Assembly: GCA_963733035.1 (NCBI GenBank)
Contig: CAVTBU010000005.1
Coordinates: 1,472,001 to 1,536,000 of the forward strand
DNA from: Pirellulales bacterium
Lineage (GTDB): Bacteria; Planctomycetota; Planctomycetia; Pirellulales; PALSA-1355
Direction of reading: 5' to 3'
Length of the DNA: 64,000 nucleotides
This document shows positions 1 to 64,000 of this stretch, in pieces. The number at the start of each line of letters is the position of its first letter. Position 1 is the first letter of the stretch. Both the position numbers and the translations under genes were made by a program. The notes under the pieces are model-generated. The model was not told the DNA's origin. It did no database searches and saw only the letters and a program-made list of their open reading frames with translations.

Positions 1-2767
1 GCAGCAGCGCCCCGTTGTACGGAATGGCATCGTAGACTTCGAACTTGTAGGCCCACCAGTCGGAGAAGCTCGAGCCGCCGGCACCATGCCTGGCAATGGC
101 GTCGGCCACCTTGTAACCTTCGAGCACGTGCTGAAAGGTGGCGATCTTGACGCCAAAATCATCGCAGGTGCGGATGAGCGCCAGGATCTCGTCACCCCGA
201 TACGAGTGGCAGTGAATCAAACGCTTGCCCTCGACGACTTCGGCCAAGGCTTCCAGTTCCAGATCGATACGCGGAGGAATTCCCACTTTGGTTCGGTTCC
301 ACCGATCCCGCTCCTGGCGGTAGCGACGGGCCGCGTTGAATGCGTCGCGCACGAGTTGTTCGACGCCCATCCGGGATTGTGGATAGCGACCCGTGTTTCC
401 CGCGCCCCAGTTGCTCTGCTTGACGTTCTCGCCCAGGGCAAACTTGATGCCCGGCGGCGCGGCGGCGAATTTCATTTCTTCCGGACCGGCCCCCCAGCGA
501 AACTTCAGCACCTGGTTTTGGCCGCCAATCGTGTTGGCCGAGCCATGCAGGATATTCGATGCCGTAACGCCACCGGCCAGTTGCCGATAGATATTGATAT
601 CGTTGGGATCGATGAAGTCGCCGATCCGGACCTCGGCGGTGATAGTCTGCCCCGATTCGTTGACGCCGCCGTCGGTGGCAATGTGCGAATGACAGTCGAT
701 GATGCCCGGCGAGAGGTGCTTGCCAGACGCGTCGACGACCAACGCTCCGTCCGGCACTTCCAGATTCGCACCGACAGCGTTGATCTTGCCGGATTCGACG
801 ATGAGATCGGCCTTTTCCAAGCGTCCTTGTGGACCGCAGGTCCAAATGGTGGCTCCGCGAAATAGGACGAGTTTGGGCTGCTCCGGCGGCGCGGCACGTC
901 CGAAGGCTCCTAAGGGAAAGTTGACTGGGCTGATGGCATGCTTCGGTTGGTCAGGCTCGGACTTTGCGTCCTCGTTGTCGTTCTTTTCGTCCTCTTTGTC
1001 GGGGTGAGCTTTAGCTTTGTCCGCGTCCTTCTGATCGTCATCGTCGCCGGCCGGCGAGGGCTTCTCATCCTCTTCTTTGTCAGGATCCTCATCCTGGCCT
1101 GCCTTTTCCTCTTCGGGCTTCGGTCCCGCCGTGCGTTTGGCAGTCAGATCGCTTCGCTTGCCGTCGGCCCAGACGATCGTTCCAAGTGCTGTTAATTCTG
1201 CATCGGCAGCTTCAGCGTCGGACGCGGCGACTGTCGCGCTGAGTTGCACGATGCCGTCGTGGCCGAGCGGCTCGCCTTTAAAGGCGGCGGTCAACTGCCA
1301 ACCAGTTAGCTCCGGCGCAATCAGTTTCGACGATTTCTCGCCGCGGCTTGCCTTGCCCGACAGCTTCGTCGCTCGGCCCGAGATTTCGAGCGTGAACGAC
1401 TCGCGACTGCCGTCGGGTTTCGAGACGTCGACATTCCAAGTTCCGCGCACGTCAACTTCGGGCTTGCTGGTGATTTCGTAGCGCGCGCCGTCCACCCACG
1501 TTTCGAGCACCTTGGTTTTGCCGTCGAACAGCGGACCGTCGGTGACGACGACGTTGGCGGCCTTCCCTGCTTCGAGCGTGCCCAAGCGGTCGCTCGCGCC
1601 GTAAAGTTCGGCCGGCGTGACGGTCAGCGCCGTCAAGGCCGACTTTTCATCCAAGCCGCGCTTCACGGCCTTGCGTACCGCCGACAGAAACTTGCCCGGA
1701 TCGCTCAGACCTTGCGACGCGAGCGCGATCTTGATGCCCGCCGCGGCCAAGCGCCCCGGATTTTCGGGCGCCAAATCCCAATGCATCAGACGTTCGAGCG
1801 GGACATTCATCGCCGCCTCGGGCGTGGCCACGTTTGGCGGTTTTGGGAAGTTGAGCGGCACGATGATCGGCCGGCCGGTGGCTTTCACCTCCTCCAAACG
1901 GCGATACTCGCTGCCCGAGCCTCGCACGATTACGTTCAATTCGAACTCATCGCCAAGTCGATCAGCACGTAGAAAGTAGAGCTCGTCCCCCGCATCGACC
2001 ACCACCGGCGGCGTACGACCCAGGAATTTTCCGAGCACCGCGAGGGCGTCACTGCGCTCGGGTCGCTCCAATTCCGGATGCCGTGCAAAGATTTCCCACG
2101 CCTGGCCATACCAACCGGCATCGTAGAACGCCTGCCGCACGAGCGTCAGCGCACCCATCGGAGAACGCGGGTAGCCGCGAGACCCGCGACTGGTCAACTT
2201 CAAATGTAGCGCGACGGGCTCGCGAAGAATCACTTCCTGCCCGGAGCCGTCCGCCGTGCTCACCAGCGCGCTGGTTCCCTTGATGATTCCCGCCGATGGC
2301 GCAACAAGCCGAACGGCGACACCCTGACCGCGAAACTTCTTGTTCGTGCTGGAGTCGGCTGCATACAGCCTGGCCGCGGAGACTTGCGGGACCACGTTCG
2401 CGTTCCAGTAGCCGGCTCCGGCGCCGTCTTTCACGCCGGATCGAGAATCGTCGCTTGAGAGCTCGCCCATGGCGTCGATCAAGCCAGGATAGAGCGTCTT
2501 GCCGTTCATGTTCCAAACGCGGGCGTCGGCCGGCGTTTCGACCTTCTCGCCGGCGGCCTCGATGACGCCGTCGCGGACGACGAGCGTGCCTTTTTCGATT
2601 GTCACGTCCGGCGATACCACGATCTTGGCATCCACCAGCGCATGCACGTCGTGCGAGCTTTCGCGCAGACCGGGCGCGGGGGCCGTGCGAGGCTCGGCCA
2701 GGGCAAAGTCAAATGCCGTCGCCAGCACGAAGACGAATAGGCCAGCTATCAGTTGACGAATGTTCAT
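1..2767 (-). CDS. Secreted double-domain amidohydrolase family protein (3' end runs off the window)
   Basis: ATG at 2767, signal peptide MNIRQLIAGLFVFVLATAFDFALA, motifs GKTLYPGLIDA, GTLEAGKAANVVV, PGIIDCHSH and YKFEVYDAIPYNGALL in the same frame at the window edge; acidic D/E/K-rich linker at ~950-1110. Absent from the ORF track because it has no stop codon in the window. Confidence 0.85.
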   Translation of the reverse strand, partial: MNIRQLIAGLFVFVLATAFDFALAEPRTAPAPGLRESSHDVHALVDAKIVVSPDVTIEKGTLVVRDGVIEAAGEKVETPADARVWNMNGKTLYPGLIDAMGELSSDDSRSGVKDGAGAGYWNANVVPQVSAARLYAADSSTNKKFRGQGVAVRLVAPSAGIIKGTSALVSTADGSGQEVILREPVALHLKLTSRGSRGYPRSPMGALTLVRQAFYDAGWYGQAWEIFARHPELERPERSDALAVLGKFLGRTPPVVVDAGDELYFLRADRLGDEFELNVIVRGSGSEYRRLEEVKATGRPIIVPLNFPKPPNVATPEAAMNVPLERLMHWDLAPENPGRLAAAGIKIALASQGLSDPGKFLSAVRKAVKRGLDEKSALTALTVTPAELYGASDRLGTLEAGKAANVVVTDGPLFDGKTKVLETWVDGARYEITSKPEVDVRGTWNVDVSKPDGSRESFTLEISGRATKLSGKASRGEKSSKLIAPELTGWQLTAAFKGEPLGHDGIVQLSATVAASDAEAADAELTALGTIVWADGKRSDLTAKRTAGPKPEEEKAGQDEDPDKEEDEKPSPAGDDDDQKDADKAKAHPDKEDEKNDNEDAKSEPDQPKHAISPVNFPLGAFGRAAPPEQPKLVLFRGATIWTCGPQGRLEKADLIVESGKINAVGANLEVPDGALVVDASGKHLSPGIIDCHSHIATDGGVNESGQTITAEVRIGDFIDPNDINIYRQLAGGVTASNILHGSANTIGGQNQVLKFRWGAGPEEMKFAAAPPGIKFALGENVKQSNWGAGNTGRYPQSRMGVEQLVRDAFNAARRYRQERDRWNRTKVGIPPRIDLELEALAEVVEGKRLIHCHSYRGDEILALIRTCDDFGVKIATFQHVLEGYKVADAIARHGAGGSSFSDWWAYKFEVYDAIPYNGALL

Positions 2768-3043
2768 GGCAGTCCTGCGTACAAATGCCGGCGGTACTGT
2801 CGAAATTGACGGGAGGATCCGAGGGTCGGGAATCGCAATCGTTCGCAGCGATTGAGAATAGTCGACCCACGCGCGCGGTGCCAGCATTTGGACTCGCCTG
2901 GCGAGGAATTGGCGGCGGCCGATGCGTGTGCCACGGCTCGTGGAAATCCGCCTTGAACCTACCGGGAGAAGCCTTATACTCCGGCCCCCTCGCAACCTGC
3001 ATGCACGTCTCGCATGCGAGCACAGTTCAGCAAGGAGGCTGAC

Positions 3044-5225
3044 GTGAAGCCAAGCTTGATCCGCGTGTCTTGTTTCTGCTGGTGCCTGGTCTACTTGTTG
3101 GCAGCTCCGGCCATGGCGGATAGCCCGGCGGAGGTTCAGCCAAACGCGCCTCGCGCCGCCTCCAGCGAATCCTCGGCCGCCGACCAGCCGGCAGAATTAA
3201 AATTGGTGTCGGGCGAAGGACCCGCGTCCGCTGGCAATGGCCAGACTCCGGCCAATCCGACCGCCAAGCAACTGCCGTCCGACGCGGAACGTATTGCGCG
3301 ACTCGAACGGTCGATCGAAGCGGACCAGAATCGCCTGCGTGAGTTGCGCACCAACCTGAACTCCCCCGACGGAGAATATGCCCAAGCGGAGCAAGCATTC
3401 AAGGATCTCGATAGCCAGCGCAACGATGTCCGGAAACGCCTGGCCGCGGCGCAAGAGGCCGGTAAGGCCGATGAGGTGACACAACTGCAAGCCGAACTGG
3501 ACTCGCTCGAAAAGAAGTGGGCATTGGCCAAGGAGCGATTCGATTTGGCCATCAGCGAGCGGAAAGCCGGCCAGGAAAATGCGACCACGCTCGAACACAA
3601 GTTGCAGAGTGATCGTGAAACGTTGGAGAAATTGGCTGGCGTCACCGAGCCCGAAAAACTTGCGCCCGCTGCTGCGGCGCCCGCTCCGCAGGCGGCTACG
3701 GCCCCCGCGGAAACGCCCCCGGCCGCGACTCCCGTGCCCGCTCCAGCGGTGCCAGCCGCTTCTCCTCCGGAGCCTGTTGCCACGGCACCGGTGGCAACGC
3801 TGCCGACCATGGCACCGCTCGCGACGGCACCGACATCAGCCCCCGCCAGTATCGCGGCGCCCTCGGCCGCGGTCTCGAAAAAACGGGCCGAAGAACTGGA
3901 GGCGGCCAGCAAAGCGGCGGAAGAAAGCCGCCTCGCGGCCGCGGCAGCAGAAGCCGAGGCCCGCACGATTGCCGAGCGGATTGCAATCCTTAACAAGGAC
4001 ATCGAACAACAGCGCGTGTTGCGCGAGACCGCCCGTAAGAAGGTCGAAAACGCCGATCAAACACTGAAGGGGCTCAACGAAGAGCTTTTCCGCAAATTGA
4101 TGGCGGGGGAGAAGATCGACGGGCTCAAGCAGCAGATCGAGGAGACCACGTCGCGGTTGCTTGACAGTCGCGATCGCTCGCGCGAGATCAATACGCACCT
4201 TGATCAACTCCAATCGACCCTGGTCCTGCTTCAGGAGGATCAGCTGAATGCCTCGAAGGAAGCCTTGCGCAAGCGAGAGAACGCCGACCATGACCAACAA
4301 GCACTTGCGGAATTGGAAAACCCGTTCGCCCTTCGCAACGTCTTGCAGTGGCTATCAGATCATGGGCCGAGGATTCTGGCCATCCTGCTGTCGCTGGTGG
4401 CATTGTTGTGGTTGAGTCGGGTGATGGAGGCGCGGCTCGTGGGATTGATTGCGCGTCGTGGACGGCGCGGCAGTCGCGAGGACCGCGAGAATCGAGCCAA
4501 GACGCTGGTGGGGGTGTTCAACAATGTGGCGAACCTGCTGATCATTGGTGGTGGCGTCATTACGGTGCTCGGCGAAATCGGCATTCTGATCACCCCGGTC
4601 ATTGGCGGCGCTGCCGTACTCGGTTTGGCCGTGGCTTTCGGCGCAGAGTCTGATCAAGGATTACTTCACCGGATTCATGGTCCTCTTCGAACAGCAGTAC
4701 CTGATCAACGACGTCATCAAGATTGGCGACATCACCGGACAGGTGGAGCGCATTTCGCTCCGCATGACCGTCTTGCGCGATCTCGAAGGCCGCGTGCACT
4801 TCATTCCGCATGGGCAGATCGAAACCGTTACCAACCTGACACACGGATGGTCGCGGGCCGTGTTCGAAATCGGAGTCGCCTACAAAGAAAGCGTGGACCA
4901 GGTGATCGGCGTGCTCATGAATTTGGCTTCCGAACTGCGGAATGATGAGAGTTATCGTTTCCTGATCCTCGACGACCCCGTGATGTTGGGTGTCGACTCG
5001 CTGGGGAACTCCGCGGTGAACATCAAATTTTACATTCAGACTCGCCCGCTCCAGCAATGGACCGTCAAACGCGAAATGCTCCGCCGCATCAAAAATGAAT
5101 TCGATCGGCTGAATATCGAGATCCCCTTCCCGCACGTGACGGTTTACCACGGCACTCCGCCGCACGGGGCCCAGTCGCACAACGGCGACCAAGGCGAGCA
5201 ATGGGAGCACCGGGACGTGGCTTAA
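3044..5225 (+). CDS. MscS-family mechanosensitive channel with long N-terminal coiled-coil/Pro-Ala region; one frameshift at ~4641-4648
   Basis: RBS AAGGAGG then GTG at 3044. ORF 3014-4945 ends ...GLAVAFG and continues in ORF 4602-5225 as AQSLIKDYFTG...GDITGQVERISLRMT...IEIPFP, which are MscS signatures. The join needs 2 nt restored in GCGC. Confidence 0.85.
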
Positions 5226-5354
5226 CCTGCTTCCCCCCAGATTGCGACCCGACGTTTTGCGGGCATCGCGACGATTGGGTTGTTATAGTAGGTGCCGTGC
5301 CGCGCGAGTTTGTCGTCGCGCGCCGTCGCCGATCCCTACGCGAGATACCGACGC

Positions 5355-6435
5355 ATGCCCCACCGTCGCGAGCTACTCAAACAATTTGGCGCGCTGACCG
5401 CCAGCGCGCTGGCAAGCGGAACCCTGAGCCGCTTTGCCGCCGCCCTGGAAAGCACGGGCCAGCGGATCAAAATCGGCCAGATTGGCGTCGGACACGCCCA
5501 CGCCAGCAAGCTTTCGGCCTTTCGGCAATCGGACGACTACGAAGTCGTCGGCATCGTCGAACCGAATCCGGAATTGCGCAAGAGCCGAGGGCGAGGATGC
5601 GTTTCGCGATCTGCCCTGGATGACTCGCGAACAACTGTTCAACGTGCCCGGTTTGCAAGCGGTGCTCGTGGAAACCGAGGTTCGCGACCTGCTCGATACG
5701 GCCGAAGCGTGCATTGCCGCGGGGAAGCACGTGCACCTCGATAAACCTGCCGGCCAATCGCTACCGCAGTATCGGCGGATTCTCGACGCGGCCGCACGGC
5801 AAAAGCTGCTGGTGCAGATGGGCTACATGTATCGCTACAACCCGGCGGTCGTTCTGCTGCGCGACTTTCTCAAGCAGGGGTGGCTGGGCGAGCCGTTCGA
5901 AGTGCATACCGTGATGAGCAAGGTCATTGCGCCGGACAGCCGCCGCCGGTTGGCCGAATATCCGGGCGGTTTGATGTTCGAACTCGGGTGCCACATTACC
6001 GACCTGGTGATTGGTGTACTGGGTGCCCCGGCGAGCGTCACGCCGTTCAAACAGCATGCCGCCAGCATTGACGACGGCCTGGCGGACAACATGCTGGCCG
6101 TCTACGAGTATCCGCGGGCGATCGCAAGCGTGAAGTCGAGCGCGTTGGAGGTAGAAGGCTTCGCCCGCCGACATTTGGTCGTCTGCGGCACCGAGGGAAC
6201 GTTCCACATTCAGCCGCTTGACAATCCGTCGGCCCGCGTAGCTCTGTCCCAACCGCGTGGTGAGTACACGCGCGGGTATCAGGATATCGAGTTTCCCAAG
6301 TTCACCCGCTACGTTGCCGATGCGGCCGACATGGCTGCGATCATTCGCGGCCAGAAAGCGAGCGATTTCCCTTACGAACATGACTTAAACGTGCAAACCT
6401 CGCTACTCAAAGCCTGCGGTTTGCCGCTGGAGTAA
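5355..6435 (+). CDS. Gfo/Idh/MocA oxidoreductase with Tat-like leader; frameshift at ~5580
   Basis: MPHRRELLK leader and [13 protein letters not shown] in one frame; GKHVHLDKP and ELGCH in the next. The join needs 2 nt restored in AAGAG. Confidence 0.85.
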
Positions 6436-6440
6436 GACAG

Positions 6441-7761
6441 ATGCCCGACCAGACGAGTCGCCGCGAGTTTCTCAAACATTCGTCGCAGATCACCGCCGCC
6501 GTGGCCGCGGTTCAGACGTTAGGCGGTGTCCACACGATGGCCGGGGAAAAGTCGGAAACCGTGCGGCTGGGAATCATCGGCTGCGGCGGCATCATGAACA
6601 TGCATGTCCAAGGCCTGGTCGAGCGCAAAGAGAACGTCTCGATCGCCTGGCTGTGCGACGTCGACCCGCGGCAAATCGAAAAAATCTCGAAGCATACCGC
6701 GGGCTTGCCATCGCCGCGGCGCACGTCGCGATATGAAGACGTGCTGGATGATCCGAACGTCGACGCCTGTATTATTGCCACGCCCCATCACTGGCATGCC
6801 CCGATTGCCGTGGCCGCCATGCAAAACGGCAAGGACGTGTACATCGAAAAGCCGATTTCACACGTCTACAACGAGGGCCCGCTGGTCATCGCCGCCGCCA
6901 AAAAGTATGGCCGCGTCGTCCAGCAGGGAAGCCAAATGCGATCGAGCCCCGTTACCGCCAAGGCGGGCAAACTCTTGCGCGACGGAATTATCGGCGAAGT
7001 GAAAGTCGCCCGGGCTTGGACGGCCGAATTGCGCGACGAGGTGCTGCCGCTGCCGGACGGTCAGCCACCGGCGGGCGTCGACTACGACCGCTGGCTGGGC
7101 CCCGCGCCGGTGCACGCGTTTAATCCCCACCGTTTTCACGGCACCTGGCGGATGTTTCGCGACTACGGCAATGGCGAGATCGGGGACGATGGAATCCACG
7201 ACTTGGACATGGCGGCTTGGGGTCTCGGGGTGGAGACGCTGCCCAAACAAATCACGACTCGCGGCGGGCGGATGATGCTGTTGGAGCATGCCAGCGAGTA
7301 TCCCGACAATCTGAACGTCACGTACGAATATCCCGACGGGCGACTGCTGGTCTACGAAAACTATCCGTTCACGGCGTACGGAATGCACGGGTTTGACAAT
7401 GGCAATGTGTTCTATGGCACCGAAGGGTACATGATCTTTTCGCGGCGCGGCGCCTTCAGCGTATTCCTCGGTCCCAAGTCAAAACCCGGCCCGACCGAAG
7501 GGAAGGAGTTGCGAGGGCAACGCGGCTACGCGGAACACATGGCAGAGTTTCTCGACGCGGTGCGCAAACGCACGCCGACCAGCGCCGCGCCGGAAGTTGC
7601 TCACCGCAGTTGCGCTGGTGCACTTGGGCGAAATTGCCTACCTGACACGTGGACGAATCGACTTCGATCCGGCGACCGAGCGATTCGTCGAATGCCCGGA
7701 GGCGGACGCGCTGCTCACCAAGGCGTATCGCTCACCGTACGGGCTGCCCGCGCTCAGTTAA
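6441..7761 (+). CDS. Gfo/Idh/MocA oxidoreductase with Tat leader; frameshift at ~7612
   Basis: SRREFLK, GIIGCGG, ATPHHWH, KDVYIEKP and DYDRWLGPAP motifs. After the shift it reads ALVHLGEIAY...FDPATERF...YRSPYGLPALS, with TAA at 7759-7761. Confidence 0.88.
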
Positions 7762-7884
7762 CGACGAGCTCCCCACAACCGGTTCAACCGGTGTCTGCGG
7801 CGCCGAATTGGATTGGCGAATTTCGGCCTTGTCGTAACATTTGATGCCGGTGGTATTTGCGTATTGCTGATACGAGCGAAAAGT

Positions 7885-7913
7885 TTGACAGCCCCCCTTT
7901 TGTGCCCGATGAT
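7885..7913 (+). promoter_or_regulatory. Putative sigma70 promoter of the nfeD-flotillin operon
   Basis: TTGACA-17 nt-GATGAT, ~90 nt upstream of ATG 8000. Confidence 0.45.
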
Positions 7914-7999
7914 ACCGGTGGATTTTCCTCAAGCTTCGCTCCATGCCGGCGAATGATAGTCAGGAAGCATCGATCTGGTTTCAACGGGGAGCTGTGGTG

Positions 8000-8638
8000 A
8001 TGGGAACCTTGTATTTGTTCTGCGCGATTTTCGGCGGAACCGTGCTCGTCGCGCAGTTCTTTCTGGGCTTCGGCGGCGAGGACCATGGCTCCGAAGGTTC
8101 GGAAGACGCCCCGGATGACGTCGGCGCAATGGACGCCGAGACGGACGGCTGCGACGGTCATCACGACGCCGGACATCACGACTCGACCTGGGTTTTCGGT
8201 GTCCTCACTTTCCGCACGATGTTGATCGGATTGACGTTCTTCGGACTGACTGGCAAGGCCACCGGCGCATCGGGCTTTGATCCACCTCAAACGCTGCTGA
8301 TTGCCCTGGGTTGCGGCTTGGCTGCGATGTATGGCGTGTACTTTCTGATGCGCGGTCTCTATAAGCTGACGGCCGAAGGTACCGAGAGAATCGCTCGGGC
8401 GATCGGAGAAGAAGCTACAGTTTATCTGGCAATTCCCGGCGGCAACCAGGGCGTCGGCAAAGTGCACATGGTCGTGCAAAACCGCACGATGGAATACGAG
8501 GCCACGACCGTGGGACAGCGTCTGCCGACCGGCACGCGTGTGGTGGTCGTGGGAGTGTTGGGCTCCGACCGCGTGGAAGTTGAGCCGATTGTCGAACCGA
8601 CCAATATTACCGAACCCGCAAGGAACTCCAATGTTTAG
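8000..8638 (+). CDS. NfeD-like membrane protein (short form)
   Basis: Three hydrophobic segments with an Asp/His-rich loop; C-terminal OB-fold-like IGEEATVYLAIPG...GKV...LPTGTRVVV; overlaps the flotillin start. Confidence 0.85.
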   Translation: MGTLYLFCAIFGGTVLVAQFFLGFGGEDHGSEGSEDAPDDVGAMDAETDGCDGHHDAGHHDSTWVFGVLTFRTMLIGLTFFGLTGKATGASGFDPPQTLLIALGCGLAAMYGVYFLMRGLYKLTAEGTERIARAIGEEATVYLAIPGGNQGVGKVHMVVQNRTMEYEATTVGQRLPTGTRVVVVGVLGSDRVEVEPIVEPTNITEPARNSNV

Positions 8639-10277
8639 CTTGTCGCTATTAGCGGCCGTGTCGGACCTGAGTGAAGCCATGATCTGGTGGGGCGCCACGA
8701 TCGTCGTGGCAGCGCTGATCCTGGTGAGCGTGCTGAGGTTTCTGACGACGCGCTACAAACGTTGTCCGAGCAACCGCGTGCTGGTGATTTACGGCCGCGT
8801 CGGTGGCGGCAATACGGCGCGTTGCGTCCATGGCGGCGCGAAGTTCGTCTGGCCGCTGTTTCAGGATTACAGCTACCTTAGCCTGGAGCCGATTCAAATC
8901 GAGATTCCGCTGCGCAGCGCGCTGTCGATCGAAAACATTCGCGTCAACGTGCCCAGCGTGTTCACCGTGGCGATCGGCACGAGCCCCGAGGTGATGCAGA
9001 ACGCGGCGATCCGTCTGCTGGGTTTGAATTTTCAGCAGGTTCGCAGCCAGGCCGAGGAAATCATCTTCGGCCAGTTGCGTCAAGTGATCGCGTCGATGCG
9101 GATCGAGGACATCAACCGCGACCGCGATACCTTCCTGGAACACGTCCAGCGCTCGCTCGAGCCGGAGCTCAAGAAAGTCGGCCTGGTGCTGATCAACGTC
9201 AACATCACGGACATCACGGACGAGGCAGGGTATATCGACGCCATCGGCCAGAAGGCGGCCAGCCAGGCAATTCAGCAGGCCCGCGGCGACGTGGCCGACG
9301 AAGAGCGACAAGGTGAAACGCGCGTGGCCGAAGCTGAGCGCGATCGCATGATCCAGGTCGCCAATGCCAACAAGCTGCGCGATATCGGCACCCGCGAGGC
9401 CCAGCGCGAGCAGGCCGTGCGTTTGGCCGAACTCGAAAAGGAACAAAGGATTGGCGAACAAACTGCCGGGTTCCAACGCGACGCCGATATCAAGAACGCG
9501 GAACAATTGATGCGTATCAAGTTGGCCGATGCCGAGGCCAAGGCCATCGATGGCGAAAACCAGGCCCAGGGCCTGGTCGCCAATTCGAACGCGCAACTTC
9601 TTGTCAAAAAGGCCGAAGCCTACGAAATCGGCGAGAAGCGGAAGCGCGAAGCCGAAGCTGCCGTGCTCGAAGCGCAAAACCGCGCCATGGCCAAAGCCGC
9701 GCTCGCCGATGCCGAACGACGCGAGGCCGAGCAACGGGCCGAACTGGAAGCCCCGGCCAAGGCCCAAAAAGCACGGGTCATCGTCGAAGCCCAAGCCGAA
9801 GCGGAAAAGCGGCGTGTCGAGGCCGAAGGTCAGGCCTCGGCCATCTTCGCCAAACTCGAAGCCGAAGCCCGCGGTCAGTATGAAATCCTGGCCAAGAAGG
9901 GCGAGGGTCTGAAGCAGATCATTGACGCCTGCGGCGGCGCGGAGCAAGCATTCCAACTATTGATGCTCGAGCATCTCGACAACCTGGCCGAAGCGTCGGC
10001 CAAGGCCATCTCGAATATCAAGTTCGACAAGGTCATCGTCTGGGAAAACGGCGGGCAGAACGGCAAGAGCAACACCGCCAGCTTCCTGCAAAACATCGCC
10101 GGCTCATTGCCACCAATGATGAACGTGCTGAAGGACATCGGCGGCGTCGAGCTGCCCGAAGCGCTCATCAAACTGGGCGGCGACAATTCCGCCAAGGCCG
10201 GGGCCTCGAACGGCGCCGCGGAAAAAGTGCCCAGTGGTCCCAGTTCGCCGGAGGCCGGCCCGCCGCCGCGCGCATAG
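8631..10277 (+). CDS. Flotillin (SPFH/band 7) family protein
   Basis: N-terminal TM, RYKRCPSNRVLVIYG, GQLRQVIASMRIEDINRDR and an AEAE-rich coiled coil; AGGA upstream of ATG 8631. Confidence 0.93.
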   Translation: MFSLSLLAAVSDLSEAMIWWGATIVVAALILVSVLRFLTTRYKRCPSNRVLVIYGRVGGGNTARCVHGGAKFVWPLFQDYSYLSLEPIQIEIPLRSALSIENIRVNVPSVFTVAIGTSPEVMQNAAIRLLGLNFQQVRSQAEEIIFGQLRQVIASMRIEDINRDRDTFLEHVQRSLEPELKKVGLVLINVNITDITDEAGYIDAIGQKAASQAIQQARGDVADEERQGETRVAEAERDRMIQVANANKLRDIGTREAQREQAVRLAELEKEQRIGEQTAGFQRDADIKNAEQLMRIKLADAEAKAIDGENQAQGLVANSNAQLLVKKAEAYEIGEKRKREAEAAVLEAQNRAMAKAALADAERREAEQRAELEAPAKAQKARVIVEAQAEAEKRRVEAEGQASAIFAKLEAEARGQYEILAKKGEGLKQIIDACGGAEQAFQLLMLEHLDNLAEASAKAISNIKFDKVIVWENGGQNGKSNTASFLQNIAGSLPPMMNVLKDIGGVELPEALIKLGGDNSAKAGASNGAAEKVPSGPSSPEAGPPPRA

Positions 10278-10314
10278 CGGCAGTTCAACTCGCGAGGGCC
10301 GCTTTTCCCTCGGC

Positions 10315-11625
10315 TCAAGCTCCCTGCGGCGTGCCCCAATGGCTGCGATATTGGCGGCGCACCAGGGCGTCGGCCTCGGGATCGTTGACAATCTTCTCGG
10401 CTTGCGGATCGAACTCGAGCGATCGGCCTAGTCGCGTGGCGATGTTGCCCAAATGGCAAAGCGACGTCGAGAGATGGCCCGTTAGCGCGTCGGCGTTCGG
10501 GCGCCCATCGCCACGTATCGCATCGCAGAAGTTCTTGACGTGGGCCACGTCGTTCTGAGCCCCCGGCTGAACGGCAATCTCTGCCCGCCGGTTGCGATCG
10601 TCGAACAGTTCGATCTTTCCGCGCCGGCTTAAAAAAAGCTGACCCTTGCTGCCGTAGAATTCGGCACCGCTGTCGCAATTGTGCGGGTAATTCTTCGACC
10701 ACAGTCGCTGCTCATAGACAAGCATCTTGGGGCGACCGCCGCTGGGATCGGGGTATTCGAACGCGACCTGCTGCGTGTCGGGAAACTCGTGATCGTCGTC
10801 CCACACGAACTTGCCGCCGATGGCCGAAACTTTTGCCGGGTGCACGTCGACGCCCAAACCCCAGCGCGTGTAGTCGATGTCGTGCACGCCGTCGTTGCCC
10901 ATGTCGCCGGTGCCAAAGTGGTACCACCAGGTCCAGCGGTCGTGGACGCGATTGGTCCGGTACGGAATCATGGTCGCCGGGCCAACCCAGTTTTCGTAAT
11001 CAAGCCCGGCCGGTGGTTCGACGTTCTGACCGTGGCCAATCGAACCTCGCCGCTGCACGTTCCAGCACTTGGCCACCAGCACGTCGCCAATCAGGCCGTC
11101 GCGCAGCAGCTGCACGGCTTCGATCATCATCGGCGTGCTCCGGTTTTGCGTGCCGTGTTGCACGTGCGTCTTATTGCGGGTGGAAGCCTCGACCAGCAGT
11201 CGGCCTTCGCGAATGTTGTGCGAAATGGGCTTTTCCACGTAAACGTGTTTGCCGGCATTGCAGGCCAGGATCGAAGCGGGTGAATGCCAATGGTCGGGCG
11301 TGGCAATCACGACCGCATCGACGGATTTGTCGTCGAGAATTCGGCGCAAATCGCCGACCGCATGCGACGCGTCGACACTTAGGTTTTCGGCCGCCTTACC
11401 CAGTCGTTGCTCGTCGACGTCGGACACATAAGCGAGCCGAACGTTGGGTGTGTTTTGAAACAAACCCGCATCGTGCACGCCGCGTCCTCCGCAACCGATC
11501 AGGCCCACCACCAGCGTGTCATTTGCGGAGGCAGCGCGCGAAGTCCGCGCGGCAACGAGGGTCGATGCGCTGAGCGCGGCGGAAGAAGCGGCCAAAAACC
11601 GCCGGCGCGTCGTGTCCTGGTTCAT
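10315..11625 (-). CDS. Gfo/Idh/MocA oxidoreductase with Tat leader
   Basis: TTRRRFL, GLIGCGGRG, ATPDHWH, GKHVYVEKP and NDGVHDID motifs; RBS AGGAGG before ATG 11625. Confidence 0.92.
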   Translation of the reverse strand: MNQDTTRRRFLAASSAALSASTLVAARTSRAASANDTLVVGLIGCGGRGVHDAGLFQNTPNVRLAYVSDVDEQRLGKAAENLSVDASHAVGDLRRILDDKSVDAVVIATPDHWHSPASILACNAGKHVYVEKPISHNIREGRLLVEASTRNKTHVQHGTQNRSTPMMIEAVQLLRDGLIGDVLVAKCWNVQRRGSIGHGQNVEPPAGLDYENWVGPATMIPYRTNRVHDRWTWWYHFGTGDMGNDGVHDIDYTRWGLGVDVHPAKVSAIGGKFVWDDDHEFPDTQQVAFEYPDPSGGRPKMLVYEQRLWSKNYPHNCDSGAEFYGSKGQLFLSRRGKIELFDDRNRRAEIAVQPGAQNDVAHVKNFCDAIRGDGRPNADALTGHLSTSLCHLGNIATRLGRSLEFDPQAEKIVNDPEADALVRRQYRSHWGTPQGA

Positions 11626-11779
11626 CAGAGCGTCCTCCTGCTGCGGGAATATAGGGGGGTATTGAGCCAGCGCGATGCTCAATCGATAGCGACTTCCGCA
11701 TTCTAGTCGCGGCCGAAGTAAGGTGCAAAGAACCTTCGCGGAAGCGTCGCAGCGGGCGATGCCGCCGCCACAATCGCCG

Positions 11780-12427
11780 TCAGGTGGTTAGTGATGCTTC
11801 CAGCAAACAGCCGAACTCACGCGGAAAATCGACCGAAACGCGGGCATGGACCGCGCCCTGGCGGTCGAGGAAGCGTTGCGTGCCTGCCCGCGTGAACACG
11901 CCGTCATGCCAAATGTTTGGATGAATGTACAATCCCTGCGTGCCGTCGAAGCGAAAACAAACGAACTTTTCGGGCGTCACGTCGTCGCCGGGTAGCGCCA
12001 ACGGAACATAGAACGGCCGCTTATCGAGCGGGAAGAACATCTGACCGCCATCAGGATGGTAATTGGCGTGCCACAACAGCATCCGTTCGGGCGGGCGAGC
12101 GTGCGTTTGATCTGCGGTGGCCGGTTCGACACCGTAGGCCAGGATGTAATGGCCATCGACGGCCTCGTTGCGCCCGAATAACACGTCTCCCTTCCACTCG
12201 CTGATGAAAATGCCCTCGGTCGTGCCTCCTTCGTCGCCGCTATCGGAGTCGACGGGCCGCCAACCCTGCGCGGGCCAGCGCACGATTTCAATGGGCTGCA
12301 ACTCGGGGTCGTCTATTAGAGACCCAAAACCAGCGAGAGACTCCCCAGTGGCCTGCACGACGGGCATCGAGACACGACGCAGGTCCGCGGGCAAATTGGG
12401 ATTCAAGTAGTCGATTGCGCTGTGCAT
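11780..12427 (-). CDS. Ureidoglycolate lyase-like (cupin-fold) protein
   Basis: ATGESLAGFG, ANYHPDGGQMFFP and GLYIHPNIWH motifs. Confidence 0.7.
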   Translation of the reverse strand: MHSAIDYLNPNLPADLRRVSMPVVQATGESLAGFGSLIDDPELQPIEIVRWPAQGWRPVDSDSGDEGGTTEGIFISEWKGDVLFGRNEAVDGHYILAYGVEPATADQTHARPPERMLLWHANYHPDGGQMFFPLDKRPFYVPLALPGDDVTPEKFVCFRFDGTQGLYIHPNIWHDGVFTRAGTQRFLDRQGAVHARVSVDFPREFGCLLEASLTT

Positions 12428-12674
12428 TAATCGTCGCCTGCCGCGAGGGGCATTTCCATTCGATTTTCAGGGGGGATCCACTGCCGACATTTTACCGGCT
12501 GGCTCGCCCATCGCAAATCGTGGCTGACCAATCAAGCGCGCAGCGATTGCGTCTACCAACCCATTTTGCTCATCGGCATTTTTGCGCGAGCCGCCGCGCA
12601 TGGCCCAGCACCGGCAGAATGTTGGAGCTGACGGTGCTGGACCAAACGAGCTGACTGCGTCAGAACGCGTTCAA

Positions 12675-13349
12675 CTAACGGTAACGGCGTTTGCGAATCG
12701 CGAAGCCGGCGACGCCGAACATGCCAAGGCCGCAGAGAACGACGCTCGACGGTTCCGGCACGGCAACGCTGTAGAATCCCAAACTTATCGACGAATTCGT
12801 ATCGCCTCCGGAAGCCTGACGCACGGTGTTGAGGGGCACAAACCCGCCACCGGTGTCCGCGGAGAACTGGATGTTAATGCTGTAGTCGCCGCCGGCGGAG
12901 TTGTCGATCACCGCTCCGATTGCCGGAAAAGTGTATCCGGCGATGGGAAGCGTGGACCAGGTTGGCGTTCCGGCCGTAATCGAAATATCCATCTTGAGCG
13001 GAATCGACGAATAAAACGTTGAGGTGTCCGGATCCGTCCACGAGGTCGTTCCCGTCCAGGTTCCCGTGCTGCCGCTCACGCTGCTGAAAGTGAGCAGATG
13101 GGCGGAACCGTCGAGCCCGGCCGTGGGCGTTGTCGTGTCCCACAGACCCTGCCACAAGCCTGTCAGGCCGGACACGTCAAAGGCGCTGTAGTTCGCCGTC
13201 ACACCCCCGGGGTCACCTGGAGAACCAGAGGACGAATAGCTATTTCCGCCGGGCGCCGGGTAGTCCGGCCCCGCCGGAATCGTGTCGGCGAGGACGAAGC
13301 GAGAGAAGGTGGCCAATAATAGTACACAAACGCAAGTTCTAAGAGTCAT
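12675..13349 (-). CDS. PEP-CTERM surface protein
   Basis: Signal peptide, S/T/G-rich body, C-terminal VPEPSS + TM + RKRRYR. Confidence 0.9.
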   Translation of the reverse strand: MTLRTCVCVLLLATFSRFVLADTIPAGPDYPAPGGNSYSSSGSPGDPGGVTANYSAFDVSGLTGLWQGLWDTTTPTAGLDGSAHLLTFSSVSGSTGTWTGTTSWTDPDTSTFYSSIPLKMDISITAGTPTWSTLPIAGYTFPAIGAVIDNSAGGDYSINIQFSADTGGGFVPLNTVRQASGGDTNSSISLGFYSVAVPEPSSVVLCGLGMFGVAGFAIRKRRYR

Positions 13350-13701
13350 TAGCGTTCCTCCCAGTCAAGGCGGTTTGTAACGCGCGCAAAGTTAAATGAG
13401 ACCGCGCGCCTCTCCAATATGTAAAGGAACGCATTCGGAGGAGACGGAACCTCAGCGCCTCAGAAAAAATCGAGAATCGCTATCGATGACGAGCAACTTC
13501 GACTGCAAGGCGCGCAGCCAGCGCGGTGCGTTCGCACACTCTGCTAACAACCTGCACGCACCGCGACGAGACTTCCCGTATTTGCTTGACCCTCGGTGCA
13601 GACCCCGATAACCTGCCGACTGGGTTCCAGCTTTGCTTGGCCCCGGAGCGTGCGAAAAACTACCTCGTCTATTTGGGCTCACATGTTCGAGGAGTTCGCT
13701 A

Positions 13702-14334
13702 ATGATCACGACCGCCGCTGTTTGCGATGTTGCAACGCACGGCCGAAACGATTCGCTTGACGACTGGCTCGCACTGGCCCGCCAGGGATCGGTATCGGCG
13801 CTGGGACATGTCTTGAACTCACAACGCGGCCCTTTGTTGACCTTGGCACGCCGCGGTCTCGATGCTCGGCTGCAAGCAAAAGTCGGCGCCGAGGACCTTG
13901 TGCAGGAAACGTTCGTTCAGGCCCAGAAGGACTTCGAGCAATTTCGCGGTGGTAGCTATCATGAATTCAGCAGTTGGCTGCGCTCGATCCTTGCCAATCG
14001 CCTGGCCAACAGCGTTCGCCACTATCGACACACGAAACAGCGCACGATCGATCGCGAATTGTCGCACACGGCCGCGGCCTCGCGATTGCGGGTTGTGTGT
14101 GACGATGTATCCGGCCCAAATGCAACGCTGATCCAACGCGATGAACAACAACGAATGCGATTGGCTCTGTCGCGACTCTCTCTGGAACAGAGAACGGTCC
14201 TTCTTGAACACACATGCCAAGGGCTTTCGTTTGCGAGGATTGCCGAGCGGCATCACAATTCGCCGAAACAGGCCCGACTTGCCTGGCATCGTGCGGTCCG
14301 GAAACTAGGACGACTACTGACCGGAATCGATTGA
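13702..14334 (+). CDS. ECF sigma-70 factor, planctomycete type (no adjacent kinase)
   Basis: Region 2 KVGAEDLVQETF...FSSWLRSIL; region 4 LSFARIAERH...WHRAVRKL; RBS GAGGAG before ATG 13702. Confidence 0.88.
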   Translation: MITTAAVCDVATHGRNDSLDDWLALARQGSVSALGHVLNSQRGPLLTLARRGLDARLQAKVGAEDLVQETFVQAQKDFEQFRGGSYHEFSSWLRSILANRLANSVRHYRHTKQRTIDRELSHTAAASRLRVVCDDVSGPNATLIQRDEQQRMRLALSRLSLEQRTVLLEHTCQGLSFARIAERHHNSPKQARLAWHRAVRKLGRLLTGID

Positions 14335-14466
14335 ATCGCTCCTGATCCGATCGTGCGCTTTTGAGGCGCGGCAATTCCGGTCTATGATGGCGGATGCCGC
14401 GTTGCGGCACTCTCGAGAATCCGCCTGACGTCTCGCATCACATTTGCCCAGGTACCTCATCGTCCT

Positions 14467-16065
14467 ATGTCCACCCTCTGGAAAGCTTGCGAATTTGCCA
14501 ACAAGATCCATTGGCCACGCATCACCGCGCTGGGCTGCCTCTTCGCCGGTTCGTTTCTCGCCGAGGCATGTGCCGGCGAGGCAAAGCCGAACGTTGTGGT
14601 TATTCTGGCTGACGATCTCGGCTACGGTGATCCGGCTTGCTACGGAGGCCAGATTTCCACGCCCAACCTCGATGGATTGGCGGCGGCCGGAATGCGCTTT
14701 ACGGATGCTCACACAAGTTCCTCGGTCTGTTCTCCGACGCGCTATGGATTGCTGACCGGCCGATATAACTGGCGATCGAAACTCAAACACGGAGTCTTGG
14801 GTGGCCTGAGCCCCCGACTGATTGAGCCAGACCGGCTGACAATCGGCTCGCTCTTGCAAGCCCAGGGCTACACGACCGCCGCCGTCGGCAAATGGCACCT
14901 CGGCATGAATTGGGTCGTCAAGCCAGGCGCGTCGGTAACCGAACTTGGCATCGAGCCCCGAGAACAAGTGTTTAACGTCGAATACGGAGAGCCGATTGCC
15001 GCGGGACCGAACAGCGTCGGTTTTGACTACTACTATGGCATCAGCGCGTCGCTGGACATGGTGCCCTATACGTTTATCGAAAACAACCGAGTAGTTGCGC
15101 TGCCGACCGAGGATCGCAGCTTCCTGATGATGCACGGTCGCCCAAAGGGAGGCCGCACGCGGCAGGGTCCGGCAGCGCCAGGTTTCGACGCGGTCGACGT
15201 GCTCCCCGCGATCGCCAGCAAGACCTGCGAGTTCATCGAGAAGCATGCCGCGATGGCACGCCAGTACAAACCGTTCTTTATCTACGTGCCGCTGACAGCC
15301 CCGCACACGCCTATCCTGCCGTCACGCGACTGGCAGGGCAAAAGTGACATGACTCCGTACGCCGATTTCGTCATGCAGACCGACGCGGCCGTCGGACAAA
15401 TCTTGGCGGCACTCGAAGAACAACAACTGGACGAAAACACGCTGGTGATTGTCACGAGTGACAATGGATGTTCGCCCAGCGCGGACTTCGCACAGCTTGC
15501 CGAGCACGGGCATTACCCCAGCGGTCCCCTTCGAGGCCACAAAGCGGACATTTTCGAGGGCGGGCATCGCGTTCCGTTCATCGTACGCTGGCCGGGCAAA
15601 GTCGGCGCGGGGACTAAGAGCACGCAATTGATCTGCTTGACCGACGTATTGGCCACGGTGGCGGAAATCGTCGGCGCGCCGCTGTCTGACAATGCAGCCG
15701 AGGACAGTATCAGCTTTCTGCCGACCTTGCAGGGAAAAACCAGTGCGGGCCGCGACCACCTGGTCTCGCACTCCATCAATGGATCATTCGCGATTCGGAA
15801 AGGTCCGTGGAAGCTGCTGCTGTGCCCCGATTCGGGAGGGTGGAGCCAACCCCGGCCGGGCACGCCCGCGAGCAAGTCGTTGCCTTCCCGGCAGCTCTAT
15901 AACCTTGACGAAGATCTTGGAGAGCAAACGAACCTGATCGACCAGAACTCGGAAATGGAGCAACACCTCCACGCCCTGCTGCAGGATATGGTTGACCGCG
16001 GCCGGACGACTCCCGGTGGCAGGCAGCCGAACACCGGGCAGGTCGACATCGAGCCTTCGCGGTAG
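14467..16065 (+). CDS. Arylsulfatase (formylglycine-dependent sulfatase)
   Basis: PNVVVILADDLGYGD, CSPTRYGLLTGR, GKWHLG, TSDNG and EGGHRVPFIVRWP motifs. Confidence 0.95.
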   Translation: MSTLWKACEFANKIHWPRITALGCLFAGSFLAEACAGEAKPNVVVILADDLGYGDPACYGGQISTPNLDGLAAAGMRFTDAHTSSSVCSPTRYGLLTGRYNWRSKLKHGVLGGLSPRLIEPDRLTIGSLLQAQGYTTAAVGKWHLGMNWVVKPGASVTELGIEPREQVFNVEYGEPIAAGPNSVGFDYYYGISASLDMVPYTFIENNRVVALPTEDRSFLMMHGRPKGGRTRQGPAAPGFDAVDVLPAIASKTCEFIEKHAAMARQYKPFFIYVPLTAPHTPILPSRDWQGKSDMTPYADFVMQTDAAVGQILAALEEQQLDENTLVIVTSDNGCSPSADFAQLAEHGHYPSGPLRGHKADIFEGGHRVPFIVRWPGKVGAGTKSTQLICLTDVLATVAEIVGAPLSDNAAEDSISFLPTLQGKTSAGRDHLVSHSINGSFAIRKGPWKLLLCPDSGGWSQPRPGTPASKSLPSRQLYNLDEDLGEQTNLIDQNSEMEQHLHALLQDMVDRGRTTPGGRQPNTGQVDIEPSR

Positions 16066-16245
16066 CAGACCGTTGAAAAGAGACCTCGCGGCCGGGCGGT
16101 AGTATAATCAGCCCCATGGTCTGCTGGGCGAAGTTTCGTAAGCTCGGCTTTGTAATCTCAGCGGGGCCACTTGTTGACACTGCGATTCGCAATCGCTCCA
16201 CCGCCGTCATCTAGTTCATCATCACACTCAACCCCGAACAACTCC

Positions 16246-17544
16246 ATGCTTCCACAACGACTCCTGACGCTCGTCATCATAACCTGCTCGCTTTGTTCGT
16301 TGGCACAGGCCGAACTGAAGGTCGGCGTTGGCAAGGCGATCATCACGCCCGATCCGCTGCTGCCTGTCTCCGGCGGCGTCGGCCCCGGCAATCCGTCCAC
16401 CGGCAAGCAGGGCGAGCTGACCGCTCGCGCCATGGTCTTCCAACAGGGTGAAACCACAGTCGCTTTCGTGCAACTCGACCTCCTTGGCTTCCCCTCGGTA
16501 CTTTGCGAACGCGTTCACAAACAGGTCCCTCGCATTCCGGCCGACAACATTCTTATTGGCTCGACGCACACGCATAGTGCTCCAGACTGCTACGGCTTTC
16601 CTGGCCCCAACGGTAGAGCCTCGGGCAATCTGAAGTACATGGACTTTGTCTGCAATCAGGCGGCGATTGCCATCAACCAGGCGTTCGACAACCTTCAGAC
16701 CGCCCAACTCAAGATGGCCACCGGCGAAGCCAAGGGAAAGATCGCCTACAACTATTACGCTCCGGAGCTTTACGATCCGCGGATGAGCGTCATTCAGGCC
16801 GTCTCCCCAGCCGGCGAAACGATCTGCACTTTGGTCAACTATGCCATCCATCCGGAAGTTCTCGGCAGCGGAGTCGGCCTTGTCAGCCCCGACCTTGTCG
16901 GCCCGCTGTGCGACAAACTCGAGACCGATCTTGGCGGCATGGGAATGTTCATGAACGGCGCACAAGGAGGCATGATCACGGCCGACAACCGTCGGCTTGA
17001 AAACCCCTCCGACCCGATCCACGCGAAGTGGCACGACTCCCGCACCTGGGAAGAGTGCCTGCGGATTGGTCAACTGATGGCCTCCGAAGCGGAGCGTATT
17101 GTCAAAGACGCCAAACCGCAAACCGACCCCGGCCTTGCCTGCTTTGCCCGGGAGGTCAAGTTCCCGGTTGCTTCCGACCTGATGTGGACCATCATCTTGG
17201 CCTCGCCGTTGAAGTATCCGCACAATAGCGACAAGTCGATCACCACGCGTATGAACCTGGTGAATCTCGGCAACGCCCAGATCCTCACCATCCCGGGCGA
17301 AGCCCTCCCCAACATCGGCTACTACATCAAGCGACACATGAAAGGGGAAAACAATCTACTGTTCGGCCTCACCAACGACGCCTTTGGCTACATCCTCACC
17401 AAGGTCGATTTCAATAGCTTCAAGCGCTACGAATACGTCTCACGTACCTCACTCGGCGAAATGACGGGCGAAATCCTCATTGAGAACGCGCTCGAATTGA
17501 TCGAAGAGTCGCCCGCGCCGGAAGCAATCGACGGCAAGAATTGA
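16246..17544 (+). CDS. Secreted neutral/alkaline ceramidase-like protein
   Basis: Signal peptide; VGVGKAIITP, STHTHSAP, NYAIHP, NGAQGG, IPGE and GLTNDAFGYI motifs. Confidence 0.75.
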   Translation: MLPQRLLTLVIITCSLCSLAQAELKVGVGKAIITPDPLLPVSGGVGPGNPSTGKQGELTARAMVFQQGETTVAFVQLDLLGFPSVLCERVHKQVPRIPADNILIGSTHTHSAPDCYGFPGPNGRASGNLKYMDFVCNQAAIAINQAFDNLQTAQLKMATGEAKGKIAYNYYAPELYDPRMSVIQAVSPAGETICTLVNYAIHPEVLGSGVGLVSPDLVGPLCDKLETDLGGMGMFMNGAQGGMITADNRRLENPSDPIHAKWHDSRTWEECLRIGQLMASEAERIVKDAKPQTDPGLACFAREVKFPVASDLMWTIILASPLKYPHNSDKSITTRMNLVNLGNAQILTIPGEALPNIGYYIKRHMKGENNLLFGLTNDAFGYILTKVDFNSFKRYEYVSRTSLGEMTGEILIENALELIEESPAPEAIDGKN

Positions 17545-17611
17545 CGGGCGGCATTTCAGGCTGATTGACATTACTTACTACGGCAGCGAATCATCGCCGC
17601 CATACGAAAAT

Positions 17612-17639
17612 CGGCCGCTGTCCGGTGGAGACAGCGGCC
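17612..17639. terminator. Hairpin between convergent genes, also downstream of the degenerate tRNA relic
   Basis: GGCCGCTGTC / GACAGCGGCC 10-bp perfect stem with an A-run on the left. Confidence 0.6.
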
Positions 17640-17647
17640 ATCAGAAA

Positions 17648-17674
17648 AGCGGGCCAAGCAATTCGAACGTTCGA
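17648..17674 (-). pseudogene. Degenerate tRNA-Gly 3'-end fragment (old att scar)
   Basis: AGCGGGCCAAGCAATTCGAACGTTCGA matches 19197-19223 at 22/27 positions and sits beside a homologous hairpin. Confidence 0.65.
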
Positions 17675-17763
17675 TCGGACCAAGGAGTCGATTGGTTCGC
17701 GGCGCAGGGATGGTTAACTCTGCGATGCGCGGGGTGCGTCAGCCGGCGAAACACGGTTGACGC

Positions 17764-18852
17764 TCAGCATCCCCTTCTTCGTCCGATCAGGACCAGTGCG
17801 ACGAGCCCCAGGCCCGCGATCATCAGCGATGAAGGTTCCGGAATCGCCATGCAGGCATTGTTGATCCAAGCGATGTCGGCCGCGGTGAGCAAGTTTGCGC
17901 CGCTTGCGATGTTATCCGAGAACAGTTGCGGGTTGTTGTTATTTCCAAAAGTGTGCACGGCGAAAATCGTGTCGCTAAACGCACTGATCGTCTGCGTTCC
18001 TACTGGATCTCCGTACACGTCGGTCAACCCGTCGACCGTGAAGTTCACCGCATCGGACGTGAAATATGGCCCGCCGGAATCACCACCGAAACTTGACCCG
18101 ACACCTAAATCCGGGTTGCCGGGACTGACGGGGCCGGGGTTCCATTTCACATCGGTATAGGTGTAACCATCATGTGCCGCCCCGGCGTTAACGCTCACGG
18201 GATTCGCATTGTCGAAGCGTTGGATGCCGACTGACAATTGAGGCGTAAACCCGTCCTGGATGCCCGAATCGTAATGCGGCACGCCGGTGAGACCGTATCC
18301 CACTTCCGTGAAGGTTCCTGGTAAGTTGCCGAGAGTGAGACTAGCCGGGGGAGTCCAGAGTTGAAGGTCTTGGACGCTGACGAAAAACGGATCGACCACG
18401 CCATAGCGGATGAAAGCCACCGCGAGATCCTCATTTCCTGTCGAACCGCCGCGCACGGTGTTCACGATGGGATAGGTGGCCGCAAAGCTATTGGCCGGGT
18501 TCGTGCCGTCGCCAAAATAGCCAAAGCCGATGCTATTGGCGCCTGCCGCGACGACATGGTCGGCCGTGAGTACGCAGAAGTAACCGATTTGTTGGGCCCC
18601 TTCAGTGATATAGTGTGACCCAATAATCGAACCAGTTCCGACGTCGACGGTCGGACTTTTGGTCATGTCGACCACCGAATAGAAGTTGCTAAAAGCCGTG
18701 GGATTTGTCGTTTGCTGGACCGGCGCGGTTGCCCAGGCCGAATGACACACCATGAACAAAGCGCTGCATGCCAAGATGACTGGGATGGGCAATCGCCCGA
18801 TTCGAGATCGGGACTGTCGAGCGTGGTCGCGGAACGTCGCTTTGCCATTCAT
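17764..18852 (-). CDS. PEP-CTERM protein with trypsin-like (S1) serine protease domain
   Basis: Catalytic-triad motifs VLTADHV, EDLAV and GDSGGP; C-terminal IPEPSS + TM + RRR. Confidence 0.85.
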   Translation of the reverse strand: MNGKATFRDHARQSRSRIGRLPIPVILACSALFMVCHSAWATAPVQQTTNPTAFSNFYSVVDMTKSPTVDVGTGSIIGSHYITEGAQQIGYFCVLTADHVVAAGANSIGFGYFGDGTNPANSFAATYPIVNTVRGGSTGNEDLAVAFIRYGVVDPFFVSVQDLQLWTPPASLTLGNLPGTFTEVGYGLTGVPHYDSGIQDGFTPQLSVGIQRFDNANPVSVNAGAAHDGYTYTDVKWNPGPVSPGNPDLGVGSSFGGDSGGPYFTSDAVNFTVDGLTDVYGDPVGTQTISAFSDTIFAVHTFGNNNNPQLFSDNIASGANLLTAADIAWINNACMAIPEPSSLMIAGLGLVALVLIGRRRGC

Positions 18853-18959
18853 CAGCGATCTCCTTGGTTAGACGGTCGCCGAAGTGGACATGGGGCAGAC
18901 AGTGGATCGCCGTGTCGACATTCAAGGCAGACCGCGGACTAGAAAACCCACGATTGCAC

Positions 18960-18987
18960 ACTGTAGCGTGCCGTGAGACATAGTCAA
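18960..18987 (-). promoter_or_regulatory. Putative sigma70 promoter of the PEP-CTERM protease gene
   Basis: Minus strand TTGACT-16 nt-TACAGT. Confidence 0.55.
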
Positions 18988-19158
18988 CAAAAAGCTGCGA
19001 GAAGTCAGTTTTCAACAACGGATTCTCGCCTTGCACCGTTCCGACCTGCCTCGGGCTTGAACGTTGCGGAGACGCACAAAACCGACAGATCGCCGGCACT
19101 TGGCACACTGAGGAGAACACGATGTCGAAGCAAGCCGCCGCGCCTGATCCCAATGCAT

Positions 19159-19189
19159 ACGGCCGCTGTCCACGCCAGACAACGGCCGT
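19159..19189 (-). terminator. Hairpin immediately downstream of the tRNA-Gly fragment
   Basis: Minus strand ACGGCCGTTGTC-7 nt-GACAGCGGCCGT with one G-U pair. Confidence 0.55.
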
Positions 19190-19196
19190 CACAAAG

Positions 19197-19241
19197 AGCG
19201 GGCGAAGGGATTCGAACCCTCGACATCCAGCTTGGGAAGCT
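19197..19241 (-). tRNA. 3' half of tRNA-Gly(CCC) (att site, not an intact gene)
   Basis: Minus strand AGCTTCCCAAGCTGGATGTCGAGGGTTCGAATCCCTTCGCCCGCT contains the anticodon arm with CCC, the T arm and the acceptor 3' strand. No D arm or 5' acceptor strand is present upstream. Confidence 0.9.
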
Positions 19242-19297
19242 ACCCGCTCCAATCCCTAAGTGCCAACTCCGGCCAACTTACGTCGACCGATTCTTCG

Positions 19298-19329
19298 GCT
19301 TGCACCGCAGCTTGCACCAGCTGTGCAAC
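19298..19329. repeat. Short direct repeats resembling integrase arm-type sites
   Basis: GCTTGCACC-gca-GCTTGCACC-a-GCTGTGCAAC; a further CTTGCACCG lies at 19030-19038. Confidence 0.55.
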
Positions 19330-19571
19330 GGCTGAAAAGCAAGAGCCCATCTCCGCCGTTAGAAGTTCGCGACCCCGTGTCGCCAAAGCCCTGACGGCGC
19401 TCGGAACGTTCGTCGAAAAGTTGCTCGCGCTCTCATCGCGCGACCGCGAGCAGCTAATCGCCCTACTCGAAACGGCAGAAGGCGAGCAGCCAAATCATCA
19501 CGCGAACGCGTGCACCGGCGAAGATGCGCATTAAGTCCCAATTGATTCTGCATAAAACGAGGTTCATGACG

Positions 19572-20009
19572 ATGGGCGGTATTGGTAGTGGAAGGCGGCT
19601 TGGTAGATGTCCTCGTCTGACGACGGATGACTGTCTGTGTCTCGATGTGAATCAGCTGTCCAGAGACGGCGTGCTCTGCCCGAGCTGGCGGGGACTACTG
19701 CACTGGAAGTTGCACGGGTCGAACGAATTATTTGCCAGCCTTCGATGCATCGCCGAACTTGACAGCCAGGGCCACCGACGCCTCCGCCTCAGCTACAGAC
19801 TCGACGATGGTCGCGAAATCGAAACTTTCATTCACATCCTGACGAGCCGACCTCATTTCGGAGGCGTGCGGAATTGGTTCCAGTGCCCCGGCGGGCGTCT
19901 TGGCACCGTTTGCGCTAGACGCGTAACGAAGCTCTATCTACGCGGCTCGCATTTTCTGTGTCGGCATTGTCAGGATCTGCGATACCGATCACGGTCAAAT
20001 CGGAGGTAG
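19572..20009 (+). CDS. Mobile-element-associated hypothetical protein with Zn-finger-like Cys motifs
   Basis: MGGIGSGRR...FGGVRNWFQCP...CARRVTKLY...FLCRHCQDLRY, a pattern recognised from phage/island hypotheticals; possibly C-terminally truncated. Confidence 0.65.
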   Translation: MGGIGSGRRLGRCPRLTTDDCLCLDVNQLSRDGVLCPSWRGLLHWKLHGSNELFASLRCIAELDSQGHRRLRLSYRLDDGREIETFIHILTSRPHFGGVRNWFQCPGGRLGTVCARRVTKLYLRGSHFLCRHCQDLRYRSRSNRR

Positions 20010-20055
20010 CGGTCGTTCAAGATAACCGAGTTTCTTTCGTCAAAGGAGTTTTCAA

Positions 20056-20323
20056 ATGGGTAGAAGTGTACTACCGCCGTACACGCCAGAGCAAATTGCC
20101 ATATTGGCCCAAGCCTTGGAGAAGGCGATTGAACAGATCGCCTATCAAGAGGAGGTCATGCGCAGAGCGCAAATCAAAAAGCGTCACGCTTGGCGACGCT
20201 ATGCTGCACAGGAGCTATCACCGCATTCTTCGATTCGCCGTTGCCCTTGAGCGCGGGGTTAATCAAGCCATCGACTGTCCGCGTCCGGTCCCCTGGGACG
20301 ACCGCCGAAATTGCGAAGGCTAA
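20056..20323 (+). CDS. Small hypothetical protein, probably one gene with an A-run frameshift at ~20176-20180
   Basis: RBS AAGGAG; MGRSVLPPYTPEQ...AQIK continues as SVTLGDAMLHRSY...NCEG* if one A is removed. Confidence 0.4.
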
Positions 20324-20352
20324 ATACTTCACCTTAAAAACGAGAGGTCAGC

Positions 20353-20952
20353 ATGTACTTGCAATGTCACGTCACCGCTTCGACTCGTCGGAGGTCCATC
20401 GAAGACTACGTTCGCGAGGTCAATGTCGATGTAATGGAGTATGGAGAGGAGGGAGCCATAGAGATTCTTCTTGGCCGGTTTGCATTCCAGCAAATCTTAT
20501 GGTCAGAGATTGAGTTGGATGGACAAGACGCGCATTCGGTTTTTGAAGAGTACTCGGACGACCTCGAGGCAGTCTATTTTTGTTTTGTCGACGAGTACGG
20601 CGATATACGATCTGAGTTTCAGGCGGAGGCACACGTCTCCCGCATCGTGGTCCTTGACCGGATGGTCTTGCACCCAAAGATCCTTAAACACGGCCAGCAT
20701 CTCTTGGAGGCTGCGCTCAATCTCTTCGGCACTAGTGTTTTCGTCGTATCTTGGCAAGAAGTGCCGCCACTAGCGGACAAGTCACTCGCAGAATTGGGAT
20801 TCAGAAGGGCTGCGGAGACGAATTTCATCTATCGGCACTCGAGTCTTCGGAGAAGCTACGAGAAGCGGTACCCGCGCGGGTACGAGAAGTTCGTCGATGC
20901 AAAACCCCGTTATGAGCAGTGGGTAATAGATGCGTGGACCAAGACGCAATAA
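20353..20952 (+). CDS. Hypothetical protein (199 aa)
   Basis: RBS GAGG, globular composition, no recognised motif. Confidence 0.7.
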   Translation: MYLQCHVTASTRRRSIEDYVREVNVDVMEYGEEGAIEILLGRFAFQQILWSEIELDGQDAHSVFEEYSDDLEAVYFCFVDEYGDIRSEFQAEAHVSRIVVLDRMVLHPKILKHGQHLLEAALNLFGTSVFVVSWQEVPPLADKSLAELGFRRAAETNFIYRHSSLRRSYEKRYPRGYEKFVDAKPRYEQWVIDAWTKTQ

Positions 20953-21029
20953 AGCAAATGCGCAAACTGCGAATGGTACCGCTCACACGCCCTCCGTAAA
21001 CAGCGGGGTTTTGTGGGTGCACGGTAGCA

Positions 21030-21120
21030 GAATAAAAACGCCCACGGCGACCGAAGCTGCCGCGGACGTGAGTTCCCCGGCTCGACGGAGCTAGGATCGA
21101 GCGGGAACGGTCTCTCCAAA
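21030..21120 (-). ncRNA. Candidate small RNA 1 (hairpin + UUCG terminator hairpin)
   Basis: GTTCCC-GCTCGA/TCGAGC-GGGAAC stem; ACGTCCGCGGCAGC-TTCG-GTCGCCGTGGGCGT followed by TTTTATT; promoter-like motif directly upstream; no credible ORF. Confidence 0.55.
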
Positions 21121-21121
21121 C

Positions 21122-21153
21122 ATTAAGGCGCCCAAATGCACGGAAACCGGACA
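21122..21153 (-). promoter_or_regulatory. ECF-type promoter-like motif, copy 1
   Basis: TGTCCG-16 nt-GCGCCTTAAT. Confidence 0.55.
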
Positions 21154-21302
21154 CCAGGACAGCATTTGCAAGACCGGCACCTCGCAACGTTTGCCACTGT
21201 TTGTCACACCTGAGAGCGGGGGTGATTTTTCACCTAATGTGGCTGGTAACCGTCGGTCGAATTGTACAAAAGGCAGCCGCCACGAAACGGGGCAGTTGCT
21301 CG

Positions 21303-21344
21303 GCCCGCACCTTTTGCTGCCCCGCAGGTGCGGGCGTTTTTTTT
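21303..21344 (+). terminator. Intrinsic terminator lying upstream of a small membrane-protein gene
   Basis: GCCCGCACCT / AGGTGCGGGC 10-bp stem followed by G and T8. Confidence 0.75.
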
Positions 21345-21362
21345 ACTCGACGAACAAGAACC

Positions 21363-21527
21363 ATGTACACAGTAGTCGTCCTGCTTTTCGCTGTGGGTAT
21401 CGCACTGGCGGTACTTCTATCGTATTTTGTTTGGGACACAATGCGTCACACTAGCAAGGTCAGTGACGCCGCCGCCCAGCGTGCCAAGCTACGTGCGGAA
21501 CTCAACCGAAACAAATCGAACTCGTAG
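21363..21527 (+). CDS. Small single-pass membrane protein (54 aa)
   Basis: MYTVVVLLFAVGIALAVLLSYFVW followed by a basic helical tail. Confidence 0.55.
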   Translation: MYTVVVLLFAVGIALAVLLSYFVWDTMRHTSKVSDAAAQRAKLRAELNRNKSNS

Positions 21528-21764
21528 CTGCGCTGCGGTCACATCCGAGTCAGCAGCGTAACGCCTCGCCAAAGGCGCCCGCTTCATTTCTGGCTGAATC
21601 CGAGTGCTCGACGTGTTGTGACAAAATCTGTCAACTTTCTTTTCAGGCGCGTTTGGAGTCTATTAGCACGTTAAGTCACCGTTGGCGAGGACGTGCCGGA
21701 AATTGCTGGAGCGTCCCTGGACCAGACGCCTCGCCCAGCATGAAGTTGGGCGGGGCGTCTTTTT

Positions 21765-21965
21765 TCAACACAACCAAGTTGAGGACGCAGAAAGCATGCG
21801 GTCGTCAGACTGGTTCAGTCTTGCCCACAACCGCTGCATCGCGCGGGTCCACAGCTTGCGTGCGGCGTCATCGCTGCAATCCATCGCTGCGCCGACTTCT
21901 GCAAACGTCAATCGATCCACACTTCGGCGCACGATCTGACAGTAAGTCCTCGGTAGTCCCGCCGA
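21765..21965 (-). pseudogene. ECF sigma factor region-4 fragment, paralog of the 3' end of 23697-24404
   Basis: LTFAEVGAAMDCSDDAARKLWTRAMQRL versus LSFAEVGAAMDRSGDAARKLWTRAMQRL; no region 2 upstream. Confidence 0.8.
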
Positions 21966-22019
21966 GCGGCATGAGGCCGGCACCGTTCAATCTTTGCGTC
22001 GAAGGTATCATTCGCGGCA

Positions 22020-22367
22020 TCACACGCCGACGAATTCGCCACCGCTGATGTACCATCCGTCTCCGCAGGGCTCGCACCAAATAATGTTCAGAGGCACGAT
22101 TGTCGGAGGACCGTCCGGACAGGAAATCCGGCATTCAACTTCACCGGGGACCAGCTTGATGTCATGCAACAGTCCGACACCAAACCGCGAGATTTCTCGA
22201 CTGAATGCCGCGTGCGGCCGGCCGTCGGAAGTTCGCAGCGATACGGATCGAAAGAATGCATGACGCCCGCCACGCAGGCGATGCCTCTTTTCGTTTTTCT
22301 GCGCGTAATTAATAAGGTTCGCAATTGATCCCGAAACTTGGGCTTGCGTCGTTGATTTGTTCGACAT
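22020..22367 (-). CDS. Stand-alone PilZ-like domain protein
   Basis: RBS AAGGAG; Arg-rich RHRLRGGR, REISRFGVGL (D/NxSxxG-like) and IIWC...YISGGEF. Confidence 0.65.
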   Translation of the reverse strand: MSNKSTTQAQVSGSIANLINYAQKNEKRHRLRGGRHAFFRSVSLRTSDGRPHAAFSREISRFGVGLLHDIKLVPGEVECRISCPDGPPTIVPLNIIWCEPCGDGWYISGGEFVGV

Positions 22368-22792
22368 GGGTTATCTCCTTGGAAGGTGGGGGCTCTCTGC
22401 GAGACGTTCCCCTTGAAGGAAGTTCAGGATTGAGTCACCGGCCAATCTGTTAGGCCAACCAATCGGGGTGGGTGAAGGAACCCGTCGCAAGCTTAGGTCA
22501 CTAGAACGCAAGGAGCCTTACATCTGCACGCTACTTGATTGCGACTTTGCGTCAGCTCGAACGGGTTTTGCTGATACTAGCCATCTTTCAAATCCAGAAT
22601 TGTTTCGCACCTAGGACTCAACCTGACATAGCACGGATGCCGATTCCATTTCGTTGGTTAGCCCGACGCAATCGACGCGGCCAATATCGAGGCTGGAGTG
22701 AACTTGTCGCGATGGTTTGCTGGTGAGGCATCCATTCACGTAGGACCTGTCGTGCGACAACAAAGGGTCACCGGCTCACTGTTGATGGGTCC

Positions 22793-22889
22793 ATAAAAAA
22801 GCCCGCGTCACCCTTTCGGCGCGACGCGGGTTTCGCAGCAGCTCCGGGTATTACATGTGGCGCACAGAATCCCCGGAGGGGCGATACTT
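22793..22889 (-). ncRNA. Candidate small RNA 2 (hairpin + GAAA terminator hairpin)
   Basis: CTCCGGG...CCCGGAG extended stem; CCCGCGTCGC-gCC-GAAA-GG-GTGACGCGGG followed by C and T6; promoter-like motif directly upstream. Confidence 0.55.
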
Positions 22890-22920
22890 ATTAAGGCGCG
22901 GAAACCAAGCGAAACGGACA
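22890..22920 (-). promoter_or_regulatory. ECF-type promoter-like motif, copy 2
   Basis: TGTCCG-15 nt-GCGCCTTAAT. Confidence 0.55.
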
Positions 22921-22999
22921 AAAAATCGGATGGCGACTTCCGAACCCGATTCGCCGGGCTATGAATCACAGCTGTTTCCAGAGAGCGGCAGAGACTTGT

Positions 23000-23305
23000 C
23001 TAGCGAAATCGGTCTTCGGAGCCGGCCGTGCGCAGGTGAGGCTCGAGCTTCGCCATCAAATAGCGACCGTCGAGGCAGTCGATGAGGGTGGACATGACTG
23101 CGAGCTTGGTGTCGTTTGTATCGTCCGGTAGCCAGGCGTTAGCGGGTGTGGCCATTATGAATATCTCAGACAACTCGTCGGCAGTGGTCTCGGAACGGAG
23201 AAGCACATAGAGCGTTGAGAGCCAATTCGACTGCCCGAACGTTAACGGCAATCCGAAGACCGCTAAGGTTTCGCGGATGGTCGCTACAAGCCGCTCGCTT
23301 TTCAT
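23000..23305 (-). CDS. Hypothetical protein (101 aa)
   Basis: RBS GGAGGT before ATG 23305 (MKSERLVATIRETL...). Confidence 0.55.
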   Translation of the reverse strand: MKSERLVATIRETLAVFGLPLTFGQSNWLSTLYVLLRSETTADELSEIFIMATPANAWLPDDTNDTKLAVMSTLIDCLDGRYLMAKLEPHLRTAGSEDRFR

Positions 23306-23495
23306 TGCGTCACCTCCCAAATCTCGGCGAAGTCTTCTCCTTGGTACGATCCTCAATGCATGCAACACGACGCACACCGAGAGCGGTGTTGGCAAATCAC
23401 CCTAGTGACACCCCCGCCGGCCAACAGGCGAACGCGGACGTATGGACAGTCCCGATGGAGCCGCTAAGCAGTATCGGGAGCACCCTCAATCTACG

Positions 23496-23523
23496 AGGCG
23501 CTTTTTGAACGACAAACTGGACG
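23496..23523 (-). promoter_or_regulatory. ECF-type promoter-like motif, copy 3
   Basis: CGTCCA-16 nt-GCGCCT, ~170 nt downstream of the sigma gene stop. Confidence 0.5.
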
Positions 23524-23696
23524 CATTACTGATTTGTCATGAGTTCTTGCAGCCAGCGCGGACGAACGGTGTCACTGCATCGAGTACCGCTTGAGCAACG
23601 TGTGACTGTTTGCTGCCGCCAACGAATCTCCGGATGTACTAGAGCCGGCGACGTCGATGGTGGCCGTCTAGACGTAAAAAGCTTGCGGTCGTCGCA

Positions 23697-24404
23697 TTAC
23701 TTCAGGTTCGCACGCAATCGCTGCATTGCGCGGGTCCATAGCTTGCGTGCGGCGTCACCACTGCGATCCATCGCTGCGCCGACTTCTGCAAACGACAGTC
23801 CCTCCAAATTCCTAAGTACAACGGCTTGACGATAACTCTCGGGGAGCCGTCGCAGCGCCCATTGAAGCAGGGCACTATCCTCGGCATCAACGCACCATTG
23901 GCAAGGCGATTTGCACGCAGCAGCACTTGTCGGTTCGAGATCCTTGCCGACAAGGGCATTCAAACTGAGCTCGCGGCAGATGGCACGCTTTGGGGTCAAA
24001 TAACGGCGGCGGGTATCACGCACGCGATTTAAAAGAATTGCTCGCAGCCAGCCAAGTAGCTCTTTTTCCGTGGACCCTTGAAAGCAACTGAATTCTGCCT
24101 GCGCGGCAAGCAAGGTATCTTGGACGACATCCTCCGGGTCCAGTTTTGCGCGGAATCGCTCTGGCAGTAGGCGGTCTGCCACGTGCAGCAGATAACGCTG
24201 GCTGCACTGGAGAAGATAACCCTGAGCTTCCGTACAACCATCGGAGGCCAACCGAATACAGGCATCCTTCTGAATCGAGAGGCTCGGCTCCCCTCCAAAA
24301 ACCGCATTTGGTACTTTTTCGGCGACCGTAATCATGGTAGTGCTGGGGGCAAAAGTCGAAAATGCATCTTCAGGCAGTGTGTAATTCTTACGGCTATTCT
24401 TCAA
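23697..24404 (-). CDS. ECF sigma-70 factor, planctomycete type (no adjacent kinase); start uncertain
   Basis: KLDPEDVVQDT, LLGWLRAILLN and LSFAEVG...AARKLWTRAMQRL motifs. Confidence 0.9.
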   Translation of the reverse strand: MKNSRKNYTLPEDAFSTFAPSTTMITVAEKVPNAVFGGEPSLSIQKDACIRLASDGCTEAQGYLLQCSQRYLLHVADRLLPERFRAKLDPEDVVQDTLLAAQAEFSCFQGSTEKELLGWLRAILLNRVRDTRRRYLTPKRAICRELSLNALVGKDLEPTSAAACKSPCQWCVDAEDSALLQWALRRLPESYRQAVVLRNLEGLSFAEVGAAMDRSGDAARKLWTRAMQRLRANLK

Positions 24405-24543
24405 GTAGCCTGCAGGAGGGTTTGGTTGAACGAGAAATTCATGGAGTGCCTACGCTTGGTGCCGTGCTGACGGGCGTCGCCAAAAGAAGCTGGACGGGAA
24501 CAGAACCGGCCTGGCTCGATGGACCCAAATTGGCTGGCGATTC

Positions 24544-25299
24544 TTATGTCGCGTGCTTTCTTCGTCGGATCACCAGCAGGGCGACGATCCCGAAAGCGGC
24601 CAACGCTACGCTCGCCGGTTCGGGCACGAGATAGCCCGTCCCAGCCACATTGCCCGTGCCCGCGGCATGAAATCCGGTGAGGAACCCGCCAGCTGATGTA
24701 ACGCCCGTCAAGTTCGCACTCGACATGACGATCGTGATCGGCTGGGATTGGTCAAATTCCAAGTTGAACGGCAGGCTTTGCGCGAACAGATCGGTTGCGA
24801 ATCCCGACACGGAGATGGCGATTTGGCTGCCGGTGTAGAAGAACTGCATCGTGTCGATGTTTAACGCCGCTCCCCAACCGGGAATCGTGTTATTGGTCAG
24901 CAGATCGACGCCGAAGGCGCCGCCGTTGCCCCCGCTATAAACGATGCTGCCGCCGGACGCTGGAATGTTGAGCACGTCTTTGATGTAGATGTCCGCAAAG
25001 ACGTTCGTGTTTTGAACTCCGACGAGAGTGCCGTCGAGGTAGAAGTTCATCGAACCTAGCGGATCGGACTGGGCGGGATCACCAATGCCAACGGTGTTGT
25101 GCGTCCCGGCGTCGAAAATATTTGTTCCGTCGTAATCGAGATTGAGTCCGGTGAACTGAATTTCAAGCGTGCCGGCTTTGGCGACGGAAACCGACAGAAG
25201 CACCGCGACGAGCATCGCGAATGCCGAGAAGCGCCGTGCGATACGGCGAGTGGCTCGCAGCAGGGCAAGCTGCGAAGAGGAACCAATCAGCAGACGCAT
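24544..25299 (-). CDS. PEP-CTERM surface protein
   Basis: RBS GAGGAG before ATG 25299; long leader ending VAKA; C-terminal VPEPAS + TM + RRRK. Confidence 0.9.
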   Translation of the reverse strand: MRLLIGSSSQLALLRATRRIARRFSAFAMLVAVLLSVSVAKAGTLEIQFTGLNLDYDGTNIFDAGTHNTVGIGDPAQSDPLGSMNFYLDGTLVGVQNTNVFADIYIKDVLNIPASGGSIVYSGGNGGAFGVDLLTNNTIPGWGAALNIDTMQFFYTGSQIAISVSGFATDLFAQSLPFNLEFDQSQPITIVMSSANLTGVTSAGGFLTGFHAAGTGNVAGTGYLVPEPASVALAAFGIVALLVIRRRKHAT

Positions 25300-25363
25300 G
25301 AAGCTACTCCTCGGTGTCGGCACGGTGCGCGTCGGAAAACCGGACTGCGATGACGCTCGCTTG

Positions 25364-25391
25364 AGACTAGTCACCACCCAGCGAAAGTCAA
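25364..25391 (-). promoter_or_regulatory. Putative sigma70 promoter of PEP-CTERM gene 24544-25299
   Basis: Minus strand TTGACT-16 nt-TAGTCT. Confidence 0.55.
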
Positions 25392-25859
25392 CGAAATCCA
25401 GCCGAAGTTTCGCGAGATTTAACGCAGCCTAAATAAATAGCTGTTTTCGCTTTACGTCAAGGACAGGACGTGTCAGGGTACCGGCGCTGCAGCACGAATC
25501 TGGCGCACCATCACGAACCACTCCTGCGCGGTTCCCACACCGAATAAGTCGCCTGTGGAAACAGGTCAGGCATGTTCTTCGCCGCTGATCAAGGCGCCTC
25601 GCGGCGGTCGGGGTGACCGATTTTTGTCGATCAGTTTCAGCGGCGAGATAGTCCCAGTTTAGGTTCCACCAGACCAAGCAAGGGCCATCCAGGGCTTTGC
25701 AAAGCAGTTGCCCGCAAGATTTCTTGTTACCTGAAAGCCGTTTAGTCAGTATGCCGCCATTGGCGGCCTATAGGGAGTTAGAAGGGGTGTTTCGGGAGTA
25801 CGGCTTATCCGCACACTATCCGCTCTTTGATGATGCGCCACATCCTCAGGTACGTAAAT

Positions 25860-26609
25860 ATGAAATCGAAGATTCTGTTGCTGGCTGCAAGTTGTGTGGC
25901 ATGGGCGTGCTTCGGTCCTGCTGCTCATGCGGCAATTTCGATTGTATCTGCCGTAGGGGGGCAACCGATCAGCGGGGCGAACTACGTGACGTTCAATGAC
26001 CTTTCTGCAGGCGGCACCGGCGGCTTCGCTGCCAATACGACAGCCTCGGGCGGCATTACGGTATCTTTTACTCCCGACGCAAAAGTGGTCAGCGGCGCGG
26101 CATCTGGTTTGTATGCCCCTCCTTTTCTCTCGAACAACAATGGCTTGAACTTCGGTGGTCAGGGCAATGGCGCGGACGCAACCAATTATTTAACGAGCGG
26201 TAGCGATGGTGGCAGTTACCCGGCTGCCAAAGCTGTTCTGACGTTCTCCAGCAAGCAGCAGTATTTCGGGCTGTTGTGGGGATCGGTCGATAAATACAAC
26301 ACCTTGCAGTTCTTTGATAATGCGACGTTAGTCGGAACAATCGACGGTAGCCAGGTCGATGCCAATGCGACCGGCGACCAAGGTACATCGGGAACCTTTT
26401 ATGTGAATATCAGCTCGACGCTGGGTTTCGATAAGGTTGTGGCCACGAGTTCCCAGTACGCATTTGAGTTTGATAATGTGGCCTATTCTCAATACTCGGT
26501 CGATCCTCAGGGTGTGCTCTCCGTTCCCGAGCCGGCCAGCATTATCGTCTGGTCGCTGCTCGCCTTAATGTTAGGTGGCGCCAACTGGTGGCGACGACGA
26601 AGTGGCTAG
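25860..26609 (+). CDS. PEP-CTERM protein, Npun_F0296-like family
   Basis: Signal peptide; YFGLLWGSVDKYNTLQF and AFEFDNVA motifs; VPEPASIIVWSLL...WWRRR. Confidence 0.88.
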   Translation: MKSKILLLAASCVAWACFGPAAHAAISIVSAVGGQPISGANYVTFNDLSAGGTGGFAANTTASGGITVSFTPDAKVVSGAASGLYAPPFLSNNNGLNFGGQGNGADATNYLTSGSDGGSYPAAKAVLTFSSKQQYFGLLWGSVDKYNTLQFFDNATLVGTIDGSQVDANATGDQGTSGTFYVNISSTLGFDKVVATSSQYAFEFDNVAYSQYSVDPQGVLSVPEPASIIVWSLLALMLGGANWWRRRSG

Positions 26610-26825
26610 GTTTTGCTTAACCTGCCAAGCAGCGGGGCCTACATGAATCCTGCGCTGCCATTTTTGGGTCCCCACTTTCTTCTTTCGCGGTGGCTGCCTC
26701 GTCGTGTCACCCACGCGATACGTCAGTGGTCATTGACTGGCAGCTTGGAGGAGCAGGCCATGCGCGGGTCATTGATCGCATGAGCCACGGTTCGTGAATA
26801 CTCGACCCGGCTCTCAAGTGGTTTC

Positions 26826-27197
26826 ATGGTGTATGACCTGTTGAGAAGCCAACCAGCCAACCATCGCGAGCCGATTTCGTCGGCGATGATCGACCGTTGG
26901 CATTTCCGAAAACTGTTGTTTGGTTTAACGATCTATGAGGTCACCGCGGTCACTCTGAAAAACGGTCAGCCTGTCGAGATCGTTGGCGACTACGAAGACA
27001 GCCGTATTCAATTGGTCTACTCACGAACTTCTCCCGGAGAACTCAGCGAGATCCATTTCTCGAATAATCCGTCTGCCACGGGAACCGTCATTCGGTGTCC
27101 CGAAGAGATAGCCGCTGTCAGAACGGCACTACGACCCTTGCTCATGCAGTTTTTTGAGAGTCTGGCAGAAGACGTTGGCCTTCCGCCCTCAAACTGA
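26826..27197 (+). CDS. Hypothetical protein
   Basis: 123-aa ORF with protein-like composition filling the gap between convergent genes. Confidence 0.5.
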   Translation: MVYDLLRSQPANHREPISSAMIDRWHFRKLLFGLTIYEVTAVTLKNGQPVEIVGDYEDSRIQLVYSRTSPGELSEIHFSNNPSATGTVIRCPEEIAAVRTALRPLLMQFFESLAEDVGLPPSN

Positions 27198-27266
27198 TCT
27201 AGCCTTGCCTGTTCCGACCTCGTTGAAACATCAATCCGACAGGCATCAGTTCAATGAAGACGCGGA

Positions 27267-30200
27267 TCACCTTAGTTCGTCCGCCGGAATCTCAACCAGC
27301 TCCCCTGCAGTGGAACTGACCATGACGCAGTCGAAGTTCTGCGCGAACGTTGGAAAACCGCTTAGGTGACCTTCCTGTCGAGCGCGGTTGTGAACGTTTC
27401 GAAACAACTGCTCCAGGCTTTCCGGTTGGTCGAGATCCTCGAAGTTCCAACTTATTTGCGGCATGTCGGGGACTTTAAGCAGCAATGCTTGATAGGCGAG
27501 TCCCGCCGATCCTCCATCCGCGACACGCGCTCCAAAGATGGCCCCGCCATACCCCCTCACACGAGCCCATCGGCATATCCGACCGGCGACGTCTGCAAAC
27601 AGGTGTTGTTCAAGGTCGTAGTCCGATCTGGGAGTGCCGATCGGGGATGCAAGTAAAGTGCTTGGGATTTCCACGAGCTTGGCGGAGGCCGCTTTGAACA
27701 CGACCGCCTGATAGTGCCGCTGACTATCCCGCTGAACTCGTACGAACGTCGGGTAACCACCAGCGTATCCGTGCACGGTCGCCCAATCATTGACGGCTCG
27801 AATCAATTGGCACGTCGTGGGCGATCCCTGTCTGTTTCGGCTTGAAGCGTCGGAGAGCTGGTCTTGTTGGCGTGCGTGGTCGGGAAGAAGCGGAACGGTT
27901 ATCGCCCCGTTGCGCACCGTCAAGGCGGACGCGGTGGCAACCAACTGATCAACTTGCGGATCGATCGCCGCATCGCAATTCTCGTCTCGATAAATGGCGA
28001 TCTCGTTTACGCGAGCGTTGACCTCCGCGGCCGACAAAGGACGCCCCTCCAAGTCTTCAAAGCGGAGGGTAACGCTATCGACTAGACGATCTCCGTGTCG
28101 GCGGCCGGCCGTGAACGACCGCATGATCGGCAGCACGGAGCTAGACCGCCACAGTTGCTGCCAACCGGTTTTTGTCTTTTGTTCGAGTTCCACGTCGAAC
28201 CGAAGCCCTTCGTTGGCGCGCCAGATCACGGCGTTCTTGTCGCGTGCGGCAATGATCGCATCCGGTCGCCCGTCGCCATTGACGTCAAATGCTTCAACGC
28301 ACTCGCATCCAGGTGCGTGCCCATCCACTGGGTGCACGGTTTGATTGAATCGTCCTCGGCCGTCGTTTACAAAACACGTCACTCGGTCGCCCTCGTGGTC
28401 GCAAAGCAACACGTCCAGATCACCGTCCACGTCAAGGTCAACGACATCGACATCGGTTGCCCTGACAAGCTTGGTCGCCACGGTATTCGCCAGCGTGAAG
28501 GAGCCCTTGCCGTCGTTGGCAAACCAGACTGCGCTTTCGTCACCCGCATACAGCACATCGGGATCGGTGTCGCCATCCAAATCGGCCGCGACGACTGCCA
28601 TCACGCGACTCGCGTGTGTCGTTACAACGCGCGGTACGGAAAAGCGACCATGCCCTTGGTTGGCGTACCAGGCCACGGTATCGTCGCCGGACGACCCGGA
28701 GAGAATGTCGATATCGCCGTCGGCATCGAGATCCGCCGTTGTCAAGCAAATGTCCCCACCAGTGAACCGGCCGATTGATTGTGGATCGCCGAGTCGGCCG
28801 GCGCCCAGATTCTCAAGCACGACTATCGAAGCGTTCGCCACTGCCCCACATACCAAATCAAGGTCGCCGTCGCCGTCCAGATCGGCCGCGGCCATTCCGT
28901 CCACGTCCCGTAGTTTTGAAAGCGTCCGTCGCTCCTGCGGCGCTCCACTGCTGTCAAACGTTAGCCACCAAGCTTGGCTGTCGGCCGAACAAACAACACC
29001 CGGCAATCCGGACCCGTTAAGGTCCGCCGCGAGGATATTTGAGCATCTGTCCACAGTCGCGGCCCGGTCATGAAATTCCGTACCACTGCCGTCGTTGGTC
29101 AGCATATGTAGCCGGCCCTCGCTACGACTCATCGCCGCGACATCTAGATCGCCATCACCGTCAAAGTCAGCGACCGCCAGCCGTCGCGGTTCCCGAGTTC
29201 CTGAGGCGATCGTGCGGCTTGCTCCAAATGCCGGAATCGGGTGTAGGATTGCCGAGGATGGTAACGGCGACGAGACAACCGAACCTGTTGGCCCATCCTG
29301 GTCGAATGCAGAAATCGGGGCAGGTGGGACGCAGCGAACGCGGATAGGATCGCAGGTGCCAATTGCGTCAGCGGCCATTTCAAACTTGATCAAAAGGTCG
29401 GACTGGCGCTGCAGCGGAATTCTTTCTTCAGCCGCCAGAAGAGGTGCCCACGCGGTATCGGCGATGTCTTTCAGCACGGTCGAGCGCGAGGCGTCACGCG
29501 GCAGGGACCACCGCCAGATTCGTCCCATGCCTTGCGAATCCTGGCCAAGGGCCAGGAGTTGGTCGTCATTGCCGGTAAAAGTGAAGTCGATGATCTCGCA
29601 GCAATCCTCGCATTCGAGTTGCAACAGCGGTTGGCCATTTTGAACGTCAAAAAGCGTGATCAGTACAGAATTCGATTGAGAAAACTGTGGGGCAGTAGCC
29701 AGGATCCGTCCGCGCGACGAAAACTTTAGCGTATAAAGTTCGGTCTGCTGCGGAACAAGCGACCGTACAACCTTCCCTGTCGCGACGTCCCAAAGAGTCG
29801 TTTCGCCTAACTTGCAACAAGCAATTGACTTTCCGTCAGATGAAAACGTCGCGTCGAAAGCATCACCCAGCGAGTGCTTTAATTCTCCCGTGCGAACGTC
29901 GTGCAACCGCACCTGATCCGTTCGAATTGCCAGCCGTTGTCCGTCCGGAGAAAAGGTCATGCGCAAAGGGGCACTTCCGACTTTCACCAGCCTCGTCACT
30001 CTTCCCACTTGCCGGTCGATAATTGCGACGTGTCCCTCGTCGATGCGGAGTGCCACGTGCTGGCTGTCGCTCGACCAAACAAGTTCACCCTGGCATGCCC
30101 ACGGGTTTGCTTGCCGAAGCAGCACTTTGCCCGTCGCGTAATTCCAGATGGCCAACTCTTGCTTGCTCGCAACGGCCGCGTGCATGCCGTCGGGGGCCAA

Positions 30201-32804
30201 ACCAACCTCTTCAACTGAATCGATCGGCGCCCGTACGATGCCGATCAGGCGACCGGCTGTCAGGTCCCAGGTACGCACGAAACCATCTTTTGAAAACGTC
30301 GTCGCAGAGTTGCCCTGGGAATTGACCGTCATGGCGCGAAACAAGGCCGCCACTCCAAGAGGTAATTGCGAGCCGGCCGGTCGTCTTGCAGAATCCCAGA
30401 GTCTTACGACACGATCGGCCCCGGCGGTAGCCAGCGTGCGCCCGTCCGGCGACCAGGCGACCGACCACACTCTCCCAATATGTCCCAAAAGCCTCTCTGG
30501 GGGGCCCTGTCGGCCAAGTGACCAGAGCTTGACGATGCCAGCCTTGTCGCAAGACACCAGTCGGTTATCGAAGGGAGAAAACGCGAGGCATTGAATCTTC
30601 TCAAGATGATCGTGACGGAACCTGTGCTTGCCAGACAAACCTTTGACATCCCAGTCCCTAACTTCAATCCAGTCGCTCTTTCCTGCATAGGCGAGCCAGG
30701 GAAAGTCATGCGAAAAGGCTACAGCCAGCACATGGAAACCCGGACTCTTTGCTCCGGGCAGTTCCTGCCAATCGCTCACGCGCCAGCAGTGCACGGCGCC
30801 GGCGTCATCGCCCGATACGAGCAACGACCCATCGGGCGAGAAACTTACGGCTTGCACGAAGTCGGCAGGGCTCTCCAGCACCCGCTCCGGCAACCGCCGT
30901 GCGACATTCCAGACGCGAACGGTCGAATCCCAGCTTCCGCTGGCCAATAGCTTGCCATCGGGCGAGAAGGCTATCGCAGGTATGCCAGCACTGTGACCTT
31001 CAAGAACCCCGACCTGCGCGCCGGTGTCCGTATTCCAGAGACGAATCGTGCAATCTTCACTGGAACTGGCTAGCAGCCGGCCATCGGGCGAAAAGGCGAC
31101 TCGCATGACCTCGTCGGTGTGCCCTCGCAGCACGTGCAAGGCATTTCCCGAAACGGCATTCCAGATTCGGGCGGTGCCATCCTTGCTGGCCGTGGCCAAC
31201 CGTCGACCATCGGCCGAATATACGACGCAAAACACCTCGTCGTCGTGACCCTCAAGCGACAGCGCCTCCTGATGGCTTAATCCTTGGAGATAGTGCCAGG
31301 CAAAGCTGCGGAGATCCTCTTGTCCATTCTTGGGTATGTGCCGCTGGAGGTACTCGAGCATCTGCGGTACGTTGTCCGCCTGGTAAGCGCCTTGGGCCAA
31401 CCCCACGTCGGCTGCATACAGTAAACGTCGGCTTGCTTCGGCCTCACGTTGGGCGACCTCGCGTGCCCGATCAGCGCGCGTAACCTCACTGCTGAGCCGT
31501 GCGCTGTAGGCAACGACAACTCCGAACAGCGTGGCGGCGGCGACCACGACAACGGTCCATAGCGCCGCGATCGCTGGGCGGCGACGAGCCCATTTCCATG
31601 CGCGCTCCGCTGCAACCAGCGGTCGTGCCTCGGTGACCTGGCCGGCTAAGAACCGCCCCAAATCGTCTGACAAATCCTGCGCGGTGACATAGCGCGCGTC
31701 GCGCTCTTTTGCCAAACATTTCAGGCAAATCGCCTCCAAATCGCGAGGAATGTCGTGACGGATGCGACGTGGTGCCACAGGATCATCAAACAACACATGT
31801 CGCAGTGCTTCGATGTCAGACGCGCTCTCAAAAACACGCCTACCGGTGAGAATCTCGTACAACATCGCCCCCAAGGCATACACGTCGGCGCGGGCATCGA
31901 CGTCGCGGACTCGGCCTTGTGCCTGTTCAGGCGCCATGTATGCCGGCGTGCCGACGAGCGCGCCGCTGCGAGTTTCGTCTCCCTCTCGCTCCAACAACTT
32001 GGCCATGCCGAAGTCCGTCAGCTTGGGAAATGCCGCGTCCCCGTCAACGCTTCCCGCAATGGGCTTGTTTTCATCGGTCGTTGTCGCGAGCTGCGTCGGC
32101 TGCGATTCCGCCTGCGGCCTGGTCAGCATCACGTTGCTGGGTTTGATGTCGCGATGGAGGACGCCGCGTCCGTGGGCATGCTGCACGGCTTCGGCAAGTT
32201 GTTTGACCACGCGCGCCGCCGTATCGATTGGCACCGGCTCCTTCCGCGACTTGAGCCACTCCGCCAGCGTCGGTCCTGGACAGAATTCAGCGGCGATGTA
32301 GCAAATCGAAGCCTCTTCGCCAGCTTCGTAAACGCTGACAAGATGCGGGTGGCTCAGTCTTGCCGCGGCTTCCGCCTCGCGGAGAAAACGGCGGCGCAAA
32401 TCGTCACTCACGAGCGACTCAAGGCGAGGAACTTTCAGGGCCACCTGGCGGTGCAGTTTCGGGTCGTAGGCCAGGTACACGACGCCCAGTCCGCCGTGCC
32501 CCAATTCACTTTGAATATGAAACCGCCCCAGCGTCGTGCCTGCTTTGCCGGTCGGCGTGGCGACGGCCGCGTGAGTCGGTCGGGGCGTATCCGTAGTCGC
32601 CAGATCGGGCGACCAGCCGCGCCGTACGCGATGTAGAAGCTCGAGGCAATGCCGGTCGGCTTCCCACTTGGCCAGTATTTCCTCGTCCTCGGCGATCGAG
32701 GATGCATCGACATACCCGGAAGCGGTGCCGGCGGCAAGCTGTTCGTCGATTTGGACCAGGAGCTCCGTCAGCAGGTCTTCGCGATCTCGATCGTCGACAA
32801 CCAT
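27267..32804 (-). CDS. Hanks-type Ser/Thr kinase with TM segment, WD40 repeats, FG-GAP/VCBS repeats and an unassigned C-terminal region
   Basis: GHGGLG, VALK, HRDIKPSN, DFG and YMAPE motifs; hydrophobic helix IAALWTVVVVAAATLFGVVVAY; GH...WD/WN repeats; DLDGDGDLD repeats. Confidence 0.95.
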   Translation of the reverse strand: MVVDDRDREDLLTELLVQIDEQLAAGTASGYVDASSIAEDEEILAKWEADRHCLELLHRVRRGWSPDLATTDTPRPTHAAVATPTGKAGTTLGRFHIQSELGHGGLGVVYLAYDPKLHRQVALKVPRLESLVSDDLRRRFLREAEAAARLSHPHLVSVYEAGEEASICYIAAEFCPGPTLAEWLKSRKEPVPIDTAARVVKQLAEAVQHAHGRGVLHRDIKPSNVMLTRPQAESQPTQLATTTDENKPIAGSVDGDAAFPKLTDFGMAKLLEREGDETRSGALVGTPAYMAPEQAQGRVRDVDARADVYALGAMLYEILTGRRVFESASDIEALRHVLFDDPVAPRRIRHDIPRDLEAICLKCLAKERDARYVTAQDLSDDLGRFLAGQVTEARPLVAAERAWKWARRRPAIAALWTVVVVAAATLFGVVVAYSARLSSEVTRADRAREVAQREAEASRRLLYAADVGLAQGAYQADNVPQMLEYLQRHIPKNGQEDLRSFAWHYLQGLSHQEALSLEGHDDEVFCVVYSADGRRLATASKDGTARIWNAVSGNALHVLRGHTDEVMRVAFSPDGRLLASSSEDCTIRLWNTDTGAQVGVLEGHSAGIPAIAFSPDGKLLASGSWDSTVRVWNVARRLPERVLESPADFVQAVSFSPDGSLLVSGDDAGAVHCWRVSDWQELPGAKSPGFHVLAVAFSHDFPWLAYAGKSDWIEVRDWDVKGLSGKHRFRHDHLEKIQCLAFSPFDNRLVSCDKAGIVKLWSLGRQGPPERLLGHIGRVWSVAWSPDGRTLATAGADRVVRLWDSARRPAGSQLPLGVAALFRAMTVNSQGNSATTFSKDGFVRTWDLTAGRLIGIVRAPIDSVEEVGLAPDGMHAAVASKQELAIWNYATGKVLLRQANPWACQGELVWSSDSQHVALRIDEGHVAIIDRQVGRVTRLVKVGSAPLRMTFSPDGQRLAIRTDQVRLHDVRTGELKHSLGDAFDATFSSDGKSIACCKLGETTLWDVATGKVVRSLVPQQTELYTLKFSSRGRILATAPQFSQSNSVLITLFDVQNGQPLLQLECEDCCEIIDFTFTGNDDQLLALGQDSQGMGRIWRWSLPRDASRSTVLKDIADTAWAPLLAAEERIPLQRQSDLLIKFEMAADAIGTCDPIRVRCVPPAPISAFDQDGPTGSVVSSPLPSSAILHPIPAFGASRTIASGTREPRRLAVADFDGDGDLDVAAMSRSEGRLHMLTNDGSGTEFHDRAATVDRCSNILAADLNGSGLPGVVCSADSQAWWLTFDSSGAPQERRTLSKLRDVDGMAAADLDGDGDLDLVCGAVANASIVVLENLGAGRLGDPQSIGRFTGGDICLTTADLDADGDIDILSGSSGDDTVAWYANQGHGRFSVPRVVTTHASRVMAVVAADLDGDTDPDVLYAGDESAVWFANDGKGSFTLANTVATKLVRATDVDVVDLDVDGDLDVLLCDHEGDRVTCFVNDGRGRFNQTVHPVDGHAPGCECVEAFDVNGDGRPDAIIAARDKNAVIWRANEGLRFDVELEQKTKTGWQQLWRSSSVLPIMRSFTAGRRHGDRLVDSVTLRFEDLEGRPLSAAEVNARVNEIAIYRDENCDAAIDPQVDQLVATASALTVRNGAITVPLLPDHARQQDQLSDASSRNRQGSPTTCQLIRAVNDWATVHGYAGGYPTFVRVQRDSQRHYQAVVFKAASAKLVEIPSTLLASPIGTPRSDYDLEQHLFADVAGRICRWARVRGYGGAIFGARVADGGSAGLAYQALLLKVPDMPQISWNFEDLDQPESLEQLFRNVHNRARQEGHLSGFPTFAQNFDCVMVSSTAGELVEIPADELR

Positions 32805-32813
32805 ATCGTGGAG

Positions 32814-33449
32814 TCACTCGATGTCAGTCAACAATTCTTGCAACTTGCGGACCGCACGGGCCCACGTCTTACGAGCGGCATCGGCGGAACAATTTCGGCG
32901 CGCGCCGATTTCGGCGAATGCCGCACCTTGCCACGTGCGTTCCATCAGCACCGATCGCCATGGTTCTTCCAGCCTTTCGAGCACCGCGCGGACGCGCCTT
33001 TGCTCGTCTCGCGCAAGGAACGACGTGCCCGGCGTTAACGCGTCATCTTTCAGTCTTTCAAGCGCTCCCTCAAGCAGCGCCAAGGGTTGTTCGCGGCCAA
33101 CGTCACGTCGTTTAACCTGACTATATCGCCGGACGCTATTGGCTACTCGATGCCGCAGAATACCGACCAGCCAAGCGTAGAATTCCTGCGGAGTGTTGCC
33201 GCGAAATGCCTCAAAACCACGATGCGCTTCGACGAACGTATCCTGCACCAAGTCCGAAGCGCCCACCTTTGAACGTAACTTGTCATCCAACGCCCGATTG
33301 GCGACTAGCAGCAAGTACTTGCGGTTTTCCTCCAGCGCCCGTCCCAGGGCGGACTTCGATCCGTCCCGTGCTTCCCGTACCAATCTTTCAATCGCTTGCT
33401 CGGCGGAGGGCACTCCGTCCTGTCGCGCAGGCGAAAACGGTGCATCCAT
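32814..33449 (-). CDS. ECF sigma-70 factor cotranscribed with the Ser/Thr kinase
   Basis: KVGASDLVQDT, FYAWLVGIL and FAEIG...AARKTWARAVRKL motifs; stop codon 9 nt before the kinase ATG. Confidence 0.93.
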   Translation of the reverse strand: MDAPFSPARQDGVPSAEQAIERLVREARDGSKSALGRALEENRKYLLLVANRALDDKLRSKVGASDLVQDTFVEAHRGFEAFRGNTPQEFYAWLVGILRHRVANSVRRYSQVKRRDVGREQPLALLEGALERLKDDALTPGTSFLARDEQRRVRAVLERLEEPWRSVLMERTWQGAAFAEIGARRNCSADAARKTWARAVRKLQELLTDIE

Positions 33450-33787
33450 TAGTCTGCGGCCTCTATATCGATAGGAACAAATCGAGTGAAAACCGGACGG
33501 GCCGAGAAGCTATAGCGGCGTGGAATTGTTCGGATGGCGGACGACTGAGCGTGGTTTGATCAGCCGACTGCCGACGCGGATAGGCACAAAAAACAGCGTG
33601 GGTGTACGATACCCCCACGGTTTGCCAACGTCAAGAATTTGTCAGGGTTCCCCTAGGATTCCAGCCAACTGTGGAACTTCGGCCGAAGCAGTCGCCGTGC
33701 CGATTCCTGTCAGCCGCCGAAGAGAGCACAAAAGTGAGACGTTCGTCGAGGATTGATGGCCACGCAGACTTCCTGGACGCATCGAAA

Positions 33788-33976
33788 TCAAGTCCGACCC
33801 CGTTCCAACTGGTCGGCACGCAATTCTCGCTCGAGCTCAAGCACATAAATTCGCGTTACGACACCGGCGTCATCGTGCCGGGAACGCAGTTTTGCCAGTT
33901 CGGATTCGACTGCTCGAAGCCGCTCGGCAATCTCCCGACGGAGTTCCGAGGATAGTCGCATGATGGGCGTTCGCAT
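33788..33976 (-). CDS. Possible small coiled-coil protein
   Basis: MRTPIMRLSSELRREIAERLRAVESELAKLR..., amphipathic pattern, weak RBS. Confidence 0.35.
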   Translation of the reverse strand: MRTPIMRLSSELRREIAERLRAVESELAKLRSRHDDAGVVTRIYVLELERELRADQLERGRT

Positions 33977-33988
33977 GAACATCAACCC

Positions 33989-34031
33989 AAAAACAACCCC
34001 GCAGCGCGGGGCAGTGCGTGCAACTGCGGGG
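33989..34031 (-). terminator. Putative terminator of PEP-CTERM gene 34170-34976
   Basis: Minus strand CCCCGCAG...CTGCGGGG followed by TTGTTTTT. Confidence 0.5.
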
Positions 34032-34169
34032 CGGCGAGCGAGTCGCTCACCATCCTCACATCGTCCAGTTGCCGTCTGGACTTTAAAAATGCGCGCACGA
34101 AATAAGCCGAAGCAGAACTGGATCTGCCCCGGCTCATGCAATCGTGTGGTTGACGACTCCTCGGCGGCG

Positions 34170-34976
34170 CTATGCCGAACGCCGACCTCGTCGCCACCAA
34201 CATGCGCCGCTTACTGTCACCCCCAGCAGCGACCAAACAAGCAAACTGGCCGGCTCAGGCACGGCTTCGAGATTGACGTTGGCAATGTCCCCATTGTTTA
34301 GAGTGATCGTAAGTCCATCGACGAGGCCCGTAAAACCAGTGGACCATCCGCTGCCGGTTTGCAGACTAAACAGATTTACGACTTCATTGCTGTAATCAAC
34401 GTTCTGACTGCCGCTCGGCCAGTTCACCGGACCCGCTTGCAAGTTCGCTAGCGTCGGGTCGGTGTAAGTTCCATAGATACCGCCGTCCCGATTGACGTCG
34501 TAGAAGCGAAGGGGATTTGTTGAATCGTTAGTTGACCATTGGTGCCAAGTACCCGGTGTCACAGCAGCCGTGCCAGTCAAGTAAGGTTCCGCATTCAGGC
34601 GCGAGTGGTACCAACTCGCCGAATCGCCCGTGCCGGTCGCCGCGGTGTATAGGTACAACGCCCAATCCGGGTCGGCCGCTGTGGTGCCTTTGTTCGTCCA
34701 ATAGCTAATCGACGCGATGTCGGCAATCGTCACCGCACTGCTAAAAAGTGAACTCGCTTGAATGTACAGTTCTCCTTTGGTGTCCGAGGACTGTTGCCAG
34801 GAGCTTCCCGAGAAGCCAGGTGCTGAGGTGCTGCCGTTGCCCGCCACGTTTGATGCACCTGAATAACTGGGATAGAGGGTCACGTTGGTAATCGCGGCCC
34901 TGGACTCCGATGGATTGGTTAGGACTGCCAACAAGACAGCTAAGCACAAAATCAGATGCGAAAAATGACGATTCAT
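34170..34976 (-). CDS. PEP-CTERM surface protein
   Basis: Signal peptide; C-terminal VPEPASLLVWSLL...WWRRGRR. Confidence 0.9.
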   Translation of the reverse strand: MNRHFSHLILCLAVLLAVLTNPSESRAAITNVTLYPSYSGASNVAGNGSTSAPGFSGSSWQQSSDTKGELYIQASSLFSSAVTIADIASISYWTNKGTTAADPDWALYLYTAATGTGDSASWYHSRLNAEPYLTGTAAVTPGTWHQWSTNDSTNPLRFYDVNRDGGIYGTYTDPTLANLQAGPVNWPSGSQNVDYSNEVVNLFSLQTGSGWSTGFTGLVDGLTITLNNGDIANVNLEAVPEPASLLVWSLLGVTVSGACWWRRGRRSA

Positions 34977-35331
34977 CCGGTCCCCCCCCAGTGGTCGAGT
35001 CTCATAAATGCCGCGATTGCGTCTGGCTTCACATCACCGGACGGACAAGTTCTGTCATGTCAACCGATGTCAACATGTAATAGTCCGGAAGTCCGCCATT
35101 CCTGACACAAACTCTAAAATATATATTTCTAGAATTGAAGGGATTCCGAAGTCAAAGACCGAACTTCGAGGGGGAGGCCAAAATATGGCCATTTGAGACA
35201 AATACTTCGCACTGACCGGCATGCCCGCTCGATCCGGGAGTTTCCATTCGGATCTCGAACTGCCGATTCGGCTACGCCGCCGGAGTTGCGGACGCAGCTA
35301 CTTCGATGCCGAGGCGACTCACTTCCCGGAG

Positions 35332-36063
35332 TCAGATGCGTACTTTGTTGGAGAGGGGGCTCGGCTCGCACAGTTTTTGACGCAATTTGGTCGCTCCGCG
35401 ACTACAAAGCTTTCGTGCCGCCTCACAGGAGCATTCCAGTTGATTCCCAATTTCTCGGAAAGAACGCTGCTCTTGGTGTCGCAAAAGGAACGCGTCCCGC
35501 ATCCGCACCGGCAGCTGACCAACACATTCGTCTAATCGAACGGTTTCTTCAACTAACAACACTTGCTGCGCGGGGTTCGCTTGCTTTGCCCACAACTCGG
35601 GCACTCCGTCCTCGCAGAGTTCCAGCGACAACTCGCGGGAGACATCGCGCTTCCTGGCCCGTTGATAGTACCGGTTGATGTCGGCGGCCTGGTGCAACAG
35701 GATCTGCCGCAACCAACCCAATAATTCGTCGCGCCGCTGACCACGGAAATCGGCAAAGCAACAGTGCGCCTGTAACGCTGTTTCCTGGACCAGATCCTCG
35801 GGATCGAGCTTCGTCCGCAAAGAATTCGCCATGACTCGGTTGGCAATCGATAGCAAATAGGCGGAACTACTTTCGATCAGCCTTCCTAATGCTTTCGTGG
35901 AACCTTGCCGGGCCTCGTCGATCCAGCGTGCAAACCGTTCTTCGCAACTTTCTTGCTTTAGTGCCTCAGCGTTCGGGTCGCTCGGGCGCTGTCCGAGTTC
36001 CACATTTGGTGCCTTGGCACGCGCCACGGCGGACGAGCGATGCCGTTTGACCTGCACGTACAT
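35332..36063 (-). CDS. ECF sigma-70 factor, planctomycete type (no adjacent kinase)
   Basis: KLDPEDLVQET, LLGWLRQIL and SFREIG...AARKLCSRG motifs. Confidence 0.9.
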   Translation of the reverse strand: MYVQVKRHRSSAVARAKAPNVELGQRPSDPNAEALKQESCEERFARWIDEARQGSTKALGRLIESSSAYLLSIANRVMANSLRTKLDPEDLVQETALQAHCCFADFRGQRRDELLGWLRQILLHQAADINRYYQRARKRDVSRELSLELCEDGVPELWAKQANPAQQVLLVEETVRLDECVGQLPVRMRDAFLLRHQEQRSFREIGNQLECSCEAARKLCSRGATKLRQKLCEPSPLSNKVRI

Positions 36064-36301
36064 TGGCGCAACCCTATCAGCCGCACTGCACGGGGGAGTT
36101 CAGGTGCCAACCAGCGTGTCGCAGGTACACTGACTTCAAAAATTCAACACACGAGCTAGTCAGATCAAGTGAGCGGCACGACTTGTGAGCCTTATTGGCG
36201 GTCGCCTCGCAACAACCTGACGGTAGCACTTGTGCGCGAATCGAAATCAGATGAGAAAGTGACGAATTAACAGAAAGCTTGATCGACACCGTTGGGGGTC
36301 G

Positions 36302-36329
36302 ATCTTATGTCCAACAGCCGGGGTGTCAA
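36302..36329 (-). promoter_or_regulatory. Putative sigma70 promoter upstream of ECF sigma 35332-36063
   Basis: Minus strand TTGACA-16 nt-TAAGAT. Confidence 0.55.
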
Positions 36330-36836
36330 GGAACGCGAGCGTGACAAAGTCGTTATATAACCCTTGCGCGCCAAGTGAGTTAGCACTGAACATTGACGCA
36401 ATACGTCAATGCTTGGGCCGTTATGTCAGGTCGACAAGTTTCCAGCTGTCGGCGCCAAAGACTAAGCTTGGCGAGCCAACCGAGGCAGCTTCTACTGCAT
36501 TCGTAGTGATCGTTTACGCACATGATGACAGGTCGCGACACGGTTCGGCGCGGTTGCGGCCGTGACGGGAGTTGTGAACACTTTTTTTGCAAAGTTCTTC
36601 AGCGGGACGTAACGCGTGGCCTCGCGGAAAACCCCGAAGTCGGTAACGCCTGATTTGCAGACCTCCCCAACACGCCTCCGTCAAGCCAAACTCTTACGAA
36701 TCGCGGACTGTACACGCGCAGAGTAGACGGACGCCGGTGACGAATCCGCCCGCCCGAGCTGCCATAAGTTTCGCTTATCTAAATGCTTACCGAACAGGAA
36801 AATGATTGGCGGATTCGAGATTTCCTGCATTTGGTT

Positions 36837-36868
36837 CGTCCGGTATGCCCCCTCTTTTGCGCCTTTAG
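36837..36868 (+). promoter_or_regulatory. ECF-type promoter-like motif, copy 4
   Basis: CGTCCG-16 nt-GCGCCTTTAG, upstream of an AGGAG-led ORF at 36951 and the HTH gene. Confidence 0.55.
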
Positions 36869-37077
36869 GAATAGACCGCTTGCGTTCGCAGCGCAATAGG
36901 CGATTAGTCGTTCCGGCAACGGTTGAAGTTCTCCAAGCAGGAGATAGCTAATGCACTTCAGCGGCCGCCAGGTGAGCATCCGATGCTCGAAGGTAGCAGC
37001 CGAAGCAGGCCGCTGTGGGCCCAGTCTGAGCAGCCTTGGTTCGGACTGTCGAAGAAATCACAACTCCCAGACTCCCA

Positions 37078-37626
37078 ATGACACGAACCCGGGCACTTGT
37101 GCGGCAATGGACGCTCCTGCGTGTGCTATCGCAAAATGTCGACGGACTCAGCATTGATGACATGGCTCGTCAGACGGCGGTCAACGCGCGAACGATTCGC
37201 CGGGATTTGAAGTTATTTGTCGAGGCCGGAATTCCGTTGCGCGAAACGGTGTGCCGCCGCAACAAAAAGATTTGGCGCATCGATCGCCGGCACACGGCCG
37301 TGCTGCCACACCATGCGAAAGATGATTGCCTGGCATTTTCGGTTGCGTTAGAACTCTTAGAGCCGTTGCAAGGAACTCGCTTCTACGAGGCACTTTTGGT
37401 CTGCGGCGAGCGGATCGCTGCCGAAACCAGTGCCGCAGCACGCAGACAAATCGAAGAGCAAGTCGAGAAACGTTGGGCACAGTGGAACAAAGACGTCTCA
37501 CTGAATATCAGTGGTCGTGACATCGAAGAGCTCTGGGCGGCTCTCGTCATAGCCAACGGCAATGGACAATCAATCGGCGACGACGCCGAGCGCGATTCAC
37601 CGTTGAAAATGAGCCGTGCCCAATAG
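37078..37626 (+). CDS. Winged-HTH regulator resembling the N-terminal half of WYL/PafBC-type regulators, with no WYL domain
   Basis: LVRQWTLLRVL...LSIDDMARQTAVNARTIRRDL...AGIPL and LEPLQGTRF motifs; ends after 182 aa. Confidence 0.7.
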   Translation: MTRTRALVRQWTLLRVLSQNVDGLSIDDMARQTAVNARTIRRDLKLFVEAGIPLRETVCRRNKKIWRIDRRHTAVLPHHAKDDCLAFSVALELLEPLQGTRFYEALLVCGERIAAETSAAARRQIEEQVEKRWAQWNKDVSLNISGRDIEELWAALVIANGNGQSIGDDAERDSPLKMSRAQ

Positions 37627-37641
37627 AGAATCGCGGAAACT

Positions 37642-40600
37642 CTACCGCTCGCTGGCCTTGCCAGAGGGTCCGCTGGGGCGTGGTGGCGCAAGCCGTGGCG
37701 AGGCAAATTGGTCGATCTGGTCGGACAAGTCAACGATGGCGGCATCAACTGCGGCCGGTTTCTGAGTTGAAATCACCGTGTCCGGCTCGCTTGTCATCGG
37801 TGCTGCTGCGGCTGATTGAAGTTCGAGGAGCGCGGTGGCGTGGAGCGATTGAACTGTTGTGTCGGGAGAATTGAGCGGCGCGGCAGATAGATCAGAAGTG
37901 TCGATACTCATCGTACTGGCCGTCAGTGCGCTGACGATCAGGTTGCCTTGGAAAAGCTCAGCGACTTCATTAGGTTGCAAAGCCCGATTGGCGATGAGCA
38001 CGTCGTCAACGCGTCCTTGCATCGAGCGTCCGCCGTCTTCCTCCGCGCCGATGGACAGCCCGAGGTCATTTGTGCCGATCGTAAAATTGGCCGCCTTGGA
38101 CGCTTCCAGCTGACCGTTGATGTACATGCGAATCGTGGTCCCGTCATACGTCGCCACAACGTGCATCCAGGTCGTGCCGTTCGTCGGGTACTTGGACGTC
38201 GAATCCACGCGAAACGCATTGCCTGCACTGTCTTGATTGAAGCGAACGAACACGGTGCCTGAATTGCTCAGCGCTAGTTCATAGCCGTCTACGCTTTGAG
38301 TGATTGATTTGGTCACGAGCGATTGCGTAGCCTGTGCCTCGGGCGAAATCCAGGCCGCAATCGTGATGCTGCCGGTGATATCCAGGCTAGCCGCGTCCGG
38401 GACCACCACGTGCGGGTGGACCGTTCCTATGGGTTGCGGCAACGCCACCGAACCGGCCAGCACCAGTCCCGTACCATTCTGACCGGCACCAAAAGCGGCG
38501 CCGTCTTGCAGGCTGCCGTCATTGCCGCTGCCGGAAGAATCATGGACCGTCGAACCGGATCCCTCGTTGAACTGCCAGAATCCCACGAGGCCGGTGGAAG
38601 TACTGGCTGGCGATACGGTGACGGTTACGTCGTCGCTGGCGCTGAGTTCGCCGTCCGAGGCGGTCAGCCGCAATACGTACACACCCTCGGCACTGAACGT
38701 CGCCGAGGTGGATGGGGCCGCGGCGTTGCCAAAGCTGACGCTGCCTGGCCCGCTAACCGTGCTCCACTGGGTAATTAAGTTGGACGGGCTGGGCAGCCCG
38801 TCGTCCGACACCGAACCGCCTAGCGCGATGGCCACGCCCGCCTGTCCGCTAACATCCGAGCCTGCACTCACCGTGGGCGGCTGGTTGGCCGGAGCCGCGG
38901 GATTGAAATTGCCCACGTACACCTGCGCGATCTCAGTCGCCGAGAGCGCCCGGTCCGTGATCAGCACTTCATCCAGTTGGCCCTGCATCGAGGTGGTGCC
39001 ACCATTGCCGGAGCCGAAAGTGAGCGCCAGGTTGTTCGTGCCAATCGCAAATGTGGCTGCCTTGCTGGCCTGCTGCTGGCCATTGATGTACAGCCGAATG
39101 GTCGAGCCATCGTAGGTGGCGGCCACGTGCAGCCAGGTGTTGCCGTTGGTCGGATAGCTTGACGTCGAATCAACGCGATACGTGTCACCTGAACTGGCCT
39201 GGTTGAAACGTACGAACACCGTGCCGCTGTTGCTCAGGCCCAGTTCAAAGCCATCGGTCGCGTTGCTGGCTGCTTTGCTGACGATGGTTTGCGTTCCATT
39301 GGCGCTGGGTTTGATCCATGCCGTGATCGTGATCGCATCGGCGATCTGCAATTGGGGAACGTCTGGCACGACGTAGCTCTGTCCGGAGCCGTTGAGGTTG
39401 AGCCGGCCGTTACTGCTGACCGTGGCACCCCCTTGCAAGCTGCCCAGGTTGCCGATCTGGCTGGGGTACGCCGCCCCGAAGCCCGGCAAAAAGTTCCAGA
39501 ATCCCACGAGGCCAGTGGACTCGCTGGTTGGCGATACGGTGACGGTTACGTCGTCGCTGGCGCTGAGTTCGCCGTCCGAGGCGGTCAGCCGCAATACGTA
39601 CACACCCTCGGCACTGAACGTCGCCGAGGTGGATGGGGCCGCGGCGTTGCCAAAGCTGACGCTGCCTGGCCCGCTAACCGTGCTCCACTGGGTAATTAAG
39701 TTGGACGGGCTGGGCAGCCCGTCGTCCGACACCGAACCGCCTAGCGCGATGGCCACGCCCGCCTGTCCGCTAACATCCGAGCCTGCACTCACCGTGGGCG
39801 GCTGGTTGGCCGGAGCCGCGGGATTGAAATTGCCCACGTACACCTGCGCGATCTCGGTCGCCGAGAGCGCCCGGTCCGTGATCAGCACTTCATCCAGTTG
39901 GCCCTGCATCGAGGTGGTGCCACCATTGCCGGAGCCGAAAGTGAGCGCCAGGTTGTTCGTGCCAATCGCAAATGTGGCTGCCTTGCTGGCCTGCTGCTGG
40001 CCATTGATGTACAGCCGAATGGTCGAGCCATCGTAGGTGGCGGCCACGTGCAGCCAGGTGTTGCCGTTGGTCGGATAGCTTGACGTCGAATCAACGCGAT
40101 ACGTGTCACCTGAACTGGCCTGGTTGAAACGCACGAACACCGTGCCGCTGTTGCTCAGGCCCAGTTCAAAGCCATCGGTCGCGTTGCTGGCTGCTTTGCT
40201 GACGATGGTTTGCGTTCCATTGGCGCTGGGTTTGATCCATGCCGTGATCGTGATCGCATCGGCGATCTGCAATTGGGGAACGTCTGGCACGACGTAGCTC
40301 TGTCCGGAGCCGTTGAGGTTGAGCCGGCCGTTACTGCTGACCGTGGCACCCCCTTGCAAGCTGCCCAGGTTGCCGATCTGGCTGGGGTACGCCGCCCCGA
40401 AGCCCGGCAAAAAGTTCCAGAATCCCACGAGGCCAGTGGACTCGCTGGTTGGCGATACGGTGACGGTTACGTCGTCGCTGGCGCTGAGTTCGCCGTCCGA
40501 GGCGGTCAGCCGCAATACGTACACACCCTCGGCACTGAACGTCGCCGAGGTGGATGGGGCCGCGGCGTTGCCAAAGCTGACGCTGCCTGGCCCGCTAACC

Positions 40601-43600
40601 GTGCTCCACTGGGTAATTAAGTTGGACGGGCTGGGCAGCCCGTCGTCCGACACCGAACCGCCTAGCGCGATGGCCACGCCCGCCTGTCCGCTAACATCCG
40701 AGCCTGCACTCACCGTGGGCGGCTGGTTGGTAGCGATTCCCGGTGGGAAATCTCCCGCGTAAAGGGCAGTCACTTCGCTGGGATCGAGTGCCCGATTGGC
40801 AATCAGGACGTCGTCAATCCGGCCCCGCATGCCACGGCTGCCGGTGGGATCGGCTCCGATTCCCAACCCGAGGTTATTGGCATTGATCGTGAACACGGCC
40901 GCCTTTGACGCTTCCAGTTGGCCGTTGATGTACATGCGAATCGTGGTGCCGTCGTACGTGGCCACGACGTGCATCCAGGTGGTGCCATTGGTCGGATAAG
41001 TAGAATTCGAATCCAAGCGGAATGAATTGCCCGAGCTGGCCTGGTTGAAGCGTACGAATACCGTTCCCGAGTTACTCAGCGACAACTCATAACCGTTCAC
41101 GTTTCCGGTCGACTTTTGCACCACCGATTGGGTTCCGGTCGTGTAGGGCGCGATCCAGGCGGCGATGGTGATGTTTTGAGTAACATTGAGACTTGATGAG
41201 TTGGGCACCAAAGTCGACTGACTTGCGGTTCCCATAATCAGGCCATTGCCGTTTTGTCCGGCACCGAAAGAGGCCCCTTGTTGCAGGGTGCCGTCATTGC
41301 CTTTGCCGGACGAATCATGGGCCGTTGAACCCGAAGCTTCGTTAAAATGCCAGAATCCCATGATGCCACTGGACGCCAGCACGGCATTGATAGTGATCGT
41401 ATTGGGGCTTGGGTCGAGGTTCACTCCGCCATTGGCGGACCCGCCGTCGTCTTGAACCTGAAATGTAAAGCTGGCATAGTTCGACCCCTGCGCGTCGGCC
41501 GCCGGCGTAAACTGCAACTTGCCCGCCGCAATATCAGCCGCGGAGACGAACTGCCCGATAGAGACGGCCGCGCCGTTGTATGTCAGGGCACCCGCGCCCG
41601 GCAGACTGGCAATTCGCACCGCTTGCAATGCGTTGGCCGGGGAATCACCAGGATCGCTGAAACCAAAATCGACAACCTTCAAAGTGTACGCGACCCCGCT
41701 GATCGTCGTGATCGTGTTGTCGCTGCCGGACGGTGCGTCGTTCACCGCAGTCACATTGACGGTAATGGTGTTCGGCGTCGGATCGAGGTCGCTGCCACCG
41801 TTGGCCGTGCCGCCGTTATCCTGCACTTGAAAGGTGAGGCTCGTGTAACTCGAACCGTTGGCATTGGCTGCGGGAGCAAACTTGAGCTTGCCGGCTGTGA
41901 TGTCGGCCACCGCAATGAACTGCCCTGCAGAGACTGCCACACCGTTGTCACTCAGCGACCCAGCCGCGGGCAGCGTGGTGATCTTCACCGCCACCAGACT
42001 GCCCGCTGGCGAGTCATTGGGGTCGCTGAAGCCGAAGTCGGCTGCGGAGAATGTATACGCCGTGTCCTCCAGCGTGGTGATGATCTTGTTCGTCCCAGAC
42101 GGCGGATCGTTTACCGCCGTGACGTTGACGGTGATGGTGTTCGGCGTCGGATCGAGGTCAGTACCCCCGTTGGCCGTGCCGCCGTTGTCCTGCACCTGGA
42201 ACGTGAAGCTCGTGTAACTCGAACCATTGGCGTTGGCTGCCGGAGCAAACTTGAGCTTGCCGGCCGTGATGTCGGTTGCGCTGATGAATTGTCCTGCCGT
42301 AACCGCCGCACCACCATTGGTGAGCGAACCGGCCGCGGGTAGGCTCGAGATTTTGACCGCCAAGAGTGCATTGGCCGGCGAGTCATTAGGATCGCTGACG
42401 CCGAAGTCGGCCGCCGAGAACGTGTAGCCCGTGTCCTCCAGCGTGGTGATGGTCTTGTTTGTGCCAGACGGCGGATCGTTTACTGCCGTGACGTTGACGG
42501 TGATCGTGTTCGGCGTGGGATCGAGATCCACGCCGCCATTGGCCGTGCCACCGTTATCCTGCACCTGGAACGTGAAGCTCGTGTAACTCGTCCCGTTGGC
42601 GTTGGCTGCCGGAGCAAACTTGAGCTTGCCGGCCGTGATGTCCGTCGCGCTGATGAATTGTCCAGTGGTGACCGCCACGCCATTGTTGCTGAGCGCCCGG
42701 AAATGGGCAGCGTCGTGATCTTTACCACAAATAGGCTATTGGCTGGAGAATCAATCGCGTCACTGAAGCCAAAGTCAGCCGCAGAAAATGTGTAGGTCGT
42801 GTCTTCCAGCGTGGTGATGATCTTGTTTGCGCCAGACGGCGGATCGTTTACTGCCGTGACGTTGACGGTGATCGTGTTCGGCGTGGGATCGAGATCGATG
42901 CCACCATTGGCTGTGCCGCCGTTATCCTGCACCTGGAACGTGAAGCTGGCGTAGCTCGTGCCACTAGCGTTAGTGGCTGGGGCAAAGACAAGCTTCCCGG
43001 CCGTGATGTCTGTCACGCTGATGAATTGACCAATGGTGACCGCCAAACCGTTGTCCGCCAAGGTGCCCGCGCCGGGAAGGCTGGCAATACGCACTGCCTG
43101 TAACGTGTTCGCGGGAGAGTCGTTTGAATCGCTGAAGCCAAAATCGGCTGTCGAGAACGTGTAGGCCGTGTCTTCTAGCGTGGTGATCGTCTTGTCGCTT
43201 CCGGATGGCGAATCGTTGACCGAGGTGACGTTGATGGTGATCGTATTCGGGGTGGGATCGAGATCGACGCCGCCATTGAGCGTGCCGCCATTGTCCTGCA
43301 CTTGGAACATGAAGCTCGTATAGTTCGTACCGCTGGCATTGGCTGCGGGAGTGAATTTCAGCTTGCCCGTGGTGATATCGGCGAGGGCAATGAACTGGCC
43401 GACGGTGACGGCGACGCCGTTATCGGTCAGTGCGCCGGCAGTGGGGAGCGTTGCGATCTTAACGGCGAACAGACTATTAGCCGGGGAGTCGCTGGGATCG
43501 CTAAAACCGAAGTCGGCTGCGGAGAACGTGTAAGCCGTATCCTCCATCGCGGTGATGGTCTTGTCGCCACCAGACGGCGGGTCGTTCACCGCCGTGACGT

Positions 43601-46600
43601 TGACCGTGATCGTATTCGGCGTGGGATCGAGATCGACGCCGCCGTTGGCAGTGCCGCCGTTATCCTGCACCTGGAACGTGAAGCTGGTGTAACTCGTCCC
43701 GTTGGCGTTGGCAGCGGGAGTGAACTTCAGCTTGCCGGCCGTGATGTCGGCCACAGCGATGAATTGCCCGGCGGTGACTGCCACGCCGTTGTCGGTAAGC
43801 GCCCGGCAGTCGGGAGCGTCGTGATCTTCACCGCCAGCAGGCTGTTCGCGGGCGAGTCGTTGGGATCGCTGAAGCCGAAGTCGGCCACGGAGAACGTGTA
43901 GGCCGTGTCTTCCAGCGTGGTGATCGTCTTGTCGGTTCCGGACGGCGCGATCGTTCACCGCCGTGACGTTGACGGTGATCGTGTTGGGTGTGGGATCGAG
44001 ATCGACGCCGCCATTGGCCGTGCCGCCGTTATCCTGCACCTGGAACGTGAAGCTGGCATAGCCTCCGCCGCTGGCGTTGGCGGCGGGCGTGAAGTCAAGC
44101 TTGCCGGCGGTGATGTCGGCCACGGTGATGAATTGGCCGGCGGTGACGCCAACCCGTTATCGGTCAGCGCGCCGGCCGCGGGGAGCGTCGTGATCTTAAC
44201 CGCGAACAGGCTATTGGCCGGGGAGTCATTGGGATCGCTGAAACCGAAGTCGGCCGCGGAAAACGTGTAAGCCGTATCTTCCAACGTGGTGATGGTCTTG
44301 TCGCCACCAACCGGCGGGTCGTTCACCGCCGTGACGTTGACCGTGATCGTATTGGGTGTGGGATCGAGATCCACGCCGCCGTTGGCAGTCCACCGTTATC
44401 CTGCACCTGGAACGTGAAGCTCGTGTAACTCGTCCCGTTGGCGTTCGTAGCGGGAGTGAATTTCAGCTTCCCGGACGTGATGTCTGCCAGAACGACGAAT
44501 TGTCCAGCAGTGACTGCCACGCCATTGTCGGTCAAGCTGCCCGCGCCGGGGAGGCTGGCGATACGCACCGCCTGCAATGTGTTCGCGGGGGAATCATTGG
44601 AATCGTTGAAGCCAAAATCGGCCGTCGAGAACGTGTAGGCCGTGTCCTCGAGCGTGGTGATCGTCTTGTCGGTTCCGGACGGCGCATCGTTGACCGAGGT
44701 GACGTTGATGGTGATCGTGTTCGGGGTGGGGTCGAGATCCACGCCGCCGTTGGCCGTGCCGCCGTCGTCCTGCACCTGGAACATGAAGCTGGAATAGCTC
44801 GCGCCGTTGGCGTTCGGGACGGGAGTGAACTTGAGTTTGCCGGCGGTGATGTCGGCCACGCTGATGAATTGGCCGACGGTCACGGCGACCCCATTGTCGC
44901 TGAGCGTTCCAGCCGCTGGGAGCGTCGAAATCATGACCGCCATCAGCGAGTTGGCTGGCGAGTCATTGGGATCACTAAAACCGAAGTCGGCCGCGGAAAA
45001 CGTGTAGGCCGTGTCTTCCAAAGTGGTAATGGTCTTATCCGCGCCCGCCGGGGCATGGTTGAAACCCGTCACGTTGAACGTGATCGTATTGGGGGTTGGA
45101 TCAAGATCGACGCCGCCGTTCGCTGTGCCACCGTTGTCCTGTACCTGGAATGTGAAACTGGCGTAGCCAGCGCCGGTAGCGCCGGCGGCCGGGGTGAACT
45201 TGAGCTTGCCGGCCGTGATGTCGGTCACCGTGATGAACTGCCCGGCGGTGATCGCTACGCCATTGTCAGTCAGCACCCCGGCAATCGGGAGCGTCATGAT
45301 TTTAACCGCCAACAAACTGTTGGTTGGTGAGTCATTGGGGTCGCCGAAACCGAAGTCAGCCGCCGCGAACGTGTAGACCGTGTCTTGCAGTGTGCTTACC
45401 GTCTTGCTCGTGCCAACGGGCGGGTCGTTGACGGCGGTGACGTTGAACGTGATCGTATTGGGTGTGGGATCACGAAAGGCTATTGGCGGGGAAATCGTTG
45501 GCGTCACTGAAGCCAAAGTCGGCCGCGGAGAACGTGAAGGCCGTGTCTTCCAAGGTGGCGATGGTCTTGTCCGTGCCGGACGGCGAATCGTTGACCGAGG
45601 TGATGTTGATCGTGATCGTGTTGGGGTGGGTCGAGATCGACGCCGCCGTTGGCCGTCCCACCGTCGTCCTGCACCTGGAACGTGAAGCTGGCGTAACCTC
45701 CACCGTTGGCATTGGCGGCGGGCGTGAACTTGAGCTTGCCGCTCGTGATGTCAGCCACCGAGATGAACTGCCCGGCGGTGACTGCTACGCCATTATCGGT
45801 CAGTGCCCCGGCCGCGGGCAGCGTCGTGATCTTTACTGCAAACAGACTGTTGGCAGGGGAGTCGCTCGGGTCGCTAAAGCCGAAGTCAGCTGCGGAGAAA
45901 GTGTAGGCCGTATCTTCCAGCGTGGTGATGGTCCTATCCGCGCCGGCCGGCGAATCATTGACCGCAGTGACGTTGATCGTGATCGTTTTAGGAGTTGGAT
46001 CAAGATCGATGCCACCGTCGACCGTACCGCCGTTATCCTGCACTTGGAACGTGAAGCTCGTGTAGCTCGTGCCACTGGCGTTAGTGGCGGGTGTAAACAC
46101 AAGCTTCCCGGCAGTAATGTCTGTTACGCTGATGAATTGTCCGGCAGCGACGGCTGTGCCGTTGTCGCTGAGCGTCCCAGTCCCCGGTAGACTCGAAATC
46201 TTGACGGCCAACAAACCGTTGGCTGGCGAGTCATTGGAATCGCTGAAGCCGAAGTCCGCCGCGGAGAATGTGTAGGCCGTGTCTTCCAAACGTGGCGATG
46301 GTCTTGTTCGTTCCGGATGGCGGATCATTGACCGCGGTAACGTTGATATTGACGATTGCGGAATTGGAGTTGGCGGAGTTATCGTTTGCCTGGTAGGAGA
46401 AGGAGTCGGGTCCGGAGTAGTTGGAGTTGGGGGTGTAGGTGAAGGAGCCGTCGGAGCCGAAGGTGAGCGAGCCGTGGGCCGGTCCGCTGACGAGCGCGGC
46501 GGTCAGCAGGTCGCCATCGGCGTCGGTGTCGTTGGCCAGCACGCCGGGGGCGGCCACCGTGAGCGGCGTGTCCTCGCTGGTCGAGTAGCTGTCGCCAGTG

Positions 46601-48600
46601 GCCACCGGCGGCGTATTTCCGCTGGCGGGCGTGAGCTGGAAGGAGACCTCCGGATCGCCGAACAGCGTAATCGTGAAGTTCAGCCAGCGGTAGGTGCCCA
46701 CCGTGCCGACACGTATCAGGTTATGTTGCTTCGAGTACTCTTCCGCCTCTCCCAAGTGCAGGTAACCCAGGTTAAAAATCGCATTCCAAAAATCCTTGGC
46801 GTAGTAGTGGCTGTACCCGGGACTGGTTCCTGACACATACCAACCCTCCCGGGTATTGGCCACCATGGCAAACGCGCCATATTGCGACACTACCTGGGCT
46901 TCGGCCACGCTCAAGTCGGTCAGATCGAATCCCCCCGCATCGCAGCCCTGCGAGTACATCAGGTAGGGGAACGCGTTGGTCAACGCCTGCACGTCGGCCG
47001 GGGTCAGCTTGGAATCAATCGTGGTACCCGAGTGCCCCAAGGATTCCACGATCGCCGGACTGCTGTTCAGGTAGCTGATCAGCTGGCTGGCCGTCCAGGT
47101 AGACGAAGACGTGTCATAGAGCTCCAGCAGCGATGCCTGCCAGTTGGCCGGCAGCACGGTGTCGCGAATGTTCATGCCCGAATAACTGCCATAGGTCGTG
47201 GAGTCGATGATGCCTCCCAGGAACAGTCCCTCGGTCGGATTGGGAGGGGGCGTGGTCTCATAGAGCAGGGTCTTGGCCACGAAGTTGGCGGCTTCCGTGG
47301 CGTTGCTGGCCGGCGCGCGTCCCACATAGACATCGGCCGTCAGGTCGATATCACCTCCTCCCACGCCATCGGTGGACTCACCCCACAAACTGTTCCCGTT
47401 GCCGTTCCAGGTGCCATCCAGGCAGCCATAATACATGTCGGTGGCCAGCGCCGTTTCGGACAGCGACCCGGCAGTGGCGTAAACTCCGCGGACCGGCACC
47501 ACTTCCGAGTCCCCGCCCAGTAGCACCCACTCGGTGTTGTGGTTGAGGTACATGTCGCGAATGAAGTCGCGGATCTTGTCGGGGTTGTCGTGGGTCTCGC
47601 TGCCGCTGTAATTGGCGTAGATGTAATCGGTCGTGAAGATGGCGCCGGTCAGCCCCCGGGACAGCTTCTCGTTCAGCAGCGGCTGGAAGCTGCTGGCCAG
47701 GCTGCTGCTGGTGATGATCACGTACTGGTAGTCGGGTGTTCCGGCCAGCGGAGAGGCGATCTGTTGGCTGGCTTGCGCCGACGCCACCGCATCGTAGCTG
47801 GCCAGCGCTTGGGGGTTGTCCACCAGGGCCGCCACACGGGCTCGGTCGTCCGCGTTGTTGCGGACTTGCAGGGCGCTGCCGGCGGGCCGCTGCTCGAGAT
47901 GCAGCGTGACCATGAGATCCTGGTGGTACGTCAGGCTGCCACTGCTGGCCTGGTACTCCACGGGGAACACCTCGAGCATGCCCAGGCTGTAGCCGTTCTG
48001 GACGCTGTTGGTGAATTCCACCGGACCCTGGGCGGGAAAGTCGCTCCCGCTGTAGACCGTCGTGGCCGCCGGATCGCTGGCGTCCTCCGGCGGCGAGGCC
48101 GCCAGCAGTACGTTCTGGGCCAGCAGGGTTCCAGCGTCCCCGTAGCTCACGCTCACCGAGGAAATCTCCAGCCCCGGAGGCAACAGCACCGTCGAGCTGC
48201 GCATCGGTAACAACGGCATCCCAGGAGATGTCAGCGACTCCTCGCCAGACAAGGATACCACCACCCCCAAGCCCTGTTGAGTAACCTGCGGCAGACCGTC
48301 AAAGTGAAATTGAAAGACCGAGGTTTGGTCGGTCAGCGCTGCCAGAGTGCTGCTCAAAAGCAGCCGCGCACTGGGTGAAAGGTCACCGTATAGAGCCGGA
48401 CTCTCGTCCAAAACCTGACTGCTCAACGGCTGTGAGATCGATAACAGCTCACGCCGCTCTAGGGACTCAAAACGAAGGCGACGAGACCGCAGCGCTCGGC
48501 TAAGGATGCCAGCATGGCCGACAGCAGTTGTCCTGGGATCGCTGGCCCGCGACAACTGACCGCGTGGGCCGTCGATCCATCGCCCAAATGACGGGAACAT
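37642..48600 (-). CDS. Giant surface protein A (~3600 aa, ~8 frameshifts): Planc_extracel leader, C25 propeptide + gingipain-like peptidase, Ig-like domain, 13+1 cadherin-like 123-aa repeats, 4 LamG and 3 PKD-like domains
   Basis: ORFs 46231-48789, 45504-46328, 44323-45516, 43955-44374, 42480-44123 and 37642-42678 tile one continuous repeat protein. Motifs: [37 protein letters not shown] and LFGDP (C25); [10 protein letters not shown]...YINGQ (LamG). Confidence 0.85.
37895..42129. repeat. 4235-bp near-identical direct repeat, copy 1 (partner 58828-63062)
   Basis: Constant offset of 20933 bp across the ORF track and the sequence; few SNPs. Confidence 0.95.
38573..40729. repeat. Internal 921-bp tandem repeat (PKD-like + LamG), ~2.3 copies; mirrored at ~59506-61662
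   Basis: Identical shadow ORFs at 921-bp offset, e.g. 38961 and 39882. Confidence 0.92.
41390..46335 (-). repeat. Tandem array of 369-bp (123-aa) cadherin-like repeats, 13 full units plus one truncated unit
   Basis: Repeated NDx[25 protein letters not shown]...[25 protein letters not shown] with 369-bp spacing; a short unit at ~45425-45590. Confidence 0.92.
46343..48277. repeat. 1935-bp inverted repeat, copy 1 (C25 peptidase module; partner 53087-55021)
   Basis: Reverse complement of 53087-55021; both ends give coordinate sum 101364; a few substitutions seen near the ends. Confidence 0.95.
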
Positions 48601-49220
48601 GACAGATTCCTCGCAAAAACGACCCCCATTGAAAAGAAGGCTGCGAGTCCCGCTACATCTGCTGTTGCGCCAAGTCAGCGAATGATGCGGTGAAGAGAAT
48701 TGCGGGCTCGGAACTGGAAAGTCGCCCGGGTCCGGTTGCATCCGACGCATGAGCGATGCGTCTGTCCCTCGGATGTCTCCTCTAAGCAAAGCCTACGTCG
48801 AATATATCGATTCGGCGTGCGAGGTGTGTGGTTCATCGCGTGAGTGGCGCTGATTTTCAACAGTAGGTGGTACGGACATATTGATTGGGGAAAGATTAAC
48901 GCGTCTTTTTTTGTGGGTGCAGCCGAAGCGGAGAAGCGGCTGAAAGATAAGAGGTACGTTCGGGTGATGAACTAGAATCGCGCGAAGATCCAGAGTCGTG
49001 AGTTCGAGGGGGATGGTCGTGCTCGCGCCTACGCGGTCGTCTGATTGAATACGGTCCGCACGCGTTCAATACCCGCAAGGCCAATCACTTCTCTCACAGA
49101 CAGTCTCAGATGTCTAACAAAACCACTCGGCGTTTCGTTTCACCGACGTGGCCTGCTCCCCGAAAACTGGTCCATGTGGTATGAGAGATCCTAACGCCCT
49201 GTTGGGCAAGGAGACTCTCG

Positions 49221-49499
49221 ATGAAAGGCAAGAAGCACAAGCCGGAGCAGATTATTCGGAAGCTGCGTGAAGCGGACGCGATGCTGTCGGCGGACAAGAC
49301 GATTGGCCAGGTGTGCCAGGCTCTGGAGATCAGCGAGCAGACGTACCATCGGTGGCGGAACCAGTACGGCGGGATGAAGGCCGAGGAGGCCAAGCGGCTG
49401 AAGGAGCTGGAAGGCGAGAACAAGCGGCTGAAGAAGCTGCTGGCCGAGGCCGAGCTCGACAAGGCGATCTTGAAGGAAGCCTTGGAGGGAAACTACTGA
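49221..49499 (+). CDS. IS3 transposase OrfA (HTH)
   Basis: RBS AAGGAG; HKPEQIIRKLREAD...YHRWRNQYGG...LDKAILKE; ends at slippery GGGAAAC. Confidence 0.95.
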   Translation: MKGKKHKPEQIIRKLREADAMLSADKTIGQVCQALEISEQTYHRWRNQYGGMKAEEAKRLKELEGENKRLKKLLAEAELDKAILKEALEGNY

Positions 49500-50416
49500 G
49501 CCCGACGCGGCGGCGGGCGGCGGTTCGCCATGTTCAGGATCGCTGCCGTGTATCCGAGCGTCGGGCGTGCAGAGCATTGGGCGTGGCACGAAGCACACAA
49601 CGTTATTGTGCGCGGCAAGACACTGCCGGCGAGCAGCGTCTGGTGGCGTGCATGCACGAGCTGGTGTGTGAGTATCCGCGTTACGGTTACCGCTTCATCT
49701 GGGCCAAGCTGCGTCAGCGAGGATGGCACGTGAACGTGAAGAAGATCTATCGCTTGTGGCGACGCGAGGGCTTCAAGGTGCCGAGAAAGACCCATAAAAA
49801 GCGGCGTTTGGGCCACAGCGGCAACAGTTGCGTGCGGCGCCGCGCGGAGCATCCGGATCACGTGTGGACGTGGGACTTCATCCACGATCGGACGATGACA
49901 GGACAACCGTTGAAGTGGCTTGCGATCACCGACGAATACACACGCGAGTGCTTGGCCTTGGAGGTCGATCGTGGCATTACGGCTGATCGCGTGGTCGACG
50001 TGCTGACGAGTCTGTTCCTGATGCGTGGGGTGCCGCGGCACATCCGCAGCGATAACGGTCCGGAGTTCATTGCCCAGGCGATCCGTCGTCACGGCGAACG
50101 AGCAGGATTGGAGATGCTGTATATCGAACCAGCCAGTCCCTGGGAGAACGGCTACGCCGAGTCGTTCTTCAGCCGGCTGCGCGATGAACTGTTGAACTGC
50201 GAGGAGTTCGCCAACCTAGCTGAAGCGCGATGGTTCGCGCGGCGGCGATTGCAGGAGCACAACCACGAGCGGCCGCACAGCAGTCTCGGCTACCAGACCC
50301 CGGCGTCGTTCGCCGCCGCGTGTGCTGCTTCCGCTGCGGCTGCGCCTCCGCTCCAGCAGCACACGCGAAAACAAGAAGAAGTCACGTTACCCGTTCCCCA
50401 ACCGATACTCTCATAG
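49493..50416 (+). CDS. IS3 transposase OrfB (DDE), -1 frame relative to OrfA
   Basis: YGYRFI, WTWDF, SDNGPEF, SPWENGYAESF and RPHSSLGYQTP motifs. Confidence 0.95.
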   Translation, partial: LLSPTRRRAAVRHVQDRCRVSERRACRALGVARSTQRYCARQDTAGEQRLVACMHELVCEYPRYGYRFIWAKLRQRGWHVNVKKIYRLWRREGFKVPRKTHKKRRLGHSGNSCVRRRAEHPDHVWTWDFIHDRTMTGQPLKWLAITDEYTRECLALEVDRGITADRVVDVLTSLFLMRGVPRHIRSDNGPEFIAQAIRRHGERAGLEMLYIEPASPWENGYAESFFSRLRDELLNCEEFANLAEARWFARRRLQEHNHERPHSSLGYQTPASFAAACAASAAAAPPLQQHTRKQEEVTLPVPQPILS

Positions 50417-51369
50417 CCCGTGGACCAAAAATCAGGGGCAGGTCAGACGGACACCCGACTATCCTTGACGCGAACTTGGACTGCCAATGCGGGATCGCGG
50501 TGTCGATCAAACCCGGCCCGTTTGCCAGTCGAGGTTTTGCATGCCACGCCACGCATGACAGACATCCGGCCAGAGAATCAATCGCGTTTTTGCTCGGCGT
50601 GCTCGCCAGGCGACCGGAATTCGCCTCGGCGTCTCACTGATAACGGGGAAACAAATCCCGCGCAGCCCATCAAGTCGATAGTGGGCGTGAATTTCCCAGC
50701 GGCAGCTGACGCGAGATCGGCGATGCCGACAGCGACTCGACAGCGTCATAGGGCCAGAAAGCGGACCGTAACCAGGTTGACTGCCAGCGCTGCATTCGGC
50801 ATTCAAGGACTGATGGAGCCTGATCTAGCCGGGAATGACGTGCTGGGCAGGGGGCATCTAACGCACACAGGACATGTGGCCAAACTTCGTCCCGAGCAAG
50901 AGCCAAGGAAAAACTGTTCCGAATTTGAAGGAGAATGCCCCGCAAATCCGTAGTTGGCGCGCGACTTTCCCCCCAAACGGCTCGTCGCCCGCAAATCTCC
51001 ATCACCTGAATGAACGGGGAGTCTGGCGATATTGGGATACGTGGGTCGTTTCGTGAAGTGAAAGCAAGTCTCTTGTTTTGGGACGTTCCGTAGGGCGCGA
51101 GGAGACAGGCCAAGCGCGACACGCTGCCCCCCCTATTGCCTGTATTTCGTCATAAGTTATTTGTGAAAATAATGATACGATTACTGTCTGAGCCAGCCGG
51201 CTACCACTCTCGGTCGGTTTTCAATCGCTGGTCTGTATCCGTACCCCGCGATTTTTCGAAAAATTCTGGGCCTGCTCGGAAACTTTGTCAGGATTGCCTG
51301 AGCCGGGGCCTATAGTCAGCAATGAAACAAAAAGGCTCGTCCTTTGGCATGCTCTAAGGAGATTCTACG

Positions 51370-52317
51370 ATGAAACGCATTTCGGTTTTCTGTGCAATGG
51401 CGTTTCTGACTCTGACGCCAACGGCGTTTGCAGGAATCAGCCCGCACGACGACATCAAGTTGAGTGGCAGCCAATCGGGGACGAACGGTGGACCGTTTAC
51501 GTTGTACTACGATCTAGATCACACGAGGTCCCAAGGTCCTGGCAACTACGTCAATCCGGCCGGTTTCTCTTCAGTCGACCAATTTCAAACCTTCTGCGTG
51601 GAGTACAACGAGGAGTTTTCTCCTGGGACAGTCTATGACGTCAAGTCAATCACGGATGGGTCTCTTCAGACGGGTAGAGACTTAACCGGCTATGCTGCTT
51701 GGGTCTACAAGACCTACCTTGACAACATTGCCAACATAACGACGAACTCTGAGAAGGCGATGTTCCAGGCGGCGATTTGGGGTGGCATGGTAAATCCTTC
51801 GGCTGTGGCCGGAACCATCGCCGGCGAGATCGGTAGCCACACAACTTCGGAATGGGCTAATGCTCCCGCCACTTGGTACAGTGGTGCCATTTCTCCTCCG
51901 CTTGACGGGTCAAATAATCTCGATCTAAACGCGACGGCCTTCTCGGATGTGTTAGGTGACGCGACGGTAGACATTAGCTACGACACATTCCTTGGCCAGA
52001 TGTCAACTTGGTCGGCTGGCGCGTACGCCAATAATGACGATAGCAACGCAGCGTTGCTCTTTACGAATGGCTACCACATCCTCAATCTTTCGAACACGAC
52101 TAACACCGCCAAAGTCCAAGATATGATCGTATCGCCGGCAAACACTCTGTCGGTGCCGGAGCCGGCCAGCATTGTTGTGTGGTCTCTCTTGGCCGGTGGA
52201 GCAGCTGGTGTGGGCGTCTCCCGCAGGCGTCGAAACAAATTGCCGGCCGCGGGTCGTTGGAGCGAAGGCGACCGCAATGCGATCTTCGCGATAATCCAGC
52301 GTGGTTCCGACAACTAG
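51370..52317 (+). CDS. PEP-CTERM surface protein with extended cytoplasmic tail
   Basis: RBS AAGGAG; signal peptide; FQTFCVE motif; VPEPASIVVWSLL + TM + RRRR + 27 further residues. Confidence 0.9.
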   Translation: MKRISVFCAMAFLTLTPTAFAGISPHDDIKLSGSQSGTNGGPFTLYYDLDHTRSQGPGNYVNPAGFSSVDQFQTFCVEYNEEFSPGTVYDVKSITDGSLQTGRDLTGYAAWVYKTYLDNIANITTNSEKAMFQAAIWGGMVNPSAVAGTIAGEIGSHTTSEWANAPATWYSGAISPPLDGSNNLDLNATAFSDVLGDATVDISYDTFLGQMSTWSAGAYANNDDSNAALLFTNGYHILNLSNTTNTAKVQDMIVSPANTLSVPEPASIVVWSLLAGGAAGVGVSRRRRNKLPAAGRWSEGDRNAIFAIIQRGSDN

Positions 52318-52371
52318 CAAGTGAACCTGCCGAGGGCCGTTTGAGCTTCGGCGGGCGCATCAACGACGATC

Positions 52372-52403
52372 AAGGGTTGCCGTGAATTCGGCAACCCTTT
52401 TTT
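52372..52403 (+). terminator. Intrinsic terminator of 51370-52317
   Basis: AAGGGTTGCCG-TGAATT-CGGCAACCCTT followed by TTTT. Confidence 0.85.
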
Positions 52404-52847
52404 CTTTGCGGGGGGGTGCTTGCTTCCTCGGTTCTGGCTGGCGGCCTCGCGCTCGCGACTCAAGAATCGTCATTGAGTGTTTGTCGCACGCTCGTCAGCA
52501 TGCATTGGGGGGCACGATGCGCCTCTTGATGACGAGGTGCACACATTCGACTTGCCGAACGTTGCGGTACGTTCGGTGCTCTCGATGAATTGAGTGAAAT
52601 AGGTCGATTTTTCGGCTTGCGAAGCATTCAGCGACTCACTACGCTGCCTGTGGCCGAGAGGCAGGGGCTCTAGTGCGCATAGTTCGAGGCGTCATTGGGC
52701 AGTCGCCCACAGGTTTTTTTCGCCGCTTCATACCACCGGCAGGATGTCGACTCGAGTCGTGTCAATTGACACGCCGCTCGTGTCCAGCAAGATGGATCCT
52801 GCCGCGTGACCAATGGCACCTGAACTAAGCGAGAGTTGGTGGCGCCC

Positions 52848-55800
52848 ATGCTCAAGCTGTTGCTTCTCTTCGGTTCGCGAAAAAAGTGGACTCATTCCAA
52901 TCGCGGCTCGAAGCTTCGCGGAAAAGCTGTCCGATGTGTCGTTGAGCCGTTGGAATTGCGCAGTGTTTTATCGGTGGCGCCGGTACAACCGGTGGAGTTC
53001 GAAGTCTCCGACAATTACCTCTCAAACCCAGCTTCCCAAGTTCTGCAGCTCACCTTCGACTTTAGCCAGAACGCGACACTGCAGTCACAGGGCTTGGGGG
53101 TGACGGTATCCTTGTCTGGCGAGGAGTCGCTGACATCTCCTGGGATGCCGTTGTTACCGATGCGCAGCTCGACGGTGCTGTTGCCTCCGGGGCTGGAGAT
53201 TTCCTCGGTGAGCGTGAGCTACGGGGACGCTGGAACCCTGCTGGCCCAGAACGTACTGCTGGCGGCCTCGCCGCCGGAGGACGCCAGCGATCCGGCGGCC
53301 ACGACGGTCTACAGCGGGAGCGACTTTCCCGCCCAGGGTCCGGTGGAATTCACCAACAGCGTCCAGAACGGCTACAGCCTGGGCATGCTCGAGGTGTTCC
53401 CCGTGGAGTACCAGGCCAGCAGTGGCAGCCTGACGTACCACCAGGATCTCATGGTCACGCTGCATCTCGAGCAGCGGCCCGCCGGCAGCGCCCTGCAAGT
53501 CCGCAACAACGCGGACGACCGAGCCCGTGTGGCGGCCCTGGTGGACAACCCCCAAGCGCTGGCCAGCTACGATGCGGTGGCGTCAGCGCAAGCCAGCCAA
53601 CAGATCGCCTCTCCGCTGGCCGGAACACCCGACTACCAGTACGTGATCATCACCAGCAGCAGCCTGGCCAGCAGCTTCCAGCCGCTGCTGAACGAGAAGC
53701 TGTCCCGGGGGCTGACCGGCGCCATCTTCACGACCGATTACATCTACGCCAATTACAGCGGCAGCGAGACCCACGACAACCCCGACAAGATCCGCGACTT
53801 CATTCGCGACATGTACCTCAACCACAACACCGAGTGGGTGCTACTGGGCGGGGACTCGGAAGTGGTGCCGGTCCGCGGAGTTTACGCCACTGCCGGGTCG
53901 CTGTCCGAAACGGCGCTGGCCACCGACATGTATTATGGCTGCCTGGATGGCACCTGGAACGGCAACGGGAACAGTTTGTGGGGTGAGTCCACCGATGGCG
54001 TGGGAGGAGGTGATATCGACCTGACGGCCGATGTCTATGTGGGACGCGCGCCGGCCAGCAACGCCACGGAAGCCGCCAACTTCGTGGCCAAGACCCTGCT
54101 CTATGAGACCACGCCCCCTCCCAATCCGACCGAGGGACTGTTCCTGGGAGGCATCATCGACTCCACGACCTATGGCAGTTATTCGGGCATGAACATTCGC
54201 GACACCGTGCTGCCGGCCAACTGGCAGGCATCGCTGCTGGAGCTCTATGACACGTCTTCGTCTACCTGGACGGCCAGCCAGCTGATCAGCTACCTGAACA
54301 GCAGTCCGGCGATCGTGGAATCCTTGGGGCACTCGGGTACCACGATTGATTCCAAGCTGACCCCGGCCGACGTGCAGGCGTTGACCAACGCGTTCCCCTA
54401 CCTGATGTACTCGCAGGGCTGCGATGCGGGGGGATTCGATCTGACCGACTTGAGCGTGGCCGAAGCCCAGGTAGTGTCGCAATATGGCGCGTTTGCCATG
54501 GTGGCCAATACCCGGGAGGGTTGGTATGTGTCAGGAACCAGTCCCGGGTACAGCCACTACTACGCCAAGGATTTTTGGAATGCGATTTTTAACCTGGGTT
54601 ACCTGCACTTGGGAGAGGCGGAAGAGTACTCGAAGCAACATAACCTGATACGTGTCGGCACGGTGGGCACCTACCGCTGGCTGAACTTCACGATTACGCT
54701 GTTCGGCGATCCGGAGGTCTCCTTCCAGCTCACGCCCGCCAGCGGAAATACGCCGCCGGTGGCCACTGGCGACAGCTACTCGACCAGCGAGGACACGCCG
54801 CTCACGGTGGCCGCCCCCGGCGTGCTGGCCAACGACACCGACGCCGATGGCGACCTGCTGACCGCCCTGCTCGTCAGCGGACCGGCCCACGGCTCGCTCA
54901 CCTTCGGCTCCGACGGCTCCTTCACCTACACCCCCAACCCCAACTACTCCGGACCCGACTCCTTCTCCTACCAGGCAAACGACTCCTCCGCCAACTCCAA
55001 TTCCGCAATCGTCAATATCAATGTTGTGCCGAATCCGGGCAGCGTGGTCGCCAGACACATCTTCTACAACGATTCGAGCTACGACGGAAACAACCCGTCC
55101 GTCAACAGCGGCGATGACGCCGCGATTGATTCGGCCAAGATGGCTTATCTGCCCGGCACTGGAGTGTCCACATTTGCCAACATTACCAGCTATGTCAGCG
55201 GCATCAACGGCATCATGATCGACTTGGCCGGCGGGGGTAATCATGCAGCCATCAGCTCGGGCGACTTTATCTTCAAGGTCGGCGCCAACAACTCCCCCGA
55301 AACATGGGCGCTGGCCCCGGATCCTGTCATCGTATCGGTGCGGCCCGGCGCCGGTGTCGGAGGCAGCGACCGAATTGAGATAACCTGGGCCAACGGCGCA
55401 ATCATTAACACTTGGCTTGAAGTGACGATCAAAGGCAATGACTCATTAGGGGGCTTCGATATCAATTCCGGCTTGTCGACCTCGGATGTTTTCTACTTTG
55501 GCAACCGCATCGGTGACGCCGGATTTGACTCGGACGACGTCGCGGTGACCAATGCCGCTGATGAAATAGCAGCCCGTGTTGCCTACGACTTCCAGCAAAT
55601 AACGGTCACGAACCCGTACGACTTTGACCGAAATCAGGTCGTCAATGCGAGCGACCAAATCATCGCTCGTGTAAACTCCGGGACTCTGGCCATGATTGAG
55701 CTGGGAGTCGGCGTTGCGACACCCCAAGCGATGCTGCCAACAGAGACCGACGCCATTCGCTCCGCGCTTGGCATGCTCCGATGGCCAGTTCGCATCATCG

Positions 55801-56012
55801 GCGAGACGGCTGACCAGCGCCAGAATGACTGGCAACTGCCTGAAAATCCGTTACTCGCGGCATCAACTCACGATCTGGCATTGATGCAAGTGATGATCGA
55901 GTCAATCGATCAGGAACCGCTGGCGTCCGATACTTCGACTGTGCCGTTCTCGCTGCTAGAGTATCCTGCCGATGGCGGCCCCATTCGAGTTTCGGGCGGT
56001 CGCAGGCCTTAG
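52848..56012 (+). CDS. Surface protein B: Planc_extracel-like leader, C25 gingipain-like peptidase, Ig-like domain, planctomycete C-terminal domain with dockerin-like end
   Basis: VEPLELRSVLS leader; C25 motifs as in gene A; VARHIFYNDS...GINGIMIDL...SDRIEITW...FYFGNRIGD...YDFDRNQVVNASD. Confidence 0.88.
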   Translation: MLKLLLLFGSRKKWTHSNRGSKLRGKAVRCVVEPLELRSVLSVAPVQPVEFEVSDNYLSNPASQVLQLTFDFSQNATLQSQGLGVTVSLSGEESLTSPGMPLLPMRSSTVLLPPGLEISSVSVSYGDAGTLLAQNVLLAASPPEDASDPAATTVYSGSDFPAQGPVEFTNSVQNGYSLGMLEVFPVEYQASSGSLTYHQDLMVTLHLEQRPAGSALQVRNNADDRARVAALVDNPQALASYDAVASAQASQQIASPLAGTPDYQYVIITSSSLASSFQPLLNEKLSRGLTGAIFTTDYIYANYSGSETHDNPDKIRDFIRDMYLNHNTEWVLLGGDSEVVPVRGVYATAGSLSETALATDMYYGCLDGTWNGNGNSLWGESTDGVGGGDIDLTADVYVGRAPASNATEAANFVAKTLLYETTPPPNPTEGLFLGGIIDSTTYGSYSGMNIRDTVLPANWQASLLELYDTSSSTWTASQLISYLNSSPAIVESLGHSGTTIDSKLTPADVQALTNAFPYLMYSQGCDAGGFDLTDLSVAEAQVVSQYGAFAMVANTREGWYVSGTSPGYSHYYAKDFWNAIFNLGYLHLGEAEEYSKQHNLIRVGTVGTYRWLNFTITLFGDPEVSFQLTPASGNTPPVATGDSYSTSEDTPLTVAAPGVLANDTDADGDLLTALLVSGPAHGSLTFGSDGSFTYTPNPNYSGPDSFSYQANDSSANSNSAIVNINVVPNPGSVVARHIFYNDSSYDGNNPSVNSGDDAAIDSAKMAYLPGTGVSTFANITSYVSGINGIMIDLAGGGNHAAISSGDFIFKVGANNSPETWALAPDPVIVSVRPGAGVGGSDRIEITWANGAIINTWLEVTIKGNDSLGGFDINSGLSTSDVFYFGNRIGDAGFDSDDVAVTNAADEIAARVAYDFQQITVTNPYDFDRNQVVNASDQIIARVNSGTLAMIELGVGVATPQAMLPTETDAIRSALGMLRWPVRIIGETADQRQNDWQLPENPLLAASTHDLALMQVMIESIDQEPLASDTSTVPFSLLEYPADGGPIRVSGGRRP
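53087..55021. repeat. 1935-bp inverted repeat, copy 2
   Basis: Partner of 46343-48277. Confidence 0.95.
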
Positions 56013-56569
56013 TCGCAGGTCTCGTGGGTGGTCCCGTCATTCGAGTTGGCACGAAAGTGTCTACGTCGACGGGCTGTGTGTGGTCACTTCCAAATTGTGT
56101 CACAACTGGCTCGCCTTCCACGCGGTCCCATCGATGTTCTCACCGCGCATGGGAATCCTAAAGGGAATTGCACCAAGAGCTACGCAGGTTGGCTTGTAGG
56201 GGAAATGCGGCGCTCAATTGACAATTTGCGGTACCTCGCTGGAGAATGCAATAGGCACAGGCGCGGTTAAACTCCTTGCGGCGACGGTTCGATTGATGGC
56301 AAAAAAACGGCCGACAACTGGCCGGCAGTCTGAGGCGGACTCAGCCGGCGATGGCCTCGGGCGCAGGTTGCGTGGTCTCACACAAAGCGCTGCCTTGTCT
56401 GGTGCGGCTCCTGGGTCACACCGAGCCGGTCGACTCTCGGAATCCGCGGCTGAAATCGTAATAGAGGCTATTCTTCAATGTAGGGAACCATTTCCTGGTC
56501 GCCGATTGCCCGGCAGGCGGATTGCAACACGGAGCGAGGCGCAGGCGATTTCTTGAGCGAGTAATTCCC

Positions 56570-56953
56570 GTGAAGCCAGAGTCAACTCCCATCGAAGTCG
56601 GCGACATCGTGCGAGTTCGCGGCACGCCGGCGACGCTGGCCGCGGAGGTGGCGGGGCTAATAGGACAGGTGACGCGCATTGCACAACCACCCGGCGCCAA
56701 CGAAGTTATCGGACAGCCTGTCGATGGTAACGCGTGTGAAGTGTTCTTTGACGAGTTGAAAGCGTCCTATTGGCTACCGGCGCCGCTGCTGGTGGTCGAG
56801 ACACGAGATTCAATCGCGACCGCGAAAGCCGCCGTTTCCGAATCGCCAAGCAGGGAAAAGCCAGAAACGTTGTCGCAGGCGCACCGCTCATCTCCTAGCA
56901 CGCTGCTGGGCCGCCTGCAAAACTTCCTGAAGCGAGTTTTCGGCGTATTCTGA
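56570..56953 (+). CDS. Hypothetical protein, possibly SH3/KOW-like beta barrel
   Basis: IEVGDIVRVR...AGLIGQV...EVFFDELKASYWLP; start codon uncertain. Confidence 0.5.
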   Translation: MKPESTPIEVGDIVRVRGTPATLAAEVAGLIGQVTRIAQPPGANEVIGQPVDGNACEVFFDELKASYWLPAPLLVVETRDSIATAKAAVSESPSREKPETLSQAHRSSPSTLLGRLQNFLKRVFGVF

Positions 56954-57299
56954 AACTCGACACGCCCTGCGGTCAATTGCCGACGCGGGGATCAACAGCG
57001 GCGGGTTGTAGAACCGTTCAGCGTTGACTGCTTTTGTCCATCAAGCGACGCCCAATCAATTCGCATCAAAATGCGACAGCGAGCAAATTGAACTGATCGT
57101 CGACAAAAAAACCCCGAGACCGGAACGCAAGTAACGGGCTCGGGGTAGACCACGACCAAGCTGTGCCTGATGCGATCTTAGCAACTGGGCTAAACTGGGC
57201 GGCAACATGTGAGAATTCTCTACATCCATACTATTTAGGCCAGTCGATCCCGAATCCTGACAACCGAAACGCGCAAAGTAGCGACCCGCGGAAATCGCT

Positions 57300-58403
57300 T
57301 TACCGACGAGCAGACGCGTTAAGGTCGTACACCTCAACGTCCGCCAGGACCGGGCGATGGTCCGAGCCGATATCCGGGCCAACCCAGCATCGTACTGCTC
57401 GAGAGCCAACGTCTGTCAGCACATGATCGATGCGGATGCCGTAGGCTCCCGCAAGTAGCGGCTCATACTTCGTGTAGCCAAAACCCAGGCCGACTGCGGA
57501 AAACGCATCGGGCCGGTCCGACCAGTATTCCCGAAAGATCCCGCTGTCGACGGGCATATTGAAATCGCCCGCGACAATGAGCGGCCCTTCGAAGCCACGC
57601 AACCAATTCGAGACGGTTTTGGACTCCAGCCGCCGGATGACGAGCTGGGATGCTAAATGGCCGCTCCGGGCTGAGTTGATCACCGTGTGCCGATCGAGAA
57701 CCTCGGCCAGTCCCTCCCGAGGCGACATCAAGTGCACACAACAAACGCCAACTGGGCCACATGGTGTCGACAATGTGGCATGAATCCCGTTAACGGCAGG
57801 CCAAGGGCTAAACGGGTAAGTGCGATGCGAGATCGTGACAGATTCGAGCGGATAACGAGACGCAACGATTAGTTGCCCGGCTCGCTCCACATGCCAGCCG
57901 GCTGGCCAAGGGATTTTTAAGTCGCCGCTACACTCCTGCAACGTGACAACTTCGGCATCTACCTGCTTCACCAACGAGACAAGCCGCTCGCCATCGACTT
58001 GATCGCCCTCCACGTTGTATGTGAGTAGTCGAAGCGTGGGCGCATTGTCCACGGCCAACTTTCCAAAGGGCAAGCAAAAGCCCATGACCGGCCCCACCAG
58101 CAATACTAGGCTGGCCAGTAACGGCCAAAGCGACCGTCGCCACAGAATTGCCGTCGCCGGCAGCAACACGGCGAGAGGCAGCGCAAGAAGCATTCGCGGC
58201 CCAAAGAGAATCACCGTTGCCAACCACCAGCGATCACTAGCGAACCGCAGCAATAGCCACATGGCAATTACGAGGATCAAGTAGATCCAAGATAGTGAAG
58301 CAATAGTGTAAAGCAATATCGACTTTTGTGTCGCTGTTCCGTTCAACTCTGGTTGGACTCGATGTCGACTTTCGGCGATTCCATTGTCAGGCTCGAGTTT
58401 CAC
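57300..58403 (-). CDS. Membrane-anchored endonuclease/exonuclease/phosphatase (EEP) family protein
   Basis: Three N-terminal TM segments; TYNV, LQE, AGDFN, RIDHV and SDHRPV motifs. Confidence 0.9.
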   Translation of the reverse strand: MKLEPDNGIAESRHRVQPELNGTATQKSILLYTIASLSWIYLILVIAMWLLLRFASDRWWLATVILFGPRMLLALPLAVLLPATAILWRRSLWPLLASLVLLVGPVMGFCLPFGKLAVDNAPTLRLLTYNVEGDQVDGERLVSLVKQVDAEVVTLQECSGDLKIPWPAGWHVERAGQLIVASRYPLESVTISHRTYPFSPWPAVNGIHATLSTPCGPVGVCCVHLMSPREGLAEVLDRHTVINSARSGHLASQLVIRRLESKTVSNWLRGFEGPLIVAGDFNMPVDSGIFREYWSDRPDAFSAVGLGFGYTKYEPLLAGAYGIRIDHVLTDVGSRAVRCWVGPDIGSDHRPVLADVEVYDLNASARR

Positions 58404-58588
58404 TATTTACCACCGTTCCTGATTTCAGCACCGGTGTCTGTGTGAGAATCGGTGAGGGTTTAGTTCCTGCGTTGAGTCTCGGACCGGTGGCTCCACACGC
58501 GACGTGGCCGGTGTGGCACAAATTTAAGGTAGACCACAGCGGTTGACCGAGTCTGAAGAGCTCTACTAGCACTGCGGACACATCGACG

Positions 58589-61500
58589 TCACCAACTCTT
58601 GGGCGGAACTTTTGCGCCGGGCGGGATGGAAGAGAGTATCGAGCCAAACGGATCCAACAATTCACTGATGGCGACATCGACCTCCGCCCGATTGTCAGTT
58701 GAGGTCACCATGCCCCCCTCGTTTAGTGCTCGGTGCTGCGGGTGCCGATTGCAGTTGGACGAGCGCGTTGGCGTGGAGCGATTGAGCCGTTGGACTGGGG
58801 GAATTGAGCGGCACGGTAGATTCATCCGAAGTGTCGATACTCATCGTACTGGCCGTCAGTGCGCTGACGATCAGGTTGCCTTGGAAAAGCTCAGCGACTT
58901 CATTAGGTTGCAAAGCCCGATTGGCGATGAGCACGTCGTCAACGCGTCCTTGCATCGAGCGTCCGCCGTCTTCCTCCGCGCCGATGGACAGCCCGAGGTC
59001 ATTTGTGCCGATCGTAAAATTGGCCGCCTTGGACGCTTCCAGCTGGCCGTTGATATACATGCGAATCGTGGTCCCGTCATACGTCGCAACAACATGCATC
59101 CAGGTCGTGCCGTTCGTCGGGTACTTGGACGTCGAATCCACGCGAAACGCATTGCCTGCACTATCTTGATTGAAGCGAACGAACACGGTGCCTGAATTGC
59201 TCAGCGCTAGTTCATAGCCGTCTACGCTTTGAGTGATTGATTTGGTCACGAGCGATTGCGTAGCCTGTGCCTCGGGCGAAATCCAGGCCGCAATCGTGAT
59301 GCTGCCGGTGATATCCAGGCTAGCCGCGTCCGGGACCACCACGTGCGGGTGGACCGTTCCTATGGGTTGCGGCAACGCCACCGAACCGGCCAGCACCAGT
59401 CCCGTACCATTCTGACCGGCACCAAAAGCGGCGCCGTCTTGCAGGCTGCCGTCATTGCCGCTGCCGGAAGAATCATGGACCGTCGAACCGGATCCCTCGT
59501 TGAACTGCCAGAATCCCACGAGGCCGGTGGAAGTACTGGCTGGCGATACGGTGACGGTTACGTCGTCGCTGGCGCTGAGTTCGCCGTCCGAGGCGGTCAG
59601 CCGCAACACGTACACGCCCTCGGCACTGAACGTCGCCGAGGTGGATGCGGCCGCGGCGTTGCCAAAGCTGACGCTGCCTGGCCCGCTGACGGTGCTCCAC
59701 TGGGTCGTCAGGTTGGACGGGCTGGGCAGTCCGTCGTCCGACACCGAACCGCCTAGCGCGATGGCCACGCCCGCCTGTCCGCTAACATCCGAGCCCGCAC
59801 TCACCGTGGGCGGCTGGTTGGCCGGAGCCGCGGGATTGAAATTGCCCACGTACACCTGCGCGATCTCGGTCGCCGAGAGCGCCCGGTCCGTGATCAGCAC
59901 TTCATCCAGTTGGCCCTGCATCGAGGTGGTGCCACCATTGCCGGAGCCGAAAGTGAGCGCCAGATTGTTCGTGCCAATCGCAAATGTGGCTGCCTTGCTG
60001 GCCTGCTGCTGGCCATTGATGTACAGCCGAATGGTCGAGCCATCGTAGGTGGCGGCCACGTGCAGCCAGGTGTTGCCGTTGGTCGGATAGCTTGACGTCG
60101 AATCAACGCGATACGTGTCACCTGAACTGGCCTGGTTGAAACGCACGAACACCGTGCCGCTGTTGCTCAGGCCCAGTTCAAAGCCATCGGTCGCGTTGCT
60201 GGCTGCTTTGCTGACGATGGTTTGCGTTCCATTGGCGCTGGGTTTGATCCATGCCGTGATCGTGATCGCATCGGCGATCTGCAATTGGGGAACGTCTGGC
60301 ACGACGTAGCTCTGTCCGGAGCCGTTGAGGTTGAGCCGGCCGTTACTGCTGACCGTGGCACCCCCTTGCAAGCTGCCCAGGTTGCCGATCTGGCTGGGGT
60401 ACGCCGCCCCGAAGCCCGGCAAAAAGTTCCAGAATCCCACGAGGCCAGTGGACTCGCTGGTTGGCGATACGGTGACGGTTACGTCGTCGCTGGCGCTGAG
60501 TTCGCCGTCCGAGGCGGTCAGCCGCAATACGTACACACCCTCGGCACTGAACGTCGCCGAGGTGGATGGGGCCGCGGCGTTGCCAAAGCTGACGCTGCCT
60601 GGCCCGCTAACCGTGCTCCACTGGGTAATTAAGTTGGACGGGCTGGGCAGCCCGTCGTCCGACACCGAACCGCCTAGCGCGATGGCCACGCCCGCCTGTC
60701 CGCTAACATCCGAGCCTGCACTCACCGTGGGCGGCTGGTTGGCCGGAGCCGCGGGATTGAAATTGCCCACGTACACCTGCGCGATCTCAGTCGCCGAGAG
60801 CGCCCGGTCCGTGATCAGCACTTCATCCAGTTGGCCCTGCATCGAGGTGGTGCCACCATTGCCGGAGCCGAAAGTGAGCGCCAGGTTGTTCGTGCCAATC
60901 GCAAATGTGGCTGCCTTGCTGGCCTGCTGCTGGCCATTGATGTACAGCCGAATGGTCGAGCCATCGTAGGTGGCGGCCACGTGCAGCCAGGTGTTGCCGT
61001 TGGTCGGATAGCTTGACGTCGAATCAACGCGATACGTGTCACCTGAACTGGCCTGGTTGAAACGCACGAACACCGTGCCGCTGTTGCTCAGGCCCAGTTC
61101 AAAGCCATCGGTCGCGTTGCTGGCTGCTTTGCTGACGATGGTTTGCGTTCCATTGGCGCTGGGTTTGATCCATGCCGTGATCGTGATCGCATCGGCGATC
61201 TGCAATTGGGGAACGTCTGGCACGACGTAGCTCTGTCCGGAGCCGTTGAGGTTGAGCCGGCCGTTACTGCTGACCGTGGCACCCCCTTGCAAGCTGCCCA
61301 GGTTGCCGATCTGGCTGGGGTACGCCGCCCCGAAGCCCGGCAAAAAGTTCCAGAATCCCACGAGGCCAGTGGAATCGCTGGTTGGCGATACGGTGACGGT
61401 TACGTCGTCGCTGGCGCTGAGTTCGCCGTCCGAGGCGGTCAGCCGCAATACGTACACACCCTCGGCACTGAACGTCGCCGAGGTGGATGGGGCCGCGGCG

Positions 61501-64000
61501 TTGCCAAAGCTGACGCTGCCTGGCCCGCTAACCGTGCTCCACTGGGTAATTAAGTTGGACGGGCTGGGCAGCCCGTCGTCCGACACCGAACCGCCTAGCG
61601 CGATGGCCACGCCCGCCTGTCCGCTAACATCCGAGCCTGCACTCACCGTGGGCGGCTGGTTGGTAGCGATTCCCGGTGGGAAATCTCCCGCGTAAAGGGC
61701 AGTCACTTCGCTGGGATCGAGTGCCCGATTGGCAATCAGGACGTCGTCAATCCGGCCCCGCATGCCACGGCTGCCGGTGGGATCGGCTCCGATTCCCAAC
61801 CCGAGGTTATTGGCATTGATCGTGAACACGGCCGCCTTTGACGCTTCCAGTTGGCCGTTGATGTACATGCGAATCGTGGTGCCGTCGTACGTGGCCACGA
61901 CGTGCATCCAGGTGGTGCCATTGGTCGGATAAGTAGAATTCGAATCCAAGCGGAATGAATTGCCCGAGCTGGCCTGGTTGAAGCGTACGAATACCGTTCC
62001 CGAGTTACTCAGCGACAACTCATAACCGTTCACGTTTCCGGTCGACTTTTGCACCACCGATTGGGTTCCGGTCGTGTAGGGCGCGATCCAGGCGGCGATG
62101 GTGATGTTTTGAGTAACATTGAGACTTGATGAGTTGGGCACCAAAGTCGACTGACTTGCGGTTCCCATAATCAGGCCATTGCCGTTTTGTCCGGCACCGA
62201 AAGAGGCCCCTTGTTGCAGGGTGCCGTCATTGCCTTTGCCGGACGAATCATGGGCCGTTGAACCCGAAGCTTCGTTAAAATGCCAGAATCCCATGATGCC
62301 ACTGGACGCCAGCACGGCATTGATAGTGATCGTATTGGGGCTTGGGTCGAGGTTCACTCCGCCATTGGCGGACCCGCCGTCGTCTTGAACCTGAAATGTA
62401 AAGCTGGCATAGTTCGACCCCTGCGCGTCGGCCGCCGGCGTAAACTGCAACTTGCCCGCCGCAATATCAGCCGCGGAGACGAACTGCCCGATAGAGACGG
62501 CCGCGCCGTTGTATGTCAGGGCACCCGCGCCCGGCAGACTGGCAATTCGCACCGCTTGCAATGCGTTGGCCGGGGAATCACCAGGATCGCTGAAACCAAA
62601 ATCGACAACCTTCAAAGTGTACGCGACCCCGCTGATCGTCGTGATCGTGTTGTCGCTGCCGGACGGTGCGTCGTTCACCGCAGTCACATTGACGGTAATG
62701 GTGTTCGGCGTCGGATCGAGGTCGCTGCCACCGTTGGCCGTGCCGCCGTTATCCTGCACTTGAAAGGTGAGGCTCGTGTAACTCGAACCGTTGGCATTGG
62801 CTGCGGGAGCAAACTTGAGCTTGCCGGCTGTGATGTCGGCCACCGCAATGAACTGCCCTGCAGAGACTGCCACACCGTTGTCACTCAGCGACCCAGCCGC
62901 GGGCAGCGTGGTGATCTTCACCGCCACCAGACTGCCCGCTGGCGAGTCATTGGGGTCGCTGAAGCCGAAGTCGGCTGCGGAGAATGTATACGCCGTGTCC
63001 TCCAGCGTGGTGATGATCTTGTTCGTCCCAGACGGCGGATCGTTTACCGCCGTGACGTTGACTTGAAGATTAACTGTCTGTGTCTGGTCTGCGGTAAGTT
63101 GTCGTTGAACTTGTTGGCCATTGACATTGGCAATTGCTGTGAAGGGATTGTAGCCCGTCTTGGTGGCACCTTGCGTTTGAAACTCCGTTAGAACAGCGAC
63201 AACCTGGCCGCGGGCGTCGGTGGACCCAGAAAATACTTGGTTTCCCAGTTTGTCGGTGGCCGTGACGCGAGCATTGGCCACGGCCGCGCCGTCAGAGTCG
63301 ATGACCCGTACAGTGGTAGTCCACTTTACCGAAAATGCCATCCGGTTGTCGGGGTTGCCAGCTCCGTAGTCTTTCACAATCGCGTCAGCAAGATATTGCT
63401 TCGAGGCGGCGTCCTCGAAGGTTGTGTCGATCAGTGAAATCTGTGTATGTAGATTTTGATTGGGCCAATAGTACGCGGTAAACACATGCGGAGTGGCGAC
63501 CGGATTGGAAACGACCACATGCGAACGTACCAGGTCCAACACCGACCCAGTCGATTCTCCCACGATACCGTCATTGGTGACTAGCGTGTTATCCGCAAAC
63601 GTCACTGCATCGGTCGTTGCCCCGTCCAACTTGATCGTCGCCGCCCTTGCCCCATTGGAAATCGCGCGGAAGGTGTTGTTGTGGACGGAGACGTTCGAAG
63701 ACGTGTAACCGCCATAGTTGTTCAAACGGAACGCATACGCCTTGTGAACGTCGCCGTGTGCGTAAACGTTATTGCCGTAGACTTCCATGTTGCTGACGTT
63801 TTCGAGCTGGATTCCATAGGCACCGTAGGCATTGACACCTTCGTACTCTTGATTATTCGCAAGCTCTTGAACGTGAATCGTGTTGTCATAAATCCTGCCT
63901 GGCAGCGCAATCGTTCCGCCTGCCACGGCGATCCCGCGAGCCGTGTACTCTCCTGTGCCGCAATTGATCACGTTGTCATGTACTTGACTGCCGGCGGTGG
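58589..64000 (-). CDS. Giant surface protein C (5' end outside window): parallel beta-helix-like region, carboxypeptidase-regulatory-like domain, 2 cadherin-like repeats, 4 LamG and 3 PKD-like domains
   Basis: Frame is open to the window edge; repeated IYDNTI / VYGNNV / VHNNTF turns. The stop at 58695 follows a G6 run, and the alternative frame to 58589 (AEVDVAISELLD) resembles the gene A tail ([12 protein letters not shown]). Confidence 0.85.
58828..63062. repeat. 4235-bp near-identical direct repeat, copy 2
   Basis: Partner of 37895-42129. Confidence 0.95.

Follow-up and report, generated by a model that had tools for sequence, protein, structure and literature searches.

One kinase-linked ECF sigma factor and three kinase-less paralogues with acidic sigma-2.2 motifs in a Pirellulales genome

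Four paralogous ECF sigma factor genes lie within 22 kb of each other in a Pirellulales bacterium (GCA_963733035.1), inside a window of 64,000 nucleotides, the whole stretch of DNA analyzed here (contig CAVTBU010000005.1, positions 1,472,001 to 1,536,000). On balance, they probably represent one standard sigma-kinase module and three lineage-specific, kinase-less paralogues (orphans) whose genes directly encode an acidic surface and whose activity is independent of a kinase. The pattern looks like evolution fixing a phosphorylation switch in the "on" state. By analogy to EcfP/PknT and EcfK/PknS, a kinase of the P0005 type would phosphorylate Ser65 of the sigma factor P0003, and the phosphoserine would supply the negative charge for docking on the clamp helices of the RNA polymerase beta-prime subunit. 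In the orphans, the corresponding surface appears to be built in, via Glu at motif position 3 in P0001 (GAED) and via Asp at position 1 together with Glu at position 3 in P0002 and P0004 (DPED). Since no phosphorylation would be needed to create it, these proteins should bind core polymerase in unmodified form, with a presumably constitutive activity set by the amount of protein made. Their likely targets are PEP-CTERM genes, one of which is located within 98-302 bp of each orphan.

The sigma genes and the associated kinase

The four sigma genes and the kinase gene are as follows.

13702..14334, plus strand: P0001, orphan ECF sigma factor, 210 aa from the ATG at 13702; KVGA-E-DLVQ, Glu codon GAG at 13891-13893
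23697..24404, minus strand: P0002, orphan ECF sigma factor, 212 aa from the ATG at 24335; KLDP-E-DVVQ, Glu codon GAG at 24132-24134
27267..32804, minus strand: P0005, Hanks-type Ser/Thr kinase, 1845 aa, starting 9 nt past the P0003 stop codon
32814..33449, minus strand: P0003, kinase-linked ECF sigma factor, 211 aa; KVGA-S65-DLVQ, Ser codon TCG at 33255-33257
35332..36063, minus strand: P0004, orphan ECF sigma factor, 243 aa; KLDP-E-DLVQ, Glu codon GAG at 35797-35799

A first-pass annotation had assigned these motifs to these codons, and translation with a codon check (GAG, GAG, TCG and GAG) reproduced all four. It had also described the Ser copy as adjoining a Ser/Thr kinase and the Glu copies as lacking a neighboring kinase or anti-sigma factor, and both descriptions agree with the gene content. 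P0005 is the sole kinase-domain ORF in the window; its kinase domain (residues 95-376) carries HRDIKPSN and DFG motifs and is followed by one hydrophobic segment and then by WD40 and FG-GAP repeats. No kinase ORF was found directly downstream of P0001, P0002 or P0004, the zf-HC2 anti-sigma signature is absent from the real ORFs neighboring them, and no membrane segment was found in the flanking ORFs. Small ORFs without any family match occur near the orphans, and the reading frame of P0001 is open already from a TTG at 13633.

All four sigma factors match the Pfam Sigma70_r2 and r4 (r4 or r4_2) families, and all belong to the ECF group (sigma-70 group 4), with TIGR02937 scores of 56-69 bits against a cut-off of 42.9. 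The window holds no other sigma factor of the same family. The top NCBIfam match in each case is TIGR02984, the Planctomycetaceae-specific ECF subfamily 1, at 135.9-156.5 bits; these scores are all under the curated cut-off of 183.75 bits, and the proteins are thus relatives of that subfamily rather than curated members.

The Ser/Glu column corresponds to position 3 of the DAED motif, and in an alignment with solved ECF sigma factors Ser65 falls opposite the residue preceding the invariant Asp. In solved canonical ECFs, this position can also be Pro (E. coli sigma-E, DVPD) or Gln. According to the accessible portions of PMC8999054 and PMC13147305, it is the site of the phosphorylated Thr of EcfP and also of T51 in EcfK.

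Association of the motif with kinase genes

In the source genome as a whole, ten family copies have Ser in this column, each with a kinase ORF 0-18 bp downstream, while a downstream kinase ORF accompanies none of the four Glu or Ala copies (0/4). This pairing exceeds chance. The survey was extended to 151 family copies from 41 genomes, with copies scored as kinase-linked if a kinase domain started at most 1.5 kb downstream on the same strand. A kinase is directly downstream in 123 of the 137 assessable Ser copies (14 lack one, and two further copies could not be assessed), but in none of the three Glu copies and none of the three assessable Ala copies (a fourth was not assessable). When further loci are pooled with these, kinase-linked copies comprise 139 with Ser and 8 without, and orphans 17 with Ser and 10 without (Fisher p = 3e-5, related copies not being independent).

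Absence of Ser is therefore enriched in kinase-less copies, and to this extent the association between residue and kinase adjacency that had been anticipated is present. It is not a strict rule, given the 17 Ser copies without an adjacent kinase and the eight non-Ser copies that retain one (residues D, D, V, L, F, G, M and K). HRD and DFG are intact in eight of nine examined kinases adjoining non-Ser sigma factors, and those kinases must consequently have other targets.

The idea that Glu is the general orphan state did not survive the wider comparison. Of the 10 non-Ser orphans that could be assessed in the pooled set, only the three from the window have Glu, and the seven from elsewhere have Ala or Val; the usual orphan residue is mostly one of these two, and Glu is rare. 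In a tight subfamily of 22 sequences (RLDPxDVVQ), the residue in this column can be A, V, G, L or E between invariant flanks; in that background, position 3 does not need a charge. A better rule emerges if the whole four-residue motif is scored in the 75-copy subclade containing all four window genes: at least two acidic residues are present in 7/7 non-Ser orphans (DPED, DPAD, DAVD and GAED), as opposed to 0/66 Ser copies. Neither Asp nor Glu occurs at position 1 in any of the 66 Ser copies, whereas six of the seven non-Ser orphans have Asp there; the seventh is P0001, with Glu at position 3.

Phylogeny and codon history

P0003 groups in a clade of kinase-linked GASD copies (support 100/99). 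Trees were also built with the motif columns removed, and in these P0001 (GAED) is nested in a clade of six GASD copies with kinases (support 100/99). P0004 falls in a kinase-less, Ser-less DPAD/DAVD clade from four genomes (support 95/84), in which Ala predominates, and its sister is the source genome's own DPAD orphan (support 99/81). P0004 thus derives from an already kinase-less Ala lineage and not straight from a Ser copy. The placement of P0002 is unsure. The trees give two to three independent origins, and the separate ancestry of the GAED and DPED variants, suspected earlier from the motifs, is supported by the positions of P0001 and P0004 in different clades. Only two phylogenetically independent contrasts of Glu or Ala versus Ser are present (three in all), all in the same direction; a sign test on them cannot become significant.

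The Ser codon is TCG in six of eight GASD-clade copies, and the orphan codons are GCG for Ala, GAG for Glu and GTG for Val. The sole sense route from TCG to GAG runs via GCG, and the codons are compatible with a path from TCG through GCG to GAG. It may be, and we suggest this only tentatively, that a natural series leading from a phosphorylation switch to a permanent charge is preserved here, in which the kinase was lost, Ser (TCG) gave way to Ala (GCG), and either Glu (GAG) arose or Asp was regained at position 1, with every Ser-less orphan carrying at least two acidic residues and acting independently of a kinase. In the source genome, such a transition would have taken place on two or three separate occasions within these 22 kb, always next to genes for PEP-CTERM surface proteins that the new sigma factors would now control.

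Comparison with known systems

In EcfP from Vibrio parahaemolyticus, STTA replaces DAED, the second Thr is phosphorylated, and phosphorylation restores the charge for beta-prime binding (accessible portion of PMC8999054). Like this ECF43 system, P0003 adjoins a Hanks-type kinase, lacks an anti-sigma factor and has a hydroxyl residue at DAED position 3. However, EcfP has Thr and no acidic residues in its motif, whereas GASD of P0003 has Ser and retains the Asp at position 4; the taxon is also different, and P0005 has a very large WD40/FG-GAP sensor part. For EcfP/PknT, the accessible portion of PMC8999054 mentions no paralogues that lack a kinase and have the charge built in.

In the EcfK/PknS system of Xanthomonas citri, also ECF43, T51 of EcfK falls in a QATE motif (PMC13147305, accessible portion), and P0003 similarly keeps one acidic residue beside the phosphosite position. 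EcfK engineered to carry T51E is constitutively active even when the kinase is missing, according to the same portion of that source. The orphans appear to carry a natural counterpart of T51E, which is itself a laboratory mutant. ECF43 as a group is described there as having a QTTA-type motif with a conserved Thr and acidic residues largely lost, 15.8% of members keeping a negative charge beside the phosphosite. The Ser and position-4 Asp of P0003 depart from the QTTA type, and the co-occurrence with a Hanks-type kinase gene that marks ECF43 is found for P0003 only, not for the three orphans.

The planctomycete groups ECF59-62 and ECF217 have a co-encoded Ser/Thr kinase and no anti-sigma factor (PMC7826278, accessible portion). 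Planctomycete origin (with related loci in records of Fuerstiella and Planctomycetaceae), a conserved adjacent kinase and the lack of an anti-sigma signature connect the present family to this set of groups as a whole. A Ser phosphosite in kinase-linked planctomycete ECFs was already predicted, namely for ECF59 and the original ECF60 (PMC8103513, accessible portion). The accessible portions of these two sources describe no members of ECF59-62 or ECF217 that lack a kinase and carry Glu, Ala or Asp substitutions.

The DPED motif of the orphans is near the canonical DAED/DxxD of E. coli sigma-E and Pseudomonas aeruginosa AlgU, both of which are likewise kinase-less, and none of the canonical DAEDVVQ loci among the matches listed has an adjacent kinase. 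Canonical ECFs, though, are normally held by an anti-sigma factor, and none was found beside the orphans, which, unlike canonical ECFs, arise from inside a kinase-linked family.

Neighboring genes and promoter elements

The following features accompany the sigma genes.

12675..13349, minus strand: PEP-CTERM protein gene, divergent from P0001 (Pfam PF07589 and C-terminal motif scan)
17764..18852, minus strand: fifth regional PEP-CTERM protein gene (PF07589 and motif scan)
24544..25377, minus strand: PEP-CTERM protein gene just upstream of P0002 on the same strand (PF07589 and motif scan)
25827..26609, plus strand: secreted PEP-CTERM-like protein ending in VPEP, a hydrophobic stretch and RRR (motif scan; no Pfam match)
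34170..34976, minus strand: PEP-CTERM-like protein gene between P0004 and P0003 (motif scan; no Pfam match)
33472..33499, minus strand: ECF-type promoter-like motif CGTCCGGT-N13-TGTTCCTA, ~25 nt upstream of the P0003 start codon
33606..33634, minus strand: sigma-70-like site TTGACG-17-TATCGT upstream of P0003, with the same AAATTTCTTGAC box in relatives
37036..37626, plus strand: HTH_11 protein, 196 aa, a truncated paralogue of the N-terminal part of a WYL-WCX regulator (38% identity over 105 aa)

The combination of PEP motif, hydrophobic helix and basic tail was detected by motif scan in five genes of the region, PF07589 matching three. Five such genes in 22 kb compare with 0.34 expected (Poisson 3e-5). 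In line with a possible PEP-CTERM regulon, the sole strong extra match in the genome to the promoter motif of the GASD clade lies just upstream of a PEP-CTERM gene. The CGTCCGGT-N13-TGTTCCTA motif is kept upstream of orthologous sigma-kinase operons in an upstream alignment of nine clade members, and at P0003 it scores 26.2 with the position weight matrix (PWM) of the GASD-clade promoter in a genome scan. Sigma-70-like sites such as that at 33606..33634 occur in the region at chance level.

Alternative explanations

It is quite unlikely that P0001, P0002 and P0004 are redundant duplicates on their way to loss, with the Ser column freed once the kinase was gone and Glu as one neutral outcome. 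Such drift would agree with the absence of orthologues in three congeneric genomes, with the lack of homologues more than 50% identical in a collection of 5.8 billion proteins, with end branches of 0.64-1.15 (0.96-1.15 for P0001 alone) against a median of 0.34, and with the free variation of the column in the RLDPxDVVQ subfamily. P0001 also retains only 20 of 26 family-conserved positions (5th percentile); changes within its sigma-4 recognition helix speak against the preferred reading. However, P0002 and P0004 each keep 23 of 26 (median 24), the ORFs of all three are intact and full length, and when neutral substitution was simulated down to the observed 48% identity, only 0.7% of 1000 runs acquired no stop codon; by these measures the three orphans look functional. 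Moreover, Glu is present in three of four non-Ser orphans of the source genome versus 1 of 90 database homologues of P0002, and position 1 gains acidic residues too. Post-translational control that persists in the orphans, with the motif change only part of the story, is unlikely. It could act through trans kinases at other sites (the sigma-2/sigma-4 linker, for example), an unrecognized anti-sigma factor or a neighboring one-component regulator. EcfK has four further phosphosites and depends on phosphosites in its linker, where T106 is needed for function, and its T51A variant is functional (PMC13147305, accessible portion), which is a warning against any single-site model. The source genome contains 43 kinase-domain ORFs, the kinases beside non-Ser sigma factors mostly keep their catalytic motifs, and candidates for other regulators include the unassigned small ORFs and a WYL-WCX HTH regulator, 76% identical, that adjoins orphan-clade sigma genes in two genera and has its truncated paralogue at 37036-37626. 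The orphans have no adjacent kinase, though, their flanking ORFs show neither the zf-HC2 signature nor a membrane segment, and the gain of acidic residues is compatible with independence from a switch at the motif site.

The two-tier cascade suggested as a possibility in the first-pass annotation, in which phosphorylated P0003 transcribes the three orphan genes as second-tier sigma factors, is not supported and very improbable. The proximity of the four genes and a CGTCCGGT half-site ~60 nt ahead of the PEP-CTERM gene at 34170-34976 would be in keeping with it, but half-sites in the window are at chance (5 versus 4.2 expected and 9 versus 9.0 expected), the proximal motif of the P0001 clade is missing upstream of P0001 itself, and the conserved P0003-clade promoter motif is absent upstream of the orphans, with no PWM site above 14 near any of them in the genome scan. 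Scores above 20 occur at three genome sites only: P0003, its paralogue C5:56310, and C5:49771.

Sigma Factors and Kinase in the Window

The family is represented in the window by four sigma factors only, and the switch column is the third position of their four-residue sigma-2.2 motif (canonically DAED). The observation in the first-pass annotation is confirmed: all four motifs and codon positions were reproduced by ORF translation and a codon check.

Switch residues of the window sigma factors (translation and codon check)
13891-13893, P0001 (13702-14334, +), orphan: Glu (GAG) within KVGAEDLVQ
24132-24134, P0002 (23697-24404, -), orphan: Glu (GAG) within KLDPEDVVQ
33255-33257, P0003 (32814-33449, -), kinase-linked: Ser (TCG) within KVGASDLVQ
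35797-35799, P0004 (35332-36063, -), orphan: Glu (GAG) within KLDPEDLVQ

The top curated match of all four is TIGR02984, with a score under its cut-off. The P0003 stop codon is followed after 9 nt by an 1845-aa protein that combines a Hanks-type kinase domain and one hydrophobic segment with WD40 and FG-GAP repeats; it is the sole kinase ORF within the window.

To our knowledge, tests of sigma-factor activation by direct phosphorylation have covered a few proteobacterial proteins only; such activation is so far predicted for the large families of planctomycetes. In an alignment with solved ECF sigma factors, Ser65 of P0003 falls on the position directly preceding the invariant Asp, where one chain has Gln (EAQD) and E. 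coli sigma-E has Pro (DVPD). The switch column is thus the right one, yet an acidic residue there is not constant in canonical ECFs. EcfP has STTA in place of DAED, with the second Thr phosphorylated (PMC8999054), whereas P0003 has GASD. The EcfK phosphosite is T51 within QATE, and T51E makes EcfK constitutively active (PMC13147305), to be compared with the Glu of the three window orphans. A review citing Iyer et al. 2020 names Ser as the residue phosphorylated in ECF59 and the original ECF60 (PMC8103513).

Switch Residue and Kinase Adjacency

A profile of the four window proteins detected 15 family loci in their own genome. The genome-wide association between residue and kinase that the first-pass annotation expected is present there: a kinase ORF lies 0-18 bp downstream on the same strand in 10/10 Ser copies, and the four Glu or Ala copies (three Glu, one DPAD) have none downstream. 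The single GVDD copy has a kinase. At one locus of this genome (C5:2786430-2789586), a GASD sigma factor is split over two ORFs that overlap in different frames, and the kinase after it likewise occupies two ORFs; either the pair is broken or the assembly may be in error.

Among relatives, P0003 as a lone query retrieved two loci, and a profile of 14 own-genome copies gave 451 matching places in 41 genomes. The analysis used the best 150 of the 451, and took the 136 top-scoring places of other genomes together with 5-kb flanks. The 151 copies surveyed either scored at least 150 bits or came from a split gene with the GASD motif. Copies with a downstream flank of 1.5 kb or more counted as assessable, and a copy was kinase-linked if a same-strand kinase domain began between -100 and 1500 nt downstream.

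Switch residue and kinase linkage in the 151 copies (kinase; none, assessable; not assessable)
Ser: 123; 14; 2
Glu: 0; 3; 0
Ala: 0; 3; 1
Asp: 2; 0; 0
Val: 1; 1; 0
Leu: 1; 0; 0

Two wider pattern-based scans, seeded on a subfamily alignment and leaving the switch column free, added Ala/Val orphans (L150, L231, L236), Ser orphans (L012, L151, L232), 16 further Ser-kinase pairs, and four kinase-linked copies with Phe, Gly, Met or Lys. When the samples are pooled, kinase-linked copies comprise 139 Ser and 8 non-Ser, and orphans 17 Ser and 10 non-Ser (Fisher p = 3e-5, related copies not being independent). The proposed tie between Ser or Glu and kinase adjacency stands as a tendency, non-Ser residues being commoner among orphans, but not as a strict rule, given the Ser orphans and the non-Ser copies with kinases. 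HRD and DFG motifs are kept in 8/9 kinases adjoining non-Ser sigma factors. A kinase-linked Ser is thus the norm in the family, as had already been predicted in print.

Several individual loci depart from the usual arrangement. In genome G001, the switch column of the kinase-linked sisters L129 and L145 is occupied by Leu or Val, while Ser is found at the first motif position (SPLD, SPVD), which may reflect a shifted phosphosite. A divergent kinase-linked pair, L011 in the window's own genome and L108 in G007, has Asp at the switch column (GVDD) and catalytically intact kinases, so that built-in charge coexists with a kinase. In L126 (G007:C42), the family sigma factor lies inside a 605-aa open frame also matching a kinase domain; fusion of sigma and kinase or loss of a stop codon could explain this.

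Total Acidic Charge of the Motif

The first-pass annotation read the orphan residue as a phosphomimetic Glu. All three window orphans do have Glu, but elsewhere non-Ser orphans have Ala or Val, and Glu was found in 0/136 relatives among the best places fetched outside the window's genome. At the switch column, the 90 database homologues of P0002 have S (64), A (14), V (5), G (3), L (2), E (1) and one gap, and in a 22-member subfamily this column is variable between invariant flanks. This spread indicates that Glu itself is not generally selected in orphans.

A different regularity is evident in a 75-copy subclade that contains all four window genes. In all 66 of its Ser copies, the first motif position is filled by Gly, Ala or Ser, and each motif thus has a single acidic residue. 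Asp occupies this position in six of its seven non-Ser orphans (two DPED, three DPAD, one DAVD) and the seventh is P0001, with GAED, so that every Ser-less orphan of the subclade has at least two acidic residues. An acidic count of at least two fits the data better than Glu in orphans, and the rule is accordingly refined from Glu mimicking phospho-Ser to the total acidic charge of the four-residue motif. In this refined form, the earlier interpretation is partly supported by the sequence comparisons.

Phylogeny and Codons

The first-pass annotation had proposed a tree to polarise the change, and had suspected separate origins for GAED and DPED. In a 150-row tree, P0001 falls in a 9-row clade with eight GASD copies that have kinases (98), and P0004 groups with two DPAD orphans (95). 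A more careful tree of 38 rows, built without the motif columns, nests P0001 within a 7-row GASD-plus-kinase clade (100/99) and makes P0004 sister to its own genome's DPAD orphan (99/81); these two belong to a five-member clade from four genomes that has neither the Ser nor kinases (95/84). These placements bear out separate origins for P0001 and P0004. That of P0002 is unsure: it pairs with a GLSD-plus-kinase copy (91/89, not starred), and an AU test does not reject joining it to the orphan clade (p = 0.27).

The placements indicate that Ser was lost two or three times, and the codons agree with the trees. Ser is TCG in 6/8 GASD-clade copies; Ala is GCG, Glu GAG and Val GTG, and the sole sense intermediate between TCG and GAG is GCG. 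There are two starred independent Glu/Ala-versus-Ser contrasts (three in all), all with kinase loss, a number at which a sign test is powerless.

If the orphans are inactive, the finding shrinks to ordinary decay of gene duplicates. Their branches are long in both the 150-row and 38-row trees, no orthologue of P0001, P0002 or P0004 occurs in three congeneric genomes, and none among 5.8 billion proteins is a homologue with more than 50% identity, as decay might predict. However, all three ORFs are intact, whereas neutral change simulated 1000 times to 48% identity left the frame free of stop codons in only 0.7% of runs, and the orphans keep 23, 23 and 20 of 26 family-conserved positions (median 24, 5th percentile 20).

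If the orphans are functional, the pairing of Ser with a kinase and the restoration of acidic residues after kinase loss count as evolutionary evidence for Ser as the functional switch in these planctomycete families. Kinase-less copies with a restored acidic motif are new as a variant, and the case for them is comparative only; Ser, Glu or Ala variants of these groups may already be tabulated in the supplements of Iyer et al. 2020 and Jogler et al. 2012. The natural variants at the motif (Ser, Ala, Glu, and Asp at position 1) are ready-made for biochemistry.

Promoters and Neighbouring Genes

Members of the GASD clade have in common a proximal motif, CGTCCGGT-N13-TCGTTCCTA, and a distal TTGAC box, both upstream of the sigma gene. 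A genome-wide scan with a matrix built from six sites scored above 20 at three places only (P0003, a paralogue at C5:56310, and C5:49771) and found no site above 14 near any orphan. The suggested two-tier cascade under the phospho-sigma thus gains no support, half-sites also being at chance frequency. No RNA runs covering the region are listed; four soil-metagenome DNA runs have small shares.

Five genes for PEP-CTERM-type secreted proteins lie within 22 kb (12.6-35 kb), versus 0.34 expected from 104 genome-wide, and each orphan sigma gene has one 98-302 bp away. These genes are a candidate regulon.

PEP-CTERM-type secreted protein genes
12675-13349
17764-18852
24544-25377
25827-26609
34170-34976

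Half-sites CGTCCGGT and CGTTCCT 5' of these genes were rejected as promoter evidence because they occur at chance frequency in the window, as were sigma-70-type sites, for which scans gave 0, 2 and 0, at or below shuffle means. The match at C5:49771, outside the window, is the lone strong extra match to the conserved ECF-type promoter motif of the GASD clade (window 33472-33499), with a score of 21.6, and precedes a PEP-CTERM ORF (C5:49805-51034) by about 34 nt.

Ser-less orphan-clade sigma factors in two genera have a WYL-WCX HTH regulator beside them (L002:4720-5967, +; L081:3380-4585, +; 76% identical); the L081 regulator gene shares the strand of its sigma gene and overlaps it. The DPAD orphan L094 neighbours a PP2C phosphatase gene (5660-6595, -) and a different ECF sigma factor with a kinase-STAND NTPase gene (2-4398, -). 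Two further window genes are of note, the first of them lying upstream of P0004.

37036-37626, +: truncated 196-aa WYL-WCX paralogue, HTH part only
37642-42678, -: 1678-aa protein with four Laminin_G_3, cadherin-like and PKD domains

Follow-up and report, generated by a model that had tools for sequence, protein, structure and literature searches.

A predicted small RNA with a putative alternative-sigma promoter on an integrated island of a Pirellulales bacterium

Small RNAs (sRNAs) under alternative sigma factors, sRNAs of mobile elements and antisense RNAs of toxin-antitoxin systems are the described systems closest to the locus presented here. In Escherichia coli, MicA, RybB and MicL are sRNAs under the control of sigma-E. 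InvR and IsrJ of Salmonella are sRNAs located on acquired islands or prophages, and they have known regulators and targets. RatA/TxpA of Bacillus is a type I toxin-antitoxin system, in which the antisense RNA is convergent and overlaps at the 3′ end. FoxJ of Fusobacterium (PMC11005410) likewise counts among the sRNAs of envelope-stress ECF sigma factors. A full-text literature search returned nothing on small RNAs in planctomycetes, on a promoter motif such as the one described below, or on links between ECF sigma factors, exosortases and sRNAs. A supplementary text file of PMC7826278 had 0 occurrences of GTCCG, exosortase and PEP-CTERM; the promoter logos of that paper are figures.

We analyzed a stretch of 64,000 nucleotides (hereafter, the window) of the genome of a soil-dwelling Pirellulales bacterium (G000). 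Positions 21152-21031 of its minus strand hold a unit, sRNA1, which we interpret with moderate confidence as a stand-alone non-coding sRNA gene of about 90 nt that would be driven by an alternative sigma factor. Like the sRNAs of the sigma-E type, sRNA1 is a short, predicted non-coding unit with a putative alternative-sigma promoter directly upstream and an intrinsic terminator. The set to which it belongs also appears to comprise several unrelated sRNAs with one promoter type, and the same motif is found upstream of a sigma-like gene, as would be expected of a self-regulating sigma factor. However, the promoter-like blocks of sRNA1 (GTCCG and CGCCTTA) are not the sigma-E consensus, there are only candidates for its cognate sigma factor, and sRNA1 has no sequence or Rfam kinship with those sRNAs, being species-specific and located on a mobile island. 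The resemblance to InvR and IsrJ lies in its position inside an integrated element, which is delimited by a direct repeat and by a tRNA gene with an integrase, and in its absence from sister species. Unlike the elements of these two sRNAs, the island of sRNA1 seems to carry a candidate sigma factor, and the host is a planctomycete rather than an enterobacterium. With RatA/TxpA, sRNA1 shares its convergent orientation and its place beside an accessory gene of a mobile element, but the product of its neighbor has 199 aa and is not a small hydrophobic peptide, and no overlap is predicted between the two transcripts.

Should sRNA1 prove real, it would provide, together with its siblings, a first handle on sRNA regulation in planctomycetes through a short recognizable promoter by which several small terminated units of one genus are marked. 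It would also tie a candidate sigma factor to exosortase/PEP-CTERM protein sorting, and would show that a sigma factor and the sRNAs dependent on it can arrive together on a mobile island. Taken alone, sRNA1 is a single-species candidate with modest stakes; the weight lies in the shared promoter and in the link to the sigma-like/exosortase pair.

Structure, strand and coding potential of sRNA1

The elements named in a first-pass annotation of this DNA (a motif, a 5′ tail, a hairpin and a terminator) were all present on the minus strand as read from the sequence. The predicted transcript runs from 21121 to 21031 and measures about 87-91 nt, with its 5′ end placed at the first purines past the -10-like block and its 3′ end inside the U-tract. 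It begins with a 13-nt tail, GUUUGGAGAGACC (21121-21109), which is mostly unpaired in the centroid structure. Hairpin 1 (21108-21072) consists of 13 pairs with a 2-nt bulge and a 9-nt loop, and folds at -17.1 kcal/mol (z -2.53). The loop, CCUAGCUCC (21095-21087), is predicted to be unpaired and is closed by a U.G pair; the loop given in the annotation, UCCUAGCUCCG, corresponds to this loop plus the closing pair. Two free bases then separate hairpin 1 from the terminator (21069-21031), which has its stem at 21069-21038, a UUCG tetraloop at 21055-21052 and the U-tract UUUUUAUU at 21038-21031, the first U of which (21038) closes the stem. The stem contains 11 pairs, one A/C mismatch and 2 further pairs below the UUCG loop, in agreement with the annotated 14-position stem with one mismatch, UUCG and a U-tract. 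With a GC-rich stem-loop and a U-tract directly after it on the transcribed strand, the 3′ end of sRNA1 has the makeup of an intrinsic terminator. A simple terminator scanner missed this site, probably because of the one internal mismatch; our own finder, in which one mismatch was allowed, caught it.

Folding of the predicted transcript (21031-21121, minus strand) gave the stable two-hairpin structure that had been proposed, with a minimum free energy (MFE) of -41.8 kcal/mol (z -3.35), and one of 200 shuffled sequences folded as well. A slightly longer segment (21025-21125, minus strand) gave -42.0 kcal/mol (z -2.76), again with one equally good shuffle in 200. The terminator hairpin alone reached -20.7 kcal/mol (z -4.34), a value attained by 0 of 200 shuffles.

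The terminator is strand-specific. On the plus strand its hairpin folds at -11.7 kcal/mol (z -0.91), a loss of 9 kcal/mol, because three G.U pairs turn into C/A mismatches there, and the sequence that follows is GAGTTCCCC, without a T-tract. These values bear on the reading that the two hairpins serve solely as a terminator or 3′-end stabilizer, either for the convergent plus-strand gene or for minus-strand read-through from a PilZ-domain ORF (22367-22020), which we consider very unlikely. Hairpin 1 would suit this reading, being equally stable on both strands (-17.1 kcal/mol on the minus and -17.3 kcal/mol on the plus strand) and therefore uninformative on the strand, and no strong minus-strand terminator was listed between the PilZ ORF and 21120. 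However, the convergent gene has a terminator-like site of its own. This gene, a 199-aa ORF (20353-20952, plus strand) that closes a three-gene module, has no Pfam, PADLOC or NCBIfam match and no assigned family, and a terminator scan placed a terminator-like hairpin with a T-tract at 20992-21018 behind it (hairpin 20992-21008). The first-pass annotation had itself held that its proposal would fail if the hairpins acted only as the terminator of 20353-20952, a scenario disfavored by the strand energies and by the separate hairpin at 20992-21008. Read-through from the PilZ ORF would have to proceed for about 900 nt, antisense to a plus-strand ORF, and neither version accounts for the exact motif that ends 3 nt before the unit.

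Open frames of 120, 69 and 38 codons overlap sRNA1, so that one could think of a small protein encoded in this region, but we regard this as extremely improbable. The frames have TTG, TTG and GTG starts, respectively, and each of them extends through the terminator stem or the promoter. No Pfam match was obtained for the 120-aa frame, and its two weak matches in 32 other genomes of the family (E 0.002-0.004) both contained in-frame stops, so that no credible homolog was found there. Past the GGAGAG of the 5′ tail, no start codon occurs at a usable distance. The earlier statement that the region has no credible ORF was thus borne out. Furthermore, there is no same-strand gene downstream of the terminator, and sRNA1 is therefore not a leader or riboswitch.

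Rfam and BLAST searches, both named as checks in the annotation, revealed no relatives of sRNA1. The whole window gave 0 matches to Rfam 15 at the gathering score, and the 3 weak matches obtained for 17500-24500 at E values up to 10 lay outside 21031-21152. A genome-wide blastn-short search for paralogs yielded chance matches of at most 19 nt, and when the upstream 76 nt were slid along the window without gaps, no similarity emerged. No homolog was detected among 40 relatives, in which the best match other than to itself measured 23 nt (E 0.0076 per genome), nor in three congeneric genomes (G001-G003) when sRNA1 was compared together with 19 kb of context. Compensatory pairs were seen in two sibling units only, sRNA2 and sRNA3. 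These searches suggest that sRNA1 is species-specific and stands outside any described RNA family.

The promoter-like motif and its sibling units

Upstream of sRNA1 lies a bipartite motif on the minus strand (21152-21124), composed of GTCCG (21152-21148), a 17-nt spacer and CGCCTTA (21130-21124). It had been recognized in the first-pass annotation and is real; both blocks are exact. A second copy, GTCCG-N16-CGCCTTA, is found at 22919-22892 on the same strand, and its blocks are kept in G002 and G003. In the 6.65-Mb genome, the stricter pattern TGTCCG-N14-19-CCTTAAT has exactly two occurrences, 21153-21122 and 22920-22890, which lie 1.77 kb apart on the minus strand; it gave 1 match in 32 other genomes of the family, and its reversed-pattern control gave 4 in 33 genomes. 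According to our own terminator finder, terminator stems end 84 and 89 nt past the two motif copies, against a genome-wide background of 0.267 terminator-like sites per kb per strand. A search of 19500-23000 for sigma-70-like promoters gave 0, with 1.4 expected. The motif probably behaves like the promoter of an alternative sigma factor, a reading based on the lack of a sigma-70-like site nearby and on the comparison with the congeners, in which the blocks are fixed and the spacer diverges.

Frequency alone does not single the motif out. The 12-base core pattern GTCCG-N15-18-CGCCTTA occurs 5, 3, 6 and 4 times in the four genomes of the genus vs 9, 11, 7 and 9 times for the reversed control. 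Since these raw counts are not above the control, the case rests on context and not on counts. When one mismatch was allowed per block, 51 of 1130 sites lay within 160 nt of a terminator, with about 4.3% expected, i.e. there was no enrichment, and three such sites that we inspected were in or beside open frames. An extended pattern, GTCCGNTTT-N11-14-CGCCTTA, had 7 sites in the 4 genus genomes and 1 in 29 genomes of other genera (control: 2 in 33), but it was written from those very sites and its enrichment is therefore not independent. The single site outside the genus is intergenic and directly follows a terminator. Independent arguments for the motif can be drawn from the blocks, which stay fixed as the spacers diverge, from the terminators, and from a site that precedes a sigma-like gene. 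The sequence CGCCTTAAT occurs a third time on the plus strand (26561), within the coding end of a PEP-CTERM-type ORF, and this site was dropped.

Motif copy 2 is followed by a predicted unit, sRNA2 (22891-22790, minus strand), with a hairpin and a terminator (-44.2 kcal/mol, z -2.61). Homologs of sRNA2 with 75-76% identity exist in G002 and G003, in a different gene neighborhood. In the alignment of the three sequences, GTCCG and CGCCTTA are invariant while the spacer differs at 7 of 16 positions, and the consensus fold shows a compensatory change in 2 of 32 pairs. The bodies of sRNA1 and sRNA2 are not alignable, and what they have in common is the promoter motif and the overall architecture. 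Contigs from four DNA metagenome runs cover sRNA2 with 0-1 differences; 20728-21369, including sRNA1, was uncovered in these runs.

The same blocks precede two more predicted units in the congeners. One of them, sRNA3, measures about 125 nt plus a terminator and is present in G001, G002 and G003 (L034:1501-1665, L043 and L033); it was found in these three congeners only among 33 genomes of the family, and its consensus fold from the three sequences has a compensatory change in 3 of 40 pairs. The other, sRNA4, measures about 75 nt plus a terminator and occurs in G002 and G003 (L038 and L031). The sibling units of the congeners had no relevant Rfam match, and a blastn search showed that G000 lacks every congener motif unit except sRNA2. 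Sibling units sit in unrelated gene contexts. A further orthologous motif site in G002 and G003 has no terminator within 170 nt, and in G001 a site precedes a PEP-CTERM protein gene by about 105 nt. The set served by one promoter type would then consist of sRNA1, sRNA2, the two congener units, one PEP-CTERM gene and the site upstream of a sigma-like/exosortase pair.

Candidate sigma factors and possible targets

The window encodes an ECF-type sigma factor at 23697-24404 on the minus strand (Pfam Sigma70_r2, Sigma70_r4 and Sigma70_ECF), whose best NCBIfam match, Sig-70_plancto1, is below the cut-off. Relatives of this factor in G001-G003 share 43-46% identity with it, which does not exceed the identity of its paralogs in G000, so that the motif-bearing congeners have no close ortholog of it. 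Read by eye, the 160 nt upstream of this gene contain no exact motif copy. The usual ECF consensus has an AAC-containing -35 element and a CGT-type -10 element, which the blocks GTCCG and CGCCTTA of sRNA1 do not resemble. The first-pass annotation had described sRNA1 as a stand-alone ECF-driven sRNA. The stand-alone part agrees with the unit having its own terminator, a strand-specific hairpin and an upstream motif, all of which concern a predicted transcript. The motif likewise looks like that of an alternative sigma factor, but control by an ECF factor is conjectural, given that none of the motif-bearing congeners has a close ortholog of the neighboring ECF gene.

Another gene may be more relevant. 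The motif site of G002 and G003 that has no terminator precedes, by about 0.78 kb, a 202-aa ORF that is weakly sigma-like, with Sigma70_r2 at E 0.0049, below the cut-off, and NCBIfam sigma matches also below the cut-off. The ortholog of this ORF in G000 (C5:1569063-1569638, within a gene at C5:1569051-1569710) is 56% identical. About 0.73 kb upstream of it we found GTCCG-N17-CGCCTTG, one mismatch away from the motif, and it is followed by an exosortase (8TM_EpsH, 152 bits vs a cut-off of 105.55). Motif copy, sigma-like gene and exosortase together span G000:C5:1568057-1570365, outside the window, and the same arrangement is seen in G002 and G003. Because the motif lies about 0.75 kb upstream in all three genomes, we rank the sigma-like gene next to the exosortase as a better candidate for the cognate factor than the ECF gene at 23697-24404. 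A motif at this place is the pattern expected of a self-regulating sigma factor, and would link the motif to the exosortase/PEP-CTERM system. The gap of about 0.75 kb is long and poorly conserved. In addition, G001 has intact motif sites, yet its best relative of the sigma-like protein is 34% identical. We also considered an island circuit, in which the divergent, exosortase-linked sigma-like protein reads GTCCG-N16/17-CGCCTTA and has as its main direct outputs sRNAs (sRNA1 and sRNA2 in G000, other rapidly evolving ones in sister species) that tune the production of PEP-CTERM surface proteins, as a planctomycete counterpart of the sigma-E repressor arm. Such a circuit is speculative, and we think it rather improbable.

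If sRNA1 is a stand-alone gene, an alternative sigma factor would recognize GTCCG-N17-CGCCTTA, and transcription would start a few bases downstream, near 21121-21116, and end at the intrinsic terminator, which is strong and strand-specific; the product would be a non-coding RNA of about 90 nt. This RNA would offer a 13-nt free 5′ tail and a hairpin with the C/U-rich loop CCUAGCUCC, the loop and the tail being the parts predicted to be accessible. Its most likely role would be that of a trans-acting base-pairing regulator made when its sigma factor is active. A CUCC-containing loop can pair with GGAG ribosome-binding sites, in line with the anti-Shine-Dalgarno-like role put forward in the first-pass annotation, and either the loop or the 5′ tail of sRNA1 may pair with translation-initiation regions containing GGAG. 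A duplex-energy scan over 6140 crudely called start regions had its minimum at -57.7 kcal/mol, vs -55.6 to -61.5 kcal/mol for 4 shuffles. Loop-complementary 8-mers were present in 20 of the 6140 crude initiation regions, and in 3 and 50 for two controls. Neither scan thus rose above its controls, and the anti-Shine-Dalgarno role is a putative one. A few start regions have GGAGCTA(G) over the ribosome-binding site and can be taken as leads only. A 19-nt near-complement on contig C7 was rejected as a target, since it is inside a coding frame.

Island, duplicated module and neighboring features

At the distal island end, 49 nt from the 3′ part of tRNA-Gly(CCC) recur as a direct repeat (19194-19242, minus strand). 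The intact tRNA-Gly(CCC) gene is located at C5:1587510-1587583, on the same strand as the repeat, and a tyrosine-integrase match (C5:1586715-1587209) adjoins it. The window itself contains no tRNA gene, and the syntenic position in G003 holds an intact homologous tRNA. The repeat, the intact tRNA and the integrase therefore indicate an integrated island of about 96 kb, which extends from 19243 past the window end. It carries sRNA1 (1.8 kb inside), sRNA2, the ECF gene and the sigma-like/exosortase pair with its motif. The G+C content around sRNA1 is 0.52-0.57, vs 0.60 for the genome. The location on the island accounts for this lower G+C content and for the fact that sister species lack sRNA1.

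The three-gene module at 19200-20885, next to sRNA1, is duplicated at G000:C2:13545-15265 with 66% DNA identity over 1743 nt. Its ORFs, one of 161 aa with a Cys-rich end, a short middle ORF and the one of 199 aa, have no family matches, and both module copies start near a tRNA-like fragment. The 199-aa ORF has a 61%-identical paralog on C2. Searches of genome and metagenome contigs for its relatives gave none (52 and 55 pattern-matching stretches, 0 confirmed), and at the order level 4 distant matches were obtained in 150 other genomes. Downstream of the C2 module, on the convergent side, there are GTCCG-N17-CGCCATT and a segment that shares 18 of 22 positions with the terminator of sRNA1 (3′ arm plus T-tract). 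This C2 stretch folds poorly (z -0.45), and its global similarity to sRNA1 is not significant (z 0.97). A true paralog of sRNA1 was not upheld by these two values; the stretch is possibly a decayed copy of the sRNA1 unit, which we treat as a lead.

The C2 stretch suggests that module and unit are linked, and sRNA1 could accordingly be thought of as a cis-acting partner of the 199-aa gene module, which would act by transcriptional collision or by pairing with the 3′ ends of read-through mRNA. The unit is convergent with the 199-aa gene and starts 80 nt past its stop codon, and the C2 module is likewise followed by a convergent GTCCG-N17-CGCC and a related T-tract segment. We nevertheless judge this role to be quite unlikely. 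The predicted 3′ ends, about 21018 for the terminator tail of the 199-aa mRNA and about 21031 for sRNA1, do not overlap, and the global similarity of the C2 unit to sRNA1 is, as noted above, not significant. Moreover, the module homology ends at 20885, before the sRNA1 unit, and the siblings with the same promoter are found in unrelated contexts.

The island setting also bears on whether the unit is alive. Promoter-like blocks and a terminator could be left over in a decaying or silent relic, the fold being that of a terminator plus a GC-rich palindrome. Species specificity, the position in a lower-GC part of the island (0.52-0.57 vs 0.60), other debris nearby (a sigma region-4 fragment at 21816-21959 and the tRNA fragment) and the partly similar, decayed-looking unit behind the paralogous module on C2 are all in line with such a relic. 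On the other hand, neutral decay would not be expected to leave both blocks exact at canonical spacing, the UUCG terminator intact and the strand specificity based on G.U pairs in place. A relic is for these reasons unlikely, and we prefer to see sRNA1 as a stand-alone sRNA gene.

Several other features were noted in the neighborhood. The sigma region-4 fragment (21816-21959, minus strand) has 69% protein identity to residues 186-234 of the ECF gene (23697-24404) and is an apparent pseudogene remnant. The PilZ-domain ORF (22020-22367, minus strand) lies between both sRNA units and was recognized at E 0.0013, below the Pfam cut-off. A 54-aa membrane ORF at 21363-21527 on the plus strand has a weak similarity to LapA_dom, also below the cut-off. 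It is flanked by plus-strand terminator-like hairpins at 21321-21345 and 21724-21760, the first of which is 17 nt before its start codon and may represent a leader or another small plus-strand RNA. Finally, arrays of 369-nt and 921-nt tandem repeats occur twice in the window, at 37797-46326 and 58730-63105, 20,933 nt apart and with some blocks 93-100% identical. These arrays are presumably repeats inside giant protein genes, and an assembly duplication may be involved.

Follow-up and report, generated by a model that had tools for sequence, protein, structure and literature searches.

The window, by which we mean the whole 64,000-nucleotide stretch of soil planctomycete DNA that was analysed, contains an island with four genes for ECF sigma factors, whose family is named here by its best NCBIfam hit, Sig-70_plancto1. 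One of the four is linked to a kinase gene (32814..33449, − strand); it matched Pfam Sigma70_r2 and r4, scored above the cut-off of the NCBIfam sigma70-ECF model and had its best hit to TIGR02984 plancto1, below the cut-off of that model. It is directly followed by the gene for a Ser/Thr protein kinase of 1845 amino acids fused to WD40 and FG-GAP repeats (27267..32804, − strand; Pfam Pkinase, 2.6e-44, WD40 and FG-GAP_3). The three paralogues that lack a kinase gene of their own were recognized by family profiles and sequence, and are located at 13633..14334 (+ strand), 23697..24404 (− strand) and 35332..36063 (− strand); the kinase match within 3 kb of the last of these belongs to the neighbouring sigma gene. 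A remnant of sigma region 4 was identified at 21813-21956. The kinase-linked sigma reads GASD in region 2.2, and the residues SD (GASD, APSD or GPSD) were seen in all five of the pattern-caught paralogues with a kinase within 3 kb, three further kinase-linked paralogues having been missed by the region 2.2 pattern. The three kinase-less sigmas of the window read ED, with GAED in 13633..14334 and DPED in the other two.

The four copies of the motif YGTCCR-N15/16-GCGCCT were confirmed by a sequence check as exact matches at the positions and on the strands given in the original prediction, and all four are intergenic. Site 1 (21126..21153, − strand) consists of TGTCCG as the −35 box (21153-21148), a 16-nt spacer and GCGCCT as the −10 box (21131-21126), followed by TTAAT. 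Site 2 (22894..22920, − strand) reads TGTCCG-15-GCGCCT, also followed by TTAAT, and site 3 (23496..23523, − strand) reads CGTCCA-16-GCGCCT and is located 174 nt past the stop codon of the sigma gene 23697-24404. Site 4 (36837..36864, + strand), which reads CGTCCG-16-GCGCCT followed by TTAGGAATAG, is divergent from the sigma gene 35332-36063. The spacer starts (GTTT, TTTC, GTTT and GTAT) and the tails (TTAAT twice, CGTAG and TTAG) were as described previously. A comparison of the four copies showed no similarity outside the two boxes, and no sigma-70-like site was found adjoining any of them. The hairpin said to follow each full copy was present in all four cases, starting 10 to 18 nt past GCGCCT; it folded better than shuffled sequences in the two terminator-ended units only (z −2.6 and −3.1), and not behind the other two copies (z −0.55 and −1.5).

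Three half-matches had also been proposed, with different outcomes. The match at 33498 (−) proved to be a full variant promoter, that of the kinase-linked sigma (33472..33498, − strand; GTCC 33498-33495, N16, GTTCCTA 33478-33472), located 49 nt before the ATG at 33449, so that the −10 box of this sigma gene is GTTCCTA and not GCGCCT. The one at 25345 (−), before a PEP-CTERM gene, was weak, with GTGCCGA as the best −10-like heptamer and a spacing that is off by two. The third, GATCCG-16-GCGCGG at 14344 after a sigma gene, has two core mismatches and found no support. No motif was found upstream of the sigma gene 13633..14334, and a sigma-70-like TTGACA-16-TAAGAT is located upstream of the sigma gene 35332..36063, at 36329-36302.

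Candidate transcripts and genes behind the sites

Two of the four sites appear to head short terminated transcripts and not genes, a feature that the original prediction had overlooked. The same-strand terminator downstream of site 1 ends candidate small RNA 1, of about 85 to 90 nt (21031..21120, − strand), in which a first hairpin is followed by a GC-rich hairpin and a U-run (T-run 21038-21034). The predicted fold has an energy of −42 kcal/mol (z −2.63) and its terminator hairpin one of −22.5 kcal/mol, the T-run being located 92 to 96 nt past the start of the −10 box. The unit is convergent with the + strand ORF 20353-20952, and no relatives were found among 40 related genomes.

The unit behind site 2, candidate small RNA 2 (about 90 nt; 22794..22886, − strand; fold z −3.12), may alternatively be a terminated leader; it comprises hairpin 1, an unpaired stretch that is conserved, GCUGCUGCGAAA, and a terminator with its T-run at 22800-22795. 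It showed 75% to 76% identity over 128 nt to two congeners, with compensatory changes in 2 of the 32 predicted pairs. The orthologous units in these congeners, G002 and G003, keep both boxes of site 2 (CGTCCG ... ACGCCTTA), and the DNA upstream of the −35 box has diverged. A 3' module paralogous to that of candidate small RNA 2 is present at G000:C8:441709 in this genome, behind another motif site, and the two units are paralogues. Strong terminators (dG at or below −19) were identified on the same strand 60 to 150 nt downstream of four of the six strong sites in this genome, as compared to 37 of 1500 random intergenic positions (binomial P 5e-6, a value that exaggerates the significance since two of the units are paralogues).

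It is possible, though not the reading that we favour, that the two short units are 5' leaders with conditional terminators, such as attenuators or riboswitches, and not trans-acting small RNAs. Consistent with leaders, two PEP-CTERM genes begin 60 nt past the end of the paralogous unit at C8:441620, and in genome G014 a GCACCTA promoter with a terminated RNA precedes, by about 60 nt, a gene homologous (42% identical) to the PilZ-like gene of the window; the PilZ-like ORF itself (22020-22367) is on the same strand as unit 2, 430 nt downstream. However, there is no gene behind unit 1, which points towards the end of a convergent one, the ORF list of G003 shows no clear same-strand ORF after the unit 2 orthologue, and such a promoter was found within 800 nt at only 1 of the 7 other loci with PilZ homologues. 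Neither of the short units, candidate small RNA 2 included, matched any Rfam family.

No terminator was found within 150 nt of site 3, downstream of which a leader of about 190 nt is followed by a small ORF of unassigned function (23000..23305, − strand; 101 amino acids from the ATG at 23305, with a longer TTG-start ORF from 23395), for which there was no Pfam or NCBIfam family and no usable Atlas match. Behind site 4 is a gene for an HTH_11/DeoR-like regulator (37036..37626, + strand; Pfam HTH_11, E 1.6e-5; likely ATG at 37078), and the stretch AGGAATAG past the −10 box is common to site 4 and the site at C8:441620. A homologue of the regulator (56.6% identical) was identified in G003 and G002, 2 kb from the orthologue of small RNA 2. 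In the window, the promoters would drive two free-standing transcripts, each about 90 nt long and ended by an intrinsic terminator (candidate small RNAs or terminated leaders), and would have the small ORF and the HTH_11 regulator as further targets.

In enterobacteria, ECF promoters dependent on sigma-E head short terminator-ended non-coding RNAs of the envelope regulon, such as MicA, RybB and MicL. The candidate RNAs described here are similar in being directly headed by a probable ECF-type promoter and ended by a terminator, but they have no sequence relation to the enterobacterial RNAs, and some of the units may be leaders and not trans-acting RNAs.

Conservation of the two boxes in related genomes

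A footprint of the form CGTCCGGTTT-N-GNNCCTW was conserved 29 to 55 nt upstream of the orthologues of the kinase-linked sigma gene, with the same −35 box and spacing as in the window sites. Both boxes were kept upstream of the orthologues in other genera, where the flanks have diverged, and conservation was confined to the two boxes in an alignment of the ten closest loci. The pattern GTCCR-N15/16-G..C[CT]T[AT] was found 29 to 55 nt before the start codon at 8 of the 30 loci retrieved with the kinase-linked sigma, as compared to 1 of 30 in the reversed control. A second sigma clade of the same family had the same −35 box at 5 of 11 loci, own gene included, and four of these five had −10 boxes of the form G..[CG]CT or GCTCTTA.

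The two-box form was not enriched across the family, with 19 hits versus 107 in the reversed control and 28 versus 59 in a second comparison. The three-part form GTCCGSTT-N12/13-GNNCCTW-N3-8-AGRGG gave 9 hits in the 33 family genomes versus 2 in the reversed control. Outside this genome there were eight such hits, seven of which had CGCACCT[AT] in common (6 genomes, 4 genera) and five of which were followed by terminators. The −10 box begins with G in each of the 7 GCGCCT sites of this genome (the six matrix seeds and C5:1570344) and with A in each of the 3 orthologous pairs of sites in G002 and G003, and this concerted change fits a single trans-acting reader.

A candidate ECF promoter class and its possible reader

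It is reasonably likely, in our view, that an ECF-type alternative sigma factor reads the four sites as its promoters, the factor being one of a planctomycete-specific family with four copies in the island, and the motif probably represents a real ECF-type promoter class of this "plancto1" family. As predicted from the sequences, a promoter of this class would consist of a T-rich stretch upstream, which is often present, a −35 box of the form (C/T)GTCCGGTTT, a spacer of about 12 nt, a −10 box of the form G-N-N-C-C-T-(A/T), which is GCGCCT in this genome, and a start region 6 to 9 nt past the −10 box, often with (A/T)TAG(A/G)GG. The sites form a very small set, in part selected post hoc. The candidate regulon is small: a whole-genome scan with a matrix built from six sites added no further strong site above the control level, the top score being that of site 1, which is itself a matrix seed.

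The original prediction took the sites to be targets of the local sigmas. In keeping with promoters of the sigma family encoded by the island, their −35 box and spacing match the footprint before the kinase-linked sigma orthologues and the second clade, and they differ from the TTGAC/TAnnnT promoters upstream of tRNA genes. The assignment of all four island sigmas as readers fared less well, given that the three kinase-less sigmas had no clear orthologues in G002 and G003, which keep the motif (best identities 40% to 48%), that the kinase-linked sigma gene has its own variant −10 box, and that no sigma of the plancto1-type family was found in a 20-kb island of G003 with two sites. GCACCT-type sites were also present in genomes in which the best match to the kinase-linked sigma was only 38% to 42% identical. 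The leading candidate for the reader is the kinase-linked sigma (32814-33449), in whose own conserved promoter the −35 box and the CCT core recur; a kinase-less paralogue that prefers GCG in the −10 box is equally possible. The sigma genes with upstream footprints could also be targets of another sigma rather than autoregulated.

The AAC/CGT signature is common in ECF promoters and is the type of many ECF groups, whereas the boxes here are GTCCGGTTT and GNNCCTW, which counts against the ECF reading. The motif resembles autoregulated ECF promoters in that two short boxes 16 to 17 nt apart are conserved before the sigma's own gene in orthologues and are reused at few other loci, giving a small regulon, but differs in that the GCGCCT copies of the window are not upstream of any sigma gene. 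Group-specific bipartite motifs upstream of the sigma's own gene have been predicted in the ECF classification (Casas-Pastor et al. 2021; PMC7826278). By gene setting, the kinase-linked sigma is similar to the kinase-associated groups ECF62, ECF59, ECF61 and ECF217 as there described, in belonging to Planctomycetes with no anti-sigma factor seen, and in particular to ECF62s1/s2, in which a Ser/Thr kinase fused to WD40 repeats is encoded directly downstream (PMC7826278). Compared with these group descriptions, the present case has a conserved two-box motif within one Pirellulales family.

In the kinase-linked sigma, Ser takes the place of the usual acidic residue of ECF region 2.2, which suggests that the adjacent WD40 kinase may switch the sigma on by phosphorylation. 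The analogy is to EcfP/PknT of Vibrio parahaemolyticus (ECF43), where a sigma is reported to be activated by phosphorylation in region 2.2 (PMC8999054). As in that pair, the sigma is encoded beside a Ser/Thr kinase, and the five kinase-linked paralogues with SD have a hydroxyl residue at the normally acidic DAED motif. Unlike EcfP, in which the whole motif is STTA, a single position is changed here, S for E, and the putative phosphorylation would concern a different ECF group and phylum.

It is unlikely that the sites are instead read by a divergent sigma-like protein (G000:C5:1569051-1569710) and belong to a PEP-CTERM/exosortase surface programme. The gene for this protein heads an operon 60 kb away, in which it is followed by genes for an exosortase, a Wzc-like tyrosine kinase and a TPR protein, and a GCGCCT site at C5:1570344 (−) is located 634 nt upstream of the exosortase operon. 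In G003 and G002, a ACGCCTTA site is found about 800 nt upstream of its 56%-identical orthologue, and in G003 the exosortase operon, the small-RNA-2 orthologue and the HTH homologue are within 8 kb of each other. Among the 33 family genomes and one species-collection scan, only G002 and G003 yielded the orthologue; these two and the present genome were likewise the only ones in which the small-RNA-2 unit was found and in which a −10 box of the GCGCCT/ACGCCT form was seen with site context. In the present genome, two other sites precede PEP-CTERM genes. However, the −35 box is identical to one that is conserved, in many genera without this protein, before sigma genes of the plancto1 type, and the GCACCT class is also present in genera that lack it. 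Furthermore, the match of the protein to Sigma70_r2 was weak and fell below the cut-off (E 0.005), its C-terminal region is by inspection unlike that of plancto1-type sigmas, and a better candidate for the promoter of the gene is a different conserved block, GGGAACGGAGT, which is located about 100 nt ahead of it in both genomes.

Frequency of the motif

The motif exceeded background in the window, with 4 matches versus 0.63 expected from shuffled sequences, but not genome-wide, where the 15 matches to the strict motif in 6.65 Mb were close to the 17 or so predicted by base composition. In the window, GTCC-N17-GCGCCT occurred 3 times (shuffle mean 0.33; 0 of 100 shuffles reached 3) and GTCC-N16-GCGCCT once (shuffle mean 0.30). 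Genome-wide, there were 37 occurrences of GTCC-N16/17-GCGCCT, 11 of them in intergenic DNA as crudely called. Since there is no global enrichment, the signal is one of local clustering and context, not of frequency.

The genome-wide count, a consensus defined after the fact, the paralogy of unit 2 and the C8 unit, and the region-4 remnant, which shows that the island has undergone duplication and decay, would all fit window copies that are chance matches or leftovers of local duplications without a shared function. We regard this as quite improbable in view of the dissimilarity of the copies outside the boxes, the associated terminators, the conservation of the boxes in congeners, the family-wide enrichment of the three-part form and the location of all five GTCCR-N15-17-GNNCCT matches of the window in non-coding island DNA. 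It is very improbable that the motif is a transcription factor operator, for example of the HTH_11 protein (37036-37626), whose gene is preceded by site 4 and whose homologue adjoins the small-RNA-2 orthologue in G002 and G003, because the two boxes are dissimilar and non-palindromic, always point the same way with respect to the terminators and genes that follow them, are absent upstream of the HTH homologue in G003 and G002 and recur in many genomes at a fixed 29 to 55 nt ahead of the starts of sigma genes, and because no alternative promoter-like site was found for the short RNAs. Housekeeping promoters were rejected as the identity of the sites: the GTCC pattern was found upstream of 0 of 52 tRNA genes, 6 of which were preceded by TTGAC-N16-19-TAnnnT (reversed control, 0).

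The sigma factor island and its promoter-like sites

Planctomycetes encode ECF sigma factors by the dozen, and many of these are paired with a Ser/Thr kinase. The window contains 4 ECF-type sigma genes identified by Pfam searches, located at 13633-14334 (+), 23697-24404 (-), 32814-33449 (-; Sigma70_r2/r4) and 35332-36063 (-), and the third of these, here called the kinase-linked sigma, is followed immediately 3' by a gene for a Ser/Thr kinase of 1845 amino acids with WD40 and FG-GAP repeats. The segment from 12 to 38 kb also encodes 3 PEP-CTERM proteins, a sulfatase, a PilZ-like ORF and an HTH_11 regulator. All 4 sigma factors exceeded the NCBIfam sigma70-ECF cut-off, and the best NCBIfam match of each was the Planctomycetaceae-specific family TIGR02984 (plancto1), though under its cut-off. 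The kinase-linked sigma scored 147.9 bits to TIGR02984 (cut-off 183.75) and 64.2 to the sigma70-ECF model TIGR02937 (cut-off 42.9). About 13 paralogs of this sigma family were identified in the genome (G000; 6.65 Mb in 10 contigs, about 60% G+C), in which the window spans C5:1472001-1536000. Segment 20500-25500 of the window was listed for 3 soil-metagenome DNA runs, all from one study, and for no RNA run.

The original prediction of 4 full copies of the motif YGTCCR-N15/16-GCGCCT was confirmed by exact sequence matches for site 1 at 21153-21126 (-), site 2 at 22920-22894 (-), site 3 at 23523-23496 (-) and site 4 at 36837-36864 (+). All 4 copies had the two-box geometry GTCC-N16/17-GCGCCT, with the boxes about 16 to 17 nt apart as in promoters of the sigma-70 family, and their orientation was consistent with the terminators and ORFs downstream. 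Typical ECF boxes carry AAC in the -35 and CGT in the -10 element. The boxes here were instead GTCCGGTTT and GCGCCT, with CGT directly after the box at site 3 only. The variation in spacer length between 15 and 16 nt is explained by alignment on GTTT instead of GTCCG, which gives C(C/-)GTTT-N12-GCGCCT, and a T-rich stretch was, by eye, often present 5' of the -35 box. Alignments of 300 nt around each of the 4 copies revealed no similarity outside the boxes, so that they do not represent a single repeated element.

The expectation that the motif should exceed its background frequency held within the window, where the core GTCC-N16/17-GCGCCT was observed 4 times versus 0.33 + 0.30 expected from dinucleotide shuffles, but not genome-wide, where the strict motif occurred in 15 copies, approximately the number expected from base composition by hand arithmetic. 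The 10-base core was present in 37 copies genome-wide, 11 of which were intergenic according to crude gene calls (long ORFs with high GC3) that make all intergenic and coding splits approximate. The relaxed pattern GTCCR-N15-17-GNNCCT matched 5 times in the whole 64-kb window, namely at the 4 sites and at the kinase-linked sigma's own variant promoter (GTCC-N16-GTTCCTA, 33498-33472), and all 5 matches fell in the non-coding DNA of the island. GATCCG-16-GCGCGG at 14344, previously listed as a related half-match, contained 2 core mismatches, had nothing to support it and was discarded.

In a consensus scan, none of the 4 copies had a sigma-70-like site next to it, but TTGACA-16-TAAGAT was identified upstream of the sigma gene at 35332-36063. 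Among the 52 tRNA genes located outside a tRNA array, 6 had a housekeeping-type TTGAC-N16-19-TAnnnT within 100 nt upstream (0 in the reversed control), whereas the GTCC pattern was seen at 0 of the 52, which argues that the site class is distinct from the housekeeping promoter. The array itself, outside the window at G000:C6:241000-269000, comprised 44 ARAGORN-predicted tRNA genes over about 27 kb; arrays of this kind occur in some mobile elements.

Several other features of the window were noted. A remnant of sigma region 4 coding sequence at 21813-21956 (-) was 67% identical over 49 amino acids to the C-terminus of the sigma encoded at 23697-24404 and was not preceded by region 2, which suggests that the island has undergone local duplication and decay. 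A small ORF of about 55 codons at 21366-21533 (+), with provisional frame and ends, showed by eye a hydrophobic N-terminal stretch and was preceded by a plus-strand terminator at 21321-21342. Two very large ORFs at 37642-42678 (-) and 58695-63971 (-), of 1678 and 1758 amino acids, contained identical or near-identical segments with a period of 921 bp, including a 70-nt stretch repeated at 38803, 39724 and 40645 and at 59736, 60657 and 61578.

Predicted transcripts and their conservation

Downstream of both site 1 and site 2, a first hairpin precedes a second, strong one, which is GC-rich and ends in a U-run 92 to 98 nt past the -10 box. The resulting units, candidate small RNAs at 21031-21120 (-) and 22794-22886 (-), are predicted to be transcribed as ORF-less RNAs of about 90 nt, each with a promoter-like site and an intrinsic terminator, for which sigma-E-dependent small RNAs in enterobacteria are the comparison case. 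Their fold z-scores were -2.6 and -3.1, respectively, and the coding content of unit 2 was by eye ATG-TAA only. Downstream of site 3, a leader of about 190 nt leads into a 101-aa ORF with no assigned function; at site 4 the leader is about 210 nt long and is followed by the HTH_11 gene. No matches to Rfam covariance models were obtained in window 19000-39000 at E up to 1, and an Atlas search with the small ORF at 23000-23305 gave no usable match.

Three look-alike sites were identified outside the island. Those at C8:441620 and C5:479957 each head a predicted terminated RNA of about 140 nt, the former ending 60 nt before 2 PEP-CTERM genes and sharing with unit 2 a paralogous 3' module, the latter upstream of an AidB-like gene. 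The third, at C5:1570344, was located 634 nt upstream of an operon for a sigma-like protein, an exosortase, a Wzc-like protein and a TPR protein. A terminator was present 60 to 150 nt downstream on the same strand at 4 of 6 strong sites versus 37 of 1500 random intergenic positions, with a binomial P = 5e-6 that is overstated because 2 of the units are paralogous.

Site 2 and its RNA were 75% to 76% identical over 128 nt in the congeners G002 and G003, in which the boxes were kept as CGTCCG and ACGCCTTA and the upstream flank had diverged. Two of the 32 stem pairs in unit 2 were compensatory in this comparison of only 3 sequences. The same search found no relative of unit 1. Exact matches to the 3' module of unit 2 (CTGCTGCGAANCCCGCG) were confined to G000 (2 copies), G002 and G003, and matches with one mismatch were at control level and had no site context. 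Two more orthologous site pairs, both with ACGCCTTA, were identified in G002 and G003, one heading a predicted terminated RNA of about 75 nt and the other located upstream of the gene for the exosortase-linked sigma-like protein, at a distance of about 800 nt. The first base of the -10 box was G at 7 of 7 GCGCCT sites in G000 and A at 3 of 3 site pairs in G002 and G003, and this coordinated shift across all sites is compatible with one trans-acting reader.

The probable promoter class in related genomes

With the kinase-linked sigma as query, we compared the upstream regions of 30 loci from 33 family genomes. The pattern GTCCR-N15/16-G..C[CT]T[AT] was located 29 to 55 nt before the start codon at 8 of the 30 loci, as compared to 1 of 30 in the reversed control. 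A MAFFT alignment of the 10 closest loci (at least 52% identity, own gene included) was conserved upstream only at CGTCCG(G)TTT and CGTTCCTA, with the -10 variants GCTGCCTA in G002 and G003 and GCGCCGATTT in G014, another of the compared genomes. In a second clade, that of the kinase-linked sigma at C8:364456, CGTCCG[GCT]TT was found with the -10 boxes GCGGCTA, GACGCTC, GTGCCTT and GCTCTTA. The GTCC-N16-GNNCCT geometry of these footprints is that of the 4 window sites. With regard to autoregulation, the GTTCCTA variant precedes the kinase-linked sigma, and no member of this sigma family has the GCGCCT form upstream, the closest approach being GCGGCT in front of C8:364456.

Two-box patterns were too weak to detect the class more widely, with 19 matches to GTCCR-N15/16-RCGCCTTA versus 107 in the reversed control (33 genomes), 28 versus 59 for GTCCGST-N13/14-GNNCCTW (5 genomes), and 65 (16 intergenic) versus 169 (21 intergenic) for GTCCR-N15/16-GNNCCTW in G000. 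Enrichment appeared when the conserved start region was added: the three-part pattern GTCCGSTT-N12/13-GNNCCTW-N3-8-AGRGG matched 9 times versus 2 in the control across the 33 genomes. Seven of the 8 matches outside G000, in 6 genomes from 4 genera, read (N)CGCACCT(A/T)...TAGGGG, and an additional GCACCTT site was identified in a fifth genus. Terminators were located 98 to 187 nt downstream at 5 of these 8 matches, and the RNAs in genomes G020 and G024 appeared by eye to be homologous to each other. The class in relatives can be written GTCCGGTTT-N-CGCACCTA-N-TAGGGG, and the window motif is, judged from these matches, a local version of this wider class. A matrix scan from 6 seeds of 30 to 35 bits yielded a next best match of 21.3 bits and 5 non-seed matches of at least 18 bits versus 8 in reversed controls, and found no large hidden regulon. 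At loci L172 in G023 and L173 in G044, promoters of the GCACCT type precede small ORFs that by eye resemble each other (...RIVA.L..IG.Q.N...) and may encode a small protein that is a conserved target of the class.

Candidate readers and targets

The comparative evidence gives good support to the interpretation of the 4 sites as promoters, probably of an ECF-type class whose small regulon would include short RNAs. Of the original prediction that they are targets of the island's own sigma factors, promoter function is well supported, and the attribution to these particular sigma factors is plausible but unproven. In favor of the kinase-linked sigma, the -35 box and the CCT core of the sites recur in its own promoter, and 58% identical orthologs were found in G002 and G003, with a best match of 44% in genome G001, which also lacks unit 2. 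On the other hand, its own -10 box is GTTCCTA, and sites of the GCACCT type were found in genomes whose best match to it was only 38% to 42% identical. The 3 kinase-less island sigma factors adjoin sites 3 and 4, and no clear orthologs of these were found in G002 or G003.

It is improbable that the reader is instead the exosortase-linked sigma-like protein (C5:1569051-1569710). This protein of 219 amino acids with a weak Sigma70_r2 match is encoded outside the window in an operon at G000:C5:1565757-1569710 (-; L061), together with an exosortase (340 amino acids), a Wzc-like tyrosine autokinase (750 amino acids) and a TPR protein (1481 amino acids). Its phyletic pattern is that of the sites, since the only 2 homologous records found coincided with the G002 and G003 loci, and a site is located upstream in all 3 genomes. 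However, a different conserved block, GTCACCCA(C/G)GGGAACGGAGT, common to G000 and G003, lies nearer to the gene, about 100 nt upstream, and the protein differs from the plancto1 type in its C-terminal region. The C8:364456 sigma with its GCGGCT promoter was rejected as a shared reader because at E 1e-40 neither G002 nor G003 yielded an ortholog of it.

Returning to the kinase-linked sigma, it shares the traits of ECF62, described in the PMC7826278 supplement as planctomycete sigma factors with a kinase fused to WD40 repeats at position +1: it is a planctomycete ECF sigma with a Ser/Thr kinase and WD40 repeats at +1 and no anti-sigma factor. The same large ECF survey lists the predicted promoters of ECF61, ECF62 and ECF217 as "not conserved". 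A literature search of partial texts outside subscription journals found no target promoter for kinase-linked planctomycete ECF groups, and neither the motif nor sigma-dependent small RNAs in Planctomycetes.

The region 2.2 sequence was (A/P)SD(L/V)VQ in 5 kinase-linked paralogs (GASD, APSD or GPSD) and (A/P)ED in the 3 kinase-less window sigma factors (GAED or DPED), by a pattern that missed 3 other kinase-linked paralogs and one kinase-less paralog (C5:66119). According to the review PMC8999054, the acidic DAED motif is missing from EcfP (ECF43), which is activated through phosphorylation of a Thr at that place, and Ser or Thr in or near this motif occurs in other kinase-linked groups too. 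The Ser in the kinase-linked paralogs resembles the hydroxyl residue of EcfP and may, by analogy, serve as a phosphorylation switch.

We tentatively suggest, as a possibility that we regard as somewhat doubtful, that a kinase-gated ECF sigma phosphorylated at the region 2.2 Ser reads a previously unrecognized promoter class, T-tract/GTCCGGTTT/N12/GNNCCTW/TAGGGG, with mainly small RNAs and a few PEP-CTERM or exosortase genes as outputs. The -10 box would have drifted with its reader between lineages, giving GCACCT in at least 4 genera, GCGCCT in G000 and ACGCCT in the 2 congeners. If correct, this would provide the first target consensus and regulon for kinase-linked planctomycete ECF groups and, for the phylum, the first small RNAs assigned to a sigma factor; if wrong, the island would be an ordinary cluster of sigma paralogs and PEP-CTERM genes. 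The concrete consensus and the short list of candidate targets, comprising short terminated RNAs, the HTH regulator and a few PEP-CTERM and exosortase loci, make the question of the regulator testable by ordinary means, and candidate small RNAs are flagged in a phylum with few known.

A -35 half-site was located near 16 of 77 PEP-CTERM genes versus 505 of 5230 crudely called genes (P ~0.002). On inspection only 2 to 3 of these looked like full promoters, and the full pattern was found at 2 of 77 versus 44 of 5230 genes, and a general PEP-CTERM regulon was therefore rejected. A site of the form GTCCGCTT-N12-GCTCCTAT was located about 90 nt upstream of the gene for a 383-aa PEP-CTERM protein outside the window (G000:C5:49770-51037, +); it adjoins IS-like ORFs and lies 5 to 6 kb from the sigma-kinase pair at C5:56360.

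A link to PilZ genes was likewise dismissed, since the promoter class was found upstream at just 1 of 7 other PilZ-homolog loci. In G014, a PilZ-like homolog (42% identity) is located behind a GCACCTA promoter and a predicted terminated RNA. The 3' end of the PilZ-like ORF in the window (22020-22367, -) contained a stretch of about 50 nt at 22026-22079 with 79% to 88% DNA identity in 8 genomes from other genera and in the congener G002, a conservation far above that of the rest of the region.
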